Positions 1 to 64,000 of a stretch of DNA of 64,000 nucleotides are shown one piece after another. Made by a program: the position numbers and the translations under genes. This stretch comes from an uncultured delta proteobacterium (GTDB lineage Bacteria > Desulfobacterota > Binatia > Binatales > Binataceae). How positions within the stretch are numbered: the stretch's first letter is position 1; each line of letters starts with the position of its first letter. Where the stretch lies: contig CAWEEQ010000004.1 of the NCBI GenBank assembly GCA_963808235.1, positions 781,084 to 845,083 of the forward strand, written 5' to 3'. The notes below the pieces were generated by a model. It did not search any database, was not told the origin of the DNA, and saw nothing but the letters and a program-made list of their open reading frames with translations.

Positions 1-1
1 C

Positions 2-325
2 AATGCGATCAAATACACTCCGCGCGAAGGACACGTCACCGTCGAGGCGCATGAAGCGATGAGCGCCAACGGTACTGCGCCGACGCCGGGCGTGGCGCTG
101 GTGGTCTCCGACACCGGAGAAGGAATTCCCGCGCCCGACATCCCGCGCCTGACGGAGCGATTCTATCGCGTCGATCGTGCGCGCTCGCGCGAACTCGGCG
201 GCACCGGCCTGGGCCTCGCGATCGTCAAACACATCGTGCAACTCCATCACGGAGCGCTTCGCATCGAGAGCAAAGTGCGCGAGGGCACAACAGTCACAGT
301 CTGGATCCCCGCCGCCCCGCAGTGA
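2..325 (+). CDS. sensor histidine kinase, C-terminal HATPase_c part (5' partial)
   Basis: Frame continues from the window edge. Motifs NAIKYTP, DTGEGIP and GGTGLGLAIVK are typical of the HATPase_c N/G1/G2 boxes. Stop at 323-325. Confidence 0.8.
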   Translation, partial: NAIKYTPREGHVTVEAHEAMSANGTAPTPGVALVVSDTGEGIPAPDIPRLTERFYRVDRARSRELGGTGLGLAIVKHIVQLHHGALRIESKVREGTTVTVWIPAAPQ

Positions 326-431
326 TTCCTTCTTATCCGCGCCACAAATTGCACGAATCGAGCACTTTCCGCCCTATTCGTCGCGCGGCTTGCTCGCGCG
401 CGCTCGATATGAAAATTTCTAGGGTTCCGGT

Positions 432-508
432 GCGCCCATAGCTCAGTGGATTAGAGCGGATGACTACGGATCATCAGGTCGGGGGTTCAAGTCCCTCTGG
501 GCGCACCA
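432..508 (+). tRNA. tRNA-Arg (anticodon ACG)
   Basis: Cloverleaf read by eye: acceptor GCGCCCA/TGGGCGC, T8 A9, D-stem GCTC/GAGC, anticodon stem GATGA/TCATC with loop CTACGGA, T-arm GGGGG-TTCAAGT-CCCTC, CCA encoded. Confidence 0.85.
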
Positions 509-520
509 AATCTTTTTTTC
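509..520 (+). terminator. T-rich trailer after tRNA (aatcttttttt)
   Basis: Run of 7 T immediately 3' of the tRNA CCA end. Confidence 0.3.
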
Positions 521-556
521 AGATCGGCTAATTCCGAAAACGAGGAGCCAGCCGAG

Positions 557-1444
557 ATGAGAACGGCTCGCGACATCTCTATTCCCTATCGCATCGAGGA
601 TGGCGCCAAGTTCCGCCTGAAAGACTTCGATCCCGCCGACGCCGGTCGCATAAAATCGAAGAAGCACGCCGAAGAGGAGTTGCAGCACGGGGTTCAGCTA
701 CTGAGCGAATTGCAAGACAAACTCTACGCGCAGAACCGATGGGCCGTGCTGTTGATCTTTCAAGCGATGGACGCCGCCGGCAAGGACGGCGCTATCAAGC
801 ACGTGTTGTCGGGCGTCAATCCGCAAGGATGCGAGGTCTTCTCGTTCAAGCAACCATCGGTCGAAGAACTCAGTCACGACTTCATGTGGCGGACTTCGAA
901 GCGCGTCCCCGAGCGCGGGAAAATCGGAATCTTCAATCGCTCTTATTACGAGGAAGTTCTGGTGACGCGGGTCCACAAGGATTTGCTCGAGCGTGAGCGC
1001 ATCCCGCCGTCACTGATCAGCAAAGACCTCTGGAAAGAGCGCTTCGCGGATATCAATGCGCACGAACGCTACCTCGCGCACAACGGAATCGTGATTCTGA
1101 AGTTCTTTCTCAACCTGTCGAAAAAGGAACAACGCAAACGCTTTCTGAAAAGACTCGAAGAGCCCGCAAAGAACTGGAAATATTCGGCCGCCGACATCAG
1201 CGAGCGCGGTCTCTGGCGCGACTACATGTCGGCGTACGAACAAATGATCCAGAATACTGCGACCCCGCATGCGCCCTGGTTCGTCGTGCCTGCCGACAAC
1301 AAGTGGTACACGCGCCTTGTGGTCGCCGCGGCTATCGCGCATGCGCTCGAAGAATTGAAGCTCAGCTATCCTAAAGTCGACGCGGCAAAGCGCAAGGAAT
1401 TGAAAGCGGCGCAGATCGCGCTTCAAAATGAGCGCAGTGACTGA
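557..1444 (+). CDS. polyphosphate kinase 2 (PPK2) family polyphosphate:nucleotide phosphotransferase
   Basis: RBS GAGGAG upstream. Protein has the PPK2 Walker A-like AMDAAGKDG and the conserved FNRSYYE/lid region. 295 aa. Confidence 0.85.
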   Translation: MRTARDISIPYRIEDGAKFRLKDFDPADAGRIKSKKHAEEELQHGVQLLSELQDKLYAQNRWAVLLIFQAMDAAGKDGAIKHVLSGVNPQGCEVFSFKQPSVEELSHDFMWRTSKRVPERGKIGIFNRSYYEEVLVTRVHKDLLERERIPPSLISKDLWKERFADINAHERYLAHNGIVILKFFLNLSKKEQRKRFLKRLEEPAKNWKYSAADISERGLWRDYMSAYEQMIQNTATPHAPWFVVPADNKWYTRLVVAAAIAHALEELKLSYPKVDAAKRKELKAAQIALQNERSD

Positions 1445-2675
1445 GCCGCCCGCATTTGCGGCCGCCGCGCCCGCCGATTCTATTTCGCCGCTCGCCGAGT
1501 TCGACTCGCCACGTGCGTGGTGGATGGTTGCGGCCGCATTTGTCGCGATGTTCGCGACGTACAGCGTCGCCTACAGCTTCGGCGCGTTCTTCAAACCGAT
1601 GGCCGCGCAGTTCGGCGCGGATCGCAGCGCCACCTCCGCAATGTTTTCGTTGACCGTGCTGGTCTGGTGCGTGCTCGGCCCAGTCACCGGCCATCTCTCG
1701 GATCGATTCGGTCCACGAATCGTGCTCGCGTCCGGGGCGCTCGTCATGGGGCTGGGTCTCGCGCTTACATCAACGATCGATCGCCTGTGGATTGGCTACC
1801 TGACCTACGGAATCGGCGTCGGCGTCGGAGTCGCGTGCGCGTATGTTCCGATGGTCGCGGTGGTCGGAGGATGGTTTCTGCGCCGGCGCAACACCGCACT
1901 CGGGATCGCGGTGGCCGGAATCGGATTCGGCACGGTGTGCGGCGCGCCGATCGCCGCAGTGTTGATCGCGCCGCTCGGCTGGCGCGCGACCTACCTTGTT
2001 TTCGCGATCGCGACCACCGCGATTCTGCTCGGATGCGCTTTCGTAGCCGAGCGCCCTCCGGTCCACGTCACGCCCTCGCGCGTACGTCTTGGCGACGCGC
2101 TCCGCACTCCGGCCTTCGTACTTTTGTACGCATCGTCGGTTATGGTCTCAACGGCACTGTTCGTGCCGTTCGTCTATCTGCCGTCATTCGCGCACGATCA
2201 TGGCGTGTCCGAATTTTCAAGCGCCGCGCTGGTCGGCGTAATTGGCGGCGCGAGCGTAGCGGGGCGGATGGGACTCGGCGCGCTTGCCGATCGCGCCGGC
2301 GTCGTGCGCCTCTACCAGGCAAGCTTTCTGGTACTCGCGCTCAGCTATGGCATCTGGATGTTTGCGAGTTCGTACTCCGCAATGCTGCTCTTCGCAATCG
2401 TGATGGGCGCCGGCTACGGCGGATACGTCGCGCTATCTCCCGCGGTGATAGCTCACCTGTTCGGGACGCATCGGATGGGCACGATGCTCGGCGCTCTTTA
2501 TACCGCCGGTGGATTTGGCGCGATGGTCGGTCCGCCGATAGTTGGCTTGATCATTGACCGGACCGGCAGCTACCGCGTCGCGATCGCGGCCGCATTCGCA
2601 GTCGCGATGCTTTCCTTCGCGCTGCTGATCCCATTGCGCCGCTACGAACCGGCCAGCCAAACCCTCGTAGATTGA
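1428..2675 (+). CDS. MFS transporter (oxalate/formate antiporter-like)
   Basis: About 12 predicted TM helices. MFS signature GHLSDRFGPR between TM2 and TM3. Overlaps the PPK2 stop by 17 nt. Confidence 0.8.
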   Translation: MSAVTEPPAFAAAAPADSISPLAEFDSPRAWWMVAAAFVAMFATYSVAYSFGAFFKPMAAQFGADRSATSAMFSLTVLVWCVLGPVTGHLSDRFGPRIVLASGALVMGLGLALTSTIDRLWIGYLTYGIGVGVGVACAYVPMVAVVGGWFLRRRNTALGIAVAGIGFGTVCGAPIAAVLIAPLGWRATYLVFAIATTAILLGCAFVAERPPVHVTPSRVRLGDALRTPAFVLLYASSVMVSTALFVPFVYLPSFAHDHGVSEFSSAALVGVIGGASVAGRMGLGALADRAGVVRLYQASFLVLALSYGIWMFASSYSAMLLFAIVMGAGYGGYVALSPAVIAHLFGTHRMGTMLGALYTAGGFGAMVGPPIVGLIIDRTGSYRVAIAAAFAVAMLSFALLIPLRRYEPASQTLVD

Positions 2676-2676
2676 A

Positions 2677-2697
2677 AGTAGTCACAATATGAACTAC
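2677..2697 (+). promoter_or_regulatory. imperfect palindrome AGTAGTCACAATATGAACTAC upstream of TA operon (candidate operator)
   Basis: Inverted repeat GTAGT..ACTAC flanking an AT-rich core 12 nt before the toxin start. Confidence 0.3.
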
Positions 2698-2708
2698 ATT
2701 GAAGTTCG

Positions 2709-3008
2709 ATGCCGAAGCGTTCTGTTAAGCTCGGCCCCGATGCGATCCGTCACTTCAGGGCGCTCCGCGCGGCCGAACGCGCGCGGCTTGCGGCGGCGAT
2801 GCAGGCCGGGCTCGGTGAAGATGATGCAACCGTTGAGAACAAAAACCGCTTCCGTTTGCGACGTCCCTCCGGGCAGTCCGAGTTCGAGTTCCGGAAAGGA
2901 GATTTGCGCGTCTTCTATCGCGTTGCAGACGATGAAGTACTGGTCGATGCAATCGGACGCAAGCGCGGCAACCAACTTTTCATTGGCGGCAGTAAGGTGA
3001 CTCTATGA
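2709..3008 (+). CDS. type II toxin-antitoxin system toxin, RelE/ParE family
   Basis: 99 aa. C-terminal GDLRVFYRV..DEVLVDAIGRKR matches the RelE/ParE core (R.GDYR..Y.V....V.V..IGHR). 4-nt ATGA overlap with the next gene. Confidence 0.65.
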   Translation: MPKRSVKLGPDAIRHFRALRAAERARLAAAMQAGLGEDDATVENKNRFRLRRPSGQSEFEFRKGDLRVFYRVADDEVLVDAIGRKRGNQLFIGGSKVTL

Positions 3009-3247
3009 AAATTGAAAACATTCGCGAGGTTAAGACGCGGTTCAGTCGCTATGTCAACGAGCTGCCCAAAAGTGGCTCGATACTGATCACCAAGAACGGC
3101 CGGCCGTGCGCGGCGTTGATGCCGGTGACAGAAGACACGGACCTTGAAGCCCTGGCGCTGTCCCAGAACAAGCGTTTCTGGAAAATAATCGATGATGCGA
3201 TTGCGCGCGGGAAAAAAGAGGGCTTCGTTGATTTGGCTGATCTCTAG
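3005..3247 (+). CDS. type II antitoxin, Phd/YefM family
   Basis: 80 aa. N-terminus MKIENIREVKTRFSRYVNEL..ILITKNGRPCAALMPV is typical of Phd/YefM. Translationally coupled to the upstream toxin. Confidence 0.65.
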   Translation: MKIENIREVKTRFSRYVNELPKSGSILITKNGRPCAALMPVTEDTDLEALALSQNKRFWKIIDDAIARGKKEGFVDLADL

Positions 3248-3277
3248 AACACTAGCGGCGCACGCGCTACGAACCGG

Positions 3278-4348
3278 TTACCGAGTCGCCGATTGCGCCG
3301 GGCTGGCCGGCGCCGCGACCGTGAAACTCCACTCGTAGAGCTTGTCGGCTTCCTTCAACGCGACCTTGTAATGACCGGGCGCCAGCGGTTCGCGCGGAAT
3401 GATCACCGCCGCGCCGATCGCTTTGAGACCTTCCTTGCCAGTCGTGGTCTCTTGCGTATCGCGGCCATTATATGACGCCGCCGTGATGAGGCATGTTTCC
3501 AGCTCGACACCATCGCGCGAAACGAGATTCGACGAAACTTCAAGACTGCCATCGGCGCCATATCCTTCGCCAAGTTGAATCGAAATCGGCGCGCCAGTCG
3601 GCGCTTTGTATCCGGGGCACGCCGTCAATGGATCGGGATACTCGCCGCCCGGATACGATTGCCAATCTATAGTGGCGCCGTTGGGCGGAAATTCGACCGC
3701 CGCTTTCAATCGTCCGGTCTCTGCGGGGATTAGCCCAAGCCCCGGATTCCAAAGTCGATCGCTTGCAGGTCCGTCGTAGAGCTCCAGGCGCACCGACTTC
3801 TCCAACCCGTACCGGCCCGGAATCACGATTGCGCATTCTCCAGAATCGCAGTAAGCGCCAAGTCCAACCAGCGAGAACTGCGGGACCATCGCAGTCAGGC
3901 CGCTGAATGGCATCGCCAGCAGGCGATCGACAAATTCGGCCCCGCTCAGATCGATCTGGCGCGCATTCAGGATTACCGATCTCACGCCGGCTGACGCGCC
4001 CCTGTCGCTGTAGAACGGCTTTCCCTTGATCTCAAACTTTGCGGGTTCCTGCCGAACTTGAATCTGCAGCTTCTGTTTGTCGAGAACGATATCGCCGCCG
4101 CCAATCCCATTTTTGACCAGGTAGCGCGCGTGATCATACGCGCCCGCGCTCAGCGCGCTGTCATCGACGACCGGCGGCAGCTTCGCCATCGCGCGATAGT
4201 AGTTCAGCCGCGCGTTGGCACTCGAGGCGAAATCGGCCAGCGCGCCCGACGATGCCGGGTCCGTCTGCGCGACGGCAAGGCTCGTCGCGAAAATCATTGC
4301 GCCACCGGCCAAAACGGCAAACTTGAAGTATCGCATGAAGTATCGCAT
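3278..4348 (-). CDS. secreted hypothetical protein (signal peptide; possible CAP/SCP-like N-terminal region)
   Basis: Signal peptide MRYFMRYFKFAVLAGGAMIFATSLAVAQ. The NYYRAMAKLPP...YDHARYL segment weakly resembles the CAP domain N-terminus. Start sits inside a 12-nt tandem repeat. Confidence 0.55.
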   Translation of the reverse strand: MRYFMRYFKFAVLAGGAMIFATSLAVAQTDPASSGALADFASSANARLNYYRAMAKLPPVVDDSALSAGAYDHARYLVKNGIGGGDIVLDKQKLQIQVRQEPAKFEIKGKPFYSDRGASAGVRSVILNARQIDLSGAEFVDRLLAMPFSGLTAMVPQFSLVGLGAYCDSGECAIVIPGRYGLEKSVRLELYDGPASDRLWNPGLGLIPAETGRLKAAVEFPPNGATIDWQSYPGGEYPDPLTACPGYKAPTGAPISIQLGEGYGADGSLEVSSNLVSRDGVELETCLITAASYNGRDTQETTTGKEGLKAIGAAVIIPREPLAPGHYKVALKEADKLYEWSFTVAAPASPAQSATR

Positions 4349-4358
4349 GAAGTATCGC
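4325..4358. repeat. 12-nt tandem repeat (gaagtatcgcat x about 2.8) spanning the start codon
   Basis: Read directly. On the minus strand it encodes MRYF-MRYF and provides two in-frame ATG starts. Confidence 0.8.
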
Positions 4359-4760
4359 TTACGACTCCGAACAAAGTCCGTGCGCGCGCAGATACTTCAC
4401 ATCGTCGTCAGTAATTTTCGGCCCACTTTTGATTTGTGCCCAGGTTACCGACTGGTTCAACGTGTTGATCCCGCATTCGACCTCGAACATCTCGGCGCCG
4501 TCAGTCCTTTTGATCGGCACGAAGATGTTCGCCGTGCGTACCGAATTCTGCTCGACCATCCGCGGATCGGCCGTCATCCCATTGCTCATCTCGACGCTTT
4601 GCCCGCGAACGCTGTTGCAGATTGGCGCCGGATCGACTTTGCATCCGTTCATGTCGACGACGTTCGTCGAACCCGTGCTGCCGCTCGGCGCAGGTTGTGA
4701 CGCGCATGCCGCGACCGCCATCGATACAAACAGAGCTGGAATCAGCAAACCTCGCCGCAT
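4359..4760 (-). CDS. lipoprotein, hypothetical
   Basis: Signal peptide with lipobox VAAC. 133 aa. No recognizable domain. Confidence 0.55.
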   Translation of the reverse strand: MRRGLLIPALFVSMAVAACASQPAPSGSTGSTNVVDMNGCKVDPAPICNSVRGQSVEMSNGMTADPRMVEQNSVRTANIFVPIKRTDGAEMFEVECGINTLNQSVTWAQIKSGPKITDDDVKYLRAHGLCSES

Positions 4761-4982
4761 GTCGGAACCCCTTTATCGAGACGGATTAAAGATCTCACCG
4801 GAAAGTAACAGTGCGCCAACTCTTTGACAACAAAACCGGTTCCGCGGATTACCAAGTCGCGGGAATTCATGTGCGCACTTCCACGCCTTCACGAGTTGAG
4901 TTGTTAAATCGAGGATGGTGCTGCTAGTTTCGAAAAATGAATTGCCCGCGGCTTGGGGCTGCGCGCTTAGGGGATATTTTCG

Positions 4983-5231
4983 ATGCGTAAAATCATAATG
5001 TCCGGTCTCTTTGCGATTGCGGTAGTCGGGCTCGCGTTCGCGGCCGATAGGGATCGCCACGCGAGCTTCAACGATCCGAAGACGCCGGCCGCAGTCGCGC
5101 AGTGCAAGGGCTTCTACGGGACGGACGACAATCTGACGGCGTGCAACGATTTCTGCGGCCAGTGGCGGACTGCCAACGCGGGCGGCACCTGCGCCTGCGA
5201 CGACGGCAGGTGTCCCGCCGACGACCATTAG
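4983..5231 (+). CDS. small secreted Cys-rich protein, hypothetical
   Basis: 82 aa. Signal peptide MRKIIMSGLFAIAVVGLAFA. Six Cys in the mature part. Confidence 0.45.
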   Translation: MRKIIMSGLFAIAVVGLAFAADRDRHASFNDPKTPAAVAQCKGFYGTDDNLTACNDFCGQWRTANAGGTCACDDGRCPADDH

Positions 5232-5256
5232 GATTCAGTTCGCGCGCGCAGCGCCG

Positions 5257-5850
5257 CTAAGCTGCGTCGTGAAAGATCACGCCCATCGCATAGCGCACGC
5301 CGGATGTAACCGTGCTCACGCCGTGGCGCATGTTCACGCGATGAAATCCGCGCGCGCCCGCGACCGGGCGATAGCGGTTCGCGAAGATAATTCCTTCGCC
5401 TTCATTCAGCGCGATCGCTTCGCCGCGCGATTGCGCCCGCGGCCGCTGCTCGACCAGTAGCAATTCGCCGCCTTCGAAATCGCGCCCGCGCCGGTTGAGC
5501 GCGCACGTGAACTGAACCGGGAACGCAATCTCGCCGTACAAGTCCTGATGCAGGCAGTTGTATCCGCCGGTCTCGTAACGAAGGATTAGCGGGGTCGGCC
5601 TGGTCTGGCCACGCGCCGCGCACATCTTCAGAAAAGCCGAGAGCGTTTCGGGATACGAGTCGCGACTGCGCAATCGCGCGGCCCACCTGTCGGCGGTACC
5701 GACCAGCTTGCGATACAGCTCGGTTCGAAGCCGTTCGACGATCTCCGGCATCGGGCGCGCGAAGTACTTATACTCTCCGACGCCGTAACGGTGCCGCTCC
5801 ATCACGATGCGGCTTCGAAACCGCTCGCGATTCGGATAGAGCGCGATCAA
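5257..5850 (-). CDS. 2OG-Fe(II) oxygenase superfamily protein
   Basis: 197 aa. LHQD...H.D-like jelly-roll motifs (CLHQDLYGE ... FHRVNMRHGV). Confidence 0.6.
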   Translation of the reverse strand: MIALYPNRERFRSRIVMERHRYGVGEYKYFARPMPEIVERLRTELYRKLVGTADRWAARLRSRDSYPETLSAFLKMCAARGQTRPTPLILRYETGGYNCLHQDLYGEIAFPVQFTCALNRRGRDFEGGELLLVEQRPRAQSRGEAIALNEGEGIIFANRYRPVAGARGFHRVNMRHGVSTVTSGVRYAMGVIFHDAA

Positions 5851-5971
5851 GTCGGCGCATTCGCTCGAGCGCAGGAACTTTCCGGTCGTCGCGTAACCGC
5901 GCGCGTCGAGATCGCGCTCGATTCGATCCCAGTCGAGCCGCGCAATACGATCGGCGATGCTCGCTCCAATC

Positions 5972-6862
5972 TTACTCGGCGTTGGCGCGGATGAACTCTC
6001 CTATCTTCTCGATCGCCTGCTGCCCCTCATCGAGCATCGGTGCGAAAATTTGCCATACGTGGATCATGTTCTCCCACGGCTCCAGCGTAACCTTCACTCC
6101 CGCTTTGCGCGCGCGCTCTGCGAGCCGGGTCGAGTCATCGAGCAAAGTTTCCGCAGTGCCGACCTGGATCAACAACGGCGGAAGTCCTGCGAGGTCTGCA
6201 TAGAGCGGCGCTGCGAGCGGCGTGCGCGGATCCTTGCCCGCAAGATAAGCCGCCGCCATTTCGATCAGGCCGTCCTTTTGGACCATCGGATCCGCAGCCG
6301 CCTTCGACTTCATCGAATCGCCGAGCCCTTCGAGATCGACCCACGGCGACATACACACGCCGGCGCCCGGAAGCGCGAGCTTCGCATCGCGAATCGCGAC
6401 CAGCGTCGCGACCGTCAGCCCGCCGCCTGCGGAGTCGCCGGCGACGGCGATGCGCGCAGGCTTCAGTCCCGTCGAGATCATCCAGCGATACGCGGCGACC
6501 GAATCGTCGACAGCCGCGGGAAATGGATGCTCCGGCGCGAGCCGGTACTCGATCACCAGCACTCGCGCTTTCGACGCGCGCGAAAGTCTCGCCGCGAGCG
6601 AGCGATGAGTATTGATCGAGCCGATAACGTACCCGCCACCGTGCAGGTAAAGGATCGCGCGCCCCGTGTCTGCCCCCGGCGCCGTCACCCACTCGGCCTT
6701 GATTCCGCCAGCATTCACCGGCTCGCACTTGACGTCCGCATCGACCGGAAAGAGTCCAGCCATCTGCTCAAATCCCGCGCGCGTCTCCTCGACTGACGGC
6801 TTGCCCGCGATCGGCTGCGCCTTGAGCATTTGGACGATTTGTTGAAGCTGTTGTTGTGACAT
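5972..6862 (-). CDS. alpha/beta hydrolase, hormone-sensitive lipase (HSL) family esterase
   Basis: HGGG oxyanion motif (LYLHGGGY), nucleophile elbow GDSAGG, and His in the catalytic triad region. Start chosen at MSQQQ with GGAGG RBS 7 nt upstream; the ORF track extends 29 codons further. Confidence 0.8.
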   Translation of the reverse strand: MSQQQLQQIVQMLKAQPIAGKPSVEETRAGFEQMAGLFPVDADVKCEPVNAGGIKAEWVTAPGADTGRAILYLHGGGYVIGSINTHRSLAARLSRASKARVLVIEYRLAPEHPFPAAVDDSVAAYRWMISTGLKPARIAVAGDSAGGGLTVATLVAIRDAKLALPGAGVCMSPWVDLEGLGDSMKSKAAADPMVQKDGLIEMAAAYLAGKDPRTPLAAPLYADLAGLPPLLIQVGTAETLLDDSTRLAERARKAGVKVTLEPWENMIHVWQIFAPMLDEGQQAIEKIGEFIRANAE

Positions 6863-6963
6863 CGAATACCTCCGGTTTCCTGGTGCGGCGCCGAGTATAG
6901 CGCCGCTCGTTTGCACCCTGCAAAGACGCGTTCGGTTCGCGCCGCGCATGGCATAATCACCGC

Positions 6964-7392
6964 ATGGCGATCGAGTACACGATCCTCGCCGACGCGATCG
7001 TCATCGTCCACGCGGCATACGTAGCGTTCGTCGTGGGCGGACTCGTCGCGATTCTGATCGGCGGTGCGACGGGATGGCGATGGACCCGAAGCTTCGCGTT
7101 TCGAGTCGCGCACCTCGCCGCGATTACGCTCGTATGCATCGAGTCAGTCGTCGGCGTGATGTGTCCGCTGACTTCGCTCGAAGACTGGATGCGCGCGCGT
7201 GGCGGAGCCGCGCGGTATCGCGGTGACTTCGTCGGCTACTGGGCGCATCGCCTGATTTTCTACAACTTCCCGCCGTGGGCATTCGCGATCGTGTACTTCA
7301 CATTCGCGGCTCTGGTCGTCATCACATTCATTCTTCTACCGCCACGATGGCCCACCCGCACGCATCGTGCGCACACTAGCGATCCGCTCTGA
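6964..7392 (+). CDS. small integral membrane protein (DUF2784-like)
   Basis: 142 aa with 3-4 TM helices. Pattern resembles the DUF2784 family from memory. Confidence 0.5.
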   Translation: MAIEYTILADAIVIVHAAYVAFVVGGLVAILIGGATGWRWTRSFAFRVAHLAAITLVCIESVVGVMCPLTSLEDWMRARGGAARYRGDFVGYWAHRLIFYNFPPWAFAIVYFTFAALVVITFILLPPRWPTRTHRAHTSDPL

Positions 7393-7405
7393 GAGGAAGA
7401 CGCGG

Positions 7406-10400
7406 CTATGCGTTGAGTTCGTCGAGGAGCGCCTTGGCGTCCATCAGGTCGGCAGTGTCGAAGCCCTCAGAGAACCAGTTGTAGATGTCGGCGAGCATCG
7501 CGCACGCCTCGTCGCGGCGGTCGGTACTCATCAGTATTCGCGCGAGCGAGGTCGTCGCGCGCAGTTCGAGCGATTTCGCCCCCTGCTGTCGGGCCTTCTT
7601 GATCGCGTGCTCGACCGACGCTCTCGCCAGAGCCGGATCGGAAGGACTCTGACCCAGGAGCAACTCGCCGCGAAGGCGATTAATTTCCGCTTCCCAGAAA
7701 CATTCGCCGCTGCGACGGACCAGGTCCAGGGCGTCGCCGATCGCCTTCAAACCATGCTCGATGCGTCCGGCTCTCAGGCACGAGTCGGCGAGAGTCGCGA
7801 GACTGAGCGTGAGCCACAACTCCTCTCGGTTGGCCGAAAGTGCATCGGTTTCTTCGCGTATCTGCCTTATTCCCTCCTCCGCTCTTCCAAGCTCGGTTAA
7901 GGCCCACCCTTTGACAACGCGCGCATGGCGCAGAACGTAGAGGAACCCCACGTCCTCCGCTGCGTTTATCGCGGCCCCGGCGATTTCCAGCGCAAGCTTC
8001 GGTTCCAGCATCATGCGATGAACCAGTGCCTTCTCGTACAAGGCGAAAGCTGCCGAGATGGCGTCTCCAAGTTCATTCGCAAGTGAAACGGCCCGTTCCG
8101 CGCATCGCCGCGCCGCATCGGGACGACCGCGCAGCCATGACAGCTGCGCGTCCCATGCATAGCCGCACACGGCCGGATGATGAGCGGTGTAGAGCGGGAC
8201 GGCAGCCGAACGAAGCTTCGACTCGAACAGCTTGAGCCCCCGCTCGACATGGCGTTGCGAGGCCTCCAGTTCACCTGCGGAAAGCGCCACCGACCAGTCA
8301 TGATGGATCGCCTCGAGAAGGAAAACCGGATCGGGGTGGCGATCGACGAAATCCCAGATCGGCTTCTGCCGTTCGCGGGCTCCCCTCAAGTTGCCGCCGA
8401 CGTAGAGCAGTCCAAACAATCCAACCAGTAGCGCGAACTGCTGCTCGGGTGTGGCTCCTGTCTCAGCAAGCCGCTCGGCGCGAAGATAGGCCCTCTCGGT
8501 TTCCGGCGCCGCCCACCCTTTGGTGGCCATCAGCGCGGGACCAAGGCTGGTTTGGAGCGCGAATTCGCGCCGGTCCCGCTCGGGGCTAGATGGCGTGCGT
8601 TCAAGTAATTCCAAAGCGGCGGTTAGGTTCCGCATCGCCTCGCCGTACGCCAGTCGCCGAACGGCTCGGAGACCTGCGCTTTCGAGATAGTCGAGTGCCT
8701 TCGCGGAATTTCCGCTGCGGCTGTAATGATGGGCCAGTTCGTCGAGGTAGTCGTCGATTGAATTTGCGTAGAGCCTCTCGAGAGCCGCACCGATTCGTCC
8801 ATGAAGTTGTCTGCGCCGTTCCATCAGTGCCGAGTTGTACGAGACCTCCAGTGTCAGCGCGTGCTTGAAGGTGTATTCAGAATCGCCGATGGCCGGCTGC
8901 TCGTAGATGAACTCGCCGAGCTGGAGGACATCGAGCAGCCGCCTGGTCTCGTCATCCGGGATCGAGACCACCGCGCGAATCAGCGACAGCGGAAATTCGC
9001 GGCCAATCACCGCCAGCGTCTGTAACAGGTCTTTGGCATCCTGCGGCAGGCGGTCGATGCGCGCGGCGAGAATCGCCTGAACTGTCGGCGGAATCTTCAA
9101 CGCCGCCAACGACCGCGTGAGCTTCACCGCCCCGCCGTCACGCACCAGCGCGTTCTCGTCGAACAGGACCTGCACCGTCTCTTCCATGAAGAACGGATTG
9201 CCCTCGGTCTTCTCGACAATCAGCCGCTTGAGCGGCGCGAGTTCGGTACCGTCGCCGAGCAGCGCGGACAACATCTCCTCGGCAGATTCTTTGCCCAGCG
9301 GGTCCAAGCGTAACTGAATGTAGTAGGTCTTGCTGTTCCACTGATGCGAGTACTCGGGGCGATAATTGACCAGCAGCAGGATCTTCGCCGTGCCGATGGA
9401 TTCTGCCAGCAGGTTCAAAAAGCCTTGCGTCTCCTCGTCGATCCAGTGCAGGTCCTCGAAAATCACCATCAGCGGCTGATTCATCGACTCTCGCAGCAGG
9501 ATGCGCTTGATCGCGTCGAGCGTGCGCCGCCTGCGCACCTCCCCGTCCATTTGCGCCAGCGGATCGTCGCCCTCGATAATGCCCAGCAATACGAAAAGGT
9601 ACGGCAACGTATCTTCAAGCGAACGATCGAGCGTCAAGACCTTGCCGTTGACTTTCTCGCGCCGCGTGCGCACGTCGTCATCCGAGGTGATGCGGAAGTA
9701 GCCGTGTAGCAACTCGATTGTGGGCAGATACGCAGACGCTTTCCCGTGAGAGACGGAAAAGGTCTCCAGCACCATCCAGCCCGACTGGTGCTTGGCCTTG
9801 AACTCAAAGAACAGGCGCGATTTGCCGGTGCCGGCCTCGGCCATCGCGGCGACAATCTGTCCGCGTCCAACGCGCGTGAGTTCCGACGCGTTGCGCATCG
9901 CCTCCATCTCGCGCTCGCGCCCGACGAACTTGGTAAGCCCCCGCCCCGCCGAGCGTTGCAGCCGTGTGCGCAACGGCCCGAGCCCGGTCACCTCGTAAAC
10001 ATTGACCGGCTCGGTGACTCCTTTTACTTTGGTCGGACCCAGCGGCTTGAGCTGGAAATATCCCTCGACCAGTTTGCTCGTCTGCTCACTGATCGCGATC
10101 GAGCCGGTTGGCGCGACGGCCTGCATCCGCGACGCCAGGTTGGTGGTGTGCCCAATCGGCGTGTATTCAACGTGGCCGCTGCCGGTTGAGATCGAGCGCA
10201 CGACGACTTCGCCGGTGTTCGCGCCGATGCGCGCCTCGATCGGCCTTCCACCCTCGGCCACCAGTTTGGCCGAGTAGCGTTTCAGCTCCTCCTGCATCCG
10301 CAGGCCAGCGTACAGAGCGCGCTGCGGATGGTCCTCGTGCGCAAGCGGTGCGCCGAACAGCGCGAAAATCCCGTCGCCGGTGGACTGCACGATGTATCCG

Positions 10401-10843
10401 TCGTAGCGGCGGACGGCGTCGATCATCAGCTTGAGTGCCGGATCGACGATCGCGCGAGCCTCTTCGGGATCCAAGTCCTGCTCCAACTCCGTCGATCCCT
10501 TGATGTCGGCGAACAGCGCCGTGATCGTCTTGCGCTCGCCCTCCAGATTTTCAGGGGCTGGTGTCTCAGCTACTAGAATCGGTGAGTCATTCGCTTTCTT
10601 TGCCGGGGCAGTGCCCGCGGGCGCTCCGAGCGCCGTGCCGCATTCGCCACAAAAGCGTTTGTCCGCTGGATTATCGGCGCCGCACTTCGGACAAAGATTC
10701 GCGAGCGCCGCGCCGCAATCACCGCAGAACTTCTTGCCGGCCGGATTTTCAGCTTTGCAATTCGAGCAGCGCATCGGCTTTGTCAGAAAAGATGAGCGAC
10801 TTGCCTCGTATATCACCGAGCGCGTTGAGGGACTAGCCGACAA
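7406..10843 (-). CDS. multidomain signalling protein: N-terminal double zinc ribbon, class III adenylate/guanylate cyclase domain, STAND/AAA NTPase, C-terminal TPR array
   Basis: Two CxxC..CxxC zinc ribbons (CSNCK..CGDCG, CPKCG..CGECG). Cyclase motifs FADIKGST, STGDGIFALFG, GANTGEVVV and GHTTNLASRMQ. P-loop AEAGTGKSRL. Long TPR-like helical repeats to the C-terminus. 1145 aa. Confidence 0.8.
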   Translation of the reverse strand: MSASPSTRSVIYEASRSSFLTKPMRCSNCKAENPAGKKFCGDCGAALANLCPKCGADNPADKRFCGECGTALGAPAGTAPAKKANDSPILVAETPAPENLEGERKTITALFADIKGSTELEQDLDPEEARAIVDPALKLMIDAVRRYDGYIVQSTGDGIFALFGAPLAHEDHPQRALYAGLRMQEELKRYSAKLVAEGGRPIEARIGANTGEVVVRSISTGSGHVEYTPIGHTTNLASRMQAVAPTGSIAISEQTSKLVEGYFQLKPLGPTKVKGVTEPVNVYEVTGLGPLRTRLQRSAGRGLTKFVGREREMEAMRNASELTRVGRGQIVAAMAEAGTGKSRLFFEFKAKHQSGWMVLETFSVSHGKASAYLPTIELLHGYFRITSDDDVRTRREKVNGKVLTLDRSLEDTLPYLFVLLGIIEGDDPLAQMDGEVRRRRTLDAIKRILLRESMNQPLMVIFEDLHWIDEETQGFLNLLAESIGTAKILLLVNYRPEYSHQWNSKTYYIQLRLDPLGKESAEEMLSALLGDGTELAPLKRLIVEKTEGNPFFMEETVQVLFDENALVRDGGAVKLTRSLAALKIPPTVQAILAARIDRLPQDAKDLLQTLAVIGREFPLSLIRAVVSIPDDETRRLLDVLQLGEFIYEQPAIGDSEYTFKHALTLEVSYNSALMERRRQLHGRIGAALERLYANSIDDYLDELAHHYSRSGNSAKALDYLESAGLRAVRRLAYGEAMRNLTAALELLERTPSSPERDRREFALQTSLGPALMATKGWAAPETERAYLRAERLAETGATPEQQFALLVGLFGLLYVGGNLRGARERQKPIWDFVDRHPDPVFLLEAIHHDWSVALSAGELEASQRHVERGLKLFESKLRSAAVPLYTAHHPAVCGYAWDAQLSWLRGRPDAARRCAERAVSLANELGDAISAAFALYEKALVHRMMLEPKLALEIAGAAINAAEDVGFLYVLRHARVVKGWALTELGRAEEGIRQIREETDALSANREELWLTLSLATLADSCLRAGRIEHGLKAIGDALDLVRRSGECFWEAEINRLRGELLLGQSPSDPALARASVEHAIKKARQQGAKSLELRATTSLARILMSTDRRDEACAMLADIYNWFSEGFDTADLMDAKALLDELNA

Positions 10844-11035
10844 CGCGAGAACGATCGCAATACGTCGCCTGCTATGTCCGGATCGAGCGCATGCTGATGG
10901 AACAGCTCAACTACAACTTCGTTTGCCGTCTTCGCGGGTGAGGGCGCTCACATCGAGCACAGCTACGCGCTCGTGCTGGAACTTTGCTAGCATCGCGAAC
11001 GCGACCCGGAGCGAAAGGGAAAGGAAAAGACAGCC

Positions 11036-11809
11036 ATGGTTAAGATCGTGTACGTACTGGCGCGGCGCGCCGATGTGCCTGCCGAAAAGTTTTACGACTA
11101 TTGGCTCAATTCGCACGGGCCGCGAGTGCGCGGTCATGCAAAAGCGATCCACGCGCGCAAGTACATCCAGAGCCACCTGATCGACACTCCTCTTAACCGC
11201 GAATTTCAGGAACCGCGCGGAATGCTGGACCCGATGGCTGGCATCACCGAAGTCTGGTGGGACTCTGTTGCCGACTTCGAGCGCCGTGACAATGATCCGA
11301 CGCGCGCCGCGGCAACCCGCGACCTGGCGGAAGACGAGGCCAAGTTCATCGACATCGCGCGCTCGCAAGTGTTTCTGACCGAGGAGCATACGATCTTTGA
11401 CTACACCGCCGGCGCCAAGCTCGGCCGCGATGCGATCAAAGTCACCTATCTGCTCAGCAAGCGCGATTCGTTGTCGGTCGCGGATTGCCACAAGACCTGG
11501 CTGAGGGATCATGGGCCGCTGGTAACCAGCTTCGCGAAAGATGTTCGCGCGGCGAAGTATATCCAGAGCCACACCATCGCACCGGAGTTCAACGCAGCGG
11601 TTGTGAAGAGCCGCGGCTTTGCCAAGCCGCTCGACGGAATCACCGAGGTATGGTGGAAATCGATCGATGACCTGACCGCTGGTTCCGCTACACCGGCAGC
11701 GGCGCAAGCGTATGCGAAGCTCATCGAGGACGAACGCCGCTTCGTCGAGATGTCGCGCTCGCGATGCTTCCTGACCAAAGAGCACGTCATCTTCGATTAC
11801 ACGAGTTAG
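11036..11809 (+). CDS. tandem EthD-domain protein (dimeric alpha+beta barrel superfamily)
   Basis: Two internally repeated halves (YIQSHLIDTP..GITEVWWDS / YIQSHTIAPE..GITEVWWKS). EthD-like. Confidence 0.55.
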   Translation: MVKIVYVLARRADVPAEKFYDYWLNSHGPRVRGHAKAIHARKYIQSHLIDTPLNREFQEPRGMLDPMAGITEVWWDSVADFERRDNDPTRAAATRDLAEDEAKFIDIARSQVFLTEEHTIFDYTAGAKLGRDAIKVTYLLSKRDSLSVADCHKTWLRDHGPLVTSFAKDVRAAKYIQSHTIAPEFNAAVVKSRGFAKPLDGITEVWWKSIDDLTAGSATPAAAQAYAKLIEDERRFVEMSRSRCFLTKEHVIFDYTS

Positions 11810-11843
11810 GTCTCGAGCCGCACGCGCGCGCAGAGAGGTGAAT

Positions 11844-13007
11844 ATGAAAGTTTCGCTCTTCTACCTGCCTTCGGTCGGCAGCAAGGCCGACATCGAAAAA
11901 GGCCAAGCCGGATTGCGGGGTCATCTCTACGATCAAATGCTCCACGACATCACCGGCCAGGCCAAGCTCGCCGACGATCTCGGCTACGACTCGATCAGCT
12001 TCACCGAGCATCACTTTCACGTCGAGGGTTTCGAGCTGTCGAACAACCCCGTCCTGCTCGACTTGTACATCGCGATGCAAACCAAGCGGCTGCGCGTCGG
12101 CCAGCTCGGCATCGTGCTGCCGTCGCAGAATCCGCTACGCGTCGCCGAGGATATCGCGATGCTCGATCATATGTCCGGTGGTCGCGCCAACGCCGGCTTC
12201 GCGCGCGGCTATCAGCGCCGATGGGTCGACATCATGGCCCAGCAGACGCATGGGATTCACGGCGCGCTGCCGCATCAGCACGACGAGATCGACAACGCAA
12301 ATCGCGCCGCCTTCGAAGAAAACTTCCGCATCATCAAAAAGGCGTGGACCGAAGACTTCCTTTCATACGATGGCAAGTACTGGAGCGTACCGCCCGGCGA
12401 GACGCCGTGGACTCTCGACGCGACCGCGAAGTGGGGCGGCGGCATAGACAACGGCATCGTACGCATGGTCTCGGTGGTGCCGAAGCCGGTGCAGAAACCG
12501 CATCCGCCGATATTCCAGCCGTTCGCGTCGTCCGAGCGCAGCATCAGATGGTGCGCGCAGGAGGGCGTCACCGCGATCCTGCCGCCGCTCCATCCGTCGC
12601 TCGAGCATCAGCTCTGCGAGGTTTATGGCGAGGTCTCGCACAAGCCGCTCGGCGAAGGGATGGGCGTGTTGCGCGACATCGTGATCGCCGACAGCGACGA
12701 TGAAGCGCGCGCAATCTGGCGCGAGAGCGGCTACTTCTGCGGCCACGAATGGTTCGAGCCGTTCGGATTTTCCAAGGGCCTCGACGATCCAAAAACCGGC
12801 GAACCGGCCGACCTTTGGACCAACGGCCTCGCGTTCGTCGGAACCGTCGACACGGTGACGCGCCAGGTCGAGCATCTGCTCAAACGCCTGCCGATTAGAT
12901 GGATCTTCGCGTGGATGTACAATGGCCTGATGCCGCACGATCGCTTGATGAAAACGATCGAACTCTTCTGGACCAAAGTGCTGCCCCGCGTTTCGGATCT
13001 GCGCTAA
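11844..13007 (+). CDS. LLM class flavin-dependent oxidoreductase (luciferase-like monooxygenase)
   Basis: Motifs SFTEHHF, LGIVLPSQNPLRVAEDIAMLDHMSGGR. RBS GAGAGGTG upstream of the ATG (a GTG 2 codons upstream is also possible). Confidence 0.8.
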   Translation: MKVSLFYLPSVGSKADIEKGQAGLRGHLYDQMLHDITGQAKLADDLGYDSISFTEHHFHVEGFELSNNPVLLDLYIAMQTKRLRVGQLGIVLPSQNPLRVAEDIAMLDHMSGGRANAGFARGYQRRWVDIMAQQTHGIHGALPHQHDEIDNANRAAFEENFRIIKKAWTEDFLSYDGKYWSVPPGETPWTLDATAKWGGGIDNGIVRMVSVVPKPVQKPHPPIFQPFASSERSIRWCAQEGVTAILPPLHPSLEHQLCEVYGEVSHKPLGEGMGVLRDIVIADSDDEARAIWRESGYFCGHEWFEPFGFSKGLDDPKTGEPADLWTNGLAFVGTVDTVTRQVEHLLKRLPIRWIFAWMYNGLMPHDRLMKTIELFWTKVLPRVSDLR

Positions 13008-13031
13008 CTGCGCATCATCTCTGACTCCGAA

Positions 13032-15086
13032 GTGCCGATACTCGCCTCACACACGGTTCTCGAAGACCTCGCAATGGTGCTATGCGTCGCCGCAATCACC
13101 ACCGTTATCTTTCAGAAAATCCGCCAACCGGTCGTCGTCGGTTACTTGCTCGCGGGAGTAATCGTCGGTCCTTATGTCACGATTTTTCCGCTGCTCGCCG
13201 ATTCCGAGCGCATCCACACCCTCTCCGAACTCGGCGTGATCCTCTTGATGTTTGCGCTGGGGCTGGAGTTCCGGCTGAGCCGGCTGATCCGCCTAGGCCC
13301 GACCTCCGGCTTCATCACCGCGCTTCAAGTCGGCTTCATGATCTGGCTGGGCTACATATGCGGCCGCGCACTCGGATGGACTCCGCTCGAGTCCATTTTC
13401 ACCGGCGCGATACTTTCCATCTCGAGCACCACGATCGTTGCCAAGGCCTATGAGGAGACGCCGGTCGCCCCGACTTTGCGCGAACTCGCGTTTGGCATCC
13501 TGCTCGCTGAGGATCTGACCGCGGTCGTCGAACTCGCCGTGCTGACCACGCTCGCATCGGGCGCCGGCGTGTCGGCGCCGATGATGACTGTCACGATCGG
13601 CCGCCTCATCTTGTTTCTCGTCGCGTTCGTAGGAATCGGATTTATCGTCGTGCCGCCGCTCGTGAGGATAGTGGTGAGCCTCGACCGGCCCGAGACCACC
13701 CTGGTCGCGAGCGTCGGTATCTGTTTCGCGTTCGCGCTCATCGCGGAGCACTCAGGTTACTCGGTCGCACTCGGCGCGTTTCTGGCCGGCTCGCTGGTCG
13801 CGGAGTCGGGTAAGGCCGATCAGATCGAACGCCTTGTCGCGCCGGTCCGCGATATCTTCGGCGCGGTATTCTTCGTCTCGGTCGGCATGATGATCGATCC
13901 TCAGCTAATCGCGCAGCATTGGATCGCGCTGATCGTGCTGACCGTGGCTGTGATCGCCGGGAAATTCATCGGCGTCACCTTCGCGTCGATTTTGAGCGGC
14001 GTCGGCACCAGGACGTCGATCCAGGCGGGCATGAGTCTCGCGCAAATCGGCGAGTTCTCGTTCATCATAGCGGGCGCCGGAATGAAAACCGGCGCGACCC
14101 GCGATTTTCTTTATTCGATTGCCGTTGCCGTCTCTGTAATCACAACATTCCTGACTCCATATCTGATTCGATCGTCCGGGCCATGCGCTGACTTCGTATC
14201 CCGCCATCTGCCACGTCCGCTCAAGGTACTCGAATCGCTCTACGACTCGTGGTTCGAGCGAATTCGTCAAGCCGCGGCGCCAACTGAAGACAGCCGTTCG
14301 ATCGGATGGCCCATCGCGACCATCGTGTCCAGCGCGAGTCTAATCGGCGCGATTCTCATCATCAACGAACGCGACCCCTTCGACGTGACGACGATCGTCG
14401 CTAAGCTGGAGCGCCTACCGTATTTTTCCGCCGGCCTGTTCGTGGACGCATTCGCGTTGCTGCTGTGCGTGGGGCCTGCGGCCGGTCTTTATTTCGGCGC
14501 GCATCGTCTTGCGACCGCGCTTGCATCACGAGCGTTTCCGGATTTGACCACAGAAGAAATCAGCGCGGGAAAAGCGATGATCGAATTGCTGCACGTAACC
14601 ATCCTGCTGGTCGCCGCGGTGCCGCTCCTGGCGGTAGTTCAGCCCTTCATGGCGCCGGTGGAAGGAATCGCAGTTATGGTCATCTCGATCCTGCTGATGA
14701 TCATAGTAGTTGCTCGAAATGTTGGCCGGATACAAAACCAGATGCGCGACGCGGTGCATTTTATCGCCAATACGATGCGCGGCTCGCGTGCCGAAGGCCG
14801 CTCGTACGAAGTTCCCGGCATCGGGACGCTGACCCCGGTCAGCGTGCAGGCAGGCAGCAGCGGAATCGGAAAACGCCTCTCCGAAATCGATCTGCACACG
14901 CAGAGTGGCGCCGTGGTAGTAGCAATAGGACGCGGCGGCTCGGACGTGATAATTCCCACCGGCGACGAAGTCCTCCGCCCCGGCGACATCCTCGAACTAG
15001 CGGGCTCAACCGACGCAGTAGCAACCGCAATCCGCCTCCTGAACCTTCCGCGACCAACTTCGGCCACCGCCGAAGCCTCGCTCTAA
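13032..15086 (+). CDS. cation:proton antiporter (CPA2/Kef-type) with C-terminal TrkA-C (RCK_C) domain
   Basis: About 12 TM helices, VVGYLLAGVIVGP motif, C-terminal RCK_C-like segment. Start uncertain (GTG 13032 or ATG 13074). Confidence 0.75.
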   Translation: MPILASHTVLEDLAMVLCVAAITTVIFQKIRQPVVVGYLLAGVIVGPYVTIFPLLADSERIHTLSELGVILLMFALGLEFRLSRLIRLGPTSGFITALQVGFMIWLGYICGRALGWTPLESIFTGAILSISSTTIVAKAYEETPVAPTLRELAFGILLAEDLTAVVELAVLTTLASGAGVSAPMMTVTIGRLILFLVAFVGIGFIVVPPLVRIVVSLDRPETTLVASVGICFAFALIAEHSGYSVALGAFLAGSLVAESGKADQIERLVAPVRDIFGAVFFVSVGMMIDPQLIAQHWIALIVLTVAVIAGKFIGVTFASILSGVGTRTSIQAGMSLAQIGEFSFIIAGAGMKTGATRDFLYSIAVAVSVITTFLTPYLIRSSGPCADFVSRHLPRPLKVLESLYDSWFERIRQAAAPTEDSRSIGWPIATIVSSASLIGAILIINERDPFDVTTIVAKLERLPYFSAGLFVDAFALLLCVGPAAGLYFGAHRLATALASRAFPDLTTEEISAGKAMIELLHVTILLVAAVPLLAVVQPFMAPVEGIAVMVISILLMIIVVARNVGRIQNQMRDAVHFIANTMRGSRAEGRSYEVPGIGTLTPVSVQAGSSGIGKRLSEIDLHTQSGAVVVAIGRGGSDVIIPTGDEVLRPGDILELAGSTDAVATAIRLLNLPRPTSATAEASL

Positions 15087-15190
15087 TATTTGTTCCCCTT
15101 CCCAGATGGGAAGCGGCTATGGGGTTAGGTCGCTCGGTTGCATCATCGGATCTTCGGTCGTAACGTCTCGATAATTTCTGCGAGGTTGAT

Positions 15191-15958
15191 ATGAATCTGA
15201 AAAACGCAATTGCGATAGTCACCGGCGGAGGCTCAGGACTCGGCGAGGCCACAATCCGCGAGTTCGCTTCCGCCGGCGCGAAAGTCGCGATTCTCGATCT
15301 ACCGTCGTCACCCGGCGCCAAAGTCGCCGAATCGCTCGGTGACAACGCGCTATTCGTGGTCGCCGACGTCGCCTCCGCCGATCAGGCCGCCGACGCCGTT
15401 GCAAAGACAGTTGCGAAGTTCGGCGCGGTTCATATCGCCGTGAACTGCGCCGGCATCGGCCGCGCGATGCGCACGATTACCAAGGACGGTCCGCACTCGC
15501 TCGATTTGTTTAGCAAAGTGATCGCGGTGAATCTCATCGGCACGTTCAACGTCACGCGCCTGGCCGCGGCGGCGATGGCGAAGAATCAGCCGAGTGCCGA
15601 CGGCGAGCGCGGCGTGATCATCAATACCGCTTCGGTCGCGGCCTACGATGGACAGATCGGGCAGGCCGCATACTCCGCATCGAAGGGCGGCGTAGTCGCG
15701 ATGACGCTGCCGATCGCGCGCGACCTCGCATCACTGGGGATCCGCGTCTGCACGATCGCGCCGGGAACTTTCGAAACCCCGATGCTCGCGGGACTCCCCG
15801 ATCCAGCGCGCAAAGCCCTCGCTGCGCAAATCCCATTCCCGCAGCGCCTCGGCAAACCAACCGAGTACGCCGCCTTGGCGCGTCACATAGTAGAAAACGA
15901 AATGTTGAACGGTGAAACAATCCGCCTCGACGGCGCGCTGCGCATGCCTCCGCGCTGA
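15191..15958 (+). CDS. SDR family oxidoreductase (3-hydroxyacyl-CoA dehydrogenase type-2-like)
   Basis: TGGGSGLG cofactor motif and YSASKGG catalytic Tyr-x3-Lys. 255 aa. Confidence 0.8.
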
Positions 15959-15979
15959 ATCCTGAAGAGGTGATAGAAG

Positions 15980-16867
15980 ATGATCATCGCGCAAATCACG
16001 GACCTTCACGTGGTAGCGAAAGGTCGCCTGTGTTACCGCAGAGTGCCGACCAACACACAGCTCGCGCAGTCCGTCGCGCACATCAACGGTCTTGATCCCA
16101 AGCCGACCGCGGTCATCGCTTCGGGCGATCTGACCGATCACGGGCGCCCGGAAGAATACGATTTGCTGCGTGAGATCCTGTCAGAGTTGATTCCTCCCGT
16201 GTTCGTGATTCCGGGAAATCACGACCGGCGCGAGGTCCTCTTGAAGGCATTTGCCGCCGAGGAGTACATGCCGACGCCTGATTCGCCGTTCGTGAACTAT
16301 GCGATCGATAAGTATCCCGTCCGGCTGGTTGGACTCGATACCTCCGTGCCGGGACACCATCATGGGATGATGTGCGAAGAACGGCTGCGATGGCTCGACG
16401 CTACGCTTGGCGCGCGGCCCGATTCTCCGACGCTGATTTTCATGCATCACCCGCCGTTTCGCTCCGGGGTGCAATGGATGGATGCGTCGGGCCTGCATGG
16501 TGGCCGGATGATGGAGGACATTGTGCGGCGGCATCGACAGGTCGTGCGAGTCGCGTGCGGTCATATACATCGGCCAATCCACGTGGCGTGGGGTGGCACG
16601 ATTGCGTCCACGTCACCGAGCACTTGTCATCAGGTTTCGCTCGACTTGGCCGGGCGAGACGGATTCGAATTCACGATGGAGCCGCGAGCGGTGCAGCTTC
16701 ATGTATGGGACGAGAATTACGGATTGGTTTCGCATCTCAGCTACGTTCCTGCCGGCTACGAGGAAGTAGCGATGCTCAGTGGTCTGACCGATGAGGCCCG
16801 CGTGAAACTGCTCGCGCAGAACCGGCGAGACTATCAGGAGCTCTGCAAGAGCGAGTACGACAGATGA
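15980..16867 (+). CDS. metallophosphoesterase, class III cyclic-nucleotide phosphodiesterase (CpdA)-like
   Basis: Motifs D-x-H (ITDLH), GDLTDHG, GNHD, HHPP, GHIH in the canonical order of the calcineurin-like/CpdA family. Confidence 0.65.
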   Translation: MIIAQITDLHVVAKGRLCYRRVPTNTQLAQSVAHINGLDPKPTAVIASGDLTDHGRPEEYDLLREILSELIPPVFVIPGNHDRREVLLKAFAAEEYMPTPDSPFVNYAIDKYPVRLVGLDTSVPGHHHGMMCEERLRWLDATLGARPDSPTLIFMHHPPFRSGVQWMDASGLHGGRMMEDIVRRHRQVVRVACGHIHRPIHVAWGGTIASTSPSTCHQVSLDLAGRDGFEFTMEPRAVQLHVWDENYGLVSHLSYVPAGYEEVAMLSGLTDEARVKLLAQNRRDYQELCKSEYDR

Positions 16868-17656
16868 TCAAATCGTCGAGGCGTTTCGCGCGACGCGCGT
16901 TGCCAGGATGAACGTGAACGCCGCGAAGGCGATCGCGATACACACTGACGACGCCATCGGCATCGTGGCGCCGCTGGCGGCGGGCTCGGCGAGGTAGAGT
17001 GCGTGGCGGAGCGCCTCGGTCCCATAGGTCACGGGATTCAGGCGCGTGGTCCATTGAAACCACATTGGCGCGCCGGCGACCGGGAAGACCGCCCCCGACA
17101 GCATCCAGATCGGAAGCAGCAGCATATTCATGAACCCATGGAAGCCCTGGGTAGTGTCGATTCGCCACGCCATCATCAGTCCGATGCTGGTCATCGCGAA
17201 CGCGACAATCGCCATCATCGCGATCGACACCACGAAAGCTTCGAGACTCAAGTGGATTCCCGCCAGCGGCGCCAGCGCGAGGAAGATAACTCCCTGCATC
17301 AGCGCCAGCGTGGTGCCGCCGAGCGCCTGTCCGAGCACGATTGTTGAGCGTGAGATCGGCGCGACCAGCACTCCTTGAAGGAAGCCTTCGCGGCGATCGT
17401 CGACGGTCGAGGCGGTCGCGAAGATCGCCGTGAAGAGGAGCATCAGCACGATCACGCCGGGGTAGAAGTATTGCACGTAGTTGCTGCCCGCCGGCATCCC
17501 GCTCGGCTTGAATGACGCTTGCAGGCCGGTGCCGAGCAGCAGCCAGAAAACCAGCGGAGTCAGGATCGCGCTCATCACGCGGATCGGCTGGCGGATGAAG
17601 CGCACGATCTCCCGCTCCCAGAGCGTCTCGGCCTGAAGAAAAATTTCGCGCATCAC
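16868..17656 (-). CDS. ABC-2 type transporter permease
   Basis: 262 aa with 6 TM helices in the ABC-2 family pattern. Downstream of the ATPase on the same strand. Confidence 0.7.
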   Translation of the reverse strand: MMREIFLQAETLWEREIVRFIRQPIRVMSAILTPLVFWLLLGTGLQASFKPSGMPAGSNYVQYFYPGVIVLMLLFTAIFATASTVDDRREGFLQGVLVAPISRSTIVLGQALGGTTLALMQGVIFLALAPLAGIHLSLEAFVVSIAMMAIVAFAMTSIGLMMAWRIDTTQGFHGFMNMLLLPIWMLSGAVFPVAGAPMWFQWTTRLNPVTYGTEALRHALYLAEPAASGATMPMASSVCIAIAFAAFTFILATRVARNASTI

Positions 17657-17659
17657 TTT

Positions 17660-18655
17660 CTATTCTTCCGCCGGAGCATTTGCGAAGAACTGATGCCCGG
17701 TCAGATGCACGAACACGTCTTCGAGGGTGGGTTTGCCGAATGAGACTGATTCGACCTCATCGCCAAATGCGTCGACAAGATCGCGAACCAGTTCGTGCCC
17801 GCGAAGGCGTTCAATCCGAATCGTCCCATCGACCAATTGGCTCTTGAGCTTGAAGCGTTGGAGAATTTTTCGCTGCAGAACTTCAGACGCCTCGGTGCGG
17901 ATCACGATCACGTCGCCGCCGACTTCCGACTTGAGTTCCGCGGGCGGTGCGATTGCGACCAGCTTCCCCTGGTGGAGAATTCCGATTCGATCGCATCGCT
18001 CGGCCTCTTCCATAAAGTGTGTCGTCAGCACCACGGTCACGCCGTCATGCTCGCGCAGGTAGCCGAGGTAATTGAAAAACTCGCGGCGCGCCGCCGGATC
18101 GAGACCGGTGCTCGGCTCATCGAGCAGCAACAGTTCCGGCTCGTGCAGGAGCGCCTTGGCGAGCTCGACGCGCCGCTGAAGTCCGCCCGACAGCGTCTCG
18201 ACCAGGTCGCGTGCGCGTGGTGAGAGCCCGAGCCGCTCGAGCATCGCGGCAGTGCGCTCGCGCAGGCGCTTTCCGGTGATTCCATATAGATGTGCGTGAG
18301 CGGCAAGGTTCTCTGCCACGGTCAGCTTGCCGTCGAGACTCGGATGCTGAAACACGACTCCGAGCTGGCGCCGCACCGAACTCGTTTCACCAGCGAGATC
18401 ATGCCCGAGCATCCGCACGATCCCGGACTGAATCGGCACCAGCGTCGAGAGCAACTTGAAAAGCGTCGTCTTGCCGCCGCCATTCGGACCGAGAAAGCTG
18501 AAAATTTCGCCGCGCGCAACCGTGAAACTTACGTCTGAGAGCGCCGCCCGCTCGCCGTAGCGAAAACCAACCGCGCTCGCGTCGATCGCGGACGAACTGC
18601 CACCTGCGGCGTGTTCAGCAGGTTCTGATCGATTAGAAATTGTCGAGGCGCCCAT
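17660..18655 (-). CDS. ABC transporter ATP-binding protein
   Basis: Walker A GPNGGGKTT, signature LSGGLQRR, Walker B LLLLDEPSTGLD. Confidence 0.85.
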   Translation of the reverse strand: MGASTISNRSEPAEHAAGGSSSAIDASAVGFRYGERAALSDVSFTVARGEIFSFLGPNGGGKTTLFKLLSTLVPIQSGIVRMLGHDLAGETSSVRRQLGVVFQHPSLDGKLTVAENLAAHAHLYGITGKRLRERTAAMLERLGLSPRARDLVETLSGGLQRRVELAKALLHEPELLLLDEPSTGLDPAARREFFNYLGYLREHDGVTVVLTTHFMEEAERCDRIGILHQGKLVAIAPPAELKSEVGGDVIVIRTEASEVLQRKILQRFKLKSQLVDGTIRIERLRGHELVRDLVDAFGDEVESVSFGKPTLEDVFVHLTGHQFFANAPAEE

Positions 18656-18751
18656 GGTCAGAGATTAGGATTGATTATCATCTGCCGGTGCTCCCGCCGC
18701 AAACGGCGAAGCAGTCACCAGCCGTGACAACCAGCCGCCGGAGATAAACCT

Positions 18752-19468
18752 TTACGGCTCGCCGAGTCCGCCCGCCGGCCGCGAGCCTTGCTCGGGCAGC
18801 CCGACTTCTGCGCGGTGCCATCCGTCCTGAAATGCGGTGGTGCGCTCCGCGCCGTTGCCGTGACCGGAGGCATGGCCGACGAAGTCGTCGCCGGTCATCA
18901 GGTAGTAGCGCGTAATTTCGTCCGGATCGAGCCGCCTGATCCCAAGCCGCGCGAGCGAGTAGCCGGAGAACTGATCGGCGGCAAGCTCCTTGTTTTTCAC
19001 CGGGACGTTGTCCTGGCTGGGAGCGAAGTCGTCGTGCGCGAGATGGCCGATTTCGTGCGCGAAGATCGCATACAGCATCGGACGAACCGCGTCCTGATCG
19101 TCGATCCGCATCCACTTTCCCATCAGGCTGTCGAGGAACTCGCGGTTGTAAAAAATGCATCCGCCAGCATGCGCATGAGGCGAGACCGCGCTCACCGATT
19201 CATACAGCGGAAAATTAGTTCCCCACATATCGTTGAGCTGCGCGACGATCGACTTGTAGGGTTCCTGCGCCGGGCGCGCGGGCTCGCCGCATGGCTCGAC
19301 GTTGTTGCCGGCTTTCGCCGCCGGGGCCTCCCTGGTTTCCGCCGGCGCGCTGGTGGTATGCCGCTCGATCACGTGCCAGTCGTCCTGAGCGCGGACCGAT
19401 TCGGGTAATGCGACACTCGCGACAAACGCAAGTGCAAGTAGCGCCGATATGATGTTCGATCTTCTCAA
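18752..19468 (-). CDS. secreted putative zinc metallopeptidase-like protein (HExxH)
   Basis: Signal peptide. Motif [13 protein letters not shown] (HExxH..H). TTG start overlaps the ilvD stop (TTGA). Confidence 0.45.
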
Positions 19469-21153
19469 TGCGTTACGGCGCCGCGTGAGGACGACGATAC
19501 CTGGTGCGCATACTTCGCCATCACGCCGCTCTTGTAGTGTGGCTCGGGTGACTTCCAGTCTTTGAGCCGCGCCTTGATCTCCGCATCGGTGAGTTCAACG
19601 TCGAGGCGGCGCTTCGCTACGTCGAACGTGATCGTGTCACCGTCGCGAAGCGCCGCGATCGGTCCGCCGACGAATGCCTCAGGCGCGATATGTCCCGCCA
19701 TCAGACCGTGCGTCGCGCCTGAAAAACGTCCGTCAGTCATCAGCGCCACCGAGTCGCCAAGTCCCTCTCCCACCAGTGCCGCCGTGACGCCGAGCATTTC
19801 CGGCATCCCGGGCGCGCCCTTGGGACCCTCGTAGCGAATCACCATCACGTCGCCGGCTTTGATCTGCCGCTTCGAGACCGCTCGGAACGCATCGTCTTCC
19901 GAGTTGAACACGCGTGCGGGCCCCCGGTGCTTCATCAGCTCGTGCCCGGCGACTTTGACCACGCATCCTTCCGGCGCAAGGTTGCCTTTCAGAATCACCA
20001 GCCCGCCGGTTTCTTTCAGGGGATTCTTGAGCGCGCGGACGACCTCTTGTCCCGCCGTTTCGCGCGCGGCGTCGGCCTCTACGCCGATCGTCTTGCCGGT
20101 GACTGTCATTTCGTTTTGATGCAGCAAACCGGCTTCCTTCAGCCGTTTCGCGACGAGCGGAATTCCACCCGCCTTGTACATGTCGGTGGCCATGAAGCGG
20201 CCGCCCGGCTTCAGGTCGGCGAGCAGCGGAGTGCGCGAGCTGATGCGATCGAAATCGTCGATATCCAGCGCGATTCCCGCTTCCGTCGCAATCGCGAGAA
20301 GGTGCAGCACCGCATTGGTCGAGCCGCCGGTCATCGCGACCGCCGCGATCGCATTCTCAATCGCCTTCTTGGTGATTATCTGGCTCGGCCGCAAGTTCCT
20401 CTTCAGCAAATCGACCGCGAGTCGCCCGGCATCGAACGCGCTCTCAGGCTTTTTCGGATCGGTCGCCGGGATACTGTTCGACCCCATCGGTGAGATGCCG
20501 AGAAGTTCAGTCGCAGTCGCCATCGTGTTGGCCGTGAACTGGCCGCCGCATGCGCCAACTCCCGGACACGCAACGTCTTCGAGGCGCTTCAGATCCTCGA
20601 GCTTCATCTTGCCGGCCGAATGCGCGCCGACCGCCTCGAACACATCCTGAATCGAAACGTCCTGATCGCCGAAGCGTCCCGGCTGAATCGATCCGCCGTA
20701 GATCATCAGCGAGGGCAGGTCGAGTCGGAGCAGTGCCATCACCGTCGCGGGGATTGTTTTGTCGCACCCCGACATCGCAACGACGCCGTCGAACAGATGC
20801 CCTCGCACAGTGAGTTCGATCGAGTCCGCGATTACCTCGCGGCTGATCAGCGACGCACGCATTCCATGGGTGCCCATCGAGATTCCGTCGCAAACCGCAA
20901 TCGTGTTGAACTCTATCGGCGTCGCGCCGGCGTCGCGAATTCCGCGTTTCACGTGCTCGGCCAAATCGCGCAGATGCGCGGTGCATGGCATGATCTCGAT
21001 CCACGTATGGGCGACGCCTATGAGCGGCTTGCTCAAGTCCTCGTCGGTGAAGCCGACCGCTTTGAACATCGCTCGCGCAGGCGCCCGCGAGGGTCCATCG
21101 ACCAGGATGCTGCTATTTGATCTCAGCGAATGGTTGTTGTCGTGGTCTGCCAT
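19465..21153 (-). CDS. ilvD: dihydroxy-acid dehydratase (IlvD/EDD family, short form)
   Basis: [16 protein letters not shown] and other IlvD/EDD signatures. Start chosen at MADHDNNH; the ORF track extends 42 codons upstream. Confidence 0.8.
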
Positions 21154-21224
21154 CCTTGCATTTGTATAACAGCGCGCGCTTTCGCGAAATCCCGGCAGAG
21201 GCCAGCCCCTGTCGCGCTTGCCGA

Positions 21225-21698
21225 TCAGCCCTTTGCGGCGAGGTTGTTGCGCAGTCGCGCCTTGCTCTCCGGCGACCACACCTTATCGATGCTATAAGCG
21301 GTTTCGAACGCGCGCGCTCCCTCTGGGAGCCGCAGCCAGGGCACTTTGCTGCGGGTGAAGATGTGCACGTCGGGAGTGACGGCGTCGGGCGTGTCGAGTG
21401 TCCCAGCGCGAACGAAAAGCGCATCGCCGGGCGCGACGTGATAGCGGCTCCATACGTAGGTGCCGCAGTTGTCGCAGAAGAACACCTCGTGATCCTTTCC
21501 GGTGCCGCCCTTGAGCGTGAACGACTTCGGAGTCGCGCCCGTTCTTTCCACGAACTTGCTCTCGATCCATATGTTGATCACAAAGCCGCTGCCGGTAACA
21601 CGCTGACAATCACGGCAGTGACAGGCGTGCACAATCAGCGGGCTCGAGGTCAATTTGTATCGGATCGATCCGCAAGAACATCCACCTTCCAGATTCAT
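21225..21698 (-). CDS. GFA (glutathione-dependent formaldehyde-activating / CENP-V-like) family protein
   Basis: Cys-rich motifs [23 protein letters not shown]. Confidence 0.7.
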
Positions 21699-21770
21699 AA
21701 GAAATCTCCGTATGAGGAAAAAGATTGCCCCGATCGGATGCGCACCGATCGGGGCAGCGCCGTGCGTTAG

Positions 21771-22133
21771 CTATTCTTCCTGATGGCAGACGGCCTCGAT
21801 GTTGTTGCCGTCGGGATCCTTCACGAAACCGCCGTAGTAGTTGGCGTGATACTGGGGCCTGAGGCCGGGCTCTCCATTGTCCTTGCCGCCGGCGGGCAGA
21901 GCCGCGCCATAGAATTTCCTGACACTGGCCCGGTCTTTCGCCGTGAATGCGACATGCACGGATCCCTTTGACTCACCCTTGCTCAGCCATAGGGCAGGTG
22001 CGTCTTTGGGTCCGAAGCCGACCACGCCGTCGTCCTCGTACTGGACGCTGAAGCCCAGGGGAGCCAAAGCGGCCGTGTAGAAACGCTTGCTCGCATTGAT
22101 GTCCTTCACCTTCAACATGATGTGATCAAACAT
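21771..22133 (-). CDS. VOC family protein (glyoxalase/bleomycin-resistance fold)
   Basis: 120 aa. HIMLKVKD..FY and a second half with HVAF. Typical VOC size. Confidence 0.65.
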   Translation of the reverse strand: MFDHIMLKVKDINASKRFYTAALAPLGFSVQYEDDGVVGFGPKDAPALWLSKGESKGSVHVAFTAKDRASVRKFYGAALPAGGKDNGEPGLRPQYHANYYGGFVKDPDGNNIEAVCHQEE

Positions 22134-22181
22134 AACTCTCTCCTTCTCCTTGAATTTTTCGTTCGCAGATCGTTTCTGGTT

Positions 22182-22436
22182 TCAGTGCTGTCCGCGCCAT
22201 GCAGGCATGTCAGCCAGCAGATCGCGCGCGAGACGCTTCGCCGCTTCCGGCGTCACTCCCTGGCTCTGCTCGTAGATGCGCGCGTTGCAGTCGAGCACCT
22301 GCTCGTATGGCAGCAGCTCGCCCCGCGCATCGGTGCAGTAGCTGCAGTAGGGACGGGTCACGTCACCGAGCGCGAAGTCCTCGGGCTTCTCCATAGGCAT
22401 TCCACATGAACCACACGAGATACATTTTTCGGCCAT
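22182..22436 (-). CDS. small zinc-ribbon domain protein, hypothetical
   Basis: 84 aa with CxxC..C / CSYC motifs. Confidence 0.45.
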   Translation of the reverse strand: MAEKCISCGSCGMPMEKPEDFALGDVTRPYCSYCTDARGELLPYEQVLDCNARIYEQSQGVTPEAAKRLARDLLADMPAWRGQH

Positions 22437-22451
22437 ATCGTTGCCTCCTTT

Positions 22452-23039
22452 TCAGGGTTTCACCAGCGTCATAAAATGCTGCACCAGAGCCTCTCCATGT
22501 TCCGCGATCACCGAGCCTCCGTTCGCGAACATGTCTCGATTCACCAGGTAATGATGGACCAGGCCGATCCACGTGTTGAACAGCAGCGGCCGCTCAATCT
22601 TGCGCGCGCGGCCGAGTTTGCGTTCCCGCTCCAGCGCCATAAAGAGCCGTTGCGAAATGGCCGCATGAAGCATCAGCAAGGTGCTGCGCACCTTTGGCGG
22701 CAGCATCGGCGCTTCGATCACCAGGCGCGAGTAGAAGGGCTCGAACTCGGCGAGCACCTTAAGATGCGCTCGCAGCACCGCCCGCAGTCCAAGATCCTTT
22801 TCGAGGACCTGGCGAAACTCGACTTGCAGCCGGCGCCCGAACTCGTCGATCACGGCGATCACCAGGTCGTCGCGCTTGGGGAAATGAACGAACACGTTGC
22901 CGTGCGACATGCGGATCGACCTGGCGATGTCGGCGGTGGTGGTCTCGGCGATTCCGTTGCGCGCAAATAGCGCCATCGCCGCGTTGACCAGCCGTCCTCG
23001 GGTCGCAACCTTCTGTTCTTGCCGGGTCGCCGCCTGCAT
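22452..23039 (-). CDS. TetR/AcrR family transcriptional regulator
   Basis: N-terminal HTH (LFARNGIAETTTADIARSIRMSHGNVFVHF). Confidence 0.8.
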   Translation of the reverse strand: MQAATRQEQKVATRGRLVNAAMALFARNGIAETTTADIARSIRMSHGNVFVHFPKRDDLVIAVIDEFGRRLQVEFRQVLEKDLGLRAVLRAHLKVLAEFEPFYSRLVIEAPMLPPKVRSTLLMLHAAISQRLFMALERERKLGRARKIERPLLFNTWIGLVHHYLVNRDMFANGGSVIAEHGEALVQHFMTLVKP

Positions 23040-23200
23040 CTTCCTTCCCCGGAATAACTGAGTGAAGACTCAGTGAGTCCATACTCACCATACGAGCCGG
23101 GCGCTTCTATGTCAAGGGGTCAAACGCCGCCATCCTTTGAGCATTCAGATGATGCTGTTAGAATCTGCCCGACTCGAATGATTTGCTGTCGCAGAACGGC

Positions 23201-23277
23201 GCCCCCTTAGCTCAGATGGATAGAGCACAGGATTCCTAATCCTGGGGCCGTGGGTTCGAATCCCGCAGGGGGCACCA
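23201..23277 (+). tRNA. tRNA-Arg (anticodon CCT)
   Basis: Acceptor GCCCCCT/AGGGGGC, T8A9, D-arm GCTC-AGATGGATA-GAGC, anticodon stem CAGGA/TCCTG with loop TTCCTAA, T-loop TTCGAAT, CCA encoded. Confidence 0.85.
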
Positions 23278-23304
23278 GGTTTTTCGCGACAGCAGGCAGC
23301 GGCG

Positions 23305-23757
23305 TTAAACAGACCCCGCCGGCGCAACCGTTCCGCGTATTACCAGCACCGGGCAGGCAGCTTCCCGAATGACATGCTCAGTGACGCTTCCCAGAACGAA
23401 ATGTCCGAGGCCCTTGCGCCCATGCGTAGCCATCACGATCAAGTCCACGCCGAGCTCCTGAGCAGCCCGCACGATATCAGTATCAGGCACGCCCGTTCTG
23501 ACATCGATCACATATTTCACAGCGGCCTTCACGGTCTTTCGGACTATTCGCGCGAGCCTCGCTTTCGCTTCCTTCTCCCACCGTGGCTCGGCGTCAAATG
23601 GTAGTGGCACGTCCATATCCTGGGTAGGCACTCTGGCAATGTGCAGTATGTAGAGAGTGGCATTGCTTTCTTTTGCGAGCGAGGTCGCCAAAGACAACGC
23701 AACGGTCGTATTTTCATCGAATTCGAAGGCACATAATATCTTGCTGTAATTCAGCAT
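23305..23757 (-). CDS. universal stress protein (UspA family)
   Basis: 150 aa. C-terminal ATP-binding motif VMATHGRKGLGHFVLGSV. Confidence 0.8.
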   Translation of the reverse strand: MLNYSKILCAFEFDENTTVALSLATSLAKESNATLYILHIARVPTQDMDVPLPFDAEPRWEKEAKARLARIVRKTVKAAVKYVIDVRTGVPDTDIVRAAQELGVDLIVMATHGRKGLGHFVLGSVTEHVIREAACPVLVIRGTVAPAGSV

Positions 23758-23792
23758 AGGTTCGGATTCGCCATTCCGGGCGGAAGCCGCCG

Positions 23793-25325
23793 CTAGAATT
23801 CCGCGAGCGATCGACCGGCCGCTCTATCGACCGCTGCCTTGGTCATGGAAAATCCGTAGAGGGCATCGGCGTACGCAGCATCGTCAAAAGTGTAGCTGCG
23901 CTGCGCATCTTCCAGTTCGATAATGCTTGTCAGGCCTGCTTCATAGCGCTTCTCCGCGAGTTCCAGTTCCGCATGTGAAGCAGCAAGCGTCCTTTCCGCG
24001 CGGGAGATGCGCTGAAGAGAAGCCTGCCAATTGAGAAACGCAGTACGGACCTGCAAGTTTATTTCTTGCCGCAGATCTTCGATCGCGCGCAGGATCGCGT
24101 GTTGCCGAAACCTCGTCTCCGCAATCTGGTCGGTAGTTAGAAAGCTGTTGAAGATTGGCCATGTGATCACGATCCCGACATTGAAATTATTCGCGGCAGG
24201 AGTTCCGGTCCCGAGCGCTGAGTAACCGCCCACCGCACTGGCGGTGGGATAGTAGTCACTCTGATACTCGACGATTTTCGCACCCATGGCTTTCGCCTGA
24301 TCCTGCAGCGCCTTCAAATCCGGTCTGGTTCGAAAAGCCGCGTCAAGCAACCCATTTAATGAGTCGTTGATCGGATGGTAGGTCAGGATGTCTGCTGGTT
24401 CAAACGCGGGTGCCGAGTCACTGAGACCCAGAGCATTGTCCAGCGCAACCTTTGCGTCTTCGTCATCATTACGGGCGTCGACGAGATGCAATTGAGCTCG
24501 CTCAACTTCGGCTTGCGTAACATAAGTATCGAGCTGTGGGCGCAGACCGGCGTTAGCCTTAACCTGAGCCTCGTGCAGATGATATTGACGCTGCTCCAGT
24601 GCCTTCTCGTAAACCTCGATCAGTCGTTTCGCTTGCAGCAACGCGAAGTATCGTTGCGAGACCTCGAAGATCAAATCAAGCTCAGTGAGCTGCTGATCGG
24701 CAGCCACGGCAGCAGCTTCAAACTGTCGCTCCGAAACAAATCCATGTCGGCGGCCGAAATCGACAAGAAACTGGGAGAGGCTCACGCCTCCCATGTAGTT
24801 ATTGCTGGTGTCCCAACCTTGCGAAGTATCATTCGCCGGGAGGTTGTGATTGGTTCCACTTATTCGCGGAAACGCTCCGTCCGGATTGTAGTAGCTCGCA
24901 TTGCCGATGCCATTGTCGGTGCTGCGCAAATATTGCGCGGCACCAAATAGTTGCGGACCCAGGTACGATCGCGCCTGGCCGATTTGCTCCTGAGCGGCGC
25001 TGGTGTTGTCCGCCGCTTCCTGGAGTCTCGGGTGATATTTCAGAGCGATCGCGATTGCTTCCTTGAGTGTCAATTGCGAGCCCGGCAGAATTGGTCCGGC
25101 GCTTGAGCCGGTCGGCTCGGATCGGGCCGTTTGGCTGGAAGTTGACGAGTTGATAGTTGACGCCGTCCCTAGCGACCAGCTGGTTCCTGGCCCCGGCGTT
25201 CCCGTAGCCGACGCCGCAGTTTGCGTTTCACCGAGTAGTACCTCCGCGGGGCCCGCGGCGTTAGCGACGCCATGAGCTGAGAGAAGGAGGTATGCGACAA
25301 GAAGCAGGATTCGCGAAGATTCCAT
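23793..25325 (-). CDS. TolC family outer membrane efflux protein
   Basis: Signal peptide. Two repeated coiled-coil/beta-barrel halves typical of the OEP family. Downstream of the MFP and RND genes. Confidence 0.75.
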   Translation of the reverse strand: MESSRILLLVAYLLLSAHGVANAAGPAEVLLGETQTAASATGTPGPGTSWSLGTASTINSSTSSQTARSEPTGSSAGPILPGSQLTLKEAIAIALKYHPRLQEAADNTSAAQEQIGQARSYLGPQLFGAAQYLRSTDNGIGNASYYNPDGAFPRISGTNHNLPANDTSQGWDTSNNYMGGVSLSQFLVDFGRRHGFVSERQFEAAAVAADQQLTELDLIFEVSQRYFALLQAKRLIEVYEKALEQRQYHLHEAQVKANAGLRPQLDTYVTQAEVERAQLHLVDARNDDEDAKVALDNALGLSDSAPAFEPADILTYHPINDSLNGLLDAAFRTRPDLKALQDQAKAMGAKIVEYQSDYYPTASAVGGYSALGTGTPAANNFNVGIVITWPIFNSFLTTDQIAETRFRQHAILRAIEDLRQEINLQVRTAFLNWQASLQRISRAERTLAASHAELELAEKRYEAGLTSIIELEDAQRSYTFDDAAYADALYGFSMTKAAVDRAAGRSLAEF

Positions 25326-25385
25326 TGTTAGCTCACCCGCCTGTTCGGCGATCTATTTCGTGTTGACCCCCTTGGCTAGTTCAGA

Positions 25386-26594
25386 TCAGTCGGAGCTTTG
25401 AACTGGCGCCGACTTAGTCTGCACATCCCGGTTCTCTATCCTACAATCAACTGGGACTCCCGGAGTGAGAGTGCTGCTATAGGTCGTCACTACCAGCGAC
25501 TTCGCCGACACCCCCGAGGTTACCTCTACATAAGCGCCGTTGTTGATCCCCGTTTTAGCCGGAACTTCGGCAAGACGGCCGTTGTCTACAATCAATAGGC
25601 GCGCTGAGCCTCCCGATCCCTGAATCGCTGAGGCCGGTACACTCAGAGCGTCAGGATGCCGGATCAGTTCGATGCTGACGTGCGCATAGCTTCTCGGATA
25701 GATCAGGCGGTTCGGATTATCTATGTCGACCTCAGTCAGCATTGTGCGAGTTGCGAGATCGAGCGACGACGCATACCTGGCGACGATGCCATTGAAGACT
25801 CGGCCAGGAAATTCGTCGAAGTGCAGCATCGCCGGGGTGCCACGATGGATGAACGGATATGAAGCCTCCGGAACGTAGATATAGACTCGTAATTTATCTA
25901 TGTCGGCGAGCGTCAGGATCGGGCCGCCACCCTCGCGATGCCCTCCGGCGCCCTCAGTAGCTCCTGGGGAAATCAACCCCGAGGTTTCGTCAACTCCAAG
26001 GTCACCGCCGCCGGCGCGGATCAGAGCCCCGGGATCGGCGAATCGCCCAGTGATTACTCCATCGAAGGGCGCGATGATTTTTGTATATGAGAACATAGTC
26101 TGCAGGGTTGCAACCGCGGCTTGAGCCTCACGATACTTGGCATAAGCCATGTCGACGTCTTGCTGCGATATCAGCCGTGAGTCACTCTGCTGGACCTTCT
26201 TCAAACGATCATAAGTTATGCGCTCGATTTCGAGGCTAGCCTGCGAGCGCGTTAGGTTCGATTGCAGTTCCGGTACTTCGATTTCGGCCAGCACCTGACC
26301 GGTCTTGACCGAGTCGCCCTTGTCCACGCTGATACTCTTCAAGTATCCGGTGACTTTCGAATGAAGAGCAGCCTCGTAGAAGCCCACAACGTCGCCTGGG
26401 AGTTCGATACTTTTGTCTATTTCTCCACGGCGTGGATATACAACGTTCACTATCGGTCGTTGAGTCGTAGTCATGGGCGTGACAGGCGTGTCGCAGCCGC
26501 TCGTGCATAAAACGACGATCGATAAGATAGTCGTTACTGCCCAGCCTAAACCCCTCACTGTCGTTTGCTCCCCGGGAACTAGTAGCATGGACAT
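25386..26594 (-). CDS. efflux RND transporter periplasmic adaptor (membrane fusion protein)
   Basis: Lipobox/TM N-terminus. Biotinyl-lipoyl-like hairpin (GDSVKTGQVLAEIE), coiled coil, beta-barrel. Confidence 0.8.
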   Translation of the reverse strand: MSMLLVPGEQTTVRGLGWAVTTILSIVVLCTSGCDTPVTPMTTTQRPIVNVVYPRRGEIDKSIELPGDVVGFYEAALHSKVTGYLKSISVDKGDSVKTGQVLAEIEVPELQSNLTRSQASLEIERITYDRLKKVQQSDSRLISQQDVDMAYAKYREAQAAVATLQTMFSYTKIIAPFDGVITGRFADPGALIRAGGGDLGVDETSGLISPGATEGAGGHREGGGPILTLADIDKLRVYIYVPEASYPFIHRGTPAMLHFDEFPGRVFNGIVARYASSLDLATRTMLTEVDIDNPNRLIYPRSYAHVSIELIRHPDALSVPASAIQGSGGSARLLIVDNGRLAEVPAKTGINNGAYVEVTSGVSAKSLVVTTYSSTLTPGVPVDCRIENRDVQTKSAPVQSSD

Positions 26595-29500
26595 CAGCCT
26601 CGGTCCTCATTCGGCGTCTGCACGGCCGCTGCCCGTTCGATCCGCCGATAGAAGAACTCGTAAATGCAAGGGACGAGAAACAATGTAAGTACGGTGGACA
26701 CCGCAAGACCGCCCACCGCGGCCCTTGCCAGGGGAGCCGAAGCTTCTGATCCCTCGCCGAGCTTCAACGCGATCGGCATAAGACCAGCCACCGTGGCCAA
26801 GGCGGTCATCAGGATTGGCCGCATTCTTATGCGGGCGGAATCGATCGCCGCGCGTCTTAGCTCATGTCCCTGGCGGCGTCGTTCATTGGCGAAGTCGACG
26901 AGCAAAATCGAATTCGACACAACGATACCGACCATCACGATGATCCCCATGAACGATTCTATGTTGAGTGTGGTTCCTGTCGCCCACAACGTCCAGATGA
27001 CGCCTATCAATCCCATCGGGACCGCGAACATGATGATGAAGGGGTCCAGGAAAGACCGAAATTGAGCCACCATCACCAGGTAAAGTAGAACGACCGCCAG
27101 CGAGAGACCGAAGCCGAAGCTCGAGAAAGATTTCTGCATCGAGCTTACGGCGCCGCGGTACCTGACGGAGACGCCCGGAGGGAGAGTCATCTTGCTCACC
27201 TCGCGCTGGATTTTCTCCTGCGTGCCACCCAGATCCTGGGTGCTGGGTGCGACGAGCAGATCGACAATCCGCTGAATGCTGTAATGATCTGCTTCGGAAG
27301 GGTGGGATTCGGGAGCAATAGACGCCACATCACGCAGCAAAAGGCTCTGCGCGTGTCCCGTTTCCTTGTTCACAGTCTCGATAGGGATGTTTTGCAGCAC
27401 CTCCAGAGAATCAAAGCCATTCTGGGCGCCTAGGTACTGCACCGTCAGAAAGTAGTCGTCCTTGTTTGCGCGATCGATCCAGATCGATGGTTTAATGTAC
27501 AGGTTTGAATCGAGCGCGGTGATGACGTTCTGAATGACTTCCTGCTGCGCTACGCCCAAACGCGCCGCTCTCACGCGGTCGACCTTGATGTTTAGTGTCG
27601 GATAGTCCAATTCCTGGGCGATGAAGCTCTGCGAAACTTGAGAGAGGGCGTTGATTCTCGCTTGAAGTTCCTTCGCCGCATTATGCAACTCGGTAAAGCT
27701 ACTACCGGCAAATTCGACATCGATGGGAGCTATCTTCCCGAGATTGAGAACGGAGTCGATTATGCTGCCTGAGGAAAACAGGGTACGGGCGTTCGGCAGT
27801 TGTATAGGGAGCAGTTGCTTCAACCGGGCTACATAGTATTGGGTCGGATGTCGGTGACCGGACTTGAGCGCCACCTGCATGAAACCTGAATCCTGGGCCG
27901 AGTTAGGCGAGTAAATCGCCGATATGCTGGGGGCAATTCCGATATTCGAAACGACCATGTCGAGCTCGTCCGGCGGAATCACCTTTCTGACAAGGTCTTC
28001 GATTCGACGCGCCATATCGGTGGTCAGTTCAATACGAGTACCGGCTGGCGCGCGAAAATTGATCGTGAACATTCCCGCATCGGTCTCCGGAAACAACTCG
28101 GTACCGAGACGTGGATACATCGCGAGACTTACGACGAACAGAATCGTAACCCCCACGATGACCACAGACTTGTGGTCCAGCGCATTTTCAAGAAGACGCT
28201 CGTAAGCGGAGGCAAAGCGCTCATACGCGCGATTGAAGATCGCGAACACCCCGGAAGATTCGCCGTGCTCCGCCGCGAGCGCCTGTTCGCGGGTGAGAAA
28301 ACGAGCACAGTAGATCGGTATTACGCTCATCGCGACCAGATACGACGCGGCCATCGATAGCACCACCGCCAGCGCCAGCGCACTAAACAGGTACTTCGAG
28401 ACTCCAAACAGAAACATGACCGGGAAGAAGACGATGCAGGTGGTAACGGTCGACGCCAGAACCGGTAGCGCGACCTCCTCGGCCCCATCACGTGCTGCAG
28501 CGTGCGGTTCCTTGCCTTCGGCAAGATGACGGTTGATGTTCTCGAGGACAACCACCGAGTCATCGACTAGTCGGCCGATCGCAAGCGCGAAGCCTCCAAG
28601 GGTCATGATGTTCAGCGTCGAGCCATTGAAGTATAGACCGAATGCCCCTGCCAGAATGGAAAGTGGAATCGAAAGAAAAATCGCAAAGGTCGATCGGAAG
28701 CTGCCGAGAAATATAAGAATCATGAGCGAGGCCAGAACTGCACCGGATATGGCCTCATGTTCGAGACTATCTACCGCCTGTCTGACGTAGATGGACTGGT
28801 CTAGTATGGTCTTCAGTTTCATCCCGGCTGGCAGGCCGAAAACGTTTGGAATCAGTTGCTTGACGCCATCCACCACCGAAATGGTATTGGCGCCGGCTTG
28901 GCGAAGAACCGGGATGTATACCGACGGTTGCCCGTTAATCAGCACCGTATTGTATTGAATCTGAGCAGAGTCTGTGACCTTACCGACATCATCCATCAGC
29001 ACGGGGGCCTGACCACGTCCTATCTTCACTGGCACCTGGTTAATATCGGGCACCTTTTCGATCAAGCTGTTCGAATAGATGTAGTAATCCTTGGATCCGA
29101 TCTTGACGTCGCCTGCGGGCAAGATGACGTTGGACGTGTCGAGCGCACTGACAACGTCCATTAGCGACAGGCCACGCGCTTGCAGCGCTTGCGGATTTGC
29201 GTATGCCATCACCTGTCGAAACTTGCCGCCGAAGGGAATCGGTACCGACGCGCCCGGCACCGTCGCCAGCTGATTGCGAACGTTGTAGCGGGCTTGATCC
29301 TCGAGTTGCGTCTCGTTGTAACCTTTACCTCCGAGCGTGACCAACACCACCGGCAGAGATGATGCGTCGTACTGCAGCACCAGCGGCGGGAGCGTCCCCG
29401 GCGGCAGAACCCCGAGATCGGCCTCCGCCAAGGTTCCCATCTGCGCGGCGGCAGCCGCAACGTCGGTGCCCGGCTGAAAGAACACTTTGATGATGCTCAC

Positions 29501-29755
29501 ACCCGACAGCGAACGCGACTCGATATGCTCAATGTTGCTGCCCAACGTAAAGAATCGCTCGTAGCGAAAGGTGATGTTGTCTTCCATGTCGAGCGGCGGC
29601 ATGCCCTGGTAAAAGGTAGCCACCACAACCGCTGGGATTTTAATGTCCGGAAAGATGTCCACCGGCATCTGCGTAAACGCCGTTGCACCCAGAATCACGA
29701 TGATCAGCGCTCCGACAATGATTAGGTACGGATTGCGCAGCGAGAAACTTGGCAC
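26594..29755 (-). CDS. efflux RND transporter permease (AcrB/CzcA superfamily)
   Basis: 1053 aa, 12 TM with two large periplasmic loops. Adjacent to the MFP gene (1-nt overlap). Confidence 0.85.
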   Translation of the reverse strand: MPSFSLRNPYLIIVGALIIVILGATAFTQMPVDIFPDIKIPAVVVATFYQGMPPLDMEDNITFRYERFFTLGSNIEHIESRSLSGVSIIKVFFQPGTDVAAAAAQMGTLAEADLGVLPPGTLPPLVLQYDASSLPVVLVTLGGKGYNETQLEDQARYNVRNQLATVPGASVPIPFGGKFRQVMAYANPQALQARGLSLMDVVSALDTSNVILPAGDVKIGSKDYYIYSNSLIEKVPDINQVPVKIGRGQAPVLMDDVGKVTDSAQIQYNTVLINGQPSVYIPVLRQAGANTISVVDGVKQLIPNVFGLPAGMKLKTILDQSIYVRQAVDSLEHEAISGAVLASLMILIFLGSFRSTFAIFLSIPLSILAGAFGLYFNGSTLNIMTLGGFALAIGRLVDDSVVVLENINRHLAEGKEPHAAARDGAEEVALPVLASTVTTCIVFFPVMFLFGVSKYLFSALALAVVLSMAASYLVAMSVIPIYCARFLTREQALAAEHGESSGVFAIFNRAYERFASAYERLLENALDHKSVVIVGVTILFVVSLAMYPRLGTELFPETDAGMFTINFRAPAGTRIELTTDMARRIEDLVRKVIPPDELDMVVSNIGIAPSISAIYSPNSAQDSGFMQVALKSGHRHPTQYYVARLKQLLPIQLPNARTLFSSGSIIDSVLNLGKIAPIDVEFAGSSFTELHNAAKELQARINALSQVSQSFIAQELDYPTLNIKVDRVRAARLGVAQQEVIQNVITALDSNLYIKPSIWIDRANKDDYFLTVQYLGAQNGFDSLEVLQNIPIETVNKETGHAQSLLLRDVASIAPESHPSEADHYSIQRIVDLLVAPSTQDLGGTQEKIQREVSKMTLPPGVSVRYRGAVSSMQKSFSSFGFGLSLAVVLLYLVMVAQFRSFLDPFIIMFAVPMGLIGVIWTLWATGTTLNIESFMGIIVMVGIVVSNSILLVDFANERRRQGHELRRAAIDSARIRMRPILMTALATVAGLMPIALKLGEGSEASAPLARAAVGGLAVSTVLTLFLVPCIYEFFYRRIERAAAVQTPNEDRG

Positions 29756-30419
29756 GATGCAAACTCCCTGTCACCGGCGAAGTGATTACGCCGGTGGACT
29801 TTGACTTGACTATAACCGCCCGCGAATATCGGGCGCGTGTTAGCGAATCTGAAGTTTGCTTACAGCGGGTCTTGGCTTTCCGCGCGCGAGGGGAGCAATT
29901 TGAATCGTCTTATGAATGGCTGTACGGAAGGAGTCGCGAATCTGAACCTCGGTAAGGGCCTCACGGCCAGGTTGTCCGATACCGACGTCAAGTACTTCGG
30001 GAATGAAACATCAAGCGCTTGAGAGCCGGAATCGAGGTCGGGCTGACTTGACGAGGCCTTGGTGAATCTCTGTGCACCGCTAAGCCTATTCTGCTCGCAC
30101 GATCCGCAAGACACGCGAAAGTGTGGAACCTGCAATCGAGGGGTGAAGGCCACGATGCTCGTCACGATGAGAACCGCGGCAACCAGTTGCAGATGTAGAC
30201 GAGAAAACATTACTCCGACGCTCATCTTATCGTTCCGCATTTTCGAATGCAAAGCGGAAGAATCTTTCCGCGTCTCGCGAAGATTTCCGCATTCGGCAGA
30301 CAACGTTTATTGCAGTCTGCCCTCTCGTTCAATCACGCCAGGAGCAGGTGCCAACTTTGCGGCGTATGATGTATACGTCGTGAAGCTTTTCAGAGACGCG
30401 AGTCCGAGCGCTGGGCCGG

Positions 30420-30875
30420 ATGCCCTTATTCAAGAAAATTCTTTGTCCTCTCGATTTCGATCAGAATTCGCTTCTGGCGCTCCAGGTTGCGACCGAACTG
30501 GCGCGGGAACGCAAAGCGACCCTCGATTTGCTGCACGTCGTCTCGATACCTTCCGGACCCGAGGTTGCGTTACCCTTCGCCAAAATGGAGAAGGCCGCAC
30601 GAACCAGGCTTGAGCGGCTGGCGGGCCAAAAAATAGGCAGCAAAGTCTCCCATCGCGTCGACGTATCGATGGGCGATCCGGCCGCCGAGATCATTCATAC
30701 CGCGAAAAAGTTGGATACCGATCTTATTGTGATGGCAACCCACGGACGGAAAGGACTCCGTCACCTTGTGCTGGGAAGCGTAGCCGAACGCGTGGTGCGG
30801 GAAGCCCCGTGCCCGGTGCTCGCGATCAAGTCGAAAGCTCCGGCCGCGAAGATCAAAAGACCTCGATCGAAATAA
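30420..30875 (+). CDS. universal stress protein (UspA family), paralog of 23305-23757
   Basis: 151 aa. VMATHGRKGLRHLVLGSV motif. Alignable along its full length to the other Usp. Confidence 0.8.
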   Translation: MPLFKKILCPLDFDQNSLLALQVATELARERKATLDLLHVVSIPSGPEVALPFAKMEKAARTRLERLAGQKIGSKVSHRVDVSMGDPAAEIIHTAKKLDTDLIVMATHGRKGLRHLVLGSVAERVVREAPCPVLAIKSKAPAAKIKRPRSK

Positions 30876-31153
30876 TTCGCTGTATGACGTCACAGCTCAA
30901 ACGGTCGAAATCCTCGCGGTCGTCGCGAAATCAGAACTGTCGCGCTTTCCGCGGTTGGCAGAGAGGGCCAGGGGATCGAAATCTGGTTAAATTCAAGCCA
31001 TGAGCGGTGATGAAGGGAATATGGGGATCCGCCAAAAGGGTTTCACTGATACAAGAGCAATAATGAGGCTGCTTAAGGCTTGACTAATTTCTTGTCTTGC
31101 TCCATAGTGATGCTGCCACCGAAAGGGCGGGCAAAAACGGGGAAGGTAGGATA

Positions 31154-31399
31154 ATGCAACGATCACGAGAAAATGATGAGACTCAGCCGGAATTCTATAC
31201 TGTCGGCCAGCTCGCGGACTTGCTCCAACTGACGCCGATGACGATATACCGGATGGTCAGACGCGGCGAGCTCGCCTGTCATGCGATCGGGCGAATCAAA
31301 CGCTTTCGCCGCGGCGACGTAGAGACGTTCCTCGAGAATTCCAGGCAGCCGGCCTCGGAAGCCACCGCGGCTCCGGCTCCTCGCCGTCTCGATGGCTGA
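31154..31399 (+). CDS. excisionase-family helix-turn-helix DNA-binding protein (HTH_17 / MerR-superfamily Xis-like)
   Basis: RBS GGAAGGTAGG. Core YTVGQLADLLQLTPMTIYRMVRRGELACHAIGRIKRFRRGDVE. 81 aa from ATG 31154. Confidence 0.7.
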   Translation: MQRSRENDETQPEFYTVGQLADLLQLTPMTIYRMVRRGELACHAIGRIKRFRRGDVETFLENSRQPASEATAAPAPRRLDG

Positions 31400-31663
31400 A
31401 GACTCTCGGCGAATAAGTTCCAGCAGCCCCTGAGATTACCGCTACTTCCTGAGCGCTCGCGGGTCAGTACGCGTTCGTGCCCGGCGGTAATTTTTCCCCC
31501 AGCTCTTTCCTCAAAACAGATTCTGCGAACGAGTGTAACCACCAGTACAAACTGGTTGCAGGGAAGAGTCGCGTCTATAGAAGATGGAGGGCGAGCATTG
31601 TAGAAGCTTGACAGGAGCGTTGCATTCCCAAAGGATAGCGCAGCAGTCGATTACGGGGGAAAA

Positions 31664-31882
31664 ATGCAACGCTCACGTCCGAAAGAAGACGCCCAGCCCG
31701 AGTTCTACACCGTTGGACAACTTGCCGATTTGCTGCAACTCACACCCATGACCATTTACCGCATGGTCAGGCGCGGCGAGTTGGCTTGTCACGCGATCGG
31801 TCGCATCAAGCGTTTCAGACGCGGCGATGTCGAGGCTTTTTTACAAAGCTCGAGGAAACCAGCGGCAAGCGCACCAAGCTAA
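31664..31882 (+). CDS. excisionase-family HTH DNA-binding protein, paralog of 31154-31399
   Basis: Identical 46-aa core with many synonymous nucleotide differences. 72 aa. Confidence 0.7.
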   Translation: MQRSRPKEDAQPEFYTVGQLADLLQLTPMTIYRMVRRGELACHAIGRIKRFRRGDVEAFLQSSRKPAASAPS

Positions 31883-32160
31883 GACTTGCTCGTCTTACGC
31901 TCGGCGCCTGAATCGCCGTTGGTTTGGTGTTCCGGTTCCCTGGCTACGCTCCCGCCCGCCGCGACCCATTGATCGACGACTGGCACTTCAAAGCGCAGAT
32001 CCCGTCCAACTCTAATAGCCCGCAACTGGCCTCTTCGCACCAGCCTGCGAACGGTAGCCGGATTGACATGCAGGTAGTCGGAAACCTCACGCAATGTGAG
32101 CATCCTTGCTGGCATATGCTCGCCCCTGGCTGACTCCATTCGACCCGGATTCATCCGCAA
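31879..32160 (-). CDS. excisionase-family HTH DNA-binding protein (third, divergent member)
   Basis: LTLREVSDYLHVNPATVRRLVRRGQLRAIRVGRDLRF is the same HTH_17 pattern. Start ambiguous among several in-frame Met. Confidence 0.55.
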   Translation of the reverse strand: MRMNPGRMESARGEHMPARMLTLREVSDYLHVNPATVRRLVRRGQLRAIRVGRDLRFEVPVVDQWVAAGGSVAREPEHQTNGDSGAERKTSKS

Positions 32161-32511
32161 GCTCGCAAAAGTCTCATCAGGTTTGTCCTCGCCGTTTCGG
32201 TGACCGGAGGTGGCCGGAGGTCTCTAAATCTATTTGACTGTCTAATGCGCATTATCATTCAAATTACTTGACGACGACTCATCTATTGCTTGATGACCAT
32301 CATCTGCTTTCTCAAACGTAGCAAGATTTCAAAGACTAATCAAGCCATGAAAATATTGTCAAGTTAAGATAAAGCTGTTAGAATTCTAAAGCGTGGCATC
32401 TTTATTTACTTTATTTTATGTCTCATTGCTTTGTTTATTCTTTTATGGTACAGTCTTACATAGCGTGCATCCCTTACGATTCATGCGTCGAATCGCGTAC
32501 TGACCTGAGCA
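32161..32511. promoter_or_regulatory. AT-rich (about 35% GC) intergenic island upstream of the EPS locus
   Basis: Strong compositional contrast with the 60-65% GC surroundings. 350 bp without a credible ORF. Confidence 0.5.
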
Positions 32512-33252
32512 GTGAGAAAAAAAACCATGAAACGAAAACTATTGGTCATAGCTCTTCTGTGTTGTGCGCAGCTTCTGTTCGGATGCTCCGCGAAGGACCC
32601 GGAGGCTACCGATATCAAGGGTGTGTCGATGGCGCCGGTGTCGCCTGCCTGCCAATTCACTTCGGTCGACGACCAGTTTCGATCATACCGGATTCAGCCG
32701 GGCGACCAGCTCGACATCAGTTTTTATATGAGCCCCGAGTTTGACCAGGACCTGACCGTACGACCCGACGGCGACATCTCGATGCCGGTGGTCGGCAATA
32801 TTCACGTGCAGGGACTAACCCCGGTCGGGCTCGAGAAGAATCTCAATCAGCTCTATTCGCAGGAGTTGAAAGATCCGAAGACCACGGTCCGCATCGACAA
32901 GAGTCCAAGCCAGGTCGTGTACGTCGAGGGCCAGGTTGGCAAACCCGGCGCGGTGCCGCTGCAGCCCGGGATGACCGCGATCCAGGCGATCGCCGCGTCG
33001 GGCGGAATGAACGATAACGCCGGACCGAGCCGGGTGATTCTCATAAGACGCGACGCGTGCGGGAACGCGCACGGGCAGCCTCTCAAGCTCGACAAAGTGC
33101 TGAACCAGAAAAATAACGAAGAAGATGTGGCGCTGCTGCCTTCGGACATCGTGGTCGTACCGCGCAGCGGGATTGCCCAATTCGATCTCGACGTGAAGCA
33201 GTACGTGCGCGACGCGATGCCGGTCGAAGTCTACGCCGCGCCGCCATTTTGA
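32512..33252 (+). CDS. polysaccharide export outer membrane protein (Wza/GumB family lipoprotein)
   Basis: Lipobox LLFGCS. Poly_export and SLBB-like segments (IQPGDQLDISF..., YVEGQVGKPG). Confidence 0.8.
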   Translation: MRKKTMKRKLLVIALLCCAQLLFGCSAKDPEATDIKGVSMAPVSPACQFTSVDDQFRSYRIQPGDQLDISFYMSPEFDQDLTVRPDGDISMPVVGNIHVQGLTPVGLEKNLNQLYSQELKDPKTTVRIDKSPSQVVYVEGQVGKPGAVPLQPGMTAIQAIAASGGMNDNAGPSRVILIRRDACGNAHGQPLKLDKVLNQKNNEEDVALLPSDIVVVPRSGIAQFDLDVKQYVRDAMPVEVYAAPPF

Positions 33253-33262
33253 GCCGAGTGGG

Positions 33263-34786
33263 ATGAATCAGATGAACAACGAAGCTGTAATGCAGTGGAT
33301 AGAGAAGATATTCCGGCGCCGGGCGTTGGCGCTCCGGATAGGCCTGCTGGTCTTCGGCGTAATCGCGCTGGGCTCGATCATGTGGCCCCCGAGCTACGCG
33401 TCGTCGTCGAAAATCCTGGTTCAATCCAACCGCGCGCAACTGCTGGTCTCGCCCGGGCTGAAGGAAGACGCCGCCAATCAATCGACCCAAACGGTTCCGG
33501 TGGCGGAGCAGGACCTCAACTCGGAGGTCGAGCTGCTGACCAGTCCGTTCCTTATTAAGCAGGCGCTCGCGGGGATGAAGCTCAATCAACGCAAGGGCGG
33601 CGTGATCGCGGGAATGCGAAACATTGTCGACGCGGTCGTCAGCGTCCCGACAGACGTGTACACGGTGCTGCACGGAGGCCCCAGCGCGACTGCGAACCAG
33701 GACGAGATTCAGAAAATCGTGAATCATCTCAGCGCGGACGTGATCAAGCGCTCGAATGTTATCGAGGTTTCGATTGTCTCGCACGATCCCGCGTGGGCGA
33801 AAGCGTTTCTCTCGCAATTGATGACTTCATACCTGAACCTGCACGGGCAGTTGTCGCAGAATCCGCAGGCGCAGGCATTTTTCCAGCAGCAGCGCGCGCT
33901 GCTCGATCAGCGCCTCCAGGACTCAGAGAAGGAGTTGCGCGCGGCGCAACTGCAGACCGGAATCGCTCAATTCAGCGAGCAGCAGCAGGCGCTCATCAAC
34001 CAGGTGTCCGCCGCCGAGGCGAACTATCGCACCACCAGCGCCTCTCTGGATTCCAAGCTGCAGCAGATCAGGAGCCAGGAAGCCGAGTTGAAGCAGACTC
34101 CGCAGCGTCAGACCAAGGAATCGAAGTCGGTCCAGAACATGGCGCTCAGCCAGTTGAAGCCGCAGATGCTTCAACTCGAAACCGAGCGTGCCGAGTTGTT
34201 GAGCCGCTATCAGCCCACCAGCGAGAGAATCCGTGCGATCGACGCCAAGCTGAAAGCCGGCCAAATCATCCTGAGCCGCGAAGATAAGACCAACGTCCAG
34301 GAAACCACCACCGATGTGAATCCGACCTGGCAGGCGCTCGATGCCGATTTGGCCAAAGCGCGGGCCGAAGCCGCGTCGGATAAGGCGGCGCAGACCACTG
34401 AAGCGGCGCAAGTCGCAACGTTACAGAATCAGCTCAAACAGATGACCACGGATGGAGTCGAGATCGAACGCCTGCAGCGCAAAGTCGATAGCGACAAGGA
34501 AGCGTACATGTCGTACGTGCGCAAGGGCGAGGAGGCCCGCGCGGCCGAGGCTCTTAACCAAAGCCGGATCCTGAACGTGAGCGTGGTGCAGGATCCGACC
34601 ACTCCGATCGATCCGGTGTCGCCGCGAATCCGGTTGAATCTGATCGCCGGGCTCCTGTTTGCCCTGATGCTGGCGGTCGCCGCGGCGCACTGGACCGAGG
34701 AATACGATCCCAAGATTTGTTCGACCGCGTCGATATTCAAGGACACCGGGCTCAGCACGGTCGCGATCCTCGACGACAGGTTGTAG
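33263..34786 (+). CDS. polysaccharide chain-length determinant protein (Wzz/GumC-like, no kinase domain)
   Basis: N-terminal TM plus Wzz-like region, long coiled-coil periplasmic segment, C-terminal TM. No P-loop. Confidence 0.7.
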   Translation: MNQMNNEAVMQWIEKIFRRRALALRIGLLVFGVIALGSIMWPPSYASSSKILVQSNRAQLLVSPGLKEDAANQSTQTVPVAEQDLNSEVELLTSPFLIKQALAGMKLNQRKGGVIAGMRNIVDAVVSVPTDVYTVLHGGPSATANQDEIQKIVNHLSADVIKRSNVIEVSIVSHDPAWAKAFLSQLMTSYLNLHGQLSQNPQAQAFFQQQRALLDQRLQDSEKELRAAQLQTGIAQFSEQQQALINQVSAAEANYRTTSASLDSKLQQIRSQEAELKQTPQRQTKESKSVQNMALSQLKPQMLQLETERAELLSRYQPTSERIRAIDAKLKAGQIILSREDKTNVQETTTDVNPTWQALDADLAKARAEAASDKAAQTTEAAQVATLQNQLKQMTTDGVEIERLQRKVDSDKEAYMSYVRKGEEARAAEALNQSRILNVSVVQDPTTPIDPVSPRIRLNLIAGLLFALMLAVAAAHWTEEYDPKICSTASIFKDTGLSTVAILDDRL

Positions 34787-34791
34787 CCGAT

Positions 34792-36375
34792 ATGTATTAC
34801 GAACACTTCAGACTTAGCGGCGCTCCCTTCGAGTTCAATCCCTCGGCGTCGGTGCTCTTCATGAGCGCGGGGCATCGCGAAGGATTGGCGGCGCTCGAGT
34901 GGGGACTGTCCGAGCCGAGCGGATTCACGATGCTGGTCGGCGAGATCGGGACCGGCAAGACCACGCTCATCTACTCGCTGCTCGCGACGCGGCATCAGGG
35001 CGTCCGGACCGCGTGGGTGGCGAATCCGCGCTTAAGCTTCGAAGACATGATGCGCCAGATTTTGGGCCAGCTGGGCGCAGTTGCGCCGGAGACGTCGGGC
35101 AAGCTCGCGCTGCTGCAGGCGTTCGACGCGCAGCTCGCGAGCCATGGGCTCGAAGAGTGCGTGGCGGTGATTGTCGACGAGGCGCAGGACCTGAGCGACG
35201 ACGCGCTGGAAGATCTGCGCCTGTTGACCAACTTTCAATCGCTCGAGCGCAGACGCCTGCAAATAGTGCTGGTCGGTCAGCTCGATCTCGCCAGAAGGCT
35301 GGGGCGGCCGCAACTGCGCCAACTGAATCAGCGAATCGGTGCGCGCGCGCTGTTGCCGACTCTGCAGGACCGGGAGATTTACGACTACGTCGAATACCGG
35401 CTGCGCTCGCGCGGCGGAGATATCGAGAACCTGTTCACGCGGAGCGCGATGCGGGAGCTCGCGCGCGCGAGCGGCGGAATCCCGCGGCGGATCAACATGC
35501 TTTGCCACAACGCGATGCTGCAGGCATACGCGGACGGCGAGCAATTCGTCGCCGAAAAGCATGTGCGTGCCGCCGCCAGCGACTACGATAATTTGCTGGT
35601 CGGCAAAGATTCGGCGTCCGCGAAGATGGCCGCATCGGCGAGCGCGGCGATGCAATCCGCGAGCACAAAGATACGGTCGGCGAGCGCGTCGATGCATTCA
35701 TCGGCGGTCTCGATGGCGCCGGCGATGCGTTCGGGCGCGACCAAGGCGGTTCGCGCGTTGAGCGCGGCGGCAACATTCGGGGCGCTGAGCTTGCTCGGCG
35801 TAGCGGTAGTCGGATTTTGCGAGATGCAGCCGGTGCACAATGATCTTTCCGCGCTGGTCAGGAAATTCGAATCGAAAGCGGCGAGTTTCAGAAGGCCAAT
35901 CGTGGTGCAGCGGGCGCCGGCGCAGTTCGTGACCGGTTCGTCCCCGGCGACCGTTCCGGCGCCGAACACAATTGGTTCGGCTCCAGCGGCCGTTCATGAC
36001 AGCACCGCCCCGGGCGCCCACGAATTGAGTACGCGCGGACACCTCAGGGGTCTTTCGGCGACTGGCCGGCGGGTTCCAGTCAAGCCGCAACCTGAAGCGA
36101 GCGCCGTTCCCAATATTTTGCCGGTGACGTTGTCGCCGGTCGGAAATATTTCCGCATCTCCGGATTCTTCGACGAAACCAGATGACGGCGCCTTGCGCAC
36201 CGACTCGACCATTTTGGTCAGGGCGGGCGACTCGCTCAGCAAGATAGCGATGAGAATCTATGGTTCGTTCGGAGCCGATGAAGTTAAGCGATTGACCGCG
36301 GCGAATCCGCAAATCAAGGACGCGAACGTGATCTATCCCGGTCAGTCTATTCACGTGCAGCAAGCTACCAAATGA
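34792..36375 (+). CDS. ExeA/GspA-like AAA ATPase with C-terminal LysM domain (EPS-locus secretion ATPase)
   Basis: Walker A VGEIGTGKTT, Walker B VIVDEAQ. C-terminal LysM (ILVRAGDSLSKIAMRIYG...YPGQSIHV). Confidence 0.75.
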   Translation: MYYEHFRLSGAPFEFNPSASVLFMSAGHREGLAALEWGLSEPSGFTMLVGEIGTGKTTLIYSLLATRHQGVRTAWVANPRLSFEDMMRQILGQLGAVAPETSGKLALLQAFDAQLASHGLEECVAVIVDEAQDLSDDALEDLRLLTNFQSLERRRLQIVLVGQLDLARRLGRPQLRQLNQRIGARALLPTLQDREIYDYVEYRLRSRGGDIENLFTRSAMRELARASGGIPRRINMLCHNAMLQAYADGEQFVAEKHVRAAASDYDNLLVGKDSASAKMAASASAAMQSASTKIRSASASMHSSAVSMAPAMRSGATKAVRALSAAATFGALSLLGVAVVGFCEMQPVHNDLSALVRKFESKAASFRRPIVVQRAPAQFVTGSSPATVPAPNTIGSAPAAVHDSTAPGAHELSTRGHLRGLSATGRRVPVKPQPEASAVPNILPVTLSPVGNISASPDSSTKPDDGALRTDSTILVRAGDSLSKIAMRIYGSFGADEVKRLTAANPQIKDANVIYPGQSIHVQQATK

Positions 36376-36393
36376 CGAACTTAGGTGTGACCC

Positions 36394-37254
36394 ATGAGTA
36401 GATACTTTCAGGCAATGGAACGCCGCAAGAACGGAATGGTTCCGTTAACTGATTCCAGGATAGGTGATGCGAGAATCGCTGATTCCAACTTCGCTGATTC
36501 GAAGGTCGTTGAGTCGAAGATCATCGATTCCAAGATCATCGAGACCAAGACCAAGCCGTTCTCACACTCACAGGCTGTAGCGCGAACTCAGCCGATGGCG
36601 CTTCCGTCTGTTTCGGAGCCGCAAGGGTTGCTCGATACGCTCGCATGCTGCCATTCGATGCGCAGCTTGAGCGAGCAGCTGGCGGCGGCGAGCGCGCACA
36701 ATGGCCCTGCGCGAATACTCATGACCGGATGCCGGCCGGGCGACGGCGTATCCACCGTGGCTGCGGCGATGGCGCTCGACATAAGTCAGCGCCTGGCGGC
36801 GCGGACAGTGCTGGTAGAAGGACAGCCGCGAGTCACGATGATGCATCCGTTCTTCGCGCGCTCTTGCGCGCCAACTCCCGCGACGATCACGAGCGCGTCG
36901 ATCGCCGTGCAAGGAACCGGATATCCGCGGCTCGAGACGGCGCGGCCGGAGCAGTTGGCGCTAGCGGACCAACCGGCACGGCTGGTGGAAGATCTGGACG
37001 AATTACTTATGCGCTATCGCCTGGCGGTTATAGATCTCGGCGTAGTGCGTTTGGACCCACGAATGTTAGCGCTGGCGCGGCCCACCGATCCGATCCTGAT
37101 TGTGGCCCGACATCTGCATACAGATCGAGCGGAAATGATCGCGACGGCAAACATCCTGCGCTCTACCGGACATCCCGTAGCTGGGGTGATTCTGAATGGA
37201 TACAAGTCGCCGTTGCCATCGCTGGTTCGCCGCCTTGTTGGAATGGAGGAATAA
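36394..37254 (+). CDS. BY-kinase/ParA-like P-loop protein with degenerate Walker A (likely pseudokinase), N-terminal pentapeptide repeats
   Basis: LMTGCRPGDGVSTVA aligns to the BY-kinase Walker A PGEGK(S/T)T but has Val in place of the Lys. No C-terminal Tyr cluster. Seven 5-aa tandem repeats (DSRIG DARIA DSNFA DSKVV ESKII DSKII ETKTK). Confidence 0.6.
   Translation: MSRYFQAMERRKNGMVPLTDSRIGDARIADSNFADSKVVESKIIDSKIIETKTKPFSHSQAVARTQPMALPSVSEPQGLLDTLACCHSMRSLSEQLAAASAHNGPARILMTGCRPGDGVSTVAAAMALDISQRLAARTVLVEGQPRVTMMHPFFARSCAPTPATITSASIAVQGTGYPRLETARPEQLALADQPARLVEDLDELLMRYRLAVIDLGVVRLDPRMLALARPTDPILIVARHLHTDRAEMIATANILRSTGHPVAGVILNGYKSPLPSLVRRLVGMEE
36451..36555 (+). repeat. 7 x 15-nt tandem coding repeat (pentapeptide [DE][SAT][KRN]-h-h)
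   Basis: Read directly: gattccaggataggt / gatgcgagaatcgct / gattccaacttcgct / gattcgaaggtcgtt / gagtcgaagatcatc / gattccaagatcatc / gagaccaagaccaag. Confidence 0.85.
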
Positions 37255-37257
37255 GCA

Positions 37258-38379
37258 ATGGAAGATCTTATCTCGCACAATGGTACTCTAGCCGGTTCAC
37301 ACAACGGCATTCACGCGCCATCAAGTGTGCCTACCTACTCAACTCGGCGCCAAATGCGCGGGATTGCGATTGTTGGGCTCGGCTACTGGGGGCCCAACTG
37401 GGTGAGAAATTTTTCCCAGATACAGGGAATCGACCATGTCGTGTGCTGTGACTTCAGCCGCCCGCGGCTCGATCACATCAAGGGACGTTACCCATCGGTA
37501 GTCATTACCGACCAGCTAGACCGGGTGCTCACCGATCCCGCGATCGACGCGGTCGTAGTTGCTACGCCGGTTAACACTCACTTTGAGATAGCAAGTCGAT
37601 GCCTGAAGGCAGGTAAGTCGACGCTGGTCGAGAAGCCACTGGCTACCTCATGCGACCAGGCAGAGCTTCTAATAAAGATGGCGCGCGAGCGCGATCTGAC
37701 GCTTATGGCGGGCCACACCTTCGAGTACAGCGCGCCGGTGGTGAAGATTCGCGAGCTGATCGACAGCGGCGAGCTCGGCGATATTTTCTACATCAGCTCG
37801 GTGCGCGCGAATCTCGGGCTCTTTCGCCGCGACGTCAACGTGGCCTGGGATCTGGCTACGCACGACATCTCGATCATCCTGATGCTGCTGGGCGAGATGC
37901 CGCTTGAGGTGACTTGCCAGGGCGAGAGCCACTATCACGATCACGTCGAAGACGTTGCGCTGCTCACGCTTCGCTTTGCCAACAACGTGATCGCTTTCGT
38001 GCACGTTAGCTGGCTCGATCCGAACAAGATTCGGCGCACAACTATAGTAGGTTCGCGCAAGATGCTGGTGTACGACGACACGGCGTTGCAGGAAAAAGTC
38101 CGCGTCTACGATAAGGGCGTCACCAAGCATCCTTACTACGACACTTATGGAGACTTTCAGCTTTCATATCGTTACGGCGACGTGAATATCCCGCGGATCG
38201 ACGACCCGGAGCCGCTCAAGGTGGAATGCGATCACTTTATTGAATGCATCAAGAGCGGGATTGCACCGAACAGCGACGGACTGAGCGGACTTAGAGTAGT
38301 GAAGGTGCTGGAAGCAGCCGACCGTTCGCTCAAGAGTCACGGAAGGCCGATAGCGCTTACTCCAACCAGGGTGAACTAG
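37258..38379 (+). CDS. Gfo/Idh/MocA family oxidoreductase (WbpB-like UDP-sugar 3-dehydrogenase candidate)
   Basis: GGAGG RBS. Rossmann motif IAIVGLGYWGPNW. EKP-containing catalytic region. Confidence 0.7.
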   Translation: MEDLISHNGTLAGSHNGIHAPSSVPTYSTRRQMRGIAIVGLGYWGPNWVRNFSQIQGIDHVVCCDFSRPRLDHIKGRYPSVVITDQLDRVLTDPAIDAVVVATPVNTHFEIASRCLKAGKSTLVEKPLATSCDQAELLIKMARERDLTLMAGHTFEYSAPVVKIRELIDSGELGDIFYISSVRANLGLFRRDVNVAWDLATHDISIILMLLGEMPLEVTCQGESHYHDHVEDVALLTLRFANNVIAFVHVSWLDPNKIRRTTIVGSRKMLVYDDTALQEKVRVYDKGVTKHPYYDTYGDFQLSYRYGDVNIPRIDDPEPLKVECDHFIECIKSGIAPNSDGLSGLRVVKVLEAADRSLKSHGRPIALTPTRVN

Positions 38380-38411
38380 CACACACCACTTAGATGTAGC
38401 ACTGAAAGAAT

Positions 38412-38924
38412 GTGAGAACTGAGATGTCACCGCACGAACTACCACCCAACGTATGCGCCTCGGCCGACGTGATCCTGGGCGAGGAGGTCCAATTAGCACC
38501 TTTCGTAAATCTATACGGATGCAGCGTCGGAGACGCGTCGCGAATCGGCGCCTTCGTGGAAGTTCAGCGCGACGCGCACATCGGCAAGCGCTGCAAGATA
38601 TCGAGTCACACTTTCATTTGTTCCGGCGTCACTATTGAAGATGAGGTTTTCATCGGTCACGGGGTGCTGTTCATCAACGATCGGCATCCACGCGCGACCA
38701 ACCCCGACGGCACCTCCAAGACCCCGGACGATTGGGTGATGGAGCGCACTTACGTGCGGCGCGGCGCCTCGATTGGGAGCGGTGCGATCATCATGTGCGG
38801 CGTCGAGATTGGCGCGAGATCGATGGTCGCAGCCGGTGCGCTAGTGACCAGTGACGTTCCCGCGCGAGCAACTGTCCTAGGTATACCGGCACGTCTATAT
38901 ACCGGCCAGCGCCGGTCCGCATAG
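38412..38924 (+). CDS. hexapeptide-repeat acyltransferase (WbpD/WlbB-like sugar N-acetyltransferase candidate)
   Basis: Left-handed beta-helix hexapeptide repeats throughout (GAFVEVQRDAHIGKRCKISSHTFICSGVTIEDEVFIGHGV). Confidence 0.7.
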   Translation: MRTEMSPHELPPNVCASADVILGEEVQLAPFVNLYGCSVGDASRIGAFVEVQRDAHIGKRCKISSHTFICSGVTIEDEVFIGHGVLFINDRHPRATNPDGTSKTPDDWVMERTYVRRGASIGSGAIIMCGVEIGARSMVAAGALVTSDVPARATVLGIPARLYTGQRRSA

Positions 38925-38941
38925 ATCAGGAGTCGAACGAG

Positions 38942-40078
38942 ATGCCAATCAAATTTTTGGACCTCGCGGCACAGAACCGCGAAATCATGCCACAAGTCGA
39001 GCGCGGCTTCGCGGAAATCCACGAGAAGACTTCGTACGTTGGAGGCCCACAGGTGGCGGCGTTCGAAGAGGAATTTGCGAACTTCCTGGGCGCCCGCCAG
39101 GTGATCAGCGTGGCGAGCGGGACCGACGCGCTAAGACTCGCGCTGCTCGCGATCGGAATCGGGCCGGGCGACGAAGTGATCACGACTCCGATGACGTTCA
39201 TCGCGACTGCCGAAGCGATCGTGCAGACCGGCGCGCGGCCCTCGTTTGTGGATATCGATCCGAACACCGGAAATATGAGTGTTCCGGAAATCTCGCGCTA
39301 CCTCGAGCGGGGACGCTTCACAGCGCCCAACGGCCCGCGCGCGATCGTCCCGGTTCATCTCTACGGAATGCCGGCGCCGATGATCGAAATGCGCGATCTC
39401 GCGCAGGCGTGCAACCTTAAACTGATCGAGGACGCATGCCAGGCGCATGGCGCGCGCATCACTCACGACGGCCAATCGCAATATGCCGGCACGATCGGCG
39501 CGGCCGGTTGCTTCAGTTTTTATCCCGGTAAGAATCTGGGCGCGTGGGGCGAAGGCGGGGCCGTGGCGACCAATGACGAGGAGCTGGCGGCGCAGATCCG
39601 TACGTTACGCGACCACGGACGCCTTTCGCACTACGCGCACAGTGCATATGGATACAATGCGCGGCTCGACACGATGCAGGCGGCGGTACTCCGTCCGAAG
39701 CTCGAGCGCCTGGCGGAGTGGAATGCACGACGCCGGCACTTCGCGGCGCTTTATCGTGAAACTCTGCCTCACGAGGTGGAGCTGCTGTCCGAGCCCGAGG
39801 GTATCGAGTCGTGCTACCACCTGTTCGTCATCCGCAGCGAGCGGCGAGACGCGATCAGAACCGCGCTGCTGCAAAACCAGATCGAGTGCGGGATCCATTA
39901 CCCGGTTCCGCTTCATCTACAGCCGGCATGCCGCGACCTCGGATATGCGCAAGGAGATTTTCCGCACGCCGAGACGATGGCTGACACCGTGCTGTCATTG
40001 CCGATGCATCCCTTTCTGACCGAGCGCGAAGTTAAGACGGTCAGCCAGGCAGTCAAGCGCGCATTAACCACAGGTTGA
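38942..40078 (+). CDS. DegT/DnrJ/EryC1/StrS family PLP-dependent sugar aminotransferase (WbpE-like)
   Basis: SGTDAL, PGDEVI, CFSFYPGKNLGAWGEGG (PLP lysine region). Confidence 0.8.
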   Translation: MPIKFLDLAAQNREIMPQVERGFAEIHEKTSYVGGPQVAAFEEEFANFLGARQVISVASGTDALRLALLAIGIGPGDEVITTPMTFIATAEAIVQTGARPSFVDIDPNTGNMSVPEISRYLERGRFTAPNGPRAIVPVHLYGMPAPMIEMRDLAQACNLKLIEDACQAHGARITHDGQSQYAGTIGAAGCFSFYPGKNLGAWGEGGAVATNDEELAAQIRTLRDHGRLSHYAHSAYGYNARLDTMQAAVLRPKLERLAEWNARRRHFAALYRETLPHEVELLSEPEGIESCYHLFVIRSERRDAIRTALLQNQIECGIHYPVPLHLQPACRDLGYAQGDFPHAETMADTVLSLPMHPFLTEREVKTVSQAVKRALTTG

Positions 40079-40085
40079 TAATGTT

Positions 40086-41600
40086 GTGTTAGGCGGGGAA
40101 TTACAGCGTCAGAAGGCGCTACTTGCGGCCACCGACGCGCTAGCAGTCGTCGGCGCGTGTGCACTGTCGCAAGCCATCAGGAACCACGATTTATACCCCC
40201 TGGACCCAGGCAACTGGGGCGAGGCGCTGGCGGGCATGGCGATGCTGGGTGTGATCTGGATACTGGTCGCGCGCGCGGTCGGGCTGTATCGAAACGGGCG
40301 GCGGCACGAAGTCAAGTCGATCGTGAAGGCGAGTTGCGCGGCGTGGTTCACGATGGTGTCGATCAGCTTTTTCCTGCATCTGGCGCCATCGCGGCTGGTG
40401 GTAGGCATCGGACTGGCGCTGACGATTGGTTTTGTCGTAACGGCGCGGATGCTGGTCCGCCGCTGCATCAAGTTTTTTTATTCGCGCCCCGAGTTCGCGG
40501 TGCCGCTGGTCATCGTTGGGGTCAATTCGTTCGGTGTTTACCTGCGTGATCGAATCAAGGAAGAGCTCACGCAGTACGAATTCCTGGGCTTTGTAGATGA
40601 AAACCCGGTCCCGCTCGCATCCAACGGTGTGAACGGGCACAGCGGCACCAACGGACACGACGACGCGAATCGGCACAACGGGCATTCCAAAACGAACGGA
40701 CATTTTGGATCGACCGGGCTCGCCACTCCGGCGCCGGTAATCGGAAGCCTCGAACGCATCGCGAGTCTCGCAATCGTACATCCCAACCTTGAGGCGGTGA
40801 TAGTTCTTCCCGAGCGCGACCACAGCCAGGTCGAGCGTATCATTAAGCTTTGCGAGCGTTATCGAGTTCGCTGGCGGATGATGCCGCGAGTTGCGGAATC
40901 GATGGCTCTGACGGTGGAGATGGTCGGCGCGATTCCGCTGATTGGGCCTCCGGGATCGAACATCGAAGGGCTCAACTGCGTGGTAAAGCGCGGCTTCGAT
41001 GTCGTGGTGGCGAGCCTCCTGCTGCTGCTTGCGTCGCCGCTCTTGATGTTCGCGGCGATTGCGATCTGGCTCACCGACGGACATCCGTTGCTGTTTCGCC
41101 AGACCAGGGTCGGTATCCACGGCACGCCGTTCGAACTGCTGAAATTTCGCACGATGCGCACCGAGTGCTCCGACACGGTGCATCGCGAGTACGTCAAAGA
41201 ATGGATTCAGCGCAATGCGGCCGAGGGGTCGGAGCCCAACGGCGCCAAGGTTTATAAGATCGGCAGCGATCCGCGGATTACGCCGATCGGACGATGGCTG
41301 CGGCGCTTCAGCATCGACGAGCTGCCGCAACTGATCAACGTCCTTTACGGGAACATGAGTCTCATCGGACCGCGGCCCGCGATGCCGTACGAGCTCGAGC
41401 TGTACCAGGAATGGCATCGGCATCGGCTCGACGCGCCGCCGGGAATCACCGGGCTGTGGCAGGTCAGCGGACGCAATCGTCTGTCGTTCGACGAAATGGT
41501 GCAGCTCGACATCGAATATATCGAAGACTGGTCGCTCGCGGGCGACATGGGAATCCTGCTGCGGACGCTGCCCGCGATGCTGCAAGGGAATGGAATGTGA
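40086..41600 (+). CDS. polyprenyl-phosphate glycosyl-1-phosphate transferase (WbaP/EpsB-like initiating sugar transferase)
   Basis: N-terminal TM block. C-terminal Bac_transf domain (RFDVVVASLLL..., DELPQLINVLYGNMSLIGPRP). Confidence 0.8.
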   Translation: MLGGELQRQKALLAATDALAVVGACALSQAIRNHDLYPLDPGNWGEALAGMAMLGVIWILVARAVGLYRNGRRHEVKSIVKASCAAWFTMVSISFFLHLAPSRLVVGIGLALTIGFVVTARMLVRRCIKFFYSRPEFAVPLVIVGVNSFGVYLRDRIKEELTQYEFLGFVDENPVPLASNGVNGHSGTNGHDDANRHNGHSKTNGHFGSTGLATPAPVIGSLERIASLAIVHPNLEAVIVLPERDHSQVERIIKLCERYRVRWRMMPRVAESMALTVEMVGAIPLIGPPGSNIEGLNCVVKRGFDVVVASLLLLLASPLLMFAAIAIWLTDGHPLLFRQTRVGIHGTPFELLKFRTMRTECSDTVHREYVKEWIQRNAAEGSEPNGAKVYKIGSDPRITPIGRWLRRFSIDELPQLINVLYGNMSLIGPRPAMPYELELYQEWHRHRLDAPPGITGLWQVSGRNRLSFDEMVQLDIEYIEDWSLAGDMGILLRTLPAMLQGNGM

Positions 41601-43114
41601 TGGCGGCGCCGGGTGACATCAGCTCCGTAGCGAACGTCGAGGGTTGGCATTCGCCGGCCTTCGCGCGGGGCGTGCGTGACAACGTTATTGGCGAGGTCGG
41701 TCTGCAGGCAGTGCGGATCGGCGGATTGGTGGTGCTCGCGCGCGCGCTGGCGCCTTCGGACTTCGGACTGTTCAGAGTCCTGATCACGATTAGCGCAATC
41801 ATAATGATGGTCAATGATTTGGCGATGCCCGACACGCTCGTGCAGCGCCAGGAGCTCAGCAGCGCGCACGAGAGCTCTGCGTGGTGGGCGACGATCGCGG
41901 TATCGGCGTTGAGCTGCGCGGTGATCTACCTGGTCGCACCGTTGATTGCGCAAGCGATGGCGATGCCGACGATTACGGGCGCGCTGCGCCTGCTATGCAT
42001 CCCGATTCTGCTCGAAGGCTCGGTGACCGTACCGATCGCGAGGCTCACGCGCAAATTGCAATTCCGCACCCTTGCGATCGCCGAGGTCGTTGGCGAGCTG
42101 GCGTTCCTGGGCGTTGCGATCGCGCTGCTCGTGATGGGTCATCCTAGACTGAGCCTGGTCGGTGGCCTGTGTGCGCGGATGGGCGCGCATGCACTGCTTC
42201 TCTGGTGCGCTGAGCCGTACATCCCGCGAGTAGGACCAAGCCGCAAGGCGCTGCTCGAGCTGCGAGGCTTCGCGAGTGGCGCGATGGGCGGCCAAATCTT
42301 TCACGCGATTTCCTGCAACATCGACTACCTGCTGGTGGGACGCACGCTCGGAAGTTCCGCGCTTGGGTTTTACGGGATGGCGTGGGACCTGCTTCGTTTC
42401 GTTCCCGACCGGCTCTACAAAATCGCTGGCCGCGTGACGGTTCCCGCGTTCGCCCGCATGCAACATCAGCCCGAGCAACTGCGGCGCGCCTACTTGAGCT
42501 TTCTCGATTACATGTGCCGGCTGATCGTGCCGCCGCTCGTATGTATTGCGATCGCGGCGCCCGAACTGTTGCGCCAGATTTACGGACCGCAGTGGATTGC
42601 GGCCGCGCTTCCGCTGCGCATCCTGAGCTTCGGAATAATTACTATCGGGCTACGTTCGGGAATGGGCGCGGTTTTCTATTCGCTGGGACGCCCGGTATTC
42701 GAAATGTATCTGTATGCTATCCGATTCGTGCTGATCGCAGTAGCGGTGTTGGTCTCGGCATCGAGTGGATTGCTGTGGGTCTGCGCCGCTGTCAGCGCGG
42801 TCGAGGGCGCGTGCACCGTTATCGGCCAGCTGGCCGCATGCCGCCTGCTGGACGTCGGCCTCGTAAAAGTATCGCGCGCGCTCATTTCCGGATTCACGAC
42901 TGCGGCAGGCTGCGCGGCTGCGACCGTAGGCGGCAGAATGCTGGCGAACAATCTCGGTATCGGCGGCCTGTTGGAACTGTCGATGATGGTTGCGCTTCCG
43001 GCGCTCGCGTTCCTTCTAATCGAAGCTCGCACCGTTCGCGAGATGCTCAGCAGCGCGCTCGGCTCCGTAAGCGTCGACAGTCCACTTCCCGAAACCGGCC
43101 AGGAGCGGGCCTAG
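41600..43114 (+). CDS. oligosaccharide flippase (Wzx-like, MOP superfamily)
   Basis: About 12-14 TM helices. Polysacc_synt-like N-terminus. Start overlaps the upstream stop (ATGTGATG). Confidence 0.7.
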   Translation: MAAPGDISSVANVEGWHSPAFARGVRDNVIGEVGLQAVRIGGLVVLARALAPSDFGLFRVLITISAIIMMVNDLAMPDTLVQRQELSSAHESSAWWATIAVSALSCAVIYLVAPLIAQAMAMPTITGALRLLCIPILLEGSVTVPIARLTRKLQFRTLAIAEVVGELAFLGVAIALLVMGHPRLSLVGGLCARMGAHALLLWCAEPYIPRVGPSRKALLELRGFASGAMGGQIFHAISCNIDYLLVGRTLGSSALGFYGMAWDLLRFVPDRLYKIAGRVTVPAFARMQHQPEQLRRAYLSFLDYMCRLIVPPLVCIAIAAPELLRQIYGPQWIAAALPLRILSFGIITIGLRSGMGAVFYSLGRPVFEMYLYAIRFVLIAVAVLVSASSGLLWVCAAVSAVEGACTVIGQLAACRLLDVGLVKVSRALISGFTTAAGCAAATVGGRMLANNLGIGGLLELSMMVALPALAFLLIEARTVREMLSSALGSVSVDSPLPETGQERA

Positions 43115-43115
43115 C

Positions 43116-44291
43116 ATGGCGCGAGTACTAATAATCGCGTACACGGCCTACGCGCGCGACGGACGCGTCAAGCGGCAGGCCGAAGCATTGACCAGCCGCG
43201 GCGATCGGGTTGACGCGATCTGCCTTGCCGACGGCAATGTCGCCGACACGCACGGAGTCAACGTCACCGGACTCAGGCTTCCGCGCTATCGTGGCGCAAG
43301 CAGAATTAACTACCTGCGAAGCTATATAAACTTCTTCGCCCGCGCGGCTGCGCTTGCGGTTCGACGCAGCATGAAGGAGCGCTACGATATAGTGATCGCC
43401 TGTACGATGCCCGATGCGGCAATACTAAGTGCATTACCATGTCGGTTGTTTGGATCGAAGTTAGTACTCGATGTCCACGATACCATGCCGGAGCTGTATC
43501 TCGACAAGTTTGGCGGCCGGCTGGGGCGAATCGGCGCGCGGATGCTGATGCTTCAGGAGCGCTTGAGCGCGCGACTCGCGGACCAGGTGCTGGCAGTGCA
43601 CGATTTGCACGCTGAACGCCTGCATCAATCCGGGATACCGGAACGCAAGCTGGTGGTGATTACCAACTCGCCCGATCCGCGAATTTTCCCGGTCGCGGAT
43701 TCGAATCAGCCGCGCCGAATCCGGCCGAACGATGAACCATTTTCGATCATCTGCCATGGAACAATTACCCGCAGGCTCGGGCTGGATACTGCTCTGGCGG
43801 CGTTAGCCCTGCTGCACGAGCGATTTCCTCTCATCCGGCTCAAGGTTATAGGCGCCGGCGATCATTTGAACGAGGTCAAGACTCTCAGCCGGCAACTCGG
43901 CGTCGAGTCCGCGGTCAGTTTCGAACCTCCAGTTCCGATTCAGGAACTGGCCTGCAAAATCGGCGAGGCTCACGTCGGACTGGTTCCCAACCATGCCTCG
44001 AGCGCGACGCATCTGATGCTGCCGGTCAAGCTGCTTGAATATGTGGCGGTCGGAATCCCGGTGATATGTGCTCGTTTACGAACCGTCGAGCATTACTTCG
44101 ACGAAAGATCGGTGCGTTATTTTTCTCCGAACAACGCATCGCAACTGGCGCACGCGATCGAGGATTTGTACCTCGATCCGGCGCTACGAGATAGCCTTTC
44201 GAATTCCGCGGCAAAAGTGGTTAAGAGCTTCAGCTGGCCCGTCCATAGCCAGCGCTTCTGCAATGCGGTCGATTCGCTACTCAACGTTTAG
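43116..44291 (+). CDS. glycosyltransferase family 4 (GT-B)
   Basis: C-terminal E-x7-E region (KLLEYVAVGIPVICARL). 391 aa. Confidence 0.75.
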   Translation: MARVLIIAYTAYARDGRVKRQAEALTSRGDRVDAICLADGNVADTHGVNVTGLRLPRYRGASRINYLRSYINFFARAAALAVRRSMKERYDIVIACTMPDAAILSALPCRLFGSKLVLDVHDTMPELYLDKFGGRLGRIGARMLMLQERLSARLADQVLAVHDLHAERLHQSGIPERKLVVITNSPDPRIFPVADSNQPRRIRPNDEPFSIICHGTITRRLGLDTALAALALLHERFPLIRLKVIGAGDHLNEVKTLSRQLGVESAVSFEPPVPIQELACKIGEAHVGLVPNHASSATHLMLPVKLLEYVAVGIPVICARLRTVEHYFDERSVRYFSPNNASQLAHAIEDLYLDPALRDSLSNSAAKVVKSFSWPVHSQRFCNAVDSLLNV

Positions 44292-44304
44292 GAGGAGTTA
44301 TCAA

Positions 44305-45120
44305 GTGCGCAGCGCAATACCATTGGTAGTAGGCTTGGGCGAAGTCGGAAGCGCCTTGTCGCAAGTGCTGAAGGGCGACGGCCGGCGCATCCTCGAGCAC
44401 GACATCGAAAGACGCGAGTTCGACGAACCGATCAGCGTGATGCATCTGTGTTTTCCATTCACCCGGCAGGATGCTTTCGAAGCTATCGCGCTTTCCTATA
44501 TCAAGCGGTTCAAGCCGGAACTGACTATCATCAACAGCACTGTAGTTCCCGGAACCAGCCGGTCGATAGCTGAAAAAGCGTCGGCGCCGGTTGCCTATAG
44601 TCCGGTGCGCGGCAAACACATCCGAATGGCGCAGGACCTGCTGAAGTACCGCAAGTTCGTCGCTGGCACCGATGATGAGACCACGAATCGAGCTGTCGAG
44701 CATTTTCGCGAAGCCGGAATGACTACTCAGTGCATTAGCAAGTTGGAGACTCTCGAGCTTGCCAAGCTCGGTGAGACTACCTACTTCGGCGTGCTGATCG
44801 CCTTCGCACAGGAGCTCAACCGTTACGCTAATCGGGTCGATGCTGACTATGTGGAAGCGCTGGACCTGTTCGAGGAAGTCGATTTTCTGCCGCCCACGAA
44901 ATACTACCCGGGCTTCATCGGCGGTCACTGTGTGATTCCAAATATACAATTGCTGCGCACGATTGCGTCGTCGCCACTGCTCGAGGCGGTCCTCGAATCC
45001 AACCGGATGCGCGCGGGCGAGTTGGCCAACGAAGCCAAGATGGCCCTCACGCCCGAACTCAAGCCGGGCGCTGCCGCCAACGGACACAAAACGGAGTCGC
45101 AGGCTCAGCTGCGTCGCTGA
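44305..45120 (+). CDS. nucleotide-sugar dehydrogenase-like protein, short form (UDP-glucose/GDP-mannose dehydrogenase family N-terminal and central domains)
   Basis: GGAGG RBS with GTG start. Rossmann VVGLGEVGSAL. Catalytic-Cys-like GFIGGHCV. Only about 272 aa, lacking the usual C-terminal UDP-binding domain. Confidence 0.5.
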   Translation: MRSAIPLVVGLGEVGSALSQVLKGDGRRILEHDIERREFDEPISVMHLCFPFTRQDAFEAIALSYIKRFKPELTIINSTVVPGTSRSIAEKASAPVAYSPVRGKHIRMAQDLLKYRKFVAGTDDETTNRAVEHFREAGMTTQCISKLETLELAKLGETTYFGVLIAFAQELNRYANRVDADYVEALDLFEEVDFLPPTKYYPGFIGGHCVIPNIQLLRTIASSPLLEAVLESNRMRAGELANEAKMALTPELKPGAAANGHKTESQAQLRR

Positions 45121-45139
45121 CGGCAGCCAAGAAGTGAAA

Positions 45140-46570
45140 ATGGAACTCGTGCAGACAGCCAGAGTATCCAAACCGCCGGCCGCCGCGATGCTGGCCGGTG
45201 TGGCGGGGCTTGGCCTGCTCGGCTTGCTGATGCTCAACTATCCGAGCCTCGCGGCCGGCGCGGTGGTCCTTGCCGGCGGAGTCGCGGTCATTTGGGCGGC
45301 CCAGATGGTGCAGGGCAACACTGGCTACCTGCTTTGCTCGCTCCTGGTTATTGAAGAGCTGAGCGGGGCAAACTTTATCCCGCTCACACCCGATCAGCTC
45401 TACCTGGTCCGTTATCCATTGCTGGTTGCATTTTGCGGAGCCTCCGTGTGGAAGGCGCTCCATGACAAAGAGATATGGCGGGGCGGATTCCTTGATTACC
45501 TGATCTATCTTGGTTTTGGCGTTATAAGTATTTCCTATTCACTATTGCCTGGCTATTCGACCGCCAGGATTGCAGCTGCAATTCTGATGTTCATGACGAT
45601 AGTCAGAATTGCCCAAGCAGTAGCTAATCGCGAAGATATCGAGAAGCTACTCAATTGGTATCTGATCGGAACCGGAATCGTCTGGCTGGTGATACTGATC
45701 TGCTCGCTGACCATGTCTTACGATCTGATCTGGGACGTGGAAGACATGACCGGCATTGTTCGCCTGCGCGGCATCTACGGTTCTCCGAATCTGATTGGCG
45801 AAATCGCACTCCCCACCATGGGCGTGGCGGCGGTCATGTGGAACTCGGCCAGCGGATGGAAACGGGCGCTGCTCGCCGCGGAGATAATGCTGGCGGTCAC
45901 GCTCGCGATGCTGGCCGATTCGCGATCGCCATTCATCGGTTTCGGACTCGGCGGGCTCCTCTATTTGATTTGGAGATACCGGTTCCGCGCGGTGCCGATC
46001 ATTCTCGCGCTCGGAGTGGTGGGCTTCGGCCTAATTAGTCAGCTCAATCCCGAGTATCTCAGTCGTGGCGACGTTACCAGTCTCACCGGACGCACCGACA
46101 TCTGGAAGTTTGCGATCGAGAAAATCGAGCAACGTCCGCTGATCGGATATGGCTTCGAGGTCGAAGGCGAAATCATGAAGGCCCACGACTTTCCGATCTG
46201 GTGGGGACCGTGGGAGGAAGGCCCGCGCAGTTCCATCCACAGTGATTATCTGTCGAAGGCGGTCAGCCTCGGCGTCCCGGCGCTGATATTTTGGGTATTT
46301 TTCATCATCCGTCCGTGGCTCGCGCTGCTCCGGCGCAAGGACGATCCGTGGAATCTGAAACCGCTCTTGTTTCTCGTTGTCATTCCGATCCTGATTCTAG
46401 ATTTCACTGAGGCCACCGGCGACTGCCGTTATGCAGTAGGGACGATCGCGACGCTTGGTTGGGCGCTGGCGGAAAGGCAACGACTCGCGAACTTGCGCCG
46501 CCGTCCCGCGGCGCTCCAGCCGGCAGAGCCGATCAACCCGGCGACACCGCTGCTGCGGCGAGTAGGTTAA
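45140..46570 (+). CDS. O-antigen ligase/polymerase-like membrane protein (Wzy_C domain)
   Basis: Multiple TM helices. Wzy_C-like periplasmic loop (LLAAEIMLAVTLAMLADSRSP). 476 aa from ATG 45140. Confidence 0.7.
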   Translation: MELVQTARVSKPPAAAMLAGVAGLGLLGLLMLNYPSLAAGAVVLAGGVAVIWAAQMVQGNTGYLLCSLLVIEELSGANFIPLTPDQLYLVRYPLLVAFCGASVWKALHDKEIWRGGFLDYLIYLGFGVISISYSLLPGYSTARIAAAILMFMTIVRIAQAVANREDIEKLLNWYLIGTGIVWLVILICSLTMSYDLIWDVEDMTGIVRLRGIYGSPNLIGEIALPTMGVAAVMWNSASGWKRALLAAEIMLAVTLAMLADSRSPFIGFGLGGLLYLIWRYRFRAVPIILALGVVGFGLISQLNPEYLSRGDVTSLTGRTDIWKFAIEKIEQRPLIGYGFEVEGEIMKAHDFPIWWGPWEEGPRSSIHSDYLSKAVSLGVPALIFWVFFIIRPWLALLRRKDDPWNLKPLLFLVVIPILILDFTEATGDCRYAVGTIATLGWALAERQRLANLRRRPAALQPAEPINPATPLLRRVG

Positions 46571-46584
46571 CGGATGTGGGCGAC

Positions 46585-47385
46585 ATGAGGCAGAGGACTA
46601 ATAATCTTCCGATACTGATGTATCACGCGATCTGGTCGGGCGCGGACGGTGCGATCCCCAGGACGTCGAGCATCGAGCACGCTGTAAAGGATCGTGACTT
46701 CCGCGCGCAACTCGATGCGATCGTCAGTGGCGCGTTTCACACCATCAAGCTCGCCGACCTCGAGCATCCGGTTGATGCGCCGAAGCCGCTGTTGATCACC
46801 TTCGATGACGGCCATGAAAGCGACTTCACCATCGCCGCGCCCGAGCTCGCGCGGCGAAATCTGCACGCAATCTTTTTTGTCGTATGGTCCTACCTCGGAC
46901 AGCCCGGCTATCTGAGTCGAGAACAAGTGCTCGCGTTGCGTGAGCAAGGATTCGAAATCGGTTCGCATGGACTGACCCACGTCCCGCTCAGCAAGATAAG
47001 TCCGGCGCAAGCGTCGAACGAAATCCTCGAATCGAAGCACAGACTGGAAGACTTGCTCCAGCAGCCAATCGCAGGGCTTGCGCTTCCGTTCGGCCATTAC
47101 AACGATGCGGTGCTGAAAGCCGCGTGGGCCGCCGGCTATCGCCGGGTGATGACCTCGGACTTCAGGATTGCCAATCGGGAGCATCGGATCATGCCGCGGA
47201 TGGGACCGATGGCTGAGCATACGCTGGAGGATTTCAAGTGGATGCTCGAAGCGAGTCGTGCAGCCGCGATTCGTCATCGCACGATTGAGGCGATTGGTGA
47301 GCGGTTGAAACGCTTTATCAGCTATGGAGAGGCGCTGCTGATGCGCGCCCAGAATGGGGAGGTTCTAGCCAAGCCCGAGAAATAG
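46585..47385 (+). CDS. polysaccharide deacetylase family protein (NodB homology domain)
   Basis: TFDDGH, GSHGLTH motifs. 266 aa from ATG 46585. Confidence 0.8.
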   Translation: MRQRTNNLPILMYHAIWSGADGAIPRTSSIEHAVKDRDFRAQLDAIVSGAFHTIKLADLEHPVDAPKPLLITFDDGHESDFTIAAPELARRNLHAIFFVVWSYLGQPGYLSREQVLALREQGFEIGSHGLTHVPLSKISPAQASNEILESKHRLEDLLQQPIAGLALPFGHYNDAVLKAAWAAGYRRVMTSDFRIANREHRIMPRMGPMAEHTLEDFKWMLEASRAAAIRHRTIEAIGERLKRFISYGEALLMRAQNGEVLAKPEK

Positions 47386-47410
47386 TCGGCGCTGACTGAA
47401 AACAAATAAA

Positions 47411-48277
47411 ATGCGTGAACACGAAATGGCCGAATTCTTTCGAGCGCTGGGGCACAAGATCGTCCAGACCCGGAGCTGTTTCTGGTACAGCTCGCAGCGC
47501 TTCCTCTACAAGAACCTGCCGATTCATCGCAACGTCGACCCCTCGCAGTCCGAACTCGCCAAGGTGATGTTCCGCGGGACCGCATTGGCAATTCGTTATC
47601 CGGAAACCGCCGGCGAATCGACCCCGGACGGCGGGATTTACGTTTGCGCGGACCGGAATTACGACTTCGCGTCGCTTACCGCCAATGCTCGCAGCCATAC
47701 CCGGCGTGGACTTGCGCGCAACATCGTCGAACAGGTCGATTTCAATGATCTCGCGAACAAGGCTTACCCGCTAATCCAGGAAACCAACCTGCGCCAGACC
47801 GGAAAACAGCCGATGCGCAGCGAGTCGCATTGGAGATCGTTTTGCGAACTCTCACGCCGAACGCCCGGGCTGGAGGCTTGGGCCGCGTTCGTTGACGGTG
47901 AGCTGGCCGCGTTTATCGTCGCGATGATGGCCGAGGATTGTTACTACCTTCACCTGCAAAAGAGCGCGTCGGCCCTGCTCAAGCACTATTCCAACAACGC
48001 CTTGCTGTTCACCGTGATGAAAGCGGCGCTCGCACGTCCCGAAGTCGGCTGGGTTTCCAACGGACAGATCGCGCTGGCCGCGAAAGAGGGTCTTTACCAT
48101 TTCAAGACCAGCATGGGCTTCGACATCCATCCGTTTAAAGAGCGGCTGGTTTTCAATCCGCTGATCAAGCCTGGTCTGTGGGCGGGCAGGGCGCTGACCA
48201 GCCGGCTCACGAAGGTCAATCCGGAAAATCTTTTCTGGCGGAGAGCTTCACGGGCATTCGACCTGGCGGGGGATTGA
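47411..48277 (+). CDS. FemAB-like / GNAT-fold acyltransferase associated with EPS loci
   Basis: 288 aa. Pattern matches the FemAB-related family seen in PEP-CTERM EPS loci (from memory). Acyl-CoA N-acyltransferase fold in the C-terminal half. Confidence 0.55.
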   Translation: MREHEMAEFFRALGHKIVQTRSCFWYSSQRFLYKNLPIHRNVDPSQSELAKVMFRGTALAIRYPETAGESTPDGGIYVCADRNYDFASLTANARSHTRRGLARNIVEQVDFNDLANKAYPLIQETNLRQTGKQPMRSESHWRSFCELSRRTPGLEAWAAFVDGELAAFIVAMMAEDCYYLHLQKSASALLKHYSNNALLFTVMKAALARPEVGWVSNGQIALAAKEGLYHFKTSMGFDIHPFKERLVFNPLIKPGLWAGRALTSRLTKVNPENLFWRRASRAFDLAGD

Positions 48278-48439
48278 GGGCCAGTGAAGACGCATCAAAT
48301 GTCACTGGAAGGTTTGCTCGGAGTCGACGAGACGCAACACGGCCCCTGCAGGAATAGGGCGTTCGGATCAGGCACCGGTATCGTCGGTTGTGAAGGGCCC
48401 TGTATCGGAAATTATCTGAGTCCGGAGGGAACTGGCAGA

Positions 48440-48715
48440 TCAGGCTTCGACTTCCGCGGGCAGGTCTCGAAGGCATTTGCCGCAAAGCGCGTAGCACTCT
48501 TCCGGATCATCGCTCATGGCAAGAATTGCTACCACCCACGAATTGAGATCCGCGCACCGATGACAAACGAGCAAGCCACCTTCGGATCGAATCTTGAACC
48601 AGCACTCGGCGATTGTCACCGGATCTTCGATCAATTCGACGCGTACGCAACTGTCTTCAGGTTCCAAGGACGGTTCCATGACTTCTGGTGCTACGAATTT
48701 GGTGCGGCTGTTCAT
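48440..48715 (-). CDS. small Cys4 zinc-ribbon protein, hypothetical (strand assignment uncertain)
   Basis: CHRC..x20..CGKC motif. GAGGGG RBS before the ATG at 48715. An overlapping plus-strand ORF (48284-48721) cannot be excluded. Confidence 0.3.
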   Translation of the reverse strand: MNSRTKFVAPEVMEPSLEPEDSCVRVELIEDPVTIAECWFKIRSEGGLLVCHRCADLNSWVVAILAMSDDPEECYALCGKCLRDLPAEVEA

Positions 48716-48872
48716 AGTTAAACCCCTCAGCAAGGTCGCATCGAGCCCTAATCGAGCAACCATCATGCCAGTCAACCGCTTCCTTTCGCCCCGATTAAGG
48801 ACGGCAATTTGATAAGGATTGTGGGCATTGGGAAGGAAATGCCCGGTCGGCGCCAATTCGGGAGGTTTGTCG

Positions 48873-49745
48873 ATGCTGTTGGAGTCTAAAGAGGTGAAAA
48901 ATTTACGGGATTACCGGATTGAGCCTGATACGGCAATTCCGTTAAGGGTTGTTCGTCCAAGTAGAGTCAGGGAACTAACGATGTTCGAGGGAATATCGAG
49001 AGCGCCGTCTGATCATGGACCAGACGATGAACATGGGAATAGACTCCGCGGCCACCTGAAACGACGGGCCATCGATGAGATCGAACGGCTTTTCGGTTGG
49101 CTGAACAAACGCCAGCGAATCGAACCATCGGCACAACTGGTCAAGGTGAACCTGGGCAGCGGACTCTTCGTGGCTCCGGGATGGATCAACCTGGATGCCA
49201 GCGTAAAAACCGTGTTCGCGAGGCTCCCGCGTTTCGCGCTGCGCTGGACCTATCCGCTGGCGAACGTCCGGAACACGCACTCGCGCGATGAATTCGTCGC
49301 CTTGCTGCGGGATAATCGGTTTATTTTCCACAATTTGAAATATGGAATCCCGCTTCGAGATTCTTCGGTTGATTTCATTTATGCCTCCCACATGTTGCAT
49401 CACCTCTATCGTGACGACGCTTTGAAACTTCTTCGGGAGGCAATCCGGGTGCTCAAGCCAGGCGGCACCATGAGAATTGCGGTGCCAGATCTCGAACTTA
49501 TCGTCCGGCTATATCTGGAAGGGAGACGCGAGCAGGCACTGGGATATTTTTTCTATTTGCGGAGTCCAAGGAGCAACTTGAGCAGGCGCTACTATCAGTA
49601 CGATTTCACGCTCTTGAAGGTTCTTATGGAAGAAGCCGGAGCGCGGAACGTCCGACGTTGCAAGTTTCGGGAGGGCAGGGTCCCTGACCTCGAGCAGCTC
49701 GACCGGTTGTCCGAGGAGACCCTGTTCGTGGAAGGGGAACGTTAA
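48873..49745 (+). CDS. class I SAM-dependent methyltransferase (Methyltransf_11-like)
   Basis: GGAGG RBS. Motif I VNLGSG. Motif post-I/II (FIYASHMLHHL, LKPGGTMRIAVPD). Confidence 0.75.
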   Translation: MLLESKEVKNLRDYRIEPDTAIPLRVVRPSRVRELTMFEGISRAPSDHGPDDEHGNRLRGHLKRRAIDEIERLFGWLNKRQRIEPSAQLVKVNLGSGLFVAPGWINLDASVKTVFARLPRFALRWTYPLANVRNTHSRDEFVALLRDNRFIFHNLKYGIPLRDSSVDFIYASHMLHHLYRDDALKLLREAIRVLKPGGTMRIAVPDLELIVRLYLEGRREQALGYFFYLRSPRSNLSRRYYQYDFTLLKVLMEEAGARNVRRCKFREGRVPDLEQLDRLSEETLFVEGER

Positions 49746-49884
49746 TCTCCCGATCTAAAAAAACTATACATATAAGGATTATATGCTTCAAATATCATCA
49801 AATAGTACTAAGAATCATGGACAGTAATGAAGTCACCATGGTATAATAAGGTACAGCAAGGGGTTTTCGACCCCTGAAGCTATC
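49746..49884. promoter_or_regulatory. AT-rich promoter island upstream of Crp-family regulator
   Basis: About 30% GC over 140 bp containing TATAAT-like hexamers (ggtataataagg). Confidence 0.45.
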
Positions 49885-50718
49885 ATGAAGCGGCTCAGAC
49901 GCCCAAGAAAGCGAATTTTGGATGCTTCCGCCAGTCCGCCGGTGGAAAAGCCCTTGGAAATTCAGGCCCTTTTGAAGCTCTTTCCGACCCTCGAATCCGA
50001 AAAACTCAAACGGCTGGCCGGCGAGATGTCGTTGGTGCGATTCAAACGAGGCGATCGCATTCGCGTCGACACCCAGTCATCGACGGACGTACTGGTGGTT
50101 TTGAAGGGAGCGATCGCGATCACCTGGCAGCACGACAGCCGCCATCAGGTGCTGGTCACGATGCTCGCGCCGGGAGAAATGTACGCGGTTTCCACGCTGC
50201 TACCCGAGATGGCGCAAGGCCTGAAAGGCTGCGCATTCACCAGCAGCCTGGTAGCGACGATCGATTCGAAGAGGCTGGTGGAGATAGTTCTCGGCGTCGG
50301 GCTGGGAGCGTTCAAATCAGCGATGGAAATGACGGTTGGATGGTCGGCCGAAACGCTCATGCGATACATCAAGATGTTTCACATGGCGCCGCGCGATCGT
50401 CTAGTCATTGCGCTGATCGAGATGGGCGCAAAGTTCGGCGTGCGTGACTCGAGAGGCCTCATTCTGAATTTGCCGATGACTCAGAAGGACCTGGCCAACC
50501 TGCTGGGCGCATCGCGGCAAAAGGTCAACGCATACCTGGGCGAACTGGTGCGCATGGGAGCGGTGATCAATCTGAGCCGGCAGATCGTTCTGGTTCCGGA
50601 CAAGCTATTCGCGTTGGTCGGCGATCCCGATGTCCATTACTACAGCGCGCCGCACAAGCATTCGGTTGCCAAACCGCACGACCTCTCGTCGCATTCAAGA
50701 CGCGAGATGCATCTCTAA
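49885..50718 (+). CDS. Crp/Fnr family transcriptional regulator
   Basis: N-terminal cNMP-binding-like beta-roll. C-terminal HTH (QKDLANLLGASRQKVNAYLGELVRMGAV). Confidence 0.75.
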   Translation: MKRLRRPRKRILDASASPPVEKPLEIQALLKLFPTLESEKLKRLAGEMSLVRFKRGDRIRVDTQSSTDVLVVLKGAIAITWQHDSRHQVLVTMLAPGEMYAVSTLLPEMAQGLKGCAFTSSLVATIDSKRLVEIVLGVGLGAFKSAMEMTVGWSAETLMRYIKMFHMAPRDRLVIALIEMGAKFGVRDSRGLILNLPMTQKDLANLLGASRQKVNAYLGELVRMGAVINLSRQIVLVPDKLFALVGDPDVHYYSAPHKHSVAKPHDLSSHSRREMHL

Positions 50719-50778
50719 AAAGTTTGTTGCCGCGATCCGCGTGGAAATACTGCAACCGCGGGATCGCTTGACAGAACC

Positions 50779-51465
50779 TTGGCGCGCAATGTACTTTGCA
50801 TTGCAAAGCTATTTGCCGAATGGGCTCCTGGAATCGCCGACTATATGAAAGACCTGAACGAAGCGCTCACCGAGATCTCGGCGATTCGCGCGCAGATCGT
50901 ACGTACCGCGGAGTTTCGCGGCTATGGACCCGTGACTGTCGCGATGACCAGTCTCGTCGCGATCGCGGCTGCCGTGGTCCAGGCCCGATTCTTCACCGTC
51001 GCGGCGCATGACGTACGGATCTACCTGGCCGTATGGATCTCGACCGCCGCGATCGCGACCGGCCTTATTGGGTTCGAAATGGTGACTCGGTCGCGAACGA
51101 TCCATTCGGGTCTCGCCCAGGAGATGATCTTTCACGCCGTTGAGCAGCTCGTTCCATCGCTAATGGCCGGGGTCCTGATAATGGCCGTGCTAATCAGGGT
51201 CGCTCCTGAAGCCGTCTGGATGCTTCCCGGCCTGTGGCAGATCATCTTCAGCCTTGGCGTATTCGCCTCAGCGCGATTTCTGCCGCGAGCGGTGTTCGCG
51301 GTCGCGGCCTGGTATCTTGTCGCCGGCCTTGTTTGCCTCTCATGGGCTGCGGCCGAGCGCACGCTGTCGCCGTGGATGATGGGAATTCCATTCGGCGTCG
51401 GCCAGTTGCTGGCCGCGTCGATTCTGCAATGGAGTGAAACAGGTATCGATGGCTCAACCGAGTAA
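50779..51465 (+). CDS. integral membrane protein, hypothetical
   Basis: 5-6 TM helices. No recognizable domain. Start could also be M at 50845. Confidence 0.45.
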   Translation: MARNVLCIAKLFAEWAPGIADYMKDLNEALTEISAIRAQIVRTAEFRGYGPVTVAMTSLVAIAAAVVQARFFTVAAHDVRIYLAVWISTAAIATGLIGFEMVTRSRTIHSGLAQEMIFHAVEQLVPSLMAGVLIMAVLIRVAPEAVWMLPGLWQIIFSLGVFASARFLPRAVFAVAAWYLVAGLVCLSWAAAERTLSPWMMGIPFGVGQLLAASILQWSETGIDGSTE

Positions 51466-51835
51466 AGACAAGCCGCGCGCGGGCCGCTTTTCATACGAAG
51501 GTCTCGACCGCGTGATCCACGAGCGGGCCCGGCTCAGCATTCTGACGTCTCTAATCGCCAACAAGCACGGTCTTTTGTTTGCCGATTTGAAGCGGCTCTG
51601 CGCGCTCAGCGACGGTAACCTGAGCCGCCATCTTCAGGTTCTTCAGGAGGCGAAATTGATCGCGGTATCCAAGGGCTTTGAAAAGAATCGGCCGCAGACG
51701 GCATGCCGGATCACCGCGCTGGGACGCGCACGCTACCTCGAATACCTCGAAGTTCTCGAGCAAGTGGTGCGCGATGCGGCGGCGGGGTTGAACGAACAGC
51801 CGCGTGGCGTAGCGGAGCGCCTAGCGCCGACCTGA
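51434..51835 (+). CDS. winged-helix transcriptional regulator (ArsR/MarR-like)
   Basis: wHTH segment [43 protein letters not shown]. Confidence 0.55.
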
Positions 51836-51860
51836 GATTTTTTTAATTGGTTACTCTACG

Positions 51861-52622
51861 ATGCCAAGTACTCTACAATGCAATGCTAACCTTCACGTCG
51901 CAATTATCATGGATGGCAACGGACGCTGGGCCACCAGCCGCCGTCTGCCGCGCTCCGCTGGCCATCGCGCAGGCATCCAGGCGGTGCGCGCAGCGGTCGA
52001 GGCGGCGTTCGACTTCGGTATCAAAACGCTCACCCTGTTCGCCTTTTCCTCCGACAACTGGCTGCGACCTCGGGACGAGGTCAAGTCGCTGATGTGGATG
52101 CTTCGCGGCTACCTCCGCAGCGACACGCGCCGCTTCATCGAGAGTGGCTCGCGCGTGGTCGTGATCGGCCGCCGCGACCGCTTGCCGGCGTCCATCCGCG
52201 CGGAGATCCGTCGAATCGAACGCGCGACTGCGCACGGCCGACGCCTTACGGTGCGAGTCGCAATCGACTACTCCTCGCGGGATTCCATACTGCGGGCCGC
52301 ATCGAGGCTGCCCGCGGGGCGACTCTGGTCGCGCGAGGATTTCGCGCGCTTCCTGGTCGAGCCGCCTGCAATCGCCGATACCCGTCCGCCGCTCGATAGC
52401 GAGGTTGACCTGCTTATCCGAACCGGTGGCGAGCAGCGGCTTTCCGATTTCATGCTGTGGGAATCGGCGTACGCGGAACTGCTTTTCAGCGATCTGATGT
52501 GGCCCGAGTTCGGAGCCAACGAGCTCAAGTCGGCGGTTGAAGAGTTTCATCGCCGCGAGCGGCGCTTCGGAACCCTCATAATTTCCAAACCCAACGCGGC
52601 CTTCGCGCCAGGAGAATCATGA
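51861..52622 (+). CDS. uppS: isoprenyl transferase (undecaprenyl diphosphate synthase)
   Basis: [38 protein letters not shown] signatures. Confidence 0.85.
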
Positions 52623-53434
52623 ATCGATCAACGCAGGATTGGGTGGATCACTTTCGCTGGAACGGTTCGGTTGCGATGCGCATCCCATGGCATATCGGTC
52701 CCGATTTGAGCGATGAGGAACGGGCTGCGATCTCTCATTCAATCCAGATGTTCCAGCTCGGAGAGAACTCGGAGGGTCGGCATCTGATGCGCTACGCGAA
52801 AGAGTGGGCCGCCCGCACCGGCGACATCGCCTACCCGGAGGCGATCAGGATGCTGATCGTCGAAGAACAGCGCCACGCCGGTGTGCTGGGCCGCTTCATG
52901 GAGGTCAATGGAATTGCGCGCGTCAAAGGCGGCTGCACCGACGGAGTTTTCCGACGGGTGCGAAATATGTTCGGCACGCTGGAGATCTCGATCAGTGTCC
53001 TGGTGACGGCCGAGATCATCGCGAAGATTTACTATCCGGCATTGAGCGAGGCGACCGCGTCGATCGTCCTGCGCGAAATTTGCAAGCAGATTTATCGTGA
53101 GGAAATTGCGCACGTGGAGTTCCAAACCGAGCAACTGGCGCGCATCCGGGCCGGGCGGAATGCGTCGGGCATGTGGGCGACCCGCTTTTTTCACCGCGCG
53201 CTCTTCTATCCGACCGTCATCGTAGTCGGCGCGTCTCATCAGATGACGTTGCGCCGCGGCGGTTTATCGCTGCGGCAGTTCTTCTCGCGATGCCACCGGC
53301 AATTCGTGCGCGACCTTGCCGCGATGGAACCGGACCGGAACTCGCGCCGGAGCGAAGGGCGCGCTATCGAGACCCGAGGAAAAGTGCCTATCGAGGATCT
53401 TCCGTCAACTGCGATTCACAACATTCAGTCATAA
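52619..53434 (+). CDS. ferritin-like diiron domain protein, hypothetical
   Basis: Two ExxH motifs (EEQRH, EEIAHVE) spaced as in ferritin-like/DUF455-type four-helix bundles. ATGA overlap with uppS. Confidence 0.5.
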
Positions 53435-53852
53435 TTCTATGACATATAGTTAGCACCAATCCGCGCCACCGAGTCGTAAGGATCCTCGCGATCGATCACC
53501 CCAATAGCTGGATTCGCGAACATCAGCGCGTCCTCGCGGGTATCGCCGGCAGGGCGCTGAAGCCCTGAGCCATGGCGACGCGCTCCGTCGTACCATTAGC
53601 TACGCCGCGTTTCGATTGCTCGATAGAAAGCCCGATCGCCAATCCAGTCAATATCGTTGAGTGTCAACGCGGCGACACTTTCTAGCTTTTCTTAATTTTT
53701 AGGTACAGGATTAATTGAAATCCACCCTTCCCCTTGTGTACCTACTTCACCCAAGACATTTCGAGAATTCGACTGCGGATTGTGTCCTTAGCGCGTTGAC
53801 CTGTTGACCGGTGCCGGCGTGTGTAGGGCGAGAGCTGGGGAGTAGCTCTGGT

Positions 53853-55274
53853 ATGGCAGATCGGTCGCGATGGCAGATTCCGGTTACAACGGTACCCGCA
53901 ATCGTACTTGTGTTGCTTGGTTACGATGGCTTGAACTCGCTCATTGGGGGAGCGCAGGCGATCGTTCCAACGCTGACTTACGTTTCAACATCGAATGGCG
54001 CGACCTTTTTCGTATCTCTTGATGGCAGAGATTCGGGGGCGGGTAGCTCGGGTTCTCCGTGGCGGACGATTCAAAAAGCGGCCGACACGTTGCAGCCCGG
54101 GCAGACCGCGATAGTAGCGGCCGGCAACTACGGCGAGCGGGTGGAGATTTCGCATTCGGGGACGCGGACGGCTCGGATCACATTACGAGCCGCGAGCGGT
54201 GCGGACGTTCAGCTCCTGGGCTTCGATCTTACCGGAAGCAACTGGGTGCTGAGCGGGTTTGATATCTCCACCCGCAGGAACGGGCGCCAGGGCTATGGGA
54301 TCCACGTGTCCGGTTCGGCCTCGCACGACATTATTCAGAACAACTACATCCATGAACTTTGCCGCGAGGGGATTTTCATGGAGTCGGGAGTCTCGTACAT
54401 TTCGGTTCTCAACAACCGCATCTGGCGGGCCGAGATGGCGGGTGCGCAGGTCGACGGCACCGACGACCTGATCGAAGGCAACGAAGTCTGGGGAACTCAG
54501 CAGGAGCCGGTCCGGGCCGGTGGAATCTATTCGGGATGCGTAACGCCCGACGGCGCCGACGCGGACGCGTTCCGCTTCTTCGGGCAGCATAACGTGTTCC
54601 GATCCAACTACGCGCACGACGTCTACACCGCGTTGCCGACCAACCCCGATCCGCATACCGACTGCTTTCAGACCTGGGGCAGCACCGCGATGAAGGTGGA
54701 CGACATCCTCATCGAGCGAAACGTCTGCCGCTGGCCGGTCGCGTCGACCAAGGTGGACGCGTCGACCGCGATGATCGAGGGAATCGACGGGCCGGTGGGA
54801 ACAGTGACCTTCCAGAACAACCAACTGTCGAATATGCGGCAGGGGATTGTCGTCGGGAATAAGGTCGAGGCGCTGAAGATCTACAACAACACCTGGGACC
54901 ACATCGTGGAAGAAGCGCTGATCTTCAACGACACGAGATCTCCTGCCGACGAGATCATCAACAATATTTTCTATGACGTCGGCGCTGGCGGCGATGCTTA
55001 CGCGTCGGTTCCGAGCGGCAGCCCGCTCTTCCGGAGCAACGTCTTCTACATGCCGGGCGGTGCCAGCGTTGGCACTTATCCGAGCGTGGAGCCCTATACA
55101 AGCGTCGATCCGAGGTTCGCCAACCCCGGCGACTCGACCGGTGCCGGCGCCGATCTGCATCTCCAGGAAAGCTCGCCGCTCAAGCGCTCCGGGGTAACGC
55201 TTCCCCAGGTTACCGATGACTACTACGGAACCAGCCGCGCCGGTGCGGCGTACTCAGTGGGTGCCGCGCGATGA
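53853..55274 (+). CDS. secreted right-handed parallel beta-helix protein (pectate-lyase-fold; putative polysaccharide-active enzyme), paralog A
   Basis: Signal-like N-terminus. GSSGSPWRTIQKAADTL..AGNYGERV beta-helix cap and repeated NN.I-type coils. GGGGAG RBS before ATG 53853 (the ORF track starts at GTG 53811). Confidence 0.65.
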   Translation: MADRSRWQIPVTTVPAIVLVLLGYDGLNSLIGGAQAIVPTLTYVSTSNGATFFVSLDGRDSGAGSSGSPWRTIQKAADTLQPGQTAIVAAGNYGERVEISHSGTRTARITLRAASGADVQLLGFDLTGSNWVLSGFDISTRRNGRQGYGIHVSGSASHDIIQNNYIHELCREGIFMESGVSYISVLNNRIWRAEMAGAQVDGTDDLIEGNEVWGTQQEPVRAGGIYSGCVTPDGADADAFRFFGQHNVFRSNYAHDVYTALPTNPDPHTDCFQTWGSTAMKVDDILIERNVCRWPVASTKVDASTAMIEGIDGPVGTVTFQNNQLSNMRQGIVVGNKVEALKIYNNTWDHIVEEALIFNDTRSPADEIINNIFYDVGAGGDAYASVPSGSPLFRSNVFYMPGGASVGTYPSVEPYTSVDPRFANPGDSTGAGADLHLQESSPLKRSGVTLPQVTDDYYGTSRAGAAYSVGAAR

Positions 55275-55509
55275 TTGTCACTATGGGGACACCGTCGCGC
55301 GCAGTCGGCCGTGGACGGGCAGACCGGTTGCGCGATCCCTCATGTGTCAGGGGCGTAGCCTCTCTGCGACAGTTTGTTGCACCTTCCGCAAACAAGGAAC
55401 CAGTTGTCTTAGTGAGTTGTAGCGAATCACTACAACGCGCAACGGCACATTTCGTGCTCCGCAGACTTGTTGGATTCTCGCGTCGCTTTAGGTTGATCGG
55501 GTTCGCATC

Positions 55510-55583
55510 GGAGCGTTGCTGTCGCTCCGGTGCGGACCAATTCAAAGCTCCAGCCGGAGCGTTGCTGTCGTTCCGGCGCGGAC
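55510..55583. repeat. two 28-nt direct repeats, each a 6-bp stem/7-nt loop hairpin (ggagcgttgctgtcgctcc)
   Basis: Read directly: copies at 55510-55537 and 55556-55583 match at 26 of 28 positions. Confidence 0.7.
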
Positions 55584-55772
55584 GGAAACAAACGGAGCGC
55601 GCCGGCAAATGCCCCGCGCTCAGGGGAAAAGGAGTGCGACACTGATGTATCGGTAACTTGCGATGGAGTGCTGTCCATCGCAGGTACCGATCCCACATTG
55701 CACCAAAGCGTTTTTAAGTCAGGCGCCACGTGTTGCCTTTAGTGATCGTGGCGTCGGGCTTGGGGGAGAAAA

Positions 55773-57860
55773 ATGGCAACAGAAAAGGCCTTGGGCCTGC
55801 GCAGGCTAATCCTTGTCGCGGCGATCGGATTTCTTCTGATCCTGCTCGGTCACAGCCGGGCATACGCTGCGAGTCCCATCCACATTAACAAACCGGCACC
55901 CGACTCGGTCGTCTCCGACTTGGTGACCACGCTGGTTCGGGTCAAGCCGAAGGTCGCCAAGATAGTTTTCATGCTCGATGGCAACCCGCTGTCGACCACT
56001 ACCTCAACCAGCTTCACCTGGAATTCGGCGACGGTTGCGAACGGGATGCATACCATCGCCGCCAGCGCCTACTCTTCATCCAACCAGTTGCTGAAGACGG
56101 TCACCGAGCAAATCAGAGTTGCGAACAAAAAACCTCCTCCGCCGACTCGTACTCCGACGCCAACCTCCACGCCGACGGCCACCCCGGTGCTTTCGTTCGT
56201 GTCTCCGACCAGCGGGCAGACGCTCAGCGGATCGATAAGCGTCGCGCTGTCATTCTCGAGCCCACCATCGCAAACCAACCCTGGCGCGGTTTGGTGGACC
56301 GAATTGTCCGTCGACGGTGCACCGGTGGTTTCCGGATACAACAATTTGCCCTGGGACACGACCACGGTCGGCAACGGATCGCATACCTTGCGCGTGGATG
56401 GTTACGCGTACAACGGGACAACTTCGATCGGCAATGCGACCATCAACGTGACGGTCAACAACTCGGGCGTAACCGCAACTCCGACGGCTTCATCGACGCC
56501 CACGATCGGCCCGACGCCGACCGTGACCGCTACACACACGGGCACCCCAACCACCGCTCCGACGCCGACTGCGACACGAACGGCGACTCCGACTCTCGGC
56601 GCGACACCGACTGCGACGTCCACCCTGCACGCGACCCCGACTGCGACGTCAACGCCGGGCGGATGCGTCAGCATCACGGCACCGGCTCCCAGCGCGACCG
56701 TCAATGGCATCGTGGCCATCAACACTAACGACACTTGCTCAGGCGCCTGGTTTGAATCGCTCTACGTCGACGGCGCGCATGTTTCCGACTTTCCGGTCGG
56801 ACAGATCATGTTCACGAGCACTAGCTACGCCAACGGGATGCACACCATCCAGGTGACCAGCCAGAGCACCAATCCGGGTTCGGTCCAGCTTGGCAGCGCG
56901 TCCGAAGCGTTGAACGTGCAGGCGGGTTCGGCGACCAAGACAGCCACCGCGACGCCTACCACGAAGCCGAGCGCGACGCCGACGCCGGGAGGGGGCCATT
57001 ACTCAATGATGGGACCCGGAGCGTCTCTGCCGAGCGAAGCGGCTTGCGTCAGCGCGGTGAACGCGTCGCCTATTCCGGAGAACGCGCCGTGGAACCAGGA
57101 CGACGGCACCGGCTTTAACTCGAATCTGCCTCCATCCGGCGGTGTGCCGGCGTACTTCTACGCCAACGCGCCGTGCTGCAACGAATTGCCGCATGCGGAT
57201 TTTGCCAACGTCGACGGAAACTATTCGGGCTCCACAGATGACCTCATCCGAATCACCGCCTGCAAGTGGGGTATCGACGAAGACTACGTGCGCTCGCAGG
57301 CGTGGATCGAATCCGATTGGCATCAGGACTGCTCCGCGGCGCATGGCGGCTCCGACTGTCAGGAAGGCGGCGATATGGACAGCCCGAGCGGCGATCCGTC
57401 AGGCCTGGCGGTCACTTCGATATCGCCGGGAGGCGTATTCAGCGCCTTCAACGGATTTGGAAATCCCGGCGGCCCAACCGATCACTGGGATTCGTGGAGC
57501 ATCGTTCAGACCAAGGTGTACTACGAGTGGATGACGTGGCCGATGATGGAGGAGTCCACGCCTTTCGGGCTCGATTTTCGCTACGCGGAGATGCGCGGTT
57601 GCGTCAACGGCGATCAATATAGCTACTACAATAGCCAGTCATCCGCGCAGGGCACTGACTATCAGAATGCCGTCAATGCCGCCCGCAACAATCCGAACGG
57701 AGCATCGGCAGTCACAGGCTGGACCAACCTTCAGTACCTTTCGTACGGATGCATCGACACCCACTTTTCCGGCGACTGGTTCAACGGCACAGCCGACAGC
57801 TATCTGAACGAGTTCCTGAACAGGTTGGCAACCGCACCGTGGCCGGGCGGTCTGCAGTAG
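55773..57860 (+). CDS. secreted modular protein, paralog B: Ig-like domains, Thr/Pro linkers, novel Trp/Cys-rich C-terminal domain
   Basis: Signal peptide. The N-terminal 120 aa and the internal CVSITAPAPSATVNG...NVQ domain are nearly identical to paralog C. C-terminal about 300 aa has no recognizable family. Confidence 0.65.
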   Translation: MATEKALGLRRLILVAAIGFLLILLGHSRAYAASPIHINKPAPDSVVSDLVTTLVRVKPKVAKIVFMLDGNPLSTTTSTSFTWNSATVANGMHTIAASAYSSSNQLLKTVTEQIRVANKKPPPPTRTPTPTSTPTATPVLSFVSPTSGQTLSGSISVALSFSSPPSQTNPGAVWWTELSVDGAPVVSGYNNLPWDTTTVGNGSHTLRVDGYAYNGTTSIGNATINVTVNNSGVTATPTASSTPTIGPTPTVTATHTGTPTTAPTPTATRTATPTLGATPTATSTLHATPTATSTPGGCVSITAPAPSATVNGIVAINTNDTCSGAWFESLYVDGAHVSDFPVGQIMFTSTSYANGMHTIQVTSQSTNPGSVQLGSASEALNVQAGSATKTATATPTTKPSATPTPGGGHYSMMGPGASLPSEAACVSAVNASPIPENAPWNQDDGTGFNSNLPPSGGVPAYFYANAPCCNELPHADFANVDGNYSGSTDDLIRITACKWGIDEDYVRSQAWIESDWHQDCSAAHGGSDCQEGGDMDSPSGDPSGLAVTSISPGGVFSAFNGFGNPGGPTDHWDSWSIVQTKVYYEWMTWPMMEESTPFGLDFRYAEMRGCVNGDQYSYYNSQSSAQGTDYQNAVNAARNNPNGASAVTGWTNLQYLSYGCIDTHFSGDWFNGTADSYLNEFLNRLATAPWPGGLQ

Positions 57861-57877
57861 TCGGCGAAAACGAAACA

Positions 57878-57914
57878 GTTGGGGGCGACTGGATACTCAG
57901 TCAGCGCCCCCAAC
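57878..57914 (+). terminator. 10-bp GC-rich perfect stem hairpin (gttgggggcg ... cgcccccaac) 18 nt after the paralog B stop
   Basis: Read directly. No U-tract follows, so assignment as an intrinsic terminator is tentative. Confidence 0.4.
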
Positions 57915-58082
57915 AAATGTCACTGTGGAGACATTTAGATAGTCAATAACGATAGTCAGAACCAGGCTGGAACGAGGTCCGATAGTAGGCGCTGGCTGTA
58001 GATTGCCGGGGAATTGGGTTTTTTAAGCCAGGCACCGCGTGTTGCCTTTAGTGGTCGTGGTGCCGGGCTTGGGGGAGAAAAA

Positions 58083-60323
58083 ATGGCAACGGAAAAGGCC
58101 TTGGGCCTGCGCGGGCTGCCGCTTGTCGCGACGGTCGGACTGTTTCTTATGCTGCTCGGTCACGGCCAGGCTTACGCGGCGGGTCCCATCCACATTAATG
58201 CGCCGGCCCCGGACGCGGTCGTCTCCGACATGGTGACGACATTGGTTCGGATCAAGCCGCAGGTCGCTCGGGTAGTTTTCCTGCTTGACGGCAACCTGTT
58301 GGCGTCGACTTCGTCCACCAGCTACACGTGGGATTCGGCGACGGTTGCGAACGGTATGCATACCATCGCGGCCAGCGCCTATACTTCATCCAATCAGTTG
58401 CTGCGCACTGTCTCCGAGCGAATCAGGATTGCGAACAAGCATAAACCGACTCCAACCCCCACTCCGACCACCACGCCGACTGTTACTGCCACTGCCACGA
58501 CCAACCCCACACCGACCGCGACTGCCACCTCGACACGGACGAGGACTCCAACTGTCACCGCGACGACGACCGCGAGTGCCACTGCGACACGAACGGCGAC
58601 TGCGACTGGGACACGAACGGCGAGCCCGACCCCGACTGCGACGTCAACGCCGGGCGGATGCGTCAGCATCACGGCACCGGCTCCCAGCGCGACCGTCAAT
58701 GGCATCGTGGCCATCAACACCAACGACACTTGCTCAAGCGCCTGGTTTGAATCGCTCTACGTCGACGGTGCGCATGTTGCCGATTTTCCGGTCGGACAGA
58801 TCATGTTCACGAGTACGAACTACGCCAATGGAATGCATACCATCCAAGTGACCAGCCAGAGCACCAATCCGGGTTCGGTCCAGCTTGGCAGCGCGTCCGA
58901 AGCGTTGAACGTGCAGCCGGGCGCCACGGCCACGCCGACATCAACCGCGACGCCAACGGCGACCTCCACATCGACTTCGTCGGTCCAGCCGACCCCGACG
59001 GCCACGTCGACGCCCAACGGCTCGACGTTCTACGTATCGCCAACCGGTAGCGACTCGGCGTCTGGCAGTTCGGGCTCACCATGGCGCACGATTCAGAAGG
59101 CAGCGGACACGCTGCTGGCGGGACAGACTGCGATCGTATCGGCAGGCAACTACGGCGAGCGCGTCTCGATCTCGCGCTCCGGCACGTCGTCCAGTCCGAT
59201 CACCTTGCAGGTCGCAAGCGGTGCGGATGCCCAACTCCTCGGCTTCGATCTCACAGGCAGCAACTGGGTTCTGGACGGCTTTGACATCTCGACCCAGACC
59301 AATGGCAGCGAAGGGTACGGGATCCACGTAGACGGTTCGGCCTCGTATGACACGATTCAGAACACCTATATCCATGAACTCTGCCACGAGGGCATTTTCA
59401 TGGAGTCAGGGGTCTCGCACATCTCGGTGCTGAACAACCGCATCTGGCGGGCCGAGATGGCAGGTGTGCAGGCCGATGGCGTGTACGATCTGATCGAGGG
59501 CAACGAAGTCTGGGACACTCAGCAGTATGCGATGAATGCGGGTGGAATTTACTCGGTGTGCACGATTGCCGGCGGCGCCGATGCGGACGCGTTCCGCTTC
59601 TTCGGCCAACATAATGAGTTCCGTTCTAACTACGCACACGACATTTACCACGATATGCCAGGCGATCCGCATCCTACCAATCCCAATCCTCACACCGATT
59701 GCTTCCAAACTTGGGGGAACTCTGCAATGACGGTGAGCGATATTCTATTTGATCGCAACCTTTGTCGCTGGCCAGGAACTAATCAATTTCAGCTTGCAAA
59801 TATAAATTCTACAACGCTTGCAAACATTGGGGTTAATGAAGGCGCAGTAACTAACTTAACCTTTCAAAACAACATACTCTCCAATTCAGGACAGGGAATA
59901 GATATTGAAGGTGGCGTTGGTCCAGTAAACGCTTATAACAATACTTTTGTTCATATAGCGCAGGAAGGATTAGTTTGTAATGGCGCTCGTACATCAGCGG
60001 ACCAGATCATGAACAACATTTTCTACGATGTTGGCGATGGTGGTGATTCGTACACTTCAGGCTGTCAGAATTCAACATTCAATAATAATGACTTCTACAT
60101 GCCGGGCGGCGTCAGCGTCGGCACCTATCCGAACGTCGAGCCGTACCTGAGCCTCGATCCGTTGTTCGTCAACTTCGGCGACGCGACCGGCGGCGGCGGG
60201 GATTTCCATCTGCAGTCCGGCTCGCCGCTAAAAGGCGCCGGGACCACGGTCTCGACCGTCACCAATGACTACTACGGCACCAGCCGGGTGGGGGCAGCAT
60301 ACTCAGTCGGCGCCGCTCAATGA
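58083..60323 (+). CDS. secreted modular protein, paralog C: Ig-like domains, Thr/Pro linkers, C-terminal parallel beta-helix
   Basis: N-terminal half parallels B. C-terminal 400 aa parallels A (GSSGSPWRTIQKAADTL..., ...YGTSRVGAAYSVGAA). Conserved leader with GGGGGAG RBS before ATG 58083. Confidence 0.65.
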   Translation: MATEKALGLRGLPLVATVGLFLMLLGHGQAYAAGPIHINAPAPDAVVSDMVTTLVRIKPQVARVVFLLDGNLLASTSSTSYTWDSATVANGMHTIAASAYTSSNQLLRTVSERIRIANKHKPTPTPTPTTTPTVTATATTNPTPTATATSTRTRTPTVTATTTASATATRTATATGTRTASPTPTATSTPGGCVSITAPAPSATVNGIVAINTNDTCSSAWFESLYVDGAHVADFPVGQIMFTSTNYANGMHTIQVTSQSTNPGSVQLGSASEALNVQPGATATPTSTATPTATSTSTSSVQPTPTATSTPNGSTFYVSPTGSDSASGSSGSPWRTIQKAADTLLAGQTAIVSAGNYGERVSISRSGTSSSPITLQVASGADAQLLGFDLTGSNWVLDGFDISTQTNGSEGYGIHVDGSASYDTIQNTYIHELCHEGIFMESGVSHISVLNNRIWRAEMAGVQADGVYDLIEGNEVWDTQQYAMNAGGIYSVCTIAGGADADAFRFFGQHNEFRSNYAHDIYHDMPGDPHPTNPNPHTDCFQTWGNSAMTVSDILFDRNLCRWPGTNQFQLANINSTTLANIGVNEGAVTNLTFQNNILSNSGQGIDIEGGVGPVNAYNNTFVHIAQEGLVCNGARTSADQIMNNIFYDVGDGGDSYTSGCQNSTFNNNDFYMPGGVSVGTYPNVEPYLSLDPLFVNFGDATGGGGDFHLQSGSPLKGAGTTVSTVTNDYYGTSRVGAAYSVGAAQ

Positions 60324-60372
60324 TGGGCGCGGAGGAGATCGAAGATAGTCAATAGCTATAGTCAGAATCAGT

Positions 60373-61695
60373 TCAGAGCGACGTCCGGTAATAGTGAATC
60401 GATTGCCGCAACCCGCCTCCGAGGCGGGTGCGGATGTACCCCAGCATCTCATTCGTCAGCAGGTACTTGGGGCGCAGATAAACGCCGCCATTGTTGAGCG
60501 AGAACAGGATGCGGTGGAATTTCCAGTTGTTGAAATTGCGCAGCAGCCGGAACCGCGCCGATACTCCCAGCGTCTGTATCCCGAAAGGGAACTTGAAGCC
60601 AAACCAAAGCGGCTGAGAATTGATCGCCAGGTCGGGCTCGGTCGAATTGTCTATTTCCTCGAGCGAACCCTCCGCCAACCTGAACCTGACCGTCTTGTCG
60701 AGGTCGGGTATCTGAATAGTCACTGGACGGAGCATCCGTAGCAGGAGCATCGAGTATTTGTCGCGCATCTGCGCGGCAAGACCGTCGTAAGCGGCAACAA
60801 TTTCAGGCATCGATTTGCTCTCGACCGGATCGTACGTGCGCTCATCGACGCTCGGCAGTTGATCGAATCGCGTCAGCGCATCCGACGAATCGTGTTCGGC
60901 GCCAACTTCGTAGATATCCCCCGGATACAGCACCACTGCGCGCTGACCTTGGCGGCTTAAATAATTGGCGGCGTCGCGCGCGGAATTCGCAAAATTATTG
61001 ACGTACTTGTTGTCGAGGCTCGAAAAGTAGATGAAGCTCGCAAACGGGATTGTCGCTTTCGCATCCAGGCCGCGATGCACTGAAGATACATTTTCGAGAA
61101 TCTGCGCAGCTCGCTGCGGCAGAAATTTCTCATGCGGCTCAAAGCCGGCGTAGGCGGCCAGCGAGAACTGATTAAGGAGAACATCGACGCGTCCGATGTC
61201 GTGCAGGATGCCCTTGCATTCGCCGGCGCTGATGCGTGCGTCGTTGGCGTTGAAGATGACTTGTCCTTTACTCAGTACCGCCAGCGCGGAGTCCATTATC
61301 CCGGCGTGATAGCAATATACTTTCGTCGCATCGGGCTTGCTGCTCAGCGATACGATCATCCGATGCGGCAGCCGCTGAAATCGCTCATAGCCAAGCTTGC
61401 GAAACGCCGCGAACATCTTTGTGTAATCGCGATCCTGAAAGAGGATCGTCACCCGCGCTTTGAAGTCAGCCGGAAATGATCCGAGGGTCGGGAAGTGACA
61501 ATGATCGGGATGCTCGTGCGAGATCCAGATGTACTCGACCTTGTCGAGCACCGCCTGGTCGAACTTTGGTTCCGGCAGCAGAGTCCATGAGTCGTTGAAA
61601 ATTTTTCCGAATAGCCAGGGATCCATCAGGATCGACGTGTCGGCGCATTCCGCGACGATGCATGCATGTCCGACAAAGTGAATTTTCATGAGCAC
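60373..61695 (-). CDS. MBL-fold metallo-hydrolase (Lactamase_B_2/3-like) with C-terminal extension
   Basis: HFVGHACIV...DPW...ISHEHPDH motif set. 440 aa. Confidence 0.65.
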   Translation of the reverse strand: MLMKIHFVGHACIVAECADTSILMDPWLFGKIFNDSWTLLPEPKFDQAVLDKVEYIWISHEHPDHCHFPTLGSFPADFKARVTILFQDRDYTKMFAAFRKLGYERFQRLPHRMIVSLSSKPDATKVYCYHAGIMDSALAVLSKGQVIFNANDARISAGECKGILHDIGRVDVLLNQFSLAAYAGFEPHEKFLPQRAAQILENVSSVHRGLDAKATIPFASFIYFSSLDNKYVNNFANSARDAANYLSRQGQRAVVLYPGDIYEVGAEHDSSDALTRFDQLPSVDERTYDPVESKSMPEIVAAYDGLAAQMRDKYSMLLLRMLRPVTIQIPDLDKTVRFRLAEGSLEEIDNSTEPDLAINSQPLWFGFKFPFGIQTLGVSARFRLLRNFNNWKFHRILFSLNNGGVYLRPKYLLTNEMLGYIRTRLGGGLRQSIHYYRTSL

Positions 61696-62109
61696 TCTCC
61701 GGCAGATTCTGGAGGTCTCGCTTGGGCGTCTCTGAGTGTGGTTCCTAGAGCACGCCGCTTGCCCTAAAAGCGTAACATTAAAGTTTAGTCAAGGCAAATC
61801 AGTATAGGTCAATCTATTTAAAGTCACTCTCGATATTGACTAATTCTCAACTCACGTTAATTTAACTAGATTTTTGTTACTTGTGCTAGCTTCTAAAATC
61901 TGTTACTTTGGACCTAAGCCATTTGCAAGGGCCAGTGAGCGAGAAATGGTAAGAGAAACGGGATGTTTCAGGTCAATCTGGCCGTCAGTGTCGCAAACTT
62001 TGAACAAGGAACCGGGCTTGAGCGCTCGCAACATGCTTGAGCCGATAACATCTGTATCCAATGGGAAAGGGGGCGGCGTGGAGGAACACGGCCGCCGGGG
62101 GTTTAACCC
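61696..62109. promoter_or_regulatory. AT-rich divergent promoter region between the paralogous MBL-fold genes
   Basis: About 40% GC over 415 bp between divergently oriented starts. Confidence 0.45.
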
Positions 62110-63513
62110 GTGAAAGTGACCCTGGTTTCGCATGCTTCGGTGATAATTGAGTCACAAGGAGTCAGAATTTGGACTGACCCGTGGCTCACGGGCAAAGTCT
62201 TCAATGAATCGTGGTCGCTGTTTCCGCCGGCGGCATTTGATCCTGCGATGCTTGATTCGATCGACTACCTGTGGATTTCGCACATTCATCCGGATCACTT
62301 CCACATTCCAAGCCTGAATTCGCTTTCCCCGCAGTTCAAACGCCGGGTCAAGGTCCTGTTCCAGGACAATCACGCCGATCAACTTTTCGAAGTGATGAAA
62401 AAGTGCGGATACCAGAACTTCCAGGCGCTGCGGCATCGCCGGATGGAGTCTCTCAGCGAGCACACGTCAGTCTACTCCTACAGCGCCGGGACCCTGGATT
62501 CCTGCCTGGGCGTGATGGAGCCGGAAGGGGGCTTGTTCAACATCAACGACTCGCGGCTGAATGCGACCGATTGTCGTCGTGTGAAGTCGGACATGGGGCG
62601 GATAGACACGGTGCTGAGCCAGTTTTCGCTGGCGGTCTATAATGGTCTTCAACCGCGCGAATCTCATCTGCGCCGCGGCGCGGCGGCGATGTTGGAAAAG
62701 ATTTTCGATAATCACGCGAACCTGGGCGCCCGGATCACGATTCCGTTCGCGAGCATGATGCGTTTTTCGCTGGTCGACAATCGTTACATGAATGCATTTG
62801 CGAACCGTCCGCGCGACGTGTGGGAACATGCCGCCGTACGAGGTCTCGGGGTGGCGATCCTGTTCCCGGGCGACACTTACAATTCATCCACCAGCTACGA
62901 TTCGACCCAGGCGCTTGAAAAATACGACGCGGTCTACGAGACCATCGACCAGTTTCCCTACGACACGCCGGCGGCGGTCCCGCTGCAGCCGATCGAAGAA
63001 GCTTTCCACGAGATGGTACGCCATTTGCGTGAAAAGTATCCCGCGCCGATACTTCGGATGCTGCGCGGGGTGGTGGTGAAGTTGCCCGACCTCGACAAGA
63101 CCGTGGCGTTTTCGATTCCGGCCGACTCCTTCAGCGAAGTCGATTCGTCAGAGTCGCCCGACATCTTGATGTGTTCGCAGGCCCTGCATTTTTGTTTCTT
63201 CCGTCCGTACGGGCTGCAGACGCTCTCGAGCTCGGCGCAGCATACCGTGGTGCGCAACCTGGCGAATTGGCGGATCCATCGCGCGCTGTTCGCGCTGAAC
63301 AATGCGCAGGCATACGGCCGACTCCGCTATCTGCTTCGCCGCGACACCATAAGTTTTTTCGCGAAAAGAATTAGAGCCATGGTCCGTTACACCGACCTCA
63401 CCCACGCCCGGCTCAGATATCCGTACAGCTATAAGCCAAAGCATCACTCCAGCATCCCAACTGAGGCGGGGCAGGTAATGGGTCCGTTGGATCGATCCGG
63501 GCATTCGGAGTGA
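62110..63513 (+). CDS. MBL-fold metallo-hydrolase, paralog of 60373-61695
   Basis: LVSHASVII...DPW...ISHIHPDH. Full-length alignable to its neighbour. GTG start. Confidence 0.65.
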   Translation: MKVTLVSHASVIIESQGVRIWTDPWLTGKVFNESWSLFPPAAFDPAMLDSIDYLWISHIHPDHFHIPSLNSLSPQFKRRVKVLFQDNHADQLFEVMKKCGYQNFQALRHRRMESLSEHTSVYSYSAGTLDSCLGVMEPEGGLFNINDSRLNATDCRRVKSDMGRIDTVLSQFSLAVYNGLQPRESHLRRGAAAMLEKIFDNHANLGARITIPFASMMRFSLVDNRYMNAFANRPRDVWEHAAVRGLGVAILFPGDTYNSSTSYDSTQALEKYDAVYETIDQFPYDTPAAVPLQPIEEAFHEMVRHLREKYPAPILRMLRGVVVKLPDLDKTVAFSIPADSFSEVDSSESPDILMCSQALHFCFFRPYGLQTLSSSAQHTVVRNLANWRIHRALFALNNAQAYGRLRYLLRRDTISFFAKRIRAMVRYTDLTHARLRYPYSYKPKHHSSIPTEAGQVMGPLDRSGHSE

Positions 63514-63540
63514 GAAGCCTGAGATGTGAGAGTGACTGAG

Positions 63541-64000
63541 ATGATTGAGAAGAATAGGTACATTGCGATTACCCCGGCCCGCGACGAAGAGCAATTCCTT
63601 CCCGGGCTGATCAGCAGCATGGCGGCGCAAACGCGCTTGCCGCAACGATGGATAGTCATTGACGACGGCTCGGTCGACAGGACCGCGCAAATCCTTGACG
63701 GGGCGGCGCGGCAGTACCACTGGATCGAGCCGGTGCATCTCGCGCGAAATCGTCCCCGGCAAGCCGGCGGCGAATCGGTGATCATGCAGTTCCTGCCGCG
63801 CGAAGCATGGCAGGACGTCGATTTTGTCTTCCGGCTCGACGCCGACTTGAGTTTCGAGCCGCAGTTCGTGGAGCTGATGCTCAGAGAATTCGCCGCGAAT
63901 CCGAAGCTCGGAATCGCCGGCGCTACGCTCTACGAGCCGGCCAACGACAGCTGGCGTGCGGTGCCGGAGTTTCATGCGTTCCACACTCGCGGCGCCACCA
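63541..64000 (+). CDS. glycosyltransferase family 2 (3' partial)
   Basis: AITPARDEE..., VIDDGSVD (DxD-type GT-A N-terminus). Runs off the window end. Confidence 0.7.
   Translation, partial: MIEKNRYIAITPARDEEQFLPGLISSMAAQTRLPQRWIVIDDGSVDRTAQILDGAARQYHWIEPVHLARNRPRQAGGESVIMQFLPREAWQDVDFVFRLDADLSFEPQFVELMLREFAANPKLGIAGATLYEPANDSWRAVPEFHAFHTRGAT

Follow-up and report, generated by a model that had tools for sequence, protein, structure and literature searches.

A tandem pair of excisionase-fold genes heading an exopolysaccharide locus in Binatia: a putative BldC-like regulatory cassette

Introduction

The Streptomyces regulator BldC is a 68-residue monomer that consists only of a winged-helix fold and regulates development (PMC5859096). 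It multimerises asymmetrically, in a head-to-tail manner, on direct repeats that are rich in AT and follow the pattern AATTxxxx(C), and its authors describe its homologues as widespread (PMC5859096). Recombination directionality factors (Xis/RDF), such as Pukovnik Xis (4J2N), RdfS (8DGL) and proteins of the lambda Xis type, have the same fold. RdfS is reported to oligomerise and to regulate transcription as well (PMC11963761). Classical MerR proteins carry this winged-helix topology at the N-terminus, and a related helix-turn-helix domain is found in MAD1 of the methylation-associated defence system (MADS).

The genes described here lie in a 64-kb stretch of DNA, which was analysed as a whole and is called the window below. 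An earlier note on this stretch had singled out two tandem excisionase-family genes, copies A and B, and a third, antisense family member, gene C. The DNA comes from the Binatia (Binatota), which are uncultured soil bacteria, and to our knowledge no Binatia regulator has been studied to date. Stand-alone HTH_17/BldC-like regulators are already known, and A, B and C add a probable one in an unstudied phylum. They also bring a case from outside the Actinobacteria to the little-studied stand-alone BldC-like winged helices. The unusual features are a natural pair with the same domain and different tails, and an orphan partner gene, D.

Two copies of one DNA-binding domain

Copy A occupies 31154-31399 on the plus strand. 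It begins with the ATG at 31154 and encodes an 81-aa stand-alone HTH_17 protein of the excisionase/BldC fold, the same length being called in the related loci L029 and L031. Copy B, also on the plus strand, occupies 31664-31882 with its stop codon at the last position, and encodes a stand-alone HTH_17 protein of 72 aa. Residues 12-57 of the two proteins (PEFYTVGQLADLLQLTPMTIYRMVRRGELACHAIGRIKRFRRGDVE, PEFYTV...RGDVE) are encoded at 31187-31324 in A and at 31697-31834 in B. They are identical over all 46 amino acids, or 47 if Q11 is included. The earlier note had counted about 30 synonymous and no nonsynonymous differences in this core, and had named two findings that would undermine its account, a frame error in the codon comparison and an integrase in the neighbourhood. 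A codon-by-codon, ungapped realignment is free of frame errors and bears out the count. Differences are present at 31 of the 138 nucleotides, spread over 29 codons, and none of them changes an amino acid; 29 fall at third positions and two at first positions (CTC/TTG and CGC/AGA). Replacements are confined to the surroundings of the core, with five in residues 6-10 and eight in residues 58-72.

The formal dN/dS comparison that the earlier note had proposed gives the same picture. By the Nei-Gojobori method pS is 0.87 and dS is undefined because of saturation, and the pN of 0.019 arises only because two double changes are averaged over paths, the actual number of replacements being zero. The degree of saturation can be judged by back-translating the core peptide twice with the codon usage of 13 confident window genes. 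This procedure predicts 27.2±3.1 differing codons at saturation, against 29 observed (P = 0.34), which indicates that A and B are as divergent as synonymous change permits and not more. The nucleotide similarity of A and B is only what the protein sequence imposes. On the same numbers, selection for nucleotide divergence between the direct repeats, as a means of recombination avoidance, is rejected. DNA homology between the copies is confined to 31153-31324 and 31663-31834, at 76% identity, and the flanks have no common DNA outside this homologous coding stretch. Besides the antisense gene C, the 64-kb window contains no further copies.

The arrangement recurs in independent assemblies, which rules out an assembly artefact. 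The metagenome contig L031 is 99.9% identical to the window and has the same arrangement and the exact copy B protein. The relative represented by L029/L030 is about 80% identical to the window and has the same layout. In L029, too, the A and B cores are identical, with 26 synonymous and no nonsynonymous codon differences.

Conservation and age of the pair

A word-indexed search finds the family in 129 clusters, all from metagenomes and MAGs, and a genome scan places the relatives in Binatia/Binataceae MAGs, many of which are labelled 'delta proteobacterium'. In an exhaustive HMMER search, the whole A/B clade forms one 50%-identity cluster within a continuum of 1780 small HTH_17 proteins. An alignment of 22 A/B sequences, taken from 12 Binatia genomes, has 39 invariant columns among the 46 of the core, and all 44 degenerate columns use at least two codons. 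Between the window copies and their orthologues in other species there are 18-26 synonymous codon differences and 0-3 residue differences (six in L012). The lack of replacements at saturated synonymous sites, real as it is for A and B, is therefore not particular to the pair. It is family-wide and therefore says little about the pair itself. In general, such a pattern between paralogues should be compared with orthologues before a pair is called special.

Proteins encoded by neighbouring genes in the same loci are overall about 60-90% identical (Poly_export 70-77%, GNVR 73-79%, C 64-71%, efflux proteins 81-90%), well below the conservation of A and B. A local regulator is not usually conserved to this extreme, and a pleiotropic one would be the better fit. 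The cassette is among the most conserved features of the Binatia EPS locus.

The order of an A-type gene, a B-type gene and a convergent gene C is kept in L001-L009 and L011. The two types differ in their C-terminal tails, with ETFLENSRQPA conserved among A-type proteins and EAFLQxxR[KR]P among B-type proteins. In the window, the tail of A is long and acidic (ETFLENSRQPASEA...RRLDG) and that of B is short and basic (EAFLQSSRKPAASAPS). The L012 genome has A and C and lacks B, which places the duplication after the split from that lineage and before the radiation of the other genomes. Copy A of the window differs from L029 A at 14 synonymous codons and from L029 B at 24, and copy B of the window differs from L029 B at 20 and from L029 A at 30. 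Since window A is nearer to L029 A than to L029 B, A and B are separate orthologous lineages.

By these sequence comparisons, A and B are an ancient, conserved pair. An old duplication under strong purifying selection, free of gene conversion, had been proposed in the earlier note and is supported by the synonymous saturation and by the same positions of both paralogues in at least ten further genomes. Gene conversion and recent duplication are rejected on these grounds. The further proposal that the two products have non-redundant roles receives indirect support from the separately conserved A-type and B-type tails and from the two unrelated promoter regions, each of which is conserved.

Protein family and fold

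By profile, A, B and C are HTH_17/excisionase-family DNA-binding proteins. PF12728 gives 50.2, 51.7 and 43.3 bits for A, B and C (cutoff 27), and TIGR01764 ('excisionase family DNA-binding') gives 45.3, 45.0 and 42.0 bits (cutoff 28.8), so that all scores pass the curated cutoffs. A and B also fall in PHROG 66/1840, which contains excisionases. Each has one domain, residues 14-63, and short tails, without a dimerisation or effector domain. The AF2 model of copy A has a core pLDDT of 86-92 (residues 11-60) and disordered tails with low pLDDT at both ends. Its elements (E14-15, H17-24, H28-37, E43-45, E48-52, H53-63) follow the beta-alpha-alpha-beta-beta-alpha topology of a winged helix.

BldC is the closest described structure. 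The only PDB sequences at E < 0.1 are the BldC entries 6amk and 6ama, with a best E of 0.004. The top Foldseek matches in the PDB are BldC-DNA complexes, mycobacteriophage Pukovnik Xis, the RdfS excisionase and RacA, with target-normalised TM of 0.65-0.81 and rmsd of 1.1-2.2 Å. The 6ama/6amk chains rank 1 and 4-9 among them, with target-normalised TM of 0.69-0.79 and rmsd of about 2 Å over 49-51 residues; their E is only about 1e-2 because the domain is short.

The interface and DNA-contacting residues of BldC, including the essential G44, are known (PMC5859096). In the PDB-search alignment, interface residues F21, V23, W31 / L11, L43, G44 correspond to L24, L26, M34 / F14, I45, G46, and R33 stands in the place of the guanine-contacting R30. 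None of these positions varies in the A/B family. In contrast, the DNA contacts K26 and H46 correspond to M29 and I48 and are not conserved, and the R22-E16 salt bridge is represented by Q25-Q19. The NCBIfam model HTH_BldC (NF033787, cutoff 77 bits) does not match A or B at E <= 0.01 and gives 26.2 bits for C. The replaced contacts and the missed model count against a BldC-like role.

The likeness to BldC therefore has two sides. Both are proteins of about 70 aa made only of a MerR/Xis-like winged helix, and the interface hydrophobics, the critical glycine and the guanine-contacting arginine are kept. Both are chromosomal, highly conserved and near AT-rich, target-like DNA. However, the sequences are only about 24% identical. 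BldC is encoded by a single gene, whereas the window has a tandem pair with identical domains and a third paralogue. The context of BldC is development in another phylum, and the neighbours here are exopolysaccharide (EPS) genes in Binatia. With the interface residues and R30 kept but K26/H46 replaced and NF033787 not reached, A and B may plausibly work like BldC, but their membership of the BldC subfamily is not demonstrable.

Other families with related domains are more distant. The Xis/RDF proteins belong to the same Pfam and TIGRFAM family, but the scanned ORFs of the window contain no integrase or mobile-element genes, att sites are likewise absent, and the cassette stands in conserved chromosomal synteny. 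Classical MerR proteins resemble A and B in the topology of their N-terminal domain, with weak matches to MerR_1 and, by fold, to HiNmlR and SoxR. However, A and B (72-81 aa) end 10-20 residues past the winged helix, without the coiled-coil dimerisation helix and effector domain of full-length MerR proteins, and MerR_1 gives 16 bits against a cutoff of 21.6. Similarity to MAD1 is weak and confined to the helix-turn-helix domain. The scores (NF047737, 33.7-35.9 bits; PADLOC mad1, 26-32 bits) are far below the 80-bit equivalog cutoff of NF047737, other MADS components are absent nearby, and the neighbours are Usp, efflux and EPS genes, so that a role as an anti-phage MADS component is rejected. 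An antiterminator of the Pseudomonas aeruginosa AlpA type, acting on a long EPS operon, is likewise rejected. AlpA is a Q-like protein of eight helices with an N-terminal ring (PMC9371919), and it is absent from the PDB matches of the window protein, itself a 70-aa winged helix.

Gene C and the EPS locus

The earlier note had placed a divergent third family member on the opposite strand, and the profile scores of gene C (31879-32160, minus strand) confirm this. Its likely true start is the ATG at 32139 (MESARGEH...), which gives 86 aa. Orthologues of C in nine loci have a nearly invariant core and start at MELLAKGQHM. The gene converges with B, overlapping it by 4 nt, and diverges from the EPS operon.

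The first gene of that operon (32527-33252, plus strand) encodes a polysaccharide export protein with Poly_export and SLBB domains (Pfam) and is the syntenic anchor of the cassette. It begins a polysaccharide locus of about 28 kb with genes for a GNVR chain-length protein, an AAA_22-LysM ATPase, a sugar aminotransferase, a priming glycosyltransferase, a flippase, a GT4 protein, a Wzy-like protein, a deacetylase and beta-helix/Big_7 proteins. Several products of the locus match XrtA/PEP-CTERM-associated families below the cutoffs, among them the Poly_export protein with TIGR03027 (XrtA/PEP-CTERM export family). On the other side, the window contains a TetR gene, a tRNA-Arg(CCT) 8 kb upstream of the cassette, a Usp gene, a minus-strand OMF-MFP-RND efflux operon and a second Usp gene.

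Of the 13 genomes that show the downstream side, 12 have the cassette A→B→←C immediately before the same EPS locus. A, B and C adjoin Poly_export, GNVR and AAA_22-LysM genes in the window, L029, L001-L008 and L011, and L012 has the same order without B. The upstream neighbour varies by genome, for example a beta-helix protein gene in L003 and an ArsR-like gene in L029. The earlier note had located the trio between a stress/efflux block and the EPS leader. The EPS side of this description holds widely, while the efflux block is near the cassette in only three genomes. In a more distant clade (L014, L017 and L021, two of these loci with tandem pairs), the neighbours are again polysaccharide genes, with Wzy_C-GT2-deacetylase genes on one side and a beta-helix protein gene on the other.

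Exceptions exist. The L009 cassette is followed after C by the Usp-efflux block and not by the EPS locus, and other related subclades adjoin RecD2 and a histidine kinase, or a sulfite reductase. These contexts count against a role in EPS control.

The orphan gene D

In most loci, the spacer between A and B is about 700 bp and encodes a conserved protein of 110 aa, D. Its gene is read from the minus strand and converges with A and diverges from B. The compact loci of the window/L031 and L029/L030 are the exception. The spacer of the window is 264 bp, and those of L029, L030 and L031 are equally compact. D has evidently been deleted in these two lineages, and tblastn finds no D elsewhere in the 64-kb window. 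D is represented by 67 metagenomic clusters, all annotated 'hypothetical'. D has no match in Pfam, PADLOC or PHROG, and its AF2 model, although confident (pLDDT 80), has no fold match in the PDB, so that neither profile nor fold suggests a mechanism. In the distant subclades, too, the HTH_17 gene is accompanied by a relative of D, at 30-40% identity.

Promoters, terminators and the EPS leader

The earlier note had credited each copy with its own RBS and its own -35-like hexamer. Both features are present. Shine-Dalgarno-like purine runs precede both ATGs, and the hexamers are TTGACT at 31080-31085 for A and TTGACA at 31608-31613 for B. The promoter-like element of A (31078-31108, plus strand) consists of GCTTGACT, 17 nt and CATAGT, and a consensus scan places TTGACT-17-CATAGT at 31080-31108. 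In 12 related loci the block GCTTGACTAAT-N-AATAGTGAT (31078-31112 in the window) precedes A with hardly any change, in surroundings that cannot be aligned. The conserved upstream region of B with its promoter-like element occupies 31564-31653 on the plus strand. It contains the block AAGCTTGACAgg...CATTCCCAAAGGATAG at 31597-31632, and conservation reaches back to about 31564. Conservation of this region is seen by blastn in seven loci, and an 11-locus alignment shows an invariant GCTTGACA followed by a conserved downstream block.

The promoter regions of A and B have no homology to each other except GCTTGAC. A common operator in the two promoters and the leader is rejected. Only GCTTGAC/CTTGAC is shared; it looks no different from a -35 element and shows no enrichment in the window (12 occurrences against 9.5 expected). 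The comparison of the two promoters with the leader thus yields no operator, which counts against the regulatory reading, and GCTTGAC, present in both promoters and part of the leader, may be just the -35 element.

Terminator predictions are weaker. A long terminator-like hairpin with a U run is weakly predicted after A (31433-31495, plus strand). In both the MFE and the centroid structure, AGAUUACCGCU is paired with GGCGGUAAUUU, after which come UU and a run of C, and the z-score of the whole segment is not significant. Since B and C converge with a 4-nt overlap, any terminator for one must sit inside the other. The tentative candidate for B (31902-31928, plus strand), a terminator-like hairpin with a T-rich tail inside the 3' end of C, consists of CGGCGCCTGAATCGCCG followed by TTGGTTTGGT; it comes from a consensus scan and is a chance-level match for the region.

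The intergenic leader between C and the first EPS gene (32161-32526) is AT-rich, as the earlier note had described it, with a GC content of 0.35-0.39 at 32200-32500 against 0.59 for the window. About 200 bp of it (32306-32508) retain about 70% nucleotide identity across eight loci, despite the saturation of synonymous sites. Promoter-like hexamers are found on both strands, including TTGTCA-17-TAGAAT at 32356-32384 in the consensus scan. A near-invariant element, GTCGAATCGCGTAC (GTCGRATCGYGTAC), lies at 32487-32500 on the plus strand, 27 nt upstream of the EPS ATG, in 12 of the 12 loci examined. A conserved RNA hairpin in the leader is rejected. The predicted hairpin of 5 bp shows neither covariation nor compensatory changes, and only its 3' arm is invariant, as sequence. 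Rfam yields nothing credible among known RNA elements at 30000-33000.

Probable regulatory role of the cassette

A, B and C probably constitute a chromosomal cassette of BldC-like regulators that heads the EPS locus, with A and B alike in DNA specificity and different in promoters and tails. On this account, the ancient tandem pair of stand-alone HTH_17/BldC-Xis-fold winged helices, A and B, would form, together with the antisense paralogue C, a conserved regulatory cassette heading a Wzx/Wzy-type EPS locus in Binatia, to which most relatives add D. The two proteins differ only in the N-terminal arm, the C-terminal tail and their separate, independently conserved promoters. Because their DNA-binding domains are identical, A and B would recognise the same DNA sites. 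They may be isoforms with different expression that bind common sites in competition or in joint assemblies; the most plausible sites are their own promoters and the AT-rich EPS leader.

The similarity of fold and interface residues to BldC suggests that A and B would bind as head-to-tail multimers. Multimers of this kind would constrain nearly the whole protein surface, which would explain why 39 of 46 core residues do not change. Gene C, by its divergent position, would be the best candidate for a direct local regulator of the EPS operon. The idea of the earlier note that these proteins act as transcriptional regulators rather than as excisionases would fit both the chromosomal synteny and the precedent of BldC (PMC5859096). 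A literature search on excisionase-family proteins in exopolysaccharide regulation returned nothing specific. The cassette provides a testable entry to EPS control in Binatia, since it comprises three proteins of about 80 aa and three short promoter fragments, and a natural pair with identical DNA-binding domains would permit a clean test of the role of the tails.

A more elaborate version of this mechanism is speculative and rather unlikely. A and B may co-assemble as mixed head-to-tail filaments, in which the ratio of A to B tails decides between activation and silencing of the EPS locus. The ratio would be set by the two promoters and by the convergent transcription of B and C, and D would be an accessory factor in most Binatia. 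If true, this would be a paralogue switch of the 'same domain, different tail' type, which is not described for BldC-like proteins.

It is possible, though on balance doubtful, that A and B instead serve many genomic targets, as BldC does, in a pleiotropic or nucleoid-associated architectural role, and that the adjacency to EPS genes is historical. Regulators that act at many sites typically show the near-absolute conservation, across genera, that the DNA-binding surface has here. Family members in other Binatia subclades stand in non-EPS contexts, the fold neighbours RacA and Xis are architectural proteins, and the family is present at only one locus per genome. Against this reading stand the synteny of cassette and EPS locus in 12 of 13 genomes despite a shuffled upstream flank, the conservation of the EPS leader itself, and the second clade embedded in polysaccharide genes. 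A pleiotropic role and local EPS control are not mutually exclusive.

An unlikely alternative role falls to D, namely that a two-gene module of HTH_17 protein and D is primary and that the lineage of the window is degenerate, having lost D and kept A and B. D or a distant relative lies 0.3-3.5 kb from the HTH_17 gene in every subclade examined, often divergently transcribed and also in non-EPS contexts, and the deletions in the compact loci supply the loss that such a history calls for. However, A and B are equally constrained without a neighbouring D, with no replacements in the window or L029, which indicates that they function independently of it. D could also sit elsewhere in the genome, and the module comes with no suggested mechanism.

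Still less probable is the retention of A and B as redundant duplicates for dosage only. Their DNA-binding domains are identical and tandem copies recur in the family (L014 and L017, and a third partial copy in L002), as dosage would have it. Duplicates kept for dosage in direct repeat are usually homogenised or lost, and the synonymous sites of A and B are saturated. In at least ten species, the promoter and the tail signature of each copy are separately conserved, and the codon differences from L029 place A and B in separate orthologous lineages.

Finally, a role for A and B as classic recombination directionality factors of an integrated element is rejected as highly improbable: family membership (TIGR01764, PHROG 66/1840), the upstream tRNA-Arg and the variable upstream flank would suit it, but Pfam scans of the 45 larger ORFs of the 64-kb window find no integrase, transposase or phage genes, as the earlier note had stated for the integrase, and a cassette fixed across species to a housekeeping-type EPS locus, extremely conserved and at a single locus per genome, is unlike the cargo of mobile elements.

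Gene content of the A-B spacer and the B/C junction

A conserved orphan gene of 110 aa, D, lies between A and B, the paired HTH_17 genes with identical cores, in all other Binatia loci. In L003 it is encoded on the minus strand (6343-6672), and the gene was also recorded in L013, L014, L017, L019, L020, L022, L023 and L025. D is also found near distant members of the HTH family. Its protein carries the motif CC..PCxxCS..RF..F..FGR.P..D.LFF; searches of Pfam, PADLOC and PHROG returned no match, and comparison with PDB structures gave no fold match. In the lineage of the window, D has been deleted, and the corresponding A-B spacer is window 31400-31663.

B and C, the latter a divergent HTH_17 family member, converge with a 4-nt overlap (window 31879-31882). 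The same overlap is present in L029, and in other loci the gap between the two genes is only 5-15 nt. With such spacing, the B and C transcripts would have to overlap, and this predicted overlap suggests antisense or transcriptional interference between the two genes.

A conserved element in the EPS leader

The 14-nt element GTCGAATCGCGTAC (window 32487-32500) is near-invariant in all 12 loci examined and is placed 27 nt upstream of the start of the EPS export gene. A 5-bp hairpin is possible at this position, but no compensatory changes were seen among its bases. The element may therefore serve as a site for protein binding or as a sequence-specific RNA site.

Tandem HTH_17 arrays and copy variants

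The homologues from an exhaustive search include proteins of 480-800 aa (P0188, P0210, P0212 and P0222) with 4-6 tandem HTH_17 repeats. In these homologues the HTH_17 domain forms a covalent array, which is consistent with the idea that the fold acts as head-to-tail multimers.

Copy variants were observed in single loci. In L002 (7331-8609), a third, 5'-truncated HTH copy, with the core from MTVYRMV onward, stands directly before C. Ahead of this copy sits a roughly 1.1-kb insertion; in L006, L007 and L012, DNA matching the sequence of the insertion lies some 4 kb upstream of A. In L001 (7029-7241), B appears frameshifted, its N-terminal and C-terminal halves falling in separate reading frames. 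The probable cause is an indel error in a long-read MAG, not pseudogene formation.

Genomic surroundings of the cassette

The position of the Usp-OMF-MFP-RND efflux block shifts around the A-B-C cassette from locus to locus. In the window (23201-30875), the block is upstream of the cassette, adjoins tRNA-Arg(CCT), and is flanked by two Usp paralogues, one on each side. In L009 (7806-12219), it is downstream of C, where the EPS locus would be, and in L011 (1-1852) some 4 kb separate it from the cassette on the upstream side. The EPS genes of the window (32527-60323) match XrtA/PEP-CTERM-associated families for export, chain length, ATPase, glycosyltransferase and O-ligase-like functions, all below curated cutoffs, and the locus ends with three beta-helix/Big_7 proteins (53811-60323). 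Elsewhere in the window, the minus strand at 7406-10843 encodes a large protein (1145 aa) in which a double zinc ribbon is joined by an adenylate/guanylate cyclase domain, AAA_16 and TPR; this signalling protein has no relation to the A/B finding.

Follow-up and report, generated by a model that had tools for sequence, protein, structure and literature searches.

Which kind of polysaccharide machine is encoded by a locus whose first export genes resemble those of exosortase-associated systems? We addressed this question in a window of 64,000 nucleotides (the whole stretch of DNA that was analysed) from an uncultured soil bacterium, in which the original prediction had recognized an exopolysaccharide locus of the PEP-CTERM/exosortase-associated type. 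Our analysis, which reads function from the genes alone, favours with a probability of about 70% a chromosomal Wzx/Wzy-dependent exopolysaccharide or capsule locus of Candidatus Binataceae that would run without an exosortase/PEP-CTERM sorting system.

Layout and conservation of the locus

Family-profile searches found a complete Wzx/Wzy part list, and the large co-directional plus-strand exopolysaccharide locus first proposed is confirmed, as every family named in it was recovered at its coordinates. Its extent had been drawn too narrowly (32512–53434). The conserved cluster runs from about 31664 to beyond the window end: it begins with two HTH_17 genes (31664–32160) and goes on past 53434 with secreted beta-helix proteins, two MBL-fold genes and a GT2 gene that crosses the window end. 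Within it, 14 genes form a tightly packed block with junctions of −1 to 32 nt. The packing is operon-like, as predicted, but the 1–4 nt overlaps cited for it occur at two junctions only (priming transferase/Wzx, 1 nt; UppS/next gene, 4 nt), the remaining junctions from the Wza-like to the FemAB-like gene being gaps of 1–32 nt. At least 10 Candidatus Binataceae genome assemblies share the gene order, which is identical over about 40 kb in the relative L003/L009; soil lineages further removed have rearranged versions of the locus. The distant loci L023, L026/27 and L028 also show the core order Wza, Wzz, ATPase-LysM, pseudokinase, dehydrogenase, acetyltransferase, aminotransferase, priming transferase, Wzx. 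Features described below are on the plus strand unless stated otherwise.

The first gene encodes a small HTH_17 (excisionase/MerR-like) DNA-binding protein of 72 AA (31664–31882; PF12728, 51.7 bits), a candidate locus regulator that occupies the equivalent position in L003 and L028. A second HTH_17 protein of 93 AA (31879–32160, minus strand; PF12728, 43.3 bits) is divergent from the export operon and is matched in L003 by a homologue in the same place (67% identity). Upstream of the Wza-like gene, the 350-nt leader is AT-rich, is partly conserved with L003 and contains a sigma-70-like promoter sequence (TTGTCA-17-TAGAAT with TG, 32356–32384), which is a candidate only since one site was found against 0.9 expected by chance. 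Further downstream, a Crp/Fnr-family regulator (49885–50718; HTH_Crp_2, 42.5 bits) has orthologues at the same position in eight relatives (64–73% identity). The original prediction described this gene and uppS as embedded in the locus; both are on the plus strand and the Crp gene is conserved there, but UppS (51861–52622, passing TIGR00055) lies in a four-gene block (50779–53434) that also encodes a five-transmembrane protein not assigned to a family, an HTH_34 regulator and a 271-AA protein with faint di-iron/ferritin-like matches. This block is missing from relatives, in which the Crp gene is directly followed by the beta-helix gene, and is an insertion in this genome, outside the conserved cluster.

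The export module

The OPX (Wza-like) protein is a short outer-membrane polysaccharide export lipoprotein of 246 AA (32512–33252; 241 AA if the alternative ATG at 32527 is used), with a legible lipobox (LLFGC). Its domain matches are Poly_export, SLBB and SLBB_2, with Wza_C not among them, and the closest solved structure is PslD, over the full length (E=6e-18). Judged by its sequence, it is a class-3, PslD-like protein devoid of the outer-membrane-spanning helix. It is followed by a PCP-2-type co-polymerase (Wzz-like, GNVR domain) of 507 AA (33263–34786) that has no kinase domain. Its two predicted transmembrane helices (residues 20–38 and 454–472) would place a domain of about 415 AA in the periplasm and leave a cytoplasmic tail of about 35 AA; the closest solved structure is PslE (E=3e-14). 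In the Pseudomonas pair, the C-terminal helix is absent from PslD, and PslE has neither kinase activity nor a Y-cluster (PMC13434223).

The fourth gene of the block encodes a stand-alone bacterial tyrosine (BY) pseudokinase of 286 AA (36394–37254) that matches CapB, VpsO and Wzc in the PDB. Its Walker A lysine is replaced (GCRPGDGVST, in which GDGVST aligns with GAGKST of the PDB matches, K being V relative to CapB), Walker A′ and B are altered, and the C-terminal tyrosine cluster is absent. The lysine is missing in all close family representatives, and across dozens of 50%-identity clusters the Lys-less signature GC(R)PGDG[AVT]S[ST] does not vary. BY pseudokinases paired with a kinase-less PCP-2 form a recognised subfamily (PMC12004946). 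The export module fits the pattern of the recently characterised phosphorylation-independent machines PslD/PslE of Pseudomonas and EpsV/EcpK of Myxococcus, with a short lipoprotein exporter without outer-membrane helix, a kinase-less co-polymerase and a separate kinase homologue devoid of the Walker A lysine and the tyrosine tail.

What the locus has in addition to these machines is an ExeA/GspA-like AAA+ ATPase with a LysM domain (34792–36375; AAA_22, AAA_16, LysM), encoded between the co-polymerase and the pseudokinase. The AAA+ part (residues 1–270, Walker A GEIGTGKTT and Walker B VIVDEAQ both legible) is predicted to be cytoplasmic, and is separated by one transmembrane helix (322–340) and a Pro/Ala/Ser-rich linker from a C-terminal LysM domain (476–522) predicted to be periplasmic, which matches SafA and Kbp in the PDB. 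ExeA provides a precedent for this architecture (PMC4098917). One observation counts against our preferred reading: class-3 OPX proteins of Myxococcus depend on an 18-strand beta-barrel porin (PMC9603273, PMC12819527), and neither the window nor the conserved part of related loci contains a gene for such a porin.

Relationship to exosortase systems

The locus is only weakly linked to the PEP-CTERM/exosortase (XrtA) system. XrtA-system NCBIfam models are the best match for only three of the eight marker proteins, at 36–67% of curated cutoffs: the Wza-like protein (TIGR03027, 121.6 bits, cutoff 180), the Wzz-like protein (TIGR03007, 100.6 bits, cutoff 278.9) and the ATPase (TIGR03015, 208.3 bits, cutoff 324.5). 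As no other ATPase-domain model was reported, this last best hit fails to set the ATPase apart from generic paralogues, and its homologues in five lineages score 204–245 bits, all below the cutoff. None of the other five markers prefers an XrtA model. The pseudokinase reaches 16.8 bits on TIGR03018 (cutoff 230.7) and scores higher on generic models; the deacetylase prefers the generic PdaB (50.8 bits) to the XrtA-type TIGR03006 (24.5 bits, cutoff 276); the FemAB-like protein has no match to TIGR03019 even at E≤10; the Wzy_C protein reaches 24.7 bits on TIGR03097 (cutoff 188); and the priming transferase passes the general TIGR03025 (342.4 bits, cutoff 295.6) but not the XrtA-type TIGR03013 (168 bits, cutoff 393). 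The subfamily models proposed as a check are the best match for the three export proteins, all below cutoff, and for none of the others. The best scores of these three proteins point to a genuine though remote evolutionary link with exosortase-type loci; membership of the type does not hold.

We confirm that the window contains no XrtA-like exosortase and no PEP-CTERM-anchored protein. All stop-to-stop ORFs with at least four predicted transmembrane segments were reviewed, and were explained as MFS, Na/H exchanger, ABC-2, RND, priming transferase, Wzx and Wzy_C proteins, with two exceptions, a 228-AA protein without exosortase match and an antisense artefact. No PEP-CTERM tail turned up when the C termini of all ORFs were scanned for the motif, and no PrsK/R/T regulators are present in the window. 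One could still propose a conventional XrtA exopolysaccharide locus whose exosortase, PrsK/R/T regulators and PEP-CTERM substrates are encoded elsewhere in the genome: the first three genes have XrtA-system models as best hits, the deacetylase and FemAB-like pair and the Wzy_C protein also occur typically in XrtA loci, and the exosortase search covered the window and the flanks of related loci. We consider this unlikely, given the scores above. Described XrtA systems usually carry the exosortase gene inside the polysaccharide cluster (PMC1569441, PMC2907700). No exosortase was found within 10 kb on either side of five ATPase-centred loci, nor immediately downstream (10 kb past the locus in 10 Binataceae relatives), where one would have refuted the original prediction. 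PEP-CTERM tails are absent from 325 kb comprising the window and Binatia loci, no sigma-54 site was found upstream of the locus, and the two-component pair beside the ATPase homologue of L024, which scores below the PrsR cutoff, resembles AtoC/AtoS more than PrsR/PrsK. Of the two explanations originally offered, an exosortase-independent locus is thus better than sorting genes lying outside the window.

Sugar synthesis, assembly and tailoring

Four genes of probable nucleotide-sugar synthesis had been overlooked, a three-gene 3-amino-sugar cassette (37258–40078) and a short UDPG_MGDP_dh-like gene (44305–45120). The cassette encodes a WbpB-like Gfo/Idh/MocA NAD-dependent sugar 3-dehydrogenase (37258–38379), whose best NCBIfam match is NF040723 (UDP-GlcNAc 3-dehydrogenase; 186 bits, cutoff 450) and which adjoins the other two genes in all related loci; a left-handed beta-helix (hexapeptide) 3-amino-sugar N-acetyltransferase of the WlbB/WbpD/QdtC kind (38412–38924), which matches the NeuD/PglB/VioB family and, in the PDB, WlbB (3mqg, E=1e-18), QdtC and a WxcM-like protein; and a WbpE/QdtB-like DegT-family PLP aminotransferase (38942–40078; PDB matches QdtB, E=7e-79, and WbpE, E=2e-73). 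The fourth protein (271 AA; PF00984, 35.6 bits) is recognisable in its central and dimerisation region only, with weak PDB matches to UDP-ManNAcA and UDP-Glc dehydrogenases. As all enzyme assignments are below equivalog cutoffs, the sugar chemistry can be inferred at family level only.

Assembly would involve a large WbaP/WcaJ-type polyprenyl-phosphate glycosyl-1-phosphate (priming) transferase with a Bac_transf domain (40086–41600), a MOP-family Wzx flippase of 504 AA (41600–43114; E=1e-46), whose start, overlapping the priming-transferase stop codon, was set from the 504-AA gene of relatives and a ribosome-binding site, and a GT4 glycosyltransferase (43116–44291; several GT4 models, sub-cutoff) whose L003 orthologue bears Glyco_transf_4 and Glycos_transf_1. 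The Wzy_C-domain membrane protein (45134–46570; PF04932, 71.6 bits; 10 predicted transmembrane helices) is the sole candidate for the Wzy polymerase. O-antigen ligases belong to the same domain family, and 2,3-diacetamido sugars are classic in O-antigens (compare the matched Wbp/Wlb pathways), which would also suit an LPS O-antigen locus with this protein as a WaaL-type ligase, rather than a locus for a secreted or capsular polysaccharide. This is very unlikely, because an OPX exporter and a PCP-2 with a kinase-like partner, both conserved here, are not used by O-antigen pathways, and because the locus has no other Wzy candidate, so that the Wzy_C protein is needed as polymerase.

The block ends with a CE4 polysaccharide deacetylase (46576–47385; PF01522, 78.9 bits) and a marginal Acetyltransf_6 (FemAB/BioF2-like GNAT) protein (47411–48277; PF13480, 23.7 bits, cutoff 22) with orthologues at 80–82% identity in relatives. 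About 700 nt of low-GC spacer follow, in which no gene is convincing (48278–48980; GC is 0.535 across 48–50 kb): blastn and tblastx found no match for it in any fetched related locus, and its ORF at 48284–48721 has no family match. The next gene encodes a class I SAM methyltransferase (48981–49745, alternative start 48873; Methyltransf_11, 41.6 bits) that is patchy in relatives (in L004 and L006, missing from L008, L009, L011 and L013).

The lost kinase motifs, the shortness of the UDPG_MGDP_dh-like protein, the spacer without counterpart and the inserted block might together suggest a decaying or silent remnant. We regard this as highly improbable, since the apparent defects are conserved features: the Lys-less signature is invariant, and the dehydrogenase-like protein keeps its 270-AA length in relatives. 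Moreover, all ORFs are intact and 65–87% identical to their orthologues, frameshifts being confined to some other assemblies (L005, L010) and not seen in the window.

Beyond the insertion lies a right-handed beta-helix protein of 487 AA (53811–55274; DUF1565 and Beta_helix), secreted or membrane-anchored by its N-terminal hydrophobic segment (residues 23–41), without a PEP-CTERM tail and with orthologues in all relatives; it is a candidate for an enzyme that cleaves or modifies polysaccharide. Next come a secreted Big_7 protein (55773–57860), which has Pro/Thr linkers and an unassigned C-terminal domain of about 295 AA, and a secreted protein combining Big_7, a Pro/Thr linker and a beta-helix (58083–60323), whose C-terminal half is a paralogue of the 487-AA protein (66% identity over 447 AA). 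Two MBL-fold (Lactamase_B_3) paralogues, of 440 AA (60373–61695, minus strand; conserved in the locus, orthologues 78–88% identical in relatives) and 467 AA (62110–63513; 79–83% identity in Binataceae assemblies), are 42% identical to each other. The GT2 glycosyltransferase cut by the window end (63541–64000; 287 AA in a Logan contig) is followed in relatives by a 214-AA GNAT-like and a 415-AA ceramidase-N-like protein, beyond which gene order breaks down.

A model for the locus

In the pathway that we propose, the cassette would produce a UDP-2,3-diacetamido-2,3-dideoxy-hexose, possibly oxidised to the uronic acid by the short dehydrogenase-like protein. The priming transferase would begin the repeat unit on undecaprenyl phosphate, and GT4 and GT2 would extend it. 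Tailoring may be carried out by the deacetylase, the FemAB-like GNAT and the methyltransferase, plausibly by de-N-acetylation and then re-acylation of the freed amine. Wzx would flip the repeat unit, the Wzy_C protein polymerise it, and the polymer exit through a PslD/PslE-like conduit made of the OPX lipoprotein docked on the PCP-2. The catalytically dead BY-kinase homologue, as separate cytoplasmic partner of the PCP, would act as a scaffold rather than in a phosphorylation cycle; no phosphatase is encoded at the locus. By analogy with ExeA and the type II secretin, the intact ExeA-type ATPase, predicted to span the inner membrane, probably tethers the machine to peptidoglycan through its LysM domain or aids assembly through the peptidoglycan layer. 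Trimming or modification of the polymer is probably the task of the secreted beta-helix proteins, and the Crp-family and HTH_17 proteins are likely local regulators. In conclusion, this gene cluster is genuine yet rather ordinary, and encodes the synthesis and export of a surface polysaccharide in an uncultured soil bacterium of the family Binataceae.

Organization and conservation of the locus

The gene map, drawn from the ORF listing and HMM scans with gene starts refined against orthologues and ribosome-binding sites, confirms the run of plus-strand polysaccharide genes from which the original prediction started. Fourteen plus-strand genes follow one another from 32512 to 48277. The first four encode, according to the HMM scans, a Wza-like OPX lipoprotein (32512–33252), a Wzz/GNVR co-polymerase (PCP, 33263–34786), an AAA_22 ATPase with a C-terminal LysM (34792–36375) and a BY-kinase homologue (36394–37254). 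They are followed by genes for a Gfo/Idh/MocA dehydrogenase (37258–38379), a hexapeptide acetyltransferase (38412–38924), a DegT aminotransferase (38942–40078), a Bac_transf priming transferase (40086–41600), Wzx (41600–43114), a GT4 (43116–44291), a short UDPG_MGDP_dh-like protein (44305–45120), a Wzy_C protein (45134–46570), a CE4 deacetylase (46576–47385) and an Acetyltransf_6 (FemAB-like) protein (47411–48277). Beyond a spacer of ~700 nt lie, still on the plus strand, the genes for a methyltransferase (48981–49745) and a Crp-family regulator (49885–50718), a four-gene block with uppS (50779–53434) and three genes for secreted beta-helix/Big_7 proteins (53811–60323); these are followed by two MBL-fold paralogues (60373–61695, minus strand; 62110–63513, plus strand) and by a plus-strand GT2 gene that starts at 63541 and runs past the window end. 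Two small HTH_17 genes (31664–32160) lie directly upstream of the export genes, and the regulator types in the window are Crp, HTH_17 and HTH_34. Intergenic distances in the fourteen-gene block range from −1 to 32 nt; the overlaps of 1–4 nt described originally exist only between the priming transferase and Wzx genes (1 nt) and between uppS and the next gene (4 nt), and not at the other junctions.

The first 31 kb of the window carry unrelated housekeeping genes (PPK2, MFS, cyclase, Na/H exchanger, ABC transporter, IlvD, TetR, Usp, RND efflux). A minus-strand gene in this part (7406–10843) encodes an 1145-aa protein in which double zinc ribbons and TPR repeats are joined to an adenylate/guanylate cyclase domain and an AAA_16 ATPase, and a protein of similar size is encoded downstream of the locus in the relative L009 (17565–21143, minus strand). 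GC content drops from ~0.61 to ~0.56 across 22–34 kb, from the second of two tRNA genes (432–505 and 23201–23274) to the locus start. These tRNAs are the sole Rfam matches in the window, and no riboswitch or other RNA leader was found upstream of the operon. The spacer (48278–48980) is of low GC, with neither a homologue in any related locus nor a credible ORF: the ORF at 48284–48721 (145 aa) was rejected as a gene, as it has no family match, no counterpart in relatives and a composition that looks non-coding by eye.

A genome scan with the 467-aa MBL-fold protein gathered 11 related loci (79–83% identity). Most come under the names Candidatus Binataceae, Candidatus Binatus or 'uncultured delta proteobacterium' (Microflora Danica bins), and a palsa bin is also among them; the Binataceae are placed in the phylum Candidatus Binatota. 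Mapping the window proteins onto these loci showed that gene order is kept, at 64–88% identity, in the succession short dehydrogenase-like protein, Wzy_C, deacetylase, FemAB-like protein, (methyltransferase), Crp, beta-helix, MBL-fold (minus strand) and MBL-fold (plus strand). The overlapping loci L003 and L009, from one 1.97-Mb contig, give a ~40-kb stretch that holds the whole locus with ~7 kb of flank on each side, including both upstream HTH_17 genes. Past the second MBL-fold gene the kept genes encode the GT2, a GNAT-like protein of 214 aa and a protein of 415 aa that weakly matches ceramidase-N; beyond these, neighbours differ genome by genome. More distant homologues of the ATPase (41–62% identity) lie in loci that share a core order of OPX, PCP, ATPase-LysM, ~257-aa kinase homologue, dehydrogenase, acetyltransferase, aminotransferase, priming transferase and Wzx; the cluster is therefore a member of a widespread gene-cluster family in soil metagenomes. 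The spread of this family agrees with the Microflora Danica catalogue, in which most exopolysaccharide clusters are uncharacterised (bioRxiv 10.64898/2025.12.21.693542).

Several relatives show local disturbances. In L007, a Binataceae assembly, an RND permease (20742–21386) 92% identical to that of the window (26594–29755) lies ~9 kb downstream of the locus and not upstream, which points to rearrangement around the cluster. In L005 and L010, the Wzy_C, deacetylase, FemAB-like and MBL-fold genes are split into two to four ORFs; the splits may stem from frameshift errors in the assembly of these long-read bins or may reflect real decay, and the genes are intact in the window. A distant homologous locus (L024/L025, 3937–13366) is interrupted by IS1595- and IS110-family transposases, and its PCP is broken into 142- and 135-aa fragments.

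The uppS block is peculiar to this genome. In the relatives the Crp gene is directly followed by the beta-helix gene, without the uppS block, and the four genes at 50779–53434 are therefore a genome-specific insertion. The first gene of the insertion encodes a 5-transmembrane protein without family assignment and is overlapped by 17–32 nt by the gene of an HTH_34 regulator. UppS comes next, and a gene that overlaps uppS by 4 nt encodes a 271-aa protein with faint matches of the AurF/rubrerythrin/EncB type; the block may provide a second, locus-linked undecaprenyl-diphosphate synthase. The three secreted proteins downstream show segmental duplication (56632–56926 versus 58627–58921, and 54024–54620 versus 59046–59642): the two Big_7 genes share a 295-nt stretch that is 95.6% identical, and DNA identity between the beta-helix parts is 78%. 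The relatives mostly have a single fused Big_7 and beta-helix gene. In the 695-aa Big_7 protein, the C-terminal 295 aa (56973–57860) are rich in Cys, Trp and Asp and have no Pfam match at E<=1. The two divergent MBL-fold genes encode Lactamase_B_3 paralogues that are 42% identical, each with a C-terminal region of ~300 aa without assignment, and are kept in all Binataceae loci; the only other relatives found, 24–29% identical, are in haloarchaea (Halobacterium, Halorubrum) and in a Saccharimonadales bin.

Relationship to exosortase-associated loci

The locus had originally been described as of the PEP-CTERM/exosortase (XrtA) type, with no exosortase in view. It does resemble XrtA/PEP-CTERM loci (Haft 2006, PMC1569441; the Zoogloea and Aquincola floc clusters, PMC9850573), in which a short OPX, a chain-length protein, an ExeA-like ATPase and a kinase-like protein also occur together, along with a deacetylase, a FemAB-like protein and a Wzy_C protein. 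However, it differs from them by having no exosortase, PEP-CTERM proteins, PrsK/PrsR/PrsT or sigma-54 promoter in the sequence examined, by a kinase homologue that is predicted to be catalytically dead, and by regulators of the Crp and HTH_17 types.

No scanned ORF of the 64-kb window matches PF09721, TIGR02602 or TIGR03109, and in a hydropathy census the window ORFs with at least four transmembrane segments are known transporters, the priming transferase, Wzx and Wzy_C, with two exceptions, a 228-aa protein in the insertion and one antisense artefact. The 228-aa 5-transmembrane protein was considered as a cryptic exosortase and rejected: it has no Pfam match at E<=1, no NCBIfam match at E<=10, and sits in the genome-specific insertion. 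In 10 relatives, all ORFs with at least four transmembrane segments were scanned over the 10 kb that follow the locus, and none is an exosortase; the polytopic ORFs past the locus in these assemblies belong to other families (PAP2, VIT1, MotA/ExbB, P-type ATPase, MFS, ABC permease), so that an exosortase gene immediately downstream does not occur. Nor was one found within 10 kb on either side of the ATPase gene in five lineages. A regular-expression search (not an HMM) for PEP-CTERM-like tails, that is a PEP motif, a transmembrane helix and a basic cluster, was negative for all ORFs of the window and of 14 Binatia loci (325 kb), and the C-termini of the three secreted proteins, read directly, carry a beta-helix-type ...YYGTSRxGAAYSVGAA motif. 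We found no papers tying Binatia to exosortase.

The locus proteins were scored with the XrtA subfamily models, as originally proposed. Three export proteins score best on XrtA models, all below cutoff: the OPX on TIGR03027 (121.6 bits, cutoff 180; runner-up EpsY, 74), the PCP on TIGR03007 (100.6, cutoff 278.9; runner-up a generic family, 70) and the ATPase on TIGR03015 (208.3, cutoff 324.5). The first rank of TIGR03015 says little, because it was the one ATPase-domain model to be reported. Across five lineages of the cluster family, ATPase homologues score 204–245 bits on this model, all under the cutoff, and appear by these scores to form a coherent clade outside the XrtA equivalog. The other five markers show no XrtA preference: the kinase homologue scores 16.8 on TIGR03018 (cutoff 230.7), below generic kinase models; the priming transferase is above the cutoff of the generic TIGR03025, with 168.4 on the XrtA-type TIGR03013 against a cutoff of 393; the deacetylase scores 24.5 on TIGR03006 (cutoff 276) versus 50.8 on PdaB; the FemAB-like protein has no TIGR03019 match even at E<=10; and the Wzy_C protein scores 24.7 on TIGR03097 versus a cutoff of 188. 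In all, no locus protein passes an XrtA equivalog cutoff in any of the 8 models tried.

Regulation gives no sign of an XrtA system either. PrsK/PrsR/PrsT and sigma-54 promoters are hallmarks of these systems (PMC9850573); no PrsK, PrsR or PrsT, and no HisKA or Sigma54_activat protein, was found in the window, and no −24/−12 site upstream of the locus. The sole sigma-54 match of the window, in the spacer 48278–48980, was rejected, as it has one mismatch, lies on the wrong (minus) strand and is at chance level. In the distant locus L024 the ATPase homologue has a sigma-54 regulator and a histidine kinase as neighbours; these were likewise rejected as PrsR/PrsK, as AtoC/AtoS models score higher and PrsR reaches 422 against a cutoff of 503. 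The original interpretation is borne out in part. No exosortase accompanies the locus in the window or in the flanks read in relatives, and its kinship with XrtA loci, through the export module, is only distant.

The export module

The Wzx/Wzy-dependent part list is complete in one locus, with a priming transferase (TIGR03025, above cutoff), Wzx (MOP flippase, E=1e-46), Wzy (Wzy_C, 71.6 bits, 10 transmembrane helices), a GNVR PCP and a Poly_export/SLBB OPX. The OPX is a 246-aa protein with Poly_export and SLBB domains only, no Wza_C, and a lipobox readable in the sequence. Class-3 OPX proteins are defined by the presence of only Poly_export and SLBB, lipidation and the lack of the Wza_C helix, with a class median of 256 aa (PMC9603273), and the predicted domains, length and lipobox place the window protein in this class. 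Among solved structures it is closest to PslD, with which it aligns over the full length (E=6e-18), and the PCP is closest to PslE (residues 28–480, E=3e-14). The PCP has 507 aa, with a cytoplasmic tail of just 35 aa and no kinase domain.

The Pseudomonas aeruginosa Psl system (cryo-EM 9v6l, 9v75; PMC13434223) is accordingly one close comparison. PslD has no C-terminal helix; in PslE, which is without a cognate phosphatase, the kinase active site and the Y-cluster are missing and kinase activity was not detectable (PMC13434223). Both systems are Wzx/Wzy-dependent, with a short lipoprotein OPX (246 versus 256 aa) devoid of a C-terminal outer-membrane helix, a kinase-like part without active site and Tyr cluster, and no Wzb phosphatase. 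In contrast with Psl, where the kinase-like domain is fused to the PCP, it is here a separate 286-aa protein; an ATPase-LysM gene, which Psl does not have, lies between the PCP and pseudokinase genes; a putative diacetamido-sugar cassette stands against a mannose/rhamnose/glucose polymer; and beta-helix proteins are present in place of the GH39 enzyme PslG. [quoted passage not shown] It differs from the present locus by an 18-strand beta-barrel porin, of which there is no gene by the OPX or anywhere in the window, and by the lack of the ATPase-LysM.

The kinase homologue aligns to CapB, VpsO and Wzc, with GAGKST changed to GDGVST (K to V), and has one Tyr in its final 30 residues; no phosphatase family is matched in the locus. 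An exhaustive search gave 345 representative clusters. In every full-length representative with E<1e-10 the loop reads GC(R)xGDG[A/V/T/C/S]S[T/S], with no Lys, the Walker B context is altered and there is no C-terminal Tyr cluster. The maintenance of a Lys-less loop across these representatives indicates that the protein, as judged from its motifs, is a conserved pseudokinase and not the product of a decayed gene. In a family of ~250-aa proteins (P0121–P0200) the P-loop is invariably GC(R)PGDG[A/V/T]S[S/T], Lys-less yet strongly conserved, and farther stand-alone and PCP-fused proteins have GEGVST-type Lys-less loops; such conservation of a 'dead' loop hints that it may still bind something. 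Stand-alone BY pseudokinases associated with kinase-less PCP-2 proteins are established in EcpK/EpsV and HfsB/HfsA, where they are proposed to act as scaffolds (PMC12004946). The window PCP and putative pseudokinase fit this subfamily, and the 35-aa cytoplasmic tail of the PCP could be the dock for the pseudokinase. A difference is that EcpK has lost all motifs, whereas in the protein studied here a degenerate P-loop (GCRPGDGAS) is still recognisable and is highly conserved.

Myxococcus Class-3 OPX proteins require an adjacent 18-strand porin (PMC9603273, PMC12819527), ~29% of myxobacterial Class-3 OPX genes have no adjacent porin (PMC9603273), and PslD/PslE are modelled as a conduit without a porin (PMC13434223). 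No candidate for an 18-strand PgaA-like beta-barrel was found in the window or in the conserved part of the related loci. A 304-aa gene adjoining the OPX gene in two distant loci (L026 and L024) was rejected as a porin, its product being by eye a helix-rich lipoprotein with no barrel features and no window homologue. The missing porin is a gap in the export model.

The ATPase-LysM is the one feature of the locus of real interest. The protein, of 527 aa, is encoded between the PCP and pseudokinase genes. Its AAA_22 domain (residues 68–195 of a 552-aa ORF) has intact Walker A (GEIGTGKTT) and Walker B (VIVDEAQ) motifs, and is followed by one transmembrane helix (322–340), a low-complexity periplasmic linker and a C-terminal LysM (476–522). 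To our knowledge, this recurring ExeA-like ATPase with LysM is the one component without a tested role in any polysaccharide pathway; the family is a named, uncharacterised part of XrtA loci (TIGR03015). The predicted layout is that of ExeA/GspA. ExeA itself carries an ExeA-type peptidoglycan-binding domain rather than a LysM. As in Aeromonas ExeA/GspA (PMC4098917), one transmembrane helix joins an AAA+ ATPase in the cytoplasm to a peptidoglycan-binding domain in the periplasm, and the gene adjoins that of an outer-membrane export component. Unlike that of ExeA, the gene here is embedded in a polysaccharide export operon. ExeA binds peptidoglycan and is needed, with ExeB, for assembly of the type II secretin (PMC4098917). 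No ExeB/GspB partner, secretin or other type II secretion gene was found in the window. By analogy with ExeA, the ATPase-LysM would anchor the polysaccharide conduit to peptidoglycan or aid its assembly through the peptidoglycan layer.

Predicted polysaccharide biosynthesis

The cassette 37258–40078 comprises three WbpB/E/D-type families, adjacent and conserved, all under equivalog cutoffs. The dehydrogenase is nearest to an archaeal UDP-GlcNAc 3-dehydrogenase model (186 bits, below cutoff), the aminotransferase to QdtB and WbpE (WbpE E=2e-73) and the acetyltransferase to WlbB and QdtC (WlbB E=1e-18). Together, such enzymes would constitute the standard route to a 2,3-diacetamido-2,3-dideoxy hexose, as the WbpB/WbpE/WbpD (WlbA/C/B) pathway to UDP-2,3-diacetamido-2,3-dideoxy sugars likewise has an adjacent Gfo/Idh/MocA 3-dehydrogenase, DegT aminotransferase and hexapeptide N-acetyltransferase. 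In contrast with that pathway, there is here no full-length WbpA-type 6-dehydrogenase and no WbpI epimerase, and the dehydrogenase is closer to the archaeal model, which makes it possible that the product is a neutral sugar and not a uronic acid. The 271-aa dehydrogenase-like protein (44305–45120) is of conserved length, and is too short and too divergent to be called WbpA. The presence of the priming transferase, the GT4 and the GT2 suggests a repeat unit of about three sugars, for which the Wzy_C protein is the only candidate polymerase. The deacetylase and Acetyltransf_6 pair, which recurs in distant loci, suggests de-N-acetylation and subsequent re-acylation. Polymer trimming, the role of PslG in Psl, may fall to the conserved secreted beta-helix proteins.

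Significance of the locus

In conclusion, the locus is best filed with the Wzx/Wzy-dependent, phosphorylation-independent class, that of PslD/PslE and EpsV/EcpK, as an added member. A far-reaching extension of this reading, to which we give roughly one chance in seven, is that its four-gene module (helix-less OPX lipoprotein, kinase-less PCP-2, ExeA-type ATPase-LysM and GC(R)PGDG[AVT]S[ST] BY pseudokinase) would be an export machine in its own right, widespread in soil bacteria and sister to the XrtA-type module, with no exosortase and no adjacent porin, in which an active, peptidoglycan-anchored AAA+ ATPase takes over the energy-dependent assembly or gating role of Wzc tyrosine autophosphorylation. 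For annotation, the scores obtained here call for caution: a PEP-CTERM/XrtA subfamily model that ranks first but stays below its cutoff is no sign of an exosortase system. Two ideas established recently, kinase-dead co-polymerase partners and exporters without an outer-membrane helix, gain an example from the environment in this locus. Binatia (phylum Binatota) are abundant uncultured bacteria of soil and peat, and we know of nothing on their surface polymers; this family-wide locus is a concrete candidate for the source of their main polysaccharide, whether secreted or capsular.

Follow-up and report, generated by a model that had tools for sequence, protein, structure and literature searches.

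The gene at positions 36394–37254 of the window (the whole 64-kb stretch of DNA that was analysed) probably codes for a stand-alone BY pseudokinase, the scaffold partner of a kinase-less PCP-2 in a Wzx/Wzy exopolysaccharide cluster. The protein has retained the P-loop fold of the autokinases Wzc and CapB and would be unable to autophosphorylate; the Walker A lysine, the second aspartate of Walker A' and the C-terminal tyrosine cluster are all missing. Pairs made up of a BY pseudokinase and a kinase-less PCP-2 form a class already described, the first experimental characterisation of which dates from 2025 (EcpK, HfsB; PMC12004946). Within this class the Binatia family forms a new lineage that has diverged greatly, and nothing but its polymorphic linker is out of the ordinary.

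Fold and motifs of the pseudokinase

The features of the gene which are discussed in this section are the following.

36394..37254, + strand: stand-alone BY-pseudokinase gene, 286 aa, stop codon within the coordinates
36619..37251, + strand: BY-kinase-like P-loop domain, residues 76–286, from AF2 and Foldseek
36727..36756, + strand: degenerate Walker A, GCRPGDGVST, residues 112–121, with V119 at the position of the catalytic Lys
36808..36831, + strand: degenerate Walker A', VLVEGQPR (canonical hhhhDxDxR), from hhalign
37021..37044, + strand: Walker B remnant, LAVIDLGV, with Asp214 retained and PP gone; pairs with hhhhD[ST]PP in hhalign

A Shine-Dalgarno-like AGGTG lies 6 nt 5' of the ATG. An ORF in another frame (36645–37451) overlaps the gene and was rejected as a shadow ORF on the basis of its GC3 (0.51, compared to 0.66 for the pseudokinase). 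A wrong start, which would leave the N-terminal repeat non-coding, was also rejected: the N-terminal MSRYFQAMERRK is kept at the protein level across the family, and AGGTG is found upstream of the start.

The AF2 model makes us confident that the product has a BY-kinase fold. The model has seven strands, and pLDDT is mostly 86–96 in the core strands and helices of the P-loop domain and 61–81 in loops (residues 141–200). The top 50 Foldseek matches are all BY-kinase domains; the best is Wzc (3la6, E 9e-10), followed by VpsO, CapAB, BceF and Etk, with TM scores, normalised to the target, of about 0.55–0.66. The alignment of the pseudokinase profile with canonical BY-kinases (hhalign) has a probability of 99.9% (E 3e-31), and the top PDB sequence match is CapB (4jlv, phmmer, E 5e-5). 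The protein scores below the cutoffs of TIGR01007 (24.1 bits, cutoff 108), TIGR01005 (25.3 bits, cutoff 411.7) and TIGR03018 (16.8 bits, cutoff 230.65).

Many homologues are named "Mrp family chromosome partitioning ATPase" in JGI, and the protein has a weak match to the Pfam family AAA_26 (E 2.7e-4, under cutoff). Both would suit a MinD/ParA/Mrp-type positioning ATPase unrelated to PCP function. This is very improbable, as BY-kinases take every top place in both the sequence and the fold comparisons, the deviant Walker A motif KGGxGK[ST] is absent, no MinD/ParA model is matched at E<=1, and the gene has a fixed place near a PCP-2 in a Wzx/Wzy cluster. The JGI name is misleading, and so is the other name that homologues carry in databases, "receptor protein-tyrosine kinase".

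The first-pass annotation had proposed that the Walker A lysine is replaced by valine, that Walker B is weak, that there is no C-terminal tyrosine cluster and that the protein is a likely pseudokinase, and the alignments bear it out on each point. A phmmer search against the PDB pairs PGDGVST of the pseudokinase with PGAGKST of CapB, and hhalign to canonical BY-kinases also puts V119 (codon 36748–36750, GTA) on the column of the Walker A lysine. A true P-loop elsewhere would have changed this reading; GK[ST] is found nowhere in the protein. Position 119 is occupied by A (39), V (38), T (2) or L (1) in the 80 aligned homologues and by Lys in none, and the genome loci which code for related pseudokinases have A, V or T at this position in 76 cases out of 81 (the five others do not match the Walker A search pattern, so that the residue was not read). 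The absence of Lys from the 80 homologues and from the 76 readable loci shows that the substitution is not a sequencing error.

In Walker A', LVEGQPR pairs with LVDxDLR (hhalign), and both aspartates are replaced, by Glu and Gln. The second is missing in 80/80 homologues (H38, Q34, N4, R3, S1); the position of the first is E in 46, D in 30 and Q in 4. Walker B (AVIDLGV) retains the aspartate and has lost PP: D214 and G216 are each found in 80/80 homologues and L215 in 75/80, and LGV stands for [ST]PP. The last 30 residues contain one tyrosine, and 73 of the 80 homologues have none or one in this region.

EX2RX2R on helix alpha2 is the oligomerisation motif of BY-kinases (PMC9800525). Only its middle Arg is partly kept in the family (53/80); Ser stands in for the last Arg in 61/80, and several residues are found at the Glu position. 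Since the ring motif is not conserved, nothing guarantees a Wzc-like octamer for the pseudokinase. Wzc still crystallises or assembles as an octamer when it carries K540M, and so does CapAB with K55M (PDB 7nhs, 2ved).

The gene is under purifying selection, as judged from its dN/dS of 0.13–0.23. Together with the loss of Lys in all 80 homologues and the degeneracy of the other motifs, this is why the protein is called a pseudokinase. A sequencing or assembly error, or the decaying pseudogene of a true BY-kinase, was suggested by nothing beyond the impression made by a single sequence, and its probability is negligible: the identical protein is found on an independent 2.6-kb Logan contig, the substitution is family-wide and the dN/dS is low, the ORF is intact in nearly all 80 loci (one, L012, has a frameshift) and synteny is kept in nearly all of them.

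Every titled genome locus of the family comes from a Candidatus Binatia-type MAG, and the taxonomic placement relies on related loci, 62–71% identical, whose titles read Binatus, Binataceae or "uncultured delta proteobacterium". The nearest relatives outside Binatia match TIGR03018 and TIGR01007 at 65–132 bits; three K-less relatives out of ten scanned (P0181, P0190 and P0206) exceed the TIGR01007 cutoff of 108 bits. Many nearby K-less proteins still score on "tyrosine autokinase" models.

The remains of the P-loop are well conserved. C113 and G118 are invariant in the 80 homologues, D117 is kept in 79 and R114 in 77; more generally, conservation within the family is 91–100% at G112, C113, R114, G116, D117, G118, S120, T121 and at D214 of Walker B. 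The near-invariant glycine-rich loop, S120/T121 and Walker B aspartate, taken with the new invariant residues C113, R114 and D117, seem to exceed what a mere scaffold would need and leave room for the binding of a ligand or a nucleotide. The protein could then be a "with-no-lysine" enzyme, whose glycine-rich loop binds ATP or an Und-PP-linked intermediate, with R114 or another basic residue compensating for the missing Lys, so that it would be an NTP-dependent switch and not an inert scaffold. The conservation of the loop and of D214 is indeed far above what is seen in EcpK, which has no recognisable Walker motifs. This hypothesis is nevertheless unlikely: replacement of the lysine is the standard kinase-dead mutation of BY-kinases (Wzc K540M, CapAB K55M), farther paralogues lose G116 as well (GCRPSDGAS, GCRPRDGAS, GCRPQDGAS), the second Walker A' aspartate is gone throughout the family, and there is no tyrosine cluster as a target of phosphorylation.

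The polysaccharide locus and the partner PCP

The scaffold reading, which we prefer, also relies on the neighbouring genes.

32512..33252, + strand: short OPX, Wza-like, 246 aa, with Poly_export and SLBB (TIGR03027 E 2.5e-35; EpsY NF041843 E 7e-21)
33263..34786, + strand: partner PCP-2, Wzz/GNVR, 507 aa, kinase-less, with GNVR and Wzz Pfam matches
34694..34783, + strand: cytoplasmic tail of the PCP, 30 aa, TEEYDPKICSTASIFKDTGLSTVAILDDRL, proposed docking element for the pseudokinase
C-terminal tail stretch of the PCP, DPKICSTASIFKDTGLSTVAILDD: candidate interface with the pseudokinase
34717..36375, + strand: ExeA-like AAA ATPase with a TM segment and a C-terminal LysM, Walker A GEIGTGKTT intact
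37258..43114, + strand: downstream conserved genes, in the same order in 80 loci

The PCP, coded two genes upstream of the pseudokinase, stops 30 residues past its second transmembrane helix and has no kinase domain, as had been suspected for this Wzz-like protein. Its matches to TIGR03007 and TIGR01005 cover only the periplasmic part. The PCP is syntenic in essentially all 80 loci, where the tail keeps the pattern DP[KR]I[YC]S...I....GL.TVAVL.D, and this tail resembles the juxtamembrane segment which precedes the kinase domain in the fused relatives P0248, P0249 and P0243.

The earlier suggestion that the locus may have no functional autokinase also stands. The pseudokinase is the sole BY-kinase-like ORF in the 64-kb window, and no second one is found within 10 kb on either side in the 80 loci, in none of which the BY-kinase-like ORF has GK[ST]. 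A pseudokinase seems to be the rule in Binatia, since it is present in 80/80 loci.

The ExeA-like ATPase matches AAA_22 (E 4e-22), LysM and, under the cutoff of this family, TIGR03015 (E 1.4e-61); its true start is probably an ATG near 34792. Some 70 of the 80 loci have a match to it in the same place, with the PCP on one side and the pseudokinase on the other, and this ATPase could be the real functional partner. The downstream genes code, in order, for a GFO/IDH/MocA oxidoreductase, a hexapeptide acetyltransferase, a DegT aminotransferase, a polyprenyl phosphoglycosyltransferase (PGT) and a Wzx flippase. The order OPX, PCP, ExeA-like ATPase, pseudokinase, sugar genes, PGT and Wzx is kept in about 80 loci, and the whole cluster is often present in two or three copies per Binatia genome.

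Wzx, a Wzy-like protein, PGT and OPX are all present in the cluster. The top NCBIfam matches of the neighbours are to the export, chain-length and ATPase families of XrtA loci, none of which reaches its cutoff, and the scan of the cluster genes brought up no exosortase. An XrtA/exosortase system was rejected on these two grounds, and the most fitting name for the locus is that of a generic Wzx/Wzy polysaccharide cluster.

The pseudokinase would be the cytoplasmic partner of this PCP-2. The pairs EcpK/EpsV, HfsB/HfsA and CapB/CapA suggest by analogy that its most likely docking site is the C-terminal tail of the PCP, 30 residues long, which would supply the juxtamembrane helix–strand element that is fused in Wzc. 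We infer a phosphorylation-independent scaffold, which would stabilise the PCP or control its oligomeric state and in either way control polymerisation and export. A direct fusion of the PCP tail to the pseudokinase, in the style of the CapAB chimera, was modelled with AF2 without an alignment and gave a mean pLDDT of 37, too low to be informative.

The N-terminal helix and the pentapeptide linker

36394..36432, + strand: basic amphipathic N-terminal helix, MSRYFQAMERRKN, predicted by AF2 to be helical over residues 3–12
36451..36555, + strand: seven tandem 15-nt units coding for pentapeptides [D/E]-[S/A/T]-[K/R/N]-x-x, predicted to be a disordered linker

The motif of the helix, M-S-[KR]-Y-[FY]-x-A-x-x-R, is kept down to about 35% identity, and R10 is found in at least 90% of the sequences. 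A similar N-terminus (M-S-K-x-x-x-A-x-x-R helix) occurs in stand-alone relatives from outside Binatia, such as P0181. The basic helix would be tethered to the P-loop domain through the disordered linker (pLDDT below 50 in AF2).

The seven pentapeptides with a 15-nt period noticed at first reading proved to be exactly seven in-frame units (DSRIG, DARIA, DSNFA, DSKVV, ESKII, DSKII and ETKTK). The lag-15 identity is 0.72, compared to 0.31 in codon shuffles, none of which reaches 0.72 in 10,000; this is the strongest lag-15 signal within the 64-kb window, and TRF finds two period-15 arrays. The suspected length variation is also real: relatives have 1–9 units, always in steps of five residues, and the number of units differs even inside clusters built at 90% identity. 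The repeat goes back to an ancestral DSRTK unit, and in this lineage the linker has grown to seven copies by in-frame slippage of this 15-nt unit.

PF00805 pentapeptide-repeat proteins, which form a beta-helix from A[D/N]LXX units, were considered and rejected: there is no Pfam match at E<=1, the units number only seven and have another hydrophobic register, and disorder is predicted for the region. A phase-variable contingency locus was rejected because the units are too degenerate (neighbours share 10–13 of 15 nt) and every variant is in frame, so that on/off switching does not occur.

The "interaction arm" imagined for the repeat is pure inference. The chances are about even that the repeat is instead a functionless by-product of slippage in a tolerant disordered linker, with a copy number that drifts neutrally. 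Consistent with neutral drift, the region is predicted to be disordered, a single unit suffices in most close relatives (54 of the 70 best-scoring homologues), neighbouring units are degenerate, and the linker sequence is not conserved beyond the close clade. On the other hand, length changes are all in frame, the pattern [D/E]-S-[K/R]-x-x is held through synonymous changes (TCC/TCG and GAT/GAG), the dN/dS of the N-terminal part is 0.22 with respect to the nearest relative, and expansion has recurred in several sublineages. As a coding minisatellite with variable copy number, the repeat offers a natural experiment, on a small scale, in linker length.

A repurposed P-loop is quite unlikely. In that case the family would be no inert scaffold: a nucleotide or a lipid-pyrophosphate ligand would be held, without the Lys, by the invariant loop Cys-Arg-Pro-Gly-Asp-Gly, the N-terminal helix would reach a second partner (the candidates would be the membrane, the N-terminus of the PCP and the ExeA-like ATPase), and the slippage-prone linker of 1–9 units would tune polysaccharide assembly between close strains.

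Comparison with known systems

By its fold and by the loss of the catalytic residues and of the tyrosine tail, the Binatia protein belongs to the BY-pseudokinase class, which is a functional class and probably polyphyletic; it is likened to EcpK and HfsB by description. The phosphorylation-independent PCP-2/BY-pseudokinase class now reaches Binatia, an abundant uncultured phylum of soil and peat.

The closest parallel is EcpK (MXAN_7447) of Myxococcus xanthus, a BY pseudokinase which works with the kinase-less PCP-2 EpsV (Blocher et al., J Bacteriol 2025, PMC12004946). Like the Binatia protein, EcpK stands alone and has a BY-kinase-like fold; in both, the N-terminus is unstructured, a short basic helix lies at the C-terminus, and the catalytic Lys and a Tyr-rich tail are lacking. 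EpsV, like the PCP of the window, is a kinase-less PCP-2 with a cytoplasmic C-terminal tail, and both systems belong to a Wzx/Wzy cluster whose OPX is short and EpsY-like (the OPX of the window matches the EpsY model with E 7e-21). Binding of EcpK to EpsV has been demonstrated, and models of the EcpK and the HfsB pairs both place the interface at the C-terminal tail of the PCP; EcpK and HfsB are both required for polysaccharide synthesis (PMC12004946). There are also differences. In EcpK no Walker motif can be recognised any more, several secondary-structure elements are gone and the sheet has five strands, whereas the Binatia protein has seven and keeps the glycine-rich loop GCRPGDG[A/V]ST, with its Ser/Thr, and the Walker B Asp. 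The Binatia gene lies two genes from that of its PCP, with an ExeA-like ATPase–LysM gene in between, while ecpK lies in a second cluster. The N-terminal helix and the polymorphic pentapeptide linker have not been described for EcpK. The Binatia family stands halfway from an active kinase to EcpK: it retains the fold, the glycine-rich loop and the Walker B Asp, while the Lys, the second A' Asp, the oligomerisation motif and the Tyr tail are gone, and this makes it useful to ask which features a scaffold needs.

HfsB, from the holdfast system of Caulobacter crescentus, is BY-kinase-like and stands alone as well, and it too lacks the catalytic residues and a Tyr tail. The kinase-less PCP-2 HfsA depends on it for stability, and it was modelled as binding the last 27 residues of this partner (PMC12004946). 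It differs by the polysaccharide, the phylum and a C-terminal helix modelled against the first TM helix; the protein of the window matches no HfsB-type NCBIfam model at E<=1.

CapB/CapA of Staphylococcus aureus, a bipartite PCP-2b with an active BY-kinase, has the same split architecture: CapA, like the PCP of the window, is a membrane partner with a cytoplasmic tail of roughly 30 residues, associated with a soluble P-loop protein. CapB, however, has intact Walker A, A' and B motifs, ExxRxxR and a Tyr cluster, and works with a phosphatase; all that is left of these in the protein of the window is the Asp of Walker B and, in ExxRxxR, the middle Arg.

The XrtA/PEP-CTERM loci have the tyrosine autokinase family TIGR03018 and the neighbouring families TIGR03027, TIGR03007 and TIGR03015, and XrtA-locus families are the best matches of the neighbours here; XrtA systems differ in that the pseudokinase is far under the TIGR03018 cutoff, none of the neighbours reaches its own, and no exosortase came up among the cluster genes scanned. 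Lastly, clustering or scaffolding has been proposed for GumC of Xanthomonas and other fused "pseudo-BY-kinase" PCP-2 variants (listed by Cuthbertson et al. 2009; PMC9800525, PMC12004946), in which the cytosolic module is likewise similar to BY-kinases and lacks a Tyr cluster; in the GumC type this module is fused to the PCP, whereas in Binatia it is a separate protein.

Fold and catalytic motifs of the pseudokinase

The open reading frame at 36394-37254 (+) is confirmed as real; an AGGTG motif lies 6 nt 5' of its ATG, and its GC3 is 0.66, versus 0.51 for an overlapping ORF in an alternative frame. Curated models barely recognize the 286-residue product: its single Pfam match (AAA_26) is sub-threshold, and the NCBIfam BY-kinase models match it weakly (TIGR01005 with an E value of 4e-6 and 25 bits, for a cutoff of 412; also TIGR01007, EpsG and TIGR03018). 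A phmmer comparison with PDB sequences retrieves CapB (4jlv, E 5e-5), VpsO and Wzc. The AlphaFold2 model, based on an alignment of 80 homologues, has high confidence in the strands and helices at the core of residues 76-286 and lower confidence in the loops (~141-200); residues 13-73 are disordered. The top Foldseek matches in the PDB are all BY-kinase catalytic domains (Wzc 3la6, E 9e-10, then VpsO, CapAB, BceF and Etk), and the family profile matches that of 13 canonical BY-kinase domains from the database search with 99.9% probability (E 3e-31). The protein has the BY-kinase fold.

The phmmer alignment places PGDGVST opposite PGAGKST of the PDB match. In the profile-profile comparison, the family motifs GCRPGDG-V/A-ST (Walker A), LV[E/D]x[H/Q]xR (Walker A') and AVIDLGV (Walker B) stand opposite the canonical S-A-x-P-x-E-G-K-S-T, LVDxDLR and VIIDSPP, respectively. 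The first-pass annotation had proposed that valine replaces the Walker A lysine; this residue-level reading is correct, since a scan of the whole sequence finds no GK[ST] that could be an intact P-loop elsewhere. As for the other features that it listed, the Walker B keeps its aspartate in 80/80 sequences but has LGV in place of the canonical [ST]PP, and the C-terminal tyrosine cluster is missing: 73 of the 80 have 0-1 tyrosine in their last 30 residues.

A word-indexed search gave 184 homologous sequences, and 80 related loci came from scanning one genome per species. The MAGs that hold these loci nearly all bear the titles Candidatus Binatus, Candidatus Binataceae or "uncultured delta/proteobacterium"; the few named Acidiferrales or Thermodesulfobacteriota may be binning noise. 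The Walker A lysine is found in none of the 80 aligned sequences (A39, V38, T2, L1), and the genomic loci have A52, V20 and T4, the other five not matching the regular expression. More distant paralogues also lack a loop glycine (GCRPSDGAS, GCRPRDGAS, GCRPQDGAS). The second aspartate of Walker A' is missing in all 80 sequences, and only the middle arginine of EX2RX2R, the oligomerization motif of BY-kinases (PMC9800525), is retained, in 53/80. The window protein lacks the phosphotransfer residues and the phospho-acceptor tail.

A sequencing error and a pseudogene are both excluded, because the lysine loss is family-wide, the dN/dS of the domain is 0.13-0.25 (window protein against eight relatives) and an identical protein is present on an independent assembly. 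The gene is under purifying selection. Family-specific invariant residues are E94, R107, C113, G118, D129, S131 and R133, together with D214, G216, R219, R229, D232, R239 and T243. Residues 54-286 (36553-37251), after the repeat, contain one lysine (K271) and 24 arginines, a bias which is extreme even at 59% genome GC.

The pentapeptide linker

The annotated 15-nt periodicity, seven units at 36451-36555, is real: lag-15 identity is 0.72, versus 0.31 in codon shuffles (reached by 0/10,000), this is the highest lag-15 signal in the window, and TRF also detects a period of 15. When the DNA is aligned with that of relatives, an insertion that keeps the frame is seen between GATTCCAGG and AAGCCG, and the repeat is an expansion of one ancestral DSRTK unit. 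Of the 70 homologues with the best scores (identity of at least 59% across the aligned part), 54 have one unit and the others 2-9; loci L002 and L008 have 1, L083 has 5, the window has 7 and L082 has 9. The number varies even within 90%-identity clusters (2, 3, 4 and 5 units in one, about 1 to 5 in another), so the length polymorphism predicted among relatives is real. Neighbouring units are degenerate (10-13/15 nt identical) and all length variants are in frame, so the repeat is a decayed coding minisatellite and not an on/off switch. It falls in a linker, predicted to be disordered, that joins the domain to a conserved basic helix at the N-terminus (MS[KR]Y[FY]xAxxR); the repeat length might have a function.

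The polysaccharide cluster and the PCP partner

The window holds a Wzx/Wzy-type polysaccharide cluster.

Features of the polysaccharide cluster (window positions)
32512-33252 (+): short Wza-like export protein (OPX), 246 aa, Poly_export + SLBB; also matches the Myxococcus EpsY model
33263-34786: PCP-2 with GNVR
34717/34792-36375 (+): ExeA-like AAA ATPase, intact GEIGTGKTT, TM segment, C-terminal LysM
36394-37254 (+): pseudokinase
37258-40078: GFO/IDH/MocA oxidoreductase, hexapeptide acetyltransferase, DegT aminotransferase
40086-41600: polyprenyl phosphoglycosyltransferase (PGT)
about 41603-43114: Wzx
from 43116: GT4, Wzy_C protein, deacetylase, FemAB-like protein, methyltransferase, Crp regulator, UppS

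Gene order is alike almost everywhere (tblastn of nine cluster proteins against 80 loci); about 70 of the 80 have a match to the ExeA-like ATPase between PCP and pseudokinase, and about ten have none. With the mechanically assigned TTG at 34717 as its start, the ATPase gene would share 70 nt with the PCP gene, so the ATG near 34792 (MYYEHF) is probably the true start. This ATPase also has an Ala/Ser/Met-rich low-complexity stretch. In several individual Binatia MAGs the entire cluster is present two or three times, as divergent paralogues about 35-45% identical (L002+L068, L003+L069, L009+L076, L017+L054+L058). Each copy spans OPX, PCP, ExeA, pseudokinase, sugar genes, PGT and Wzx and has its own Lys-less pseudokinase. 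The OPX, with Poly_export and one SLBB, looks like a periplasmic D1D2-type protein, which would require a separate outer-membrane barrel; none was identified in the window.

An ORF at 44068-45120 (+), in which UDP-glucose/GDP-mannose dehydrogenase is represented by its central domain alone (E 1e-8), overlaps the GT4 (43116-44291) and Wzy-like (44963-46570) genes; the gene boundaries here are tentative, and there may be a frameshift or a truncated dehydrogenase. Just upstream of the cluster, two tandem small ORFs (31097-31399 and 31664-31882, both +) share near-identical 45-aa helix-turn-helix cores (PEFYTVGQLADLLQLTPMTIYRMVRRGELACHAIGRIKRFRRGDVE), and a more distant, excisionase/MerR-like third lies on the opposite strand (31879-32160, -); the three could represent regulators or what is left of a mobile element. 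Downstream, the three genes at 53811-55274, 55773-57860 and 58014-60323 (+) encode large beta-helix / Big_7 proteins (pectate-lyase-like, DUF1565), which may be polysaccharide lyases or depolymerases acting on the cluster product.

The PCP had been described as kinase-less, and it does terminate 30 residues past TM2. Its tail has a conserved pattern (DP[KR]I[YC]S...I....GL.TVAVL.D) and resembles the juxtamembrane segment that fused Wzc-like relatives have ahead of their kinase domain, which places the split at the CapA/CapB position. The suggestion that the locus may have no functional autokinase holds: with an HMM of canonical BY-kinases, the window gives no match besides the pseudokinase, which is also the sole match in 81 loci, none with GK[ST].

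Proposed role and known systems

EcpK of Myxococcus binds EpsV and is required for EPS synthesis, Caulobacter HfsA is stabilised by HfsB, and in both pairs the modelled interface is the C-terminal tail of the PCP (PMC12004946). By analogy with this work, the window pseudokinase would bind the PCP tail and scaffold PCP assembly independently of phosphorylation. With the Walker A lysine changed to Met, Wzc and CapAB still crystallise or form octamers (entries 7nhs, 2ved); an octamer is less certain in the window family, where the O-motif is not conserved. A pure scaffold does not account for how strongly the glycine-rich loop, with its new invariant Cys, Arg and Asp, is conserved; the loop might instead bind a ligand, although we consider this improbable.

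The family stands sharply apart from generic BY-kinases when 1.84 billion representatives are scanned in full with HMMER: its complete members reach about 160 bits or higher and its fragments extend to about 100, and the first generic BY-kinases come in at about 75. Roughly one third of the nearest non-Binatia relatives also lack the Walker A lysine (A, V, T, S, G or R) and have few C-terminal tyrosines (stand-alone examples are P0181, P0190, P0203, P0206, P0217, P0235, P0242, P0245, P0265 and others), so Lys-less BY-kinase-like proteins are common. Their scores are 51-132 bits with TIGR01007 ("tyrosine autokinase") and 65-121 with TIGR03018; three of ten scanned (P0181, P0190, P0206) reach the TIGR01007 cutoff (108 bits), so databases probably list such proteins wrongly as active kinases.

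The pseudokinase concept is already in print (Cuthbertson 2009, as cited in PMC12004946; a remark on GumC in PMC9800525), and EcpK was described as a case of it in 2025 (PMC12004946); on the polysaccharide loci of Binatia, our literature search gave nothing. Within this known class, the window family forms a new and very divergent lineage, distinguished by its retained P-loop scaffold, its ExeA-like ATPase neighbour and its length-polymorphic pentapeptide linker. The window OPX matches the model of Myxococcus EpsY, and the membrane partner and the soluble protein are split at the same place as in CapA/CapB of S. aureus, whose kinase is active.
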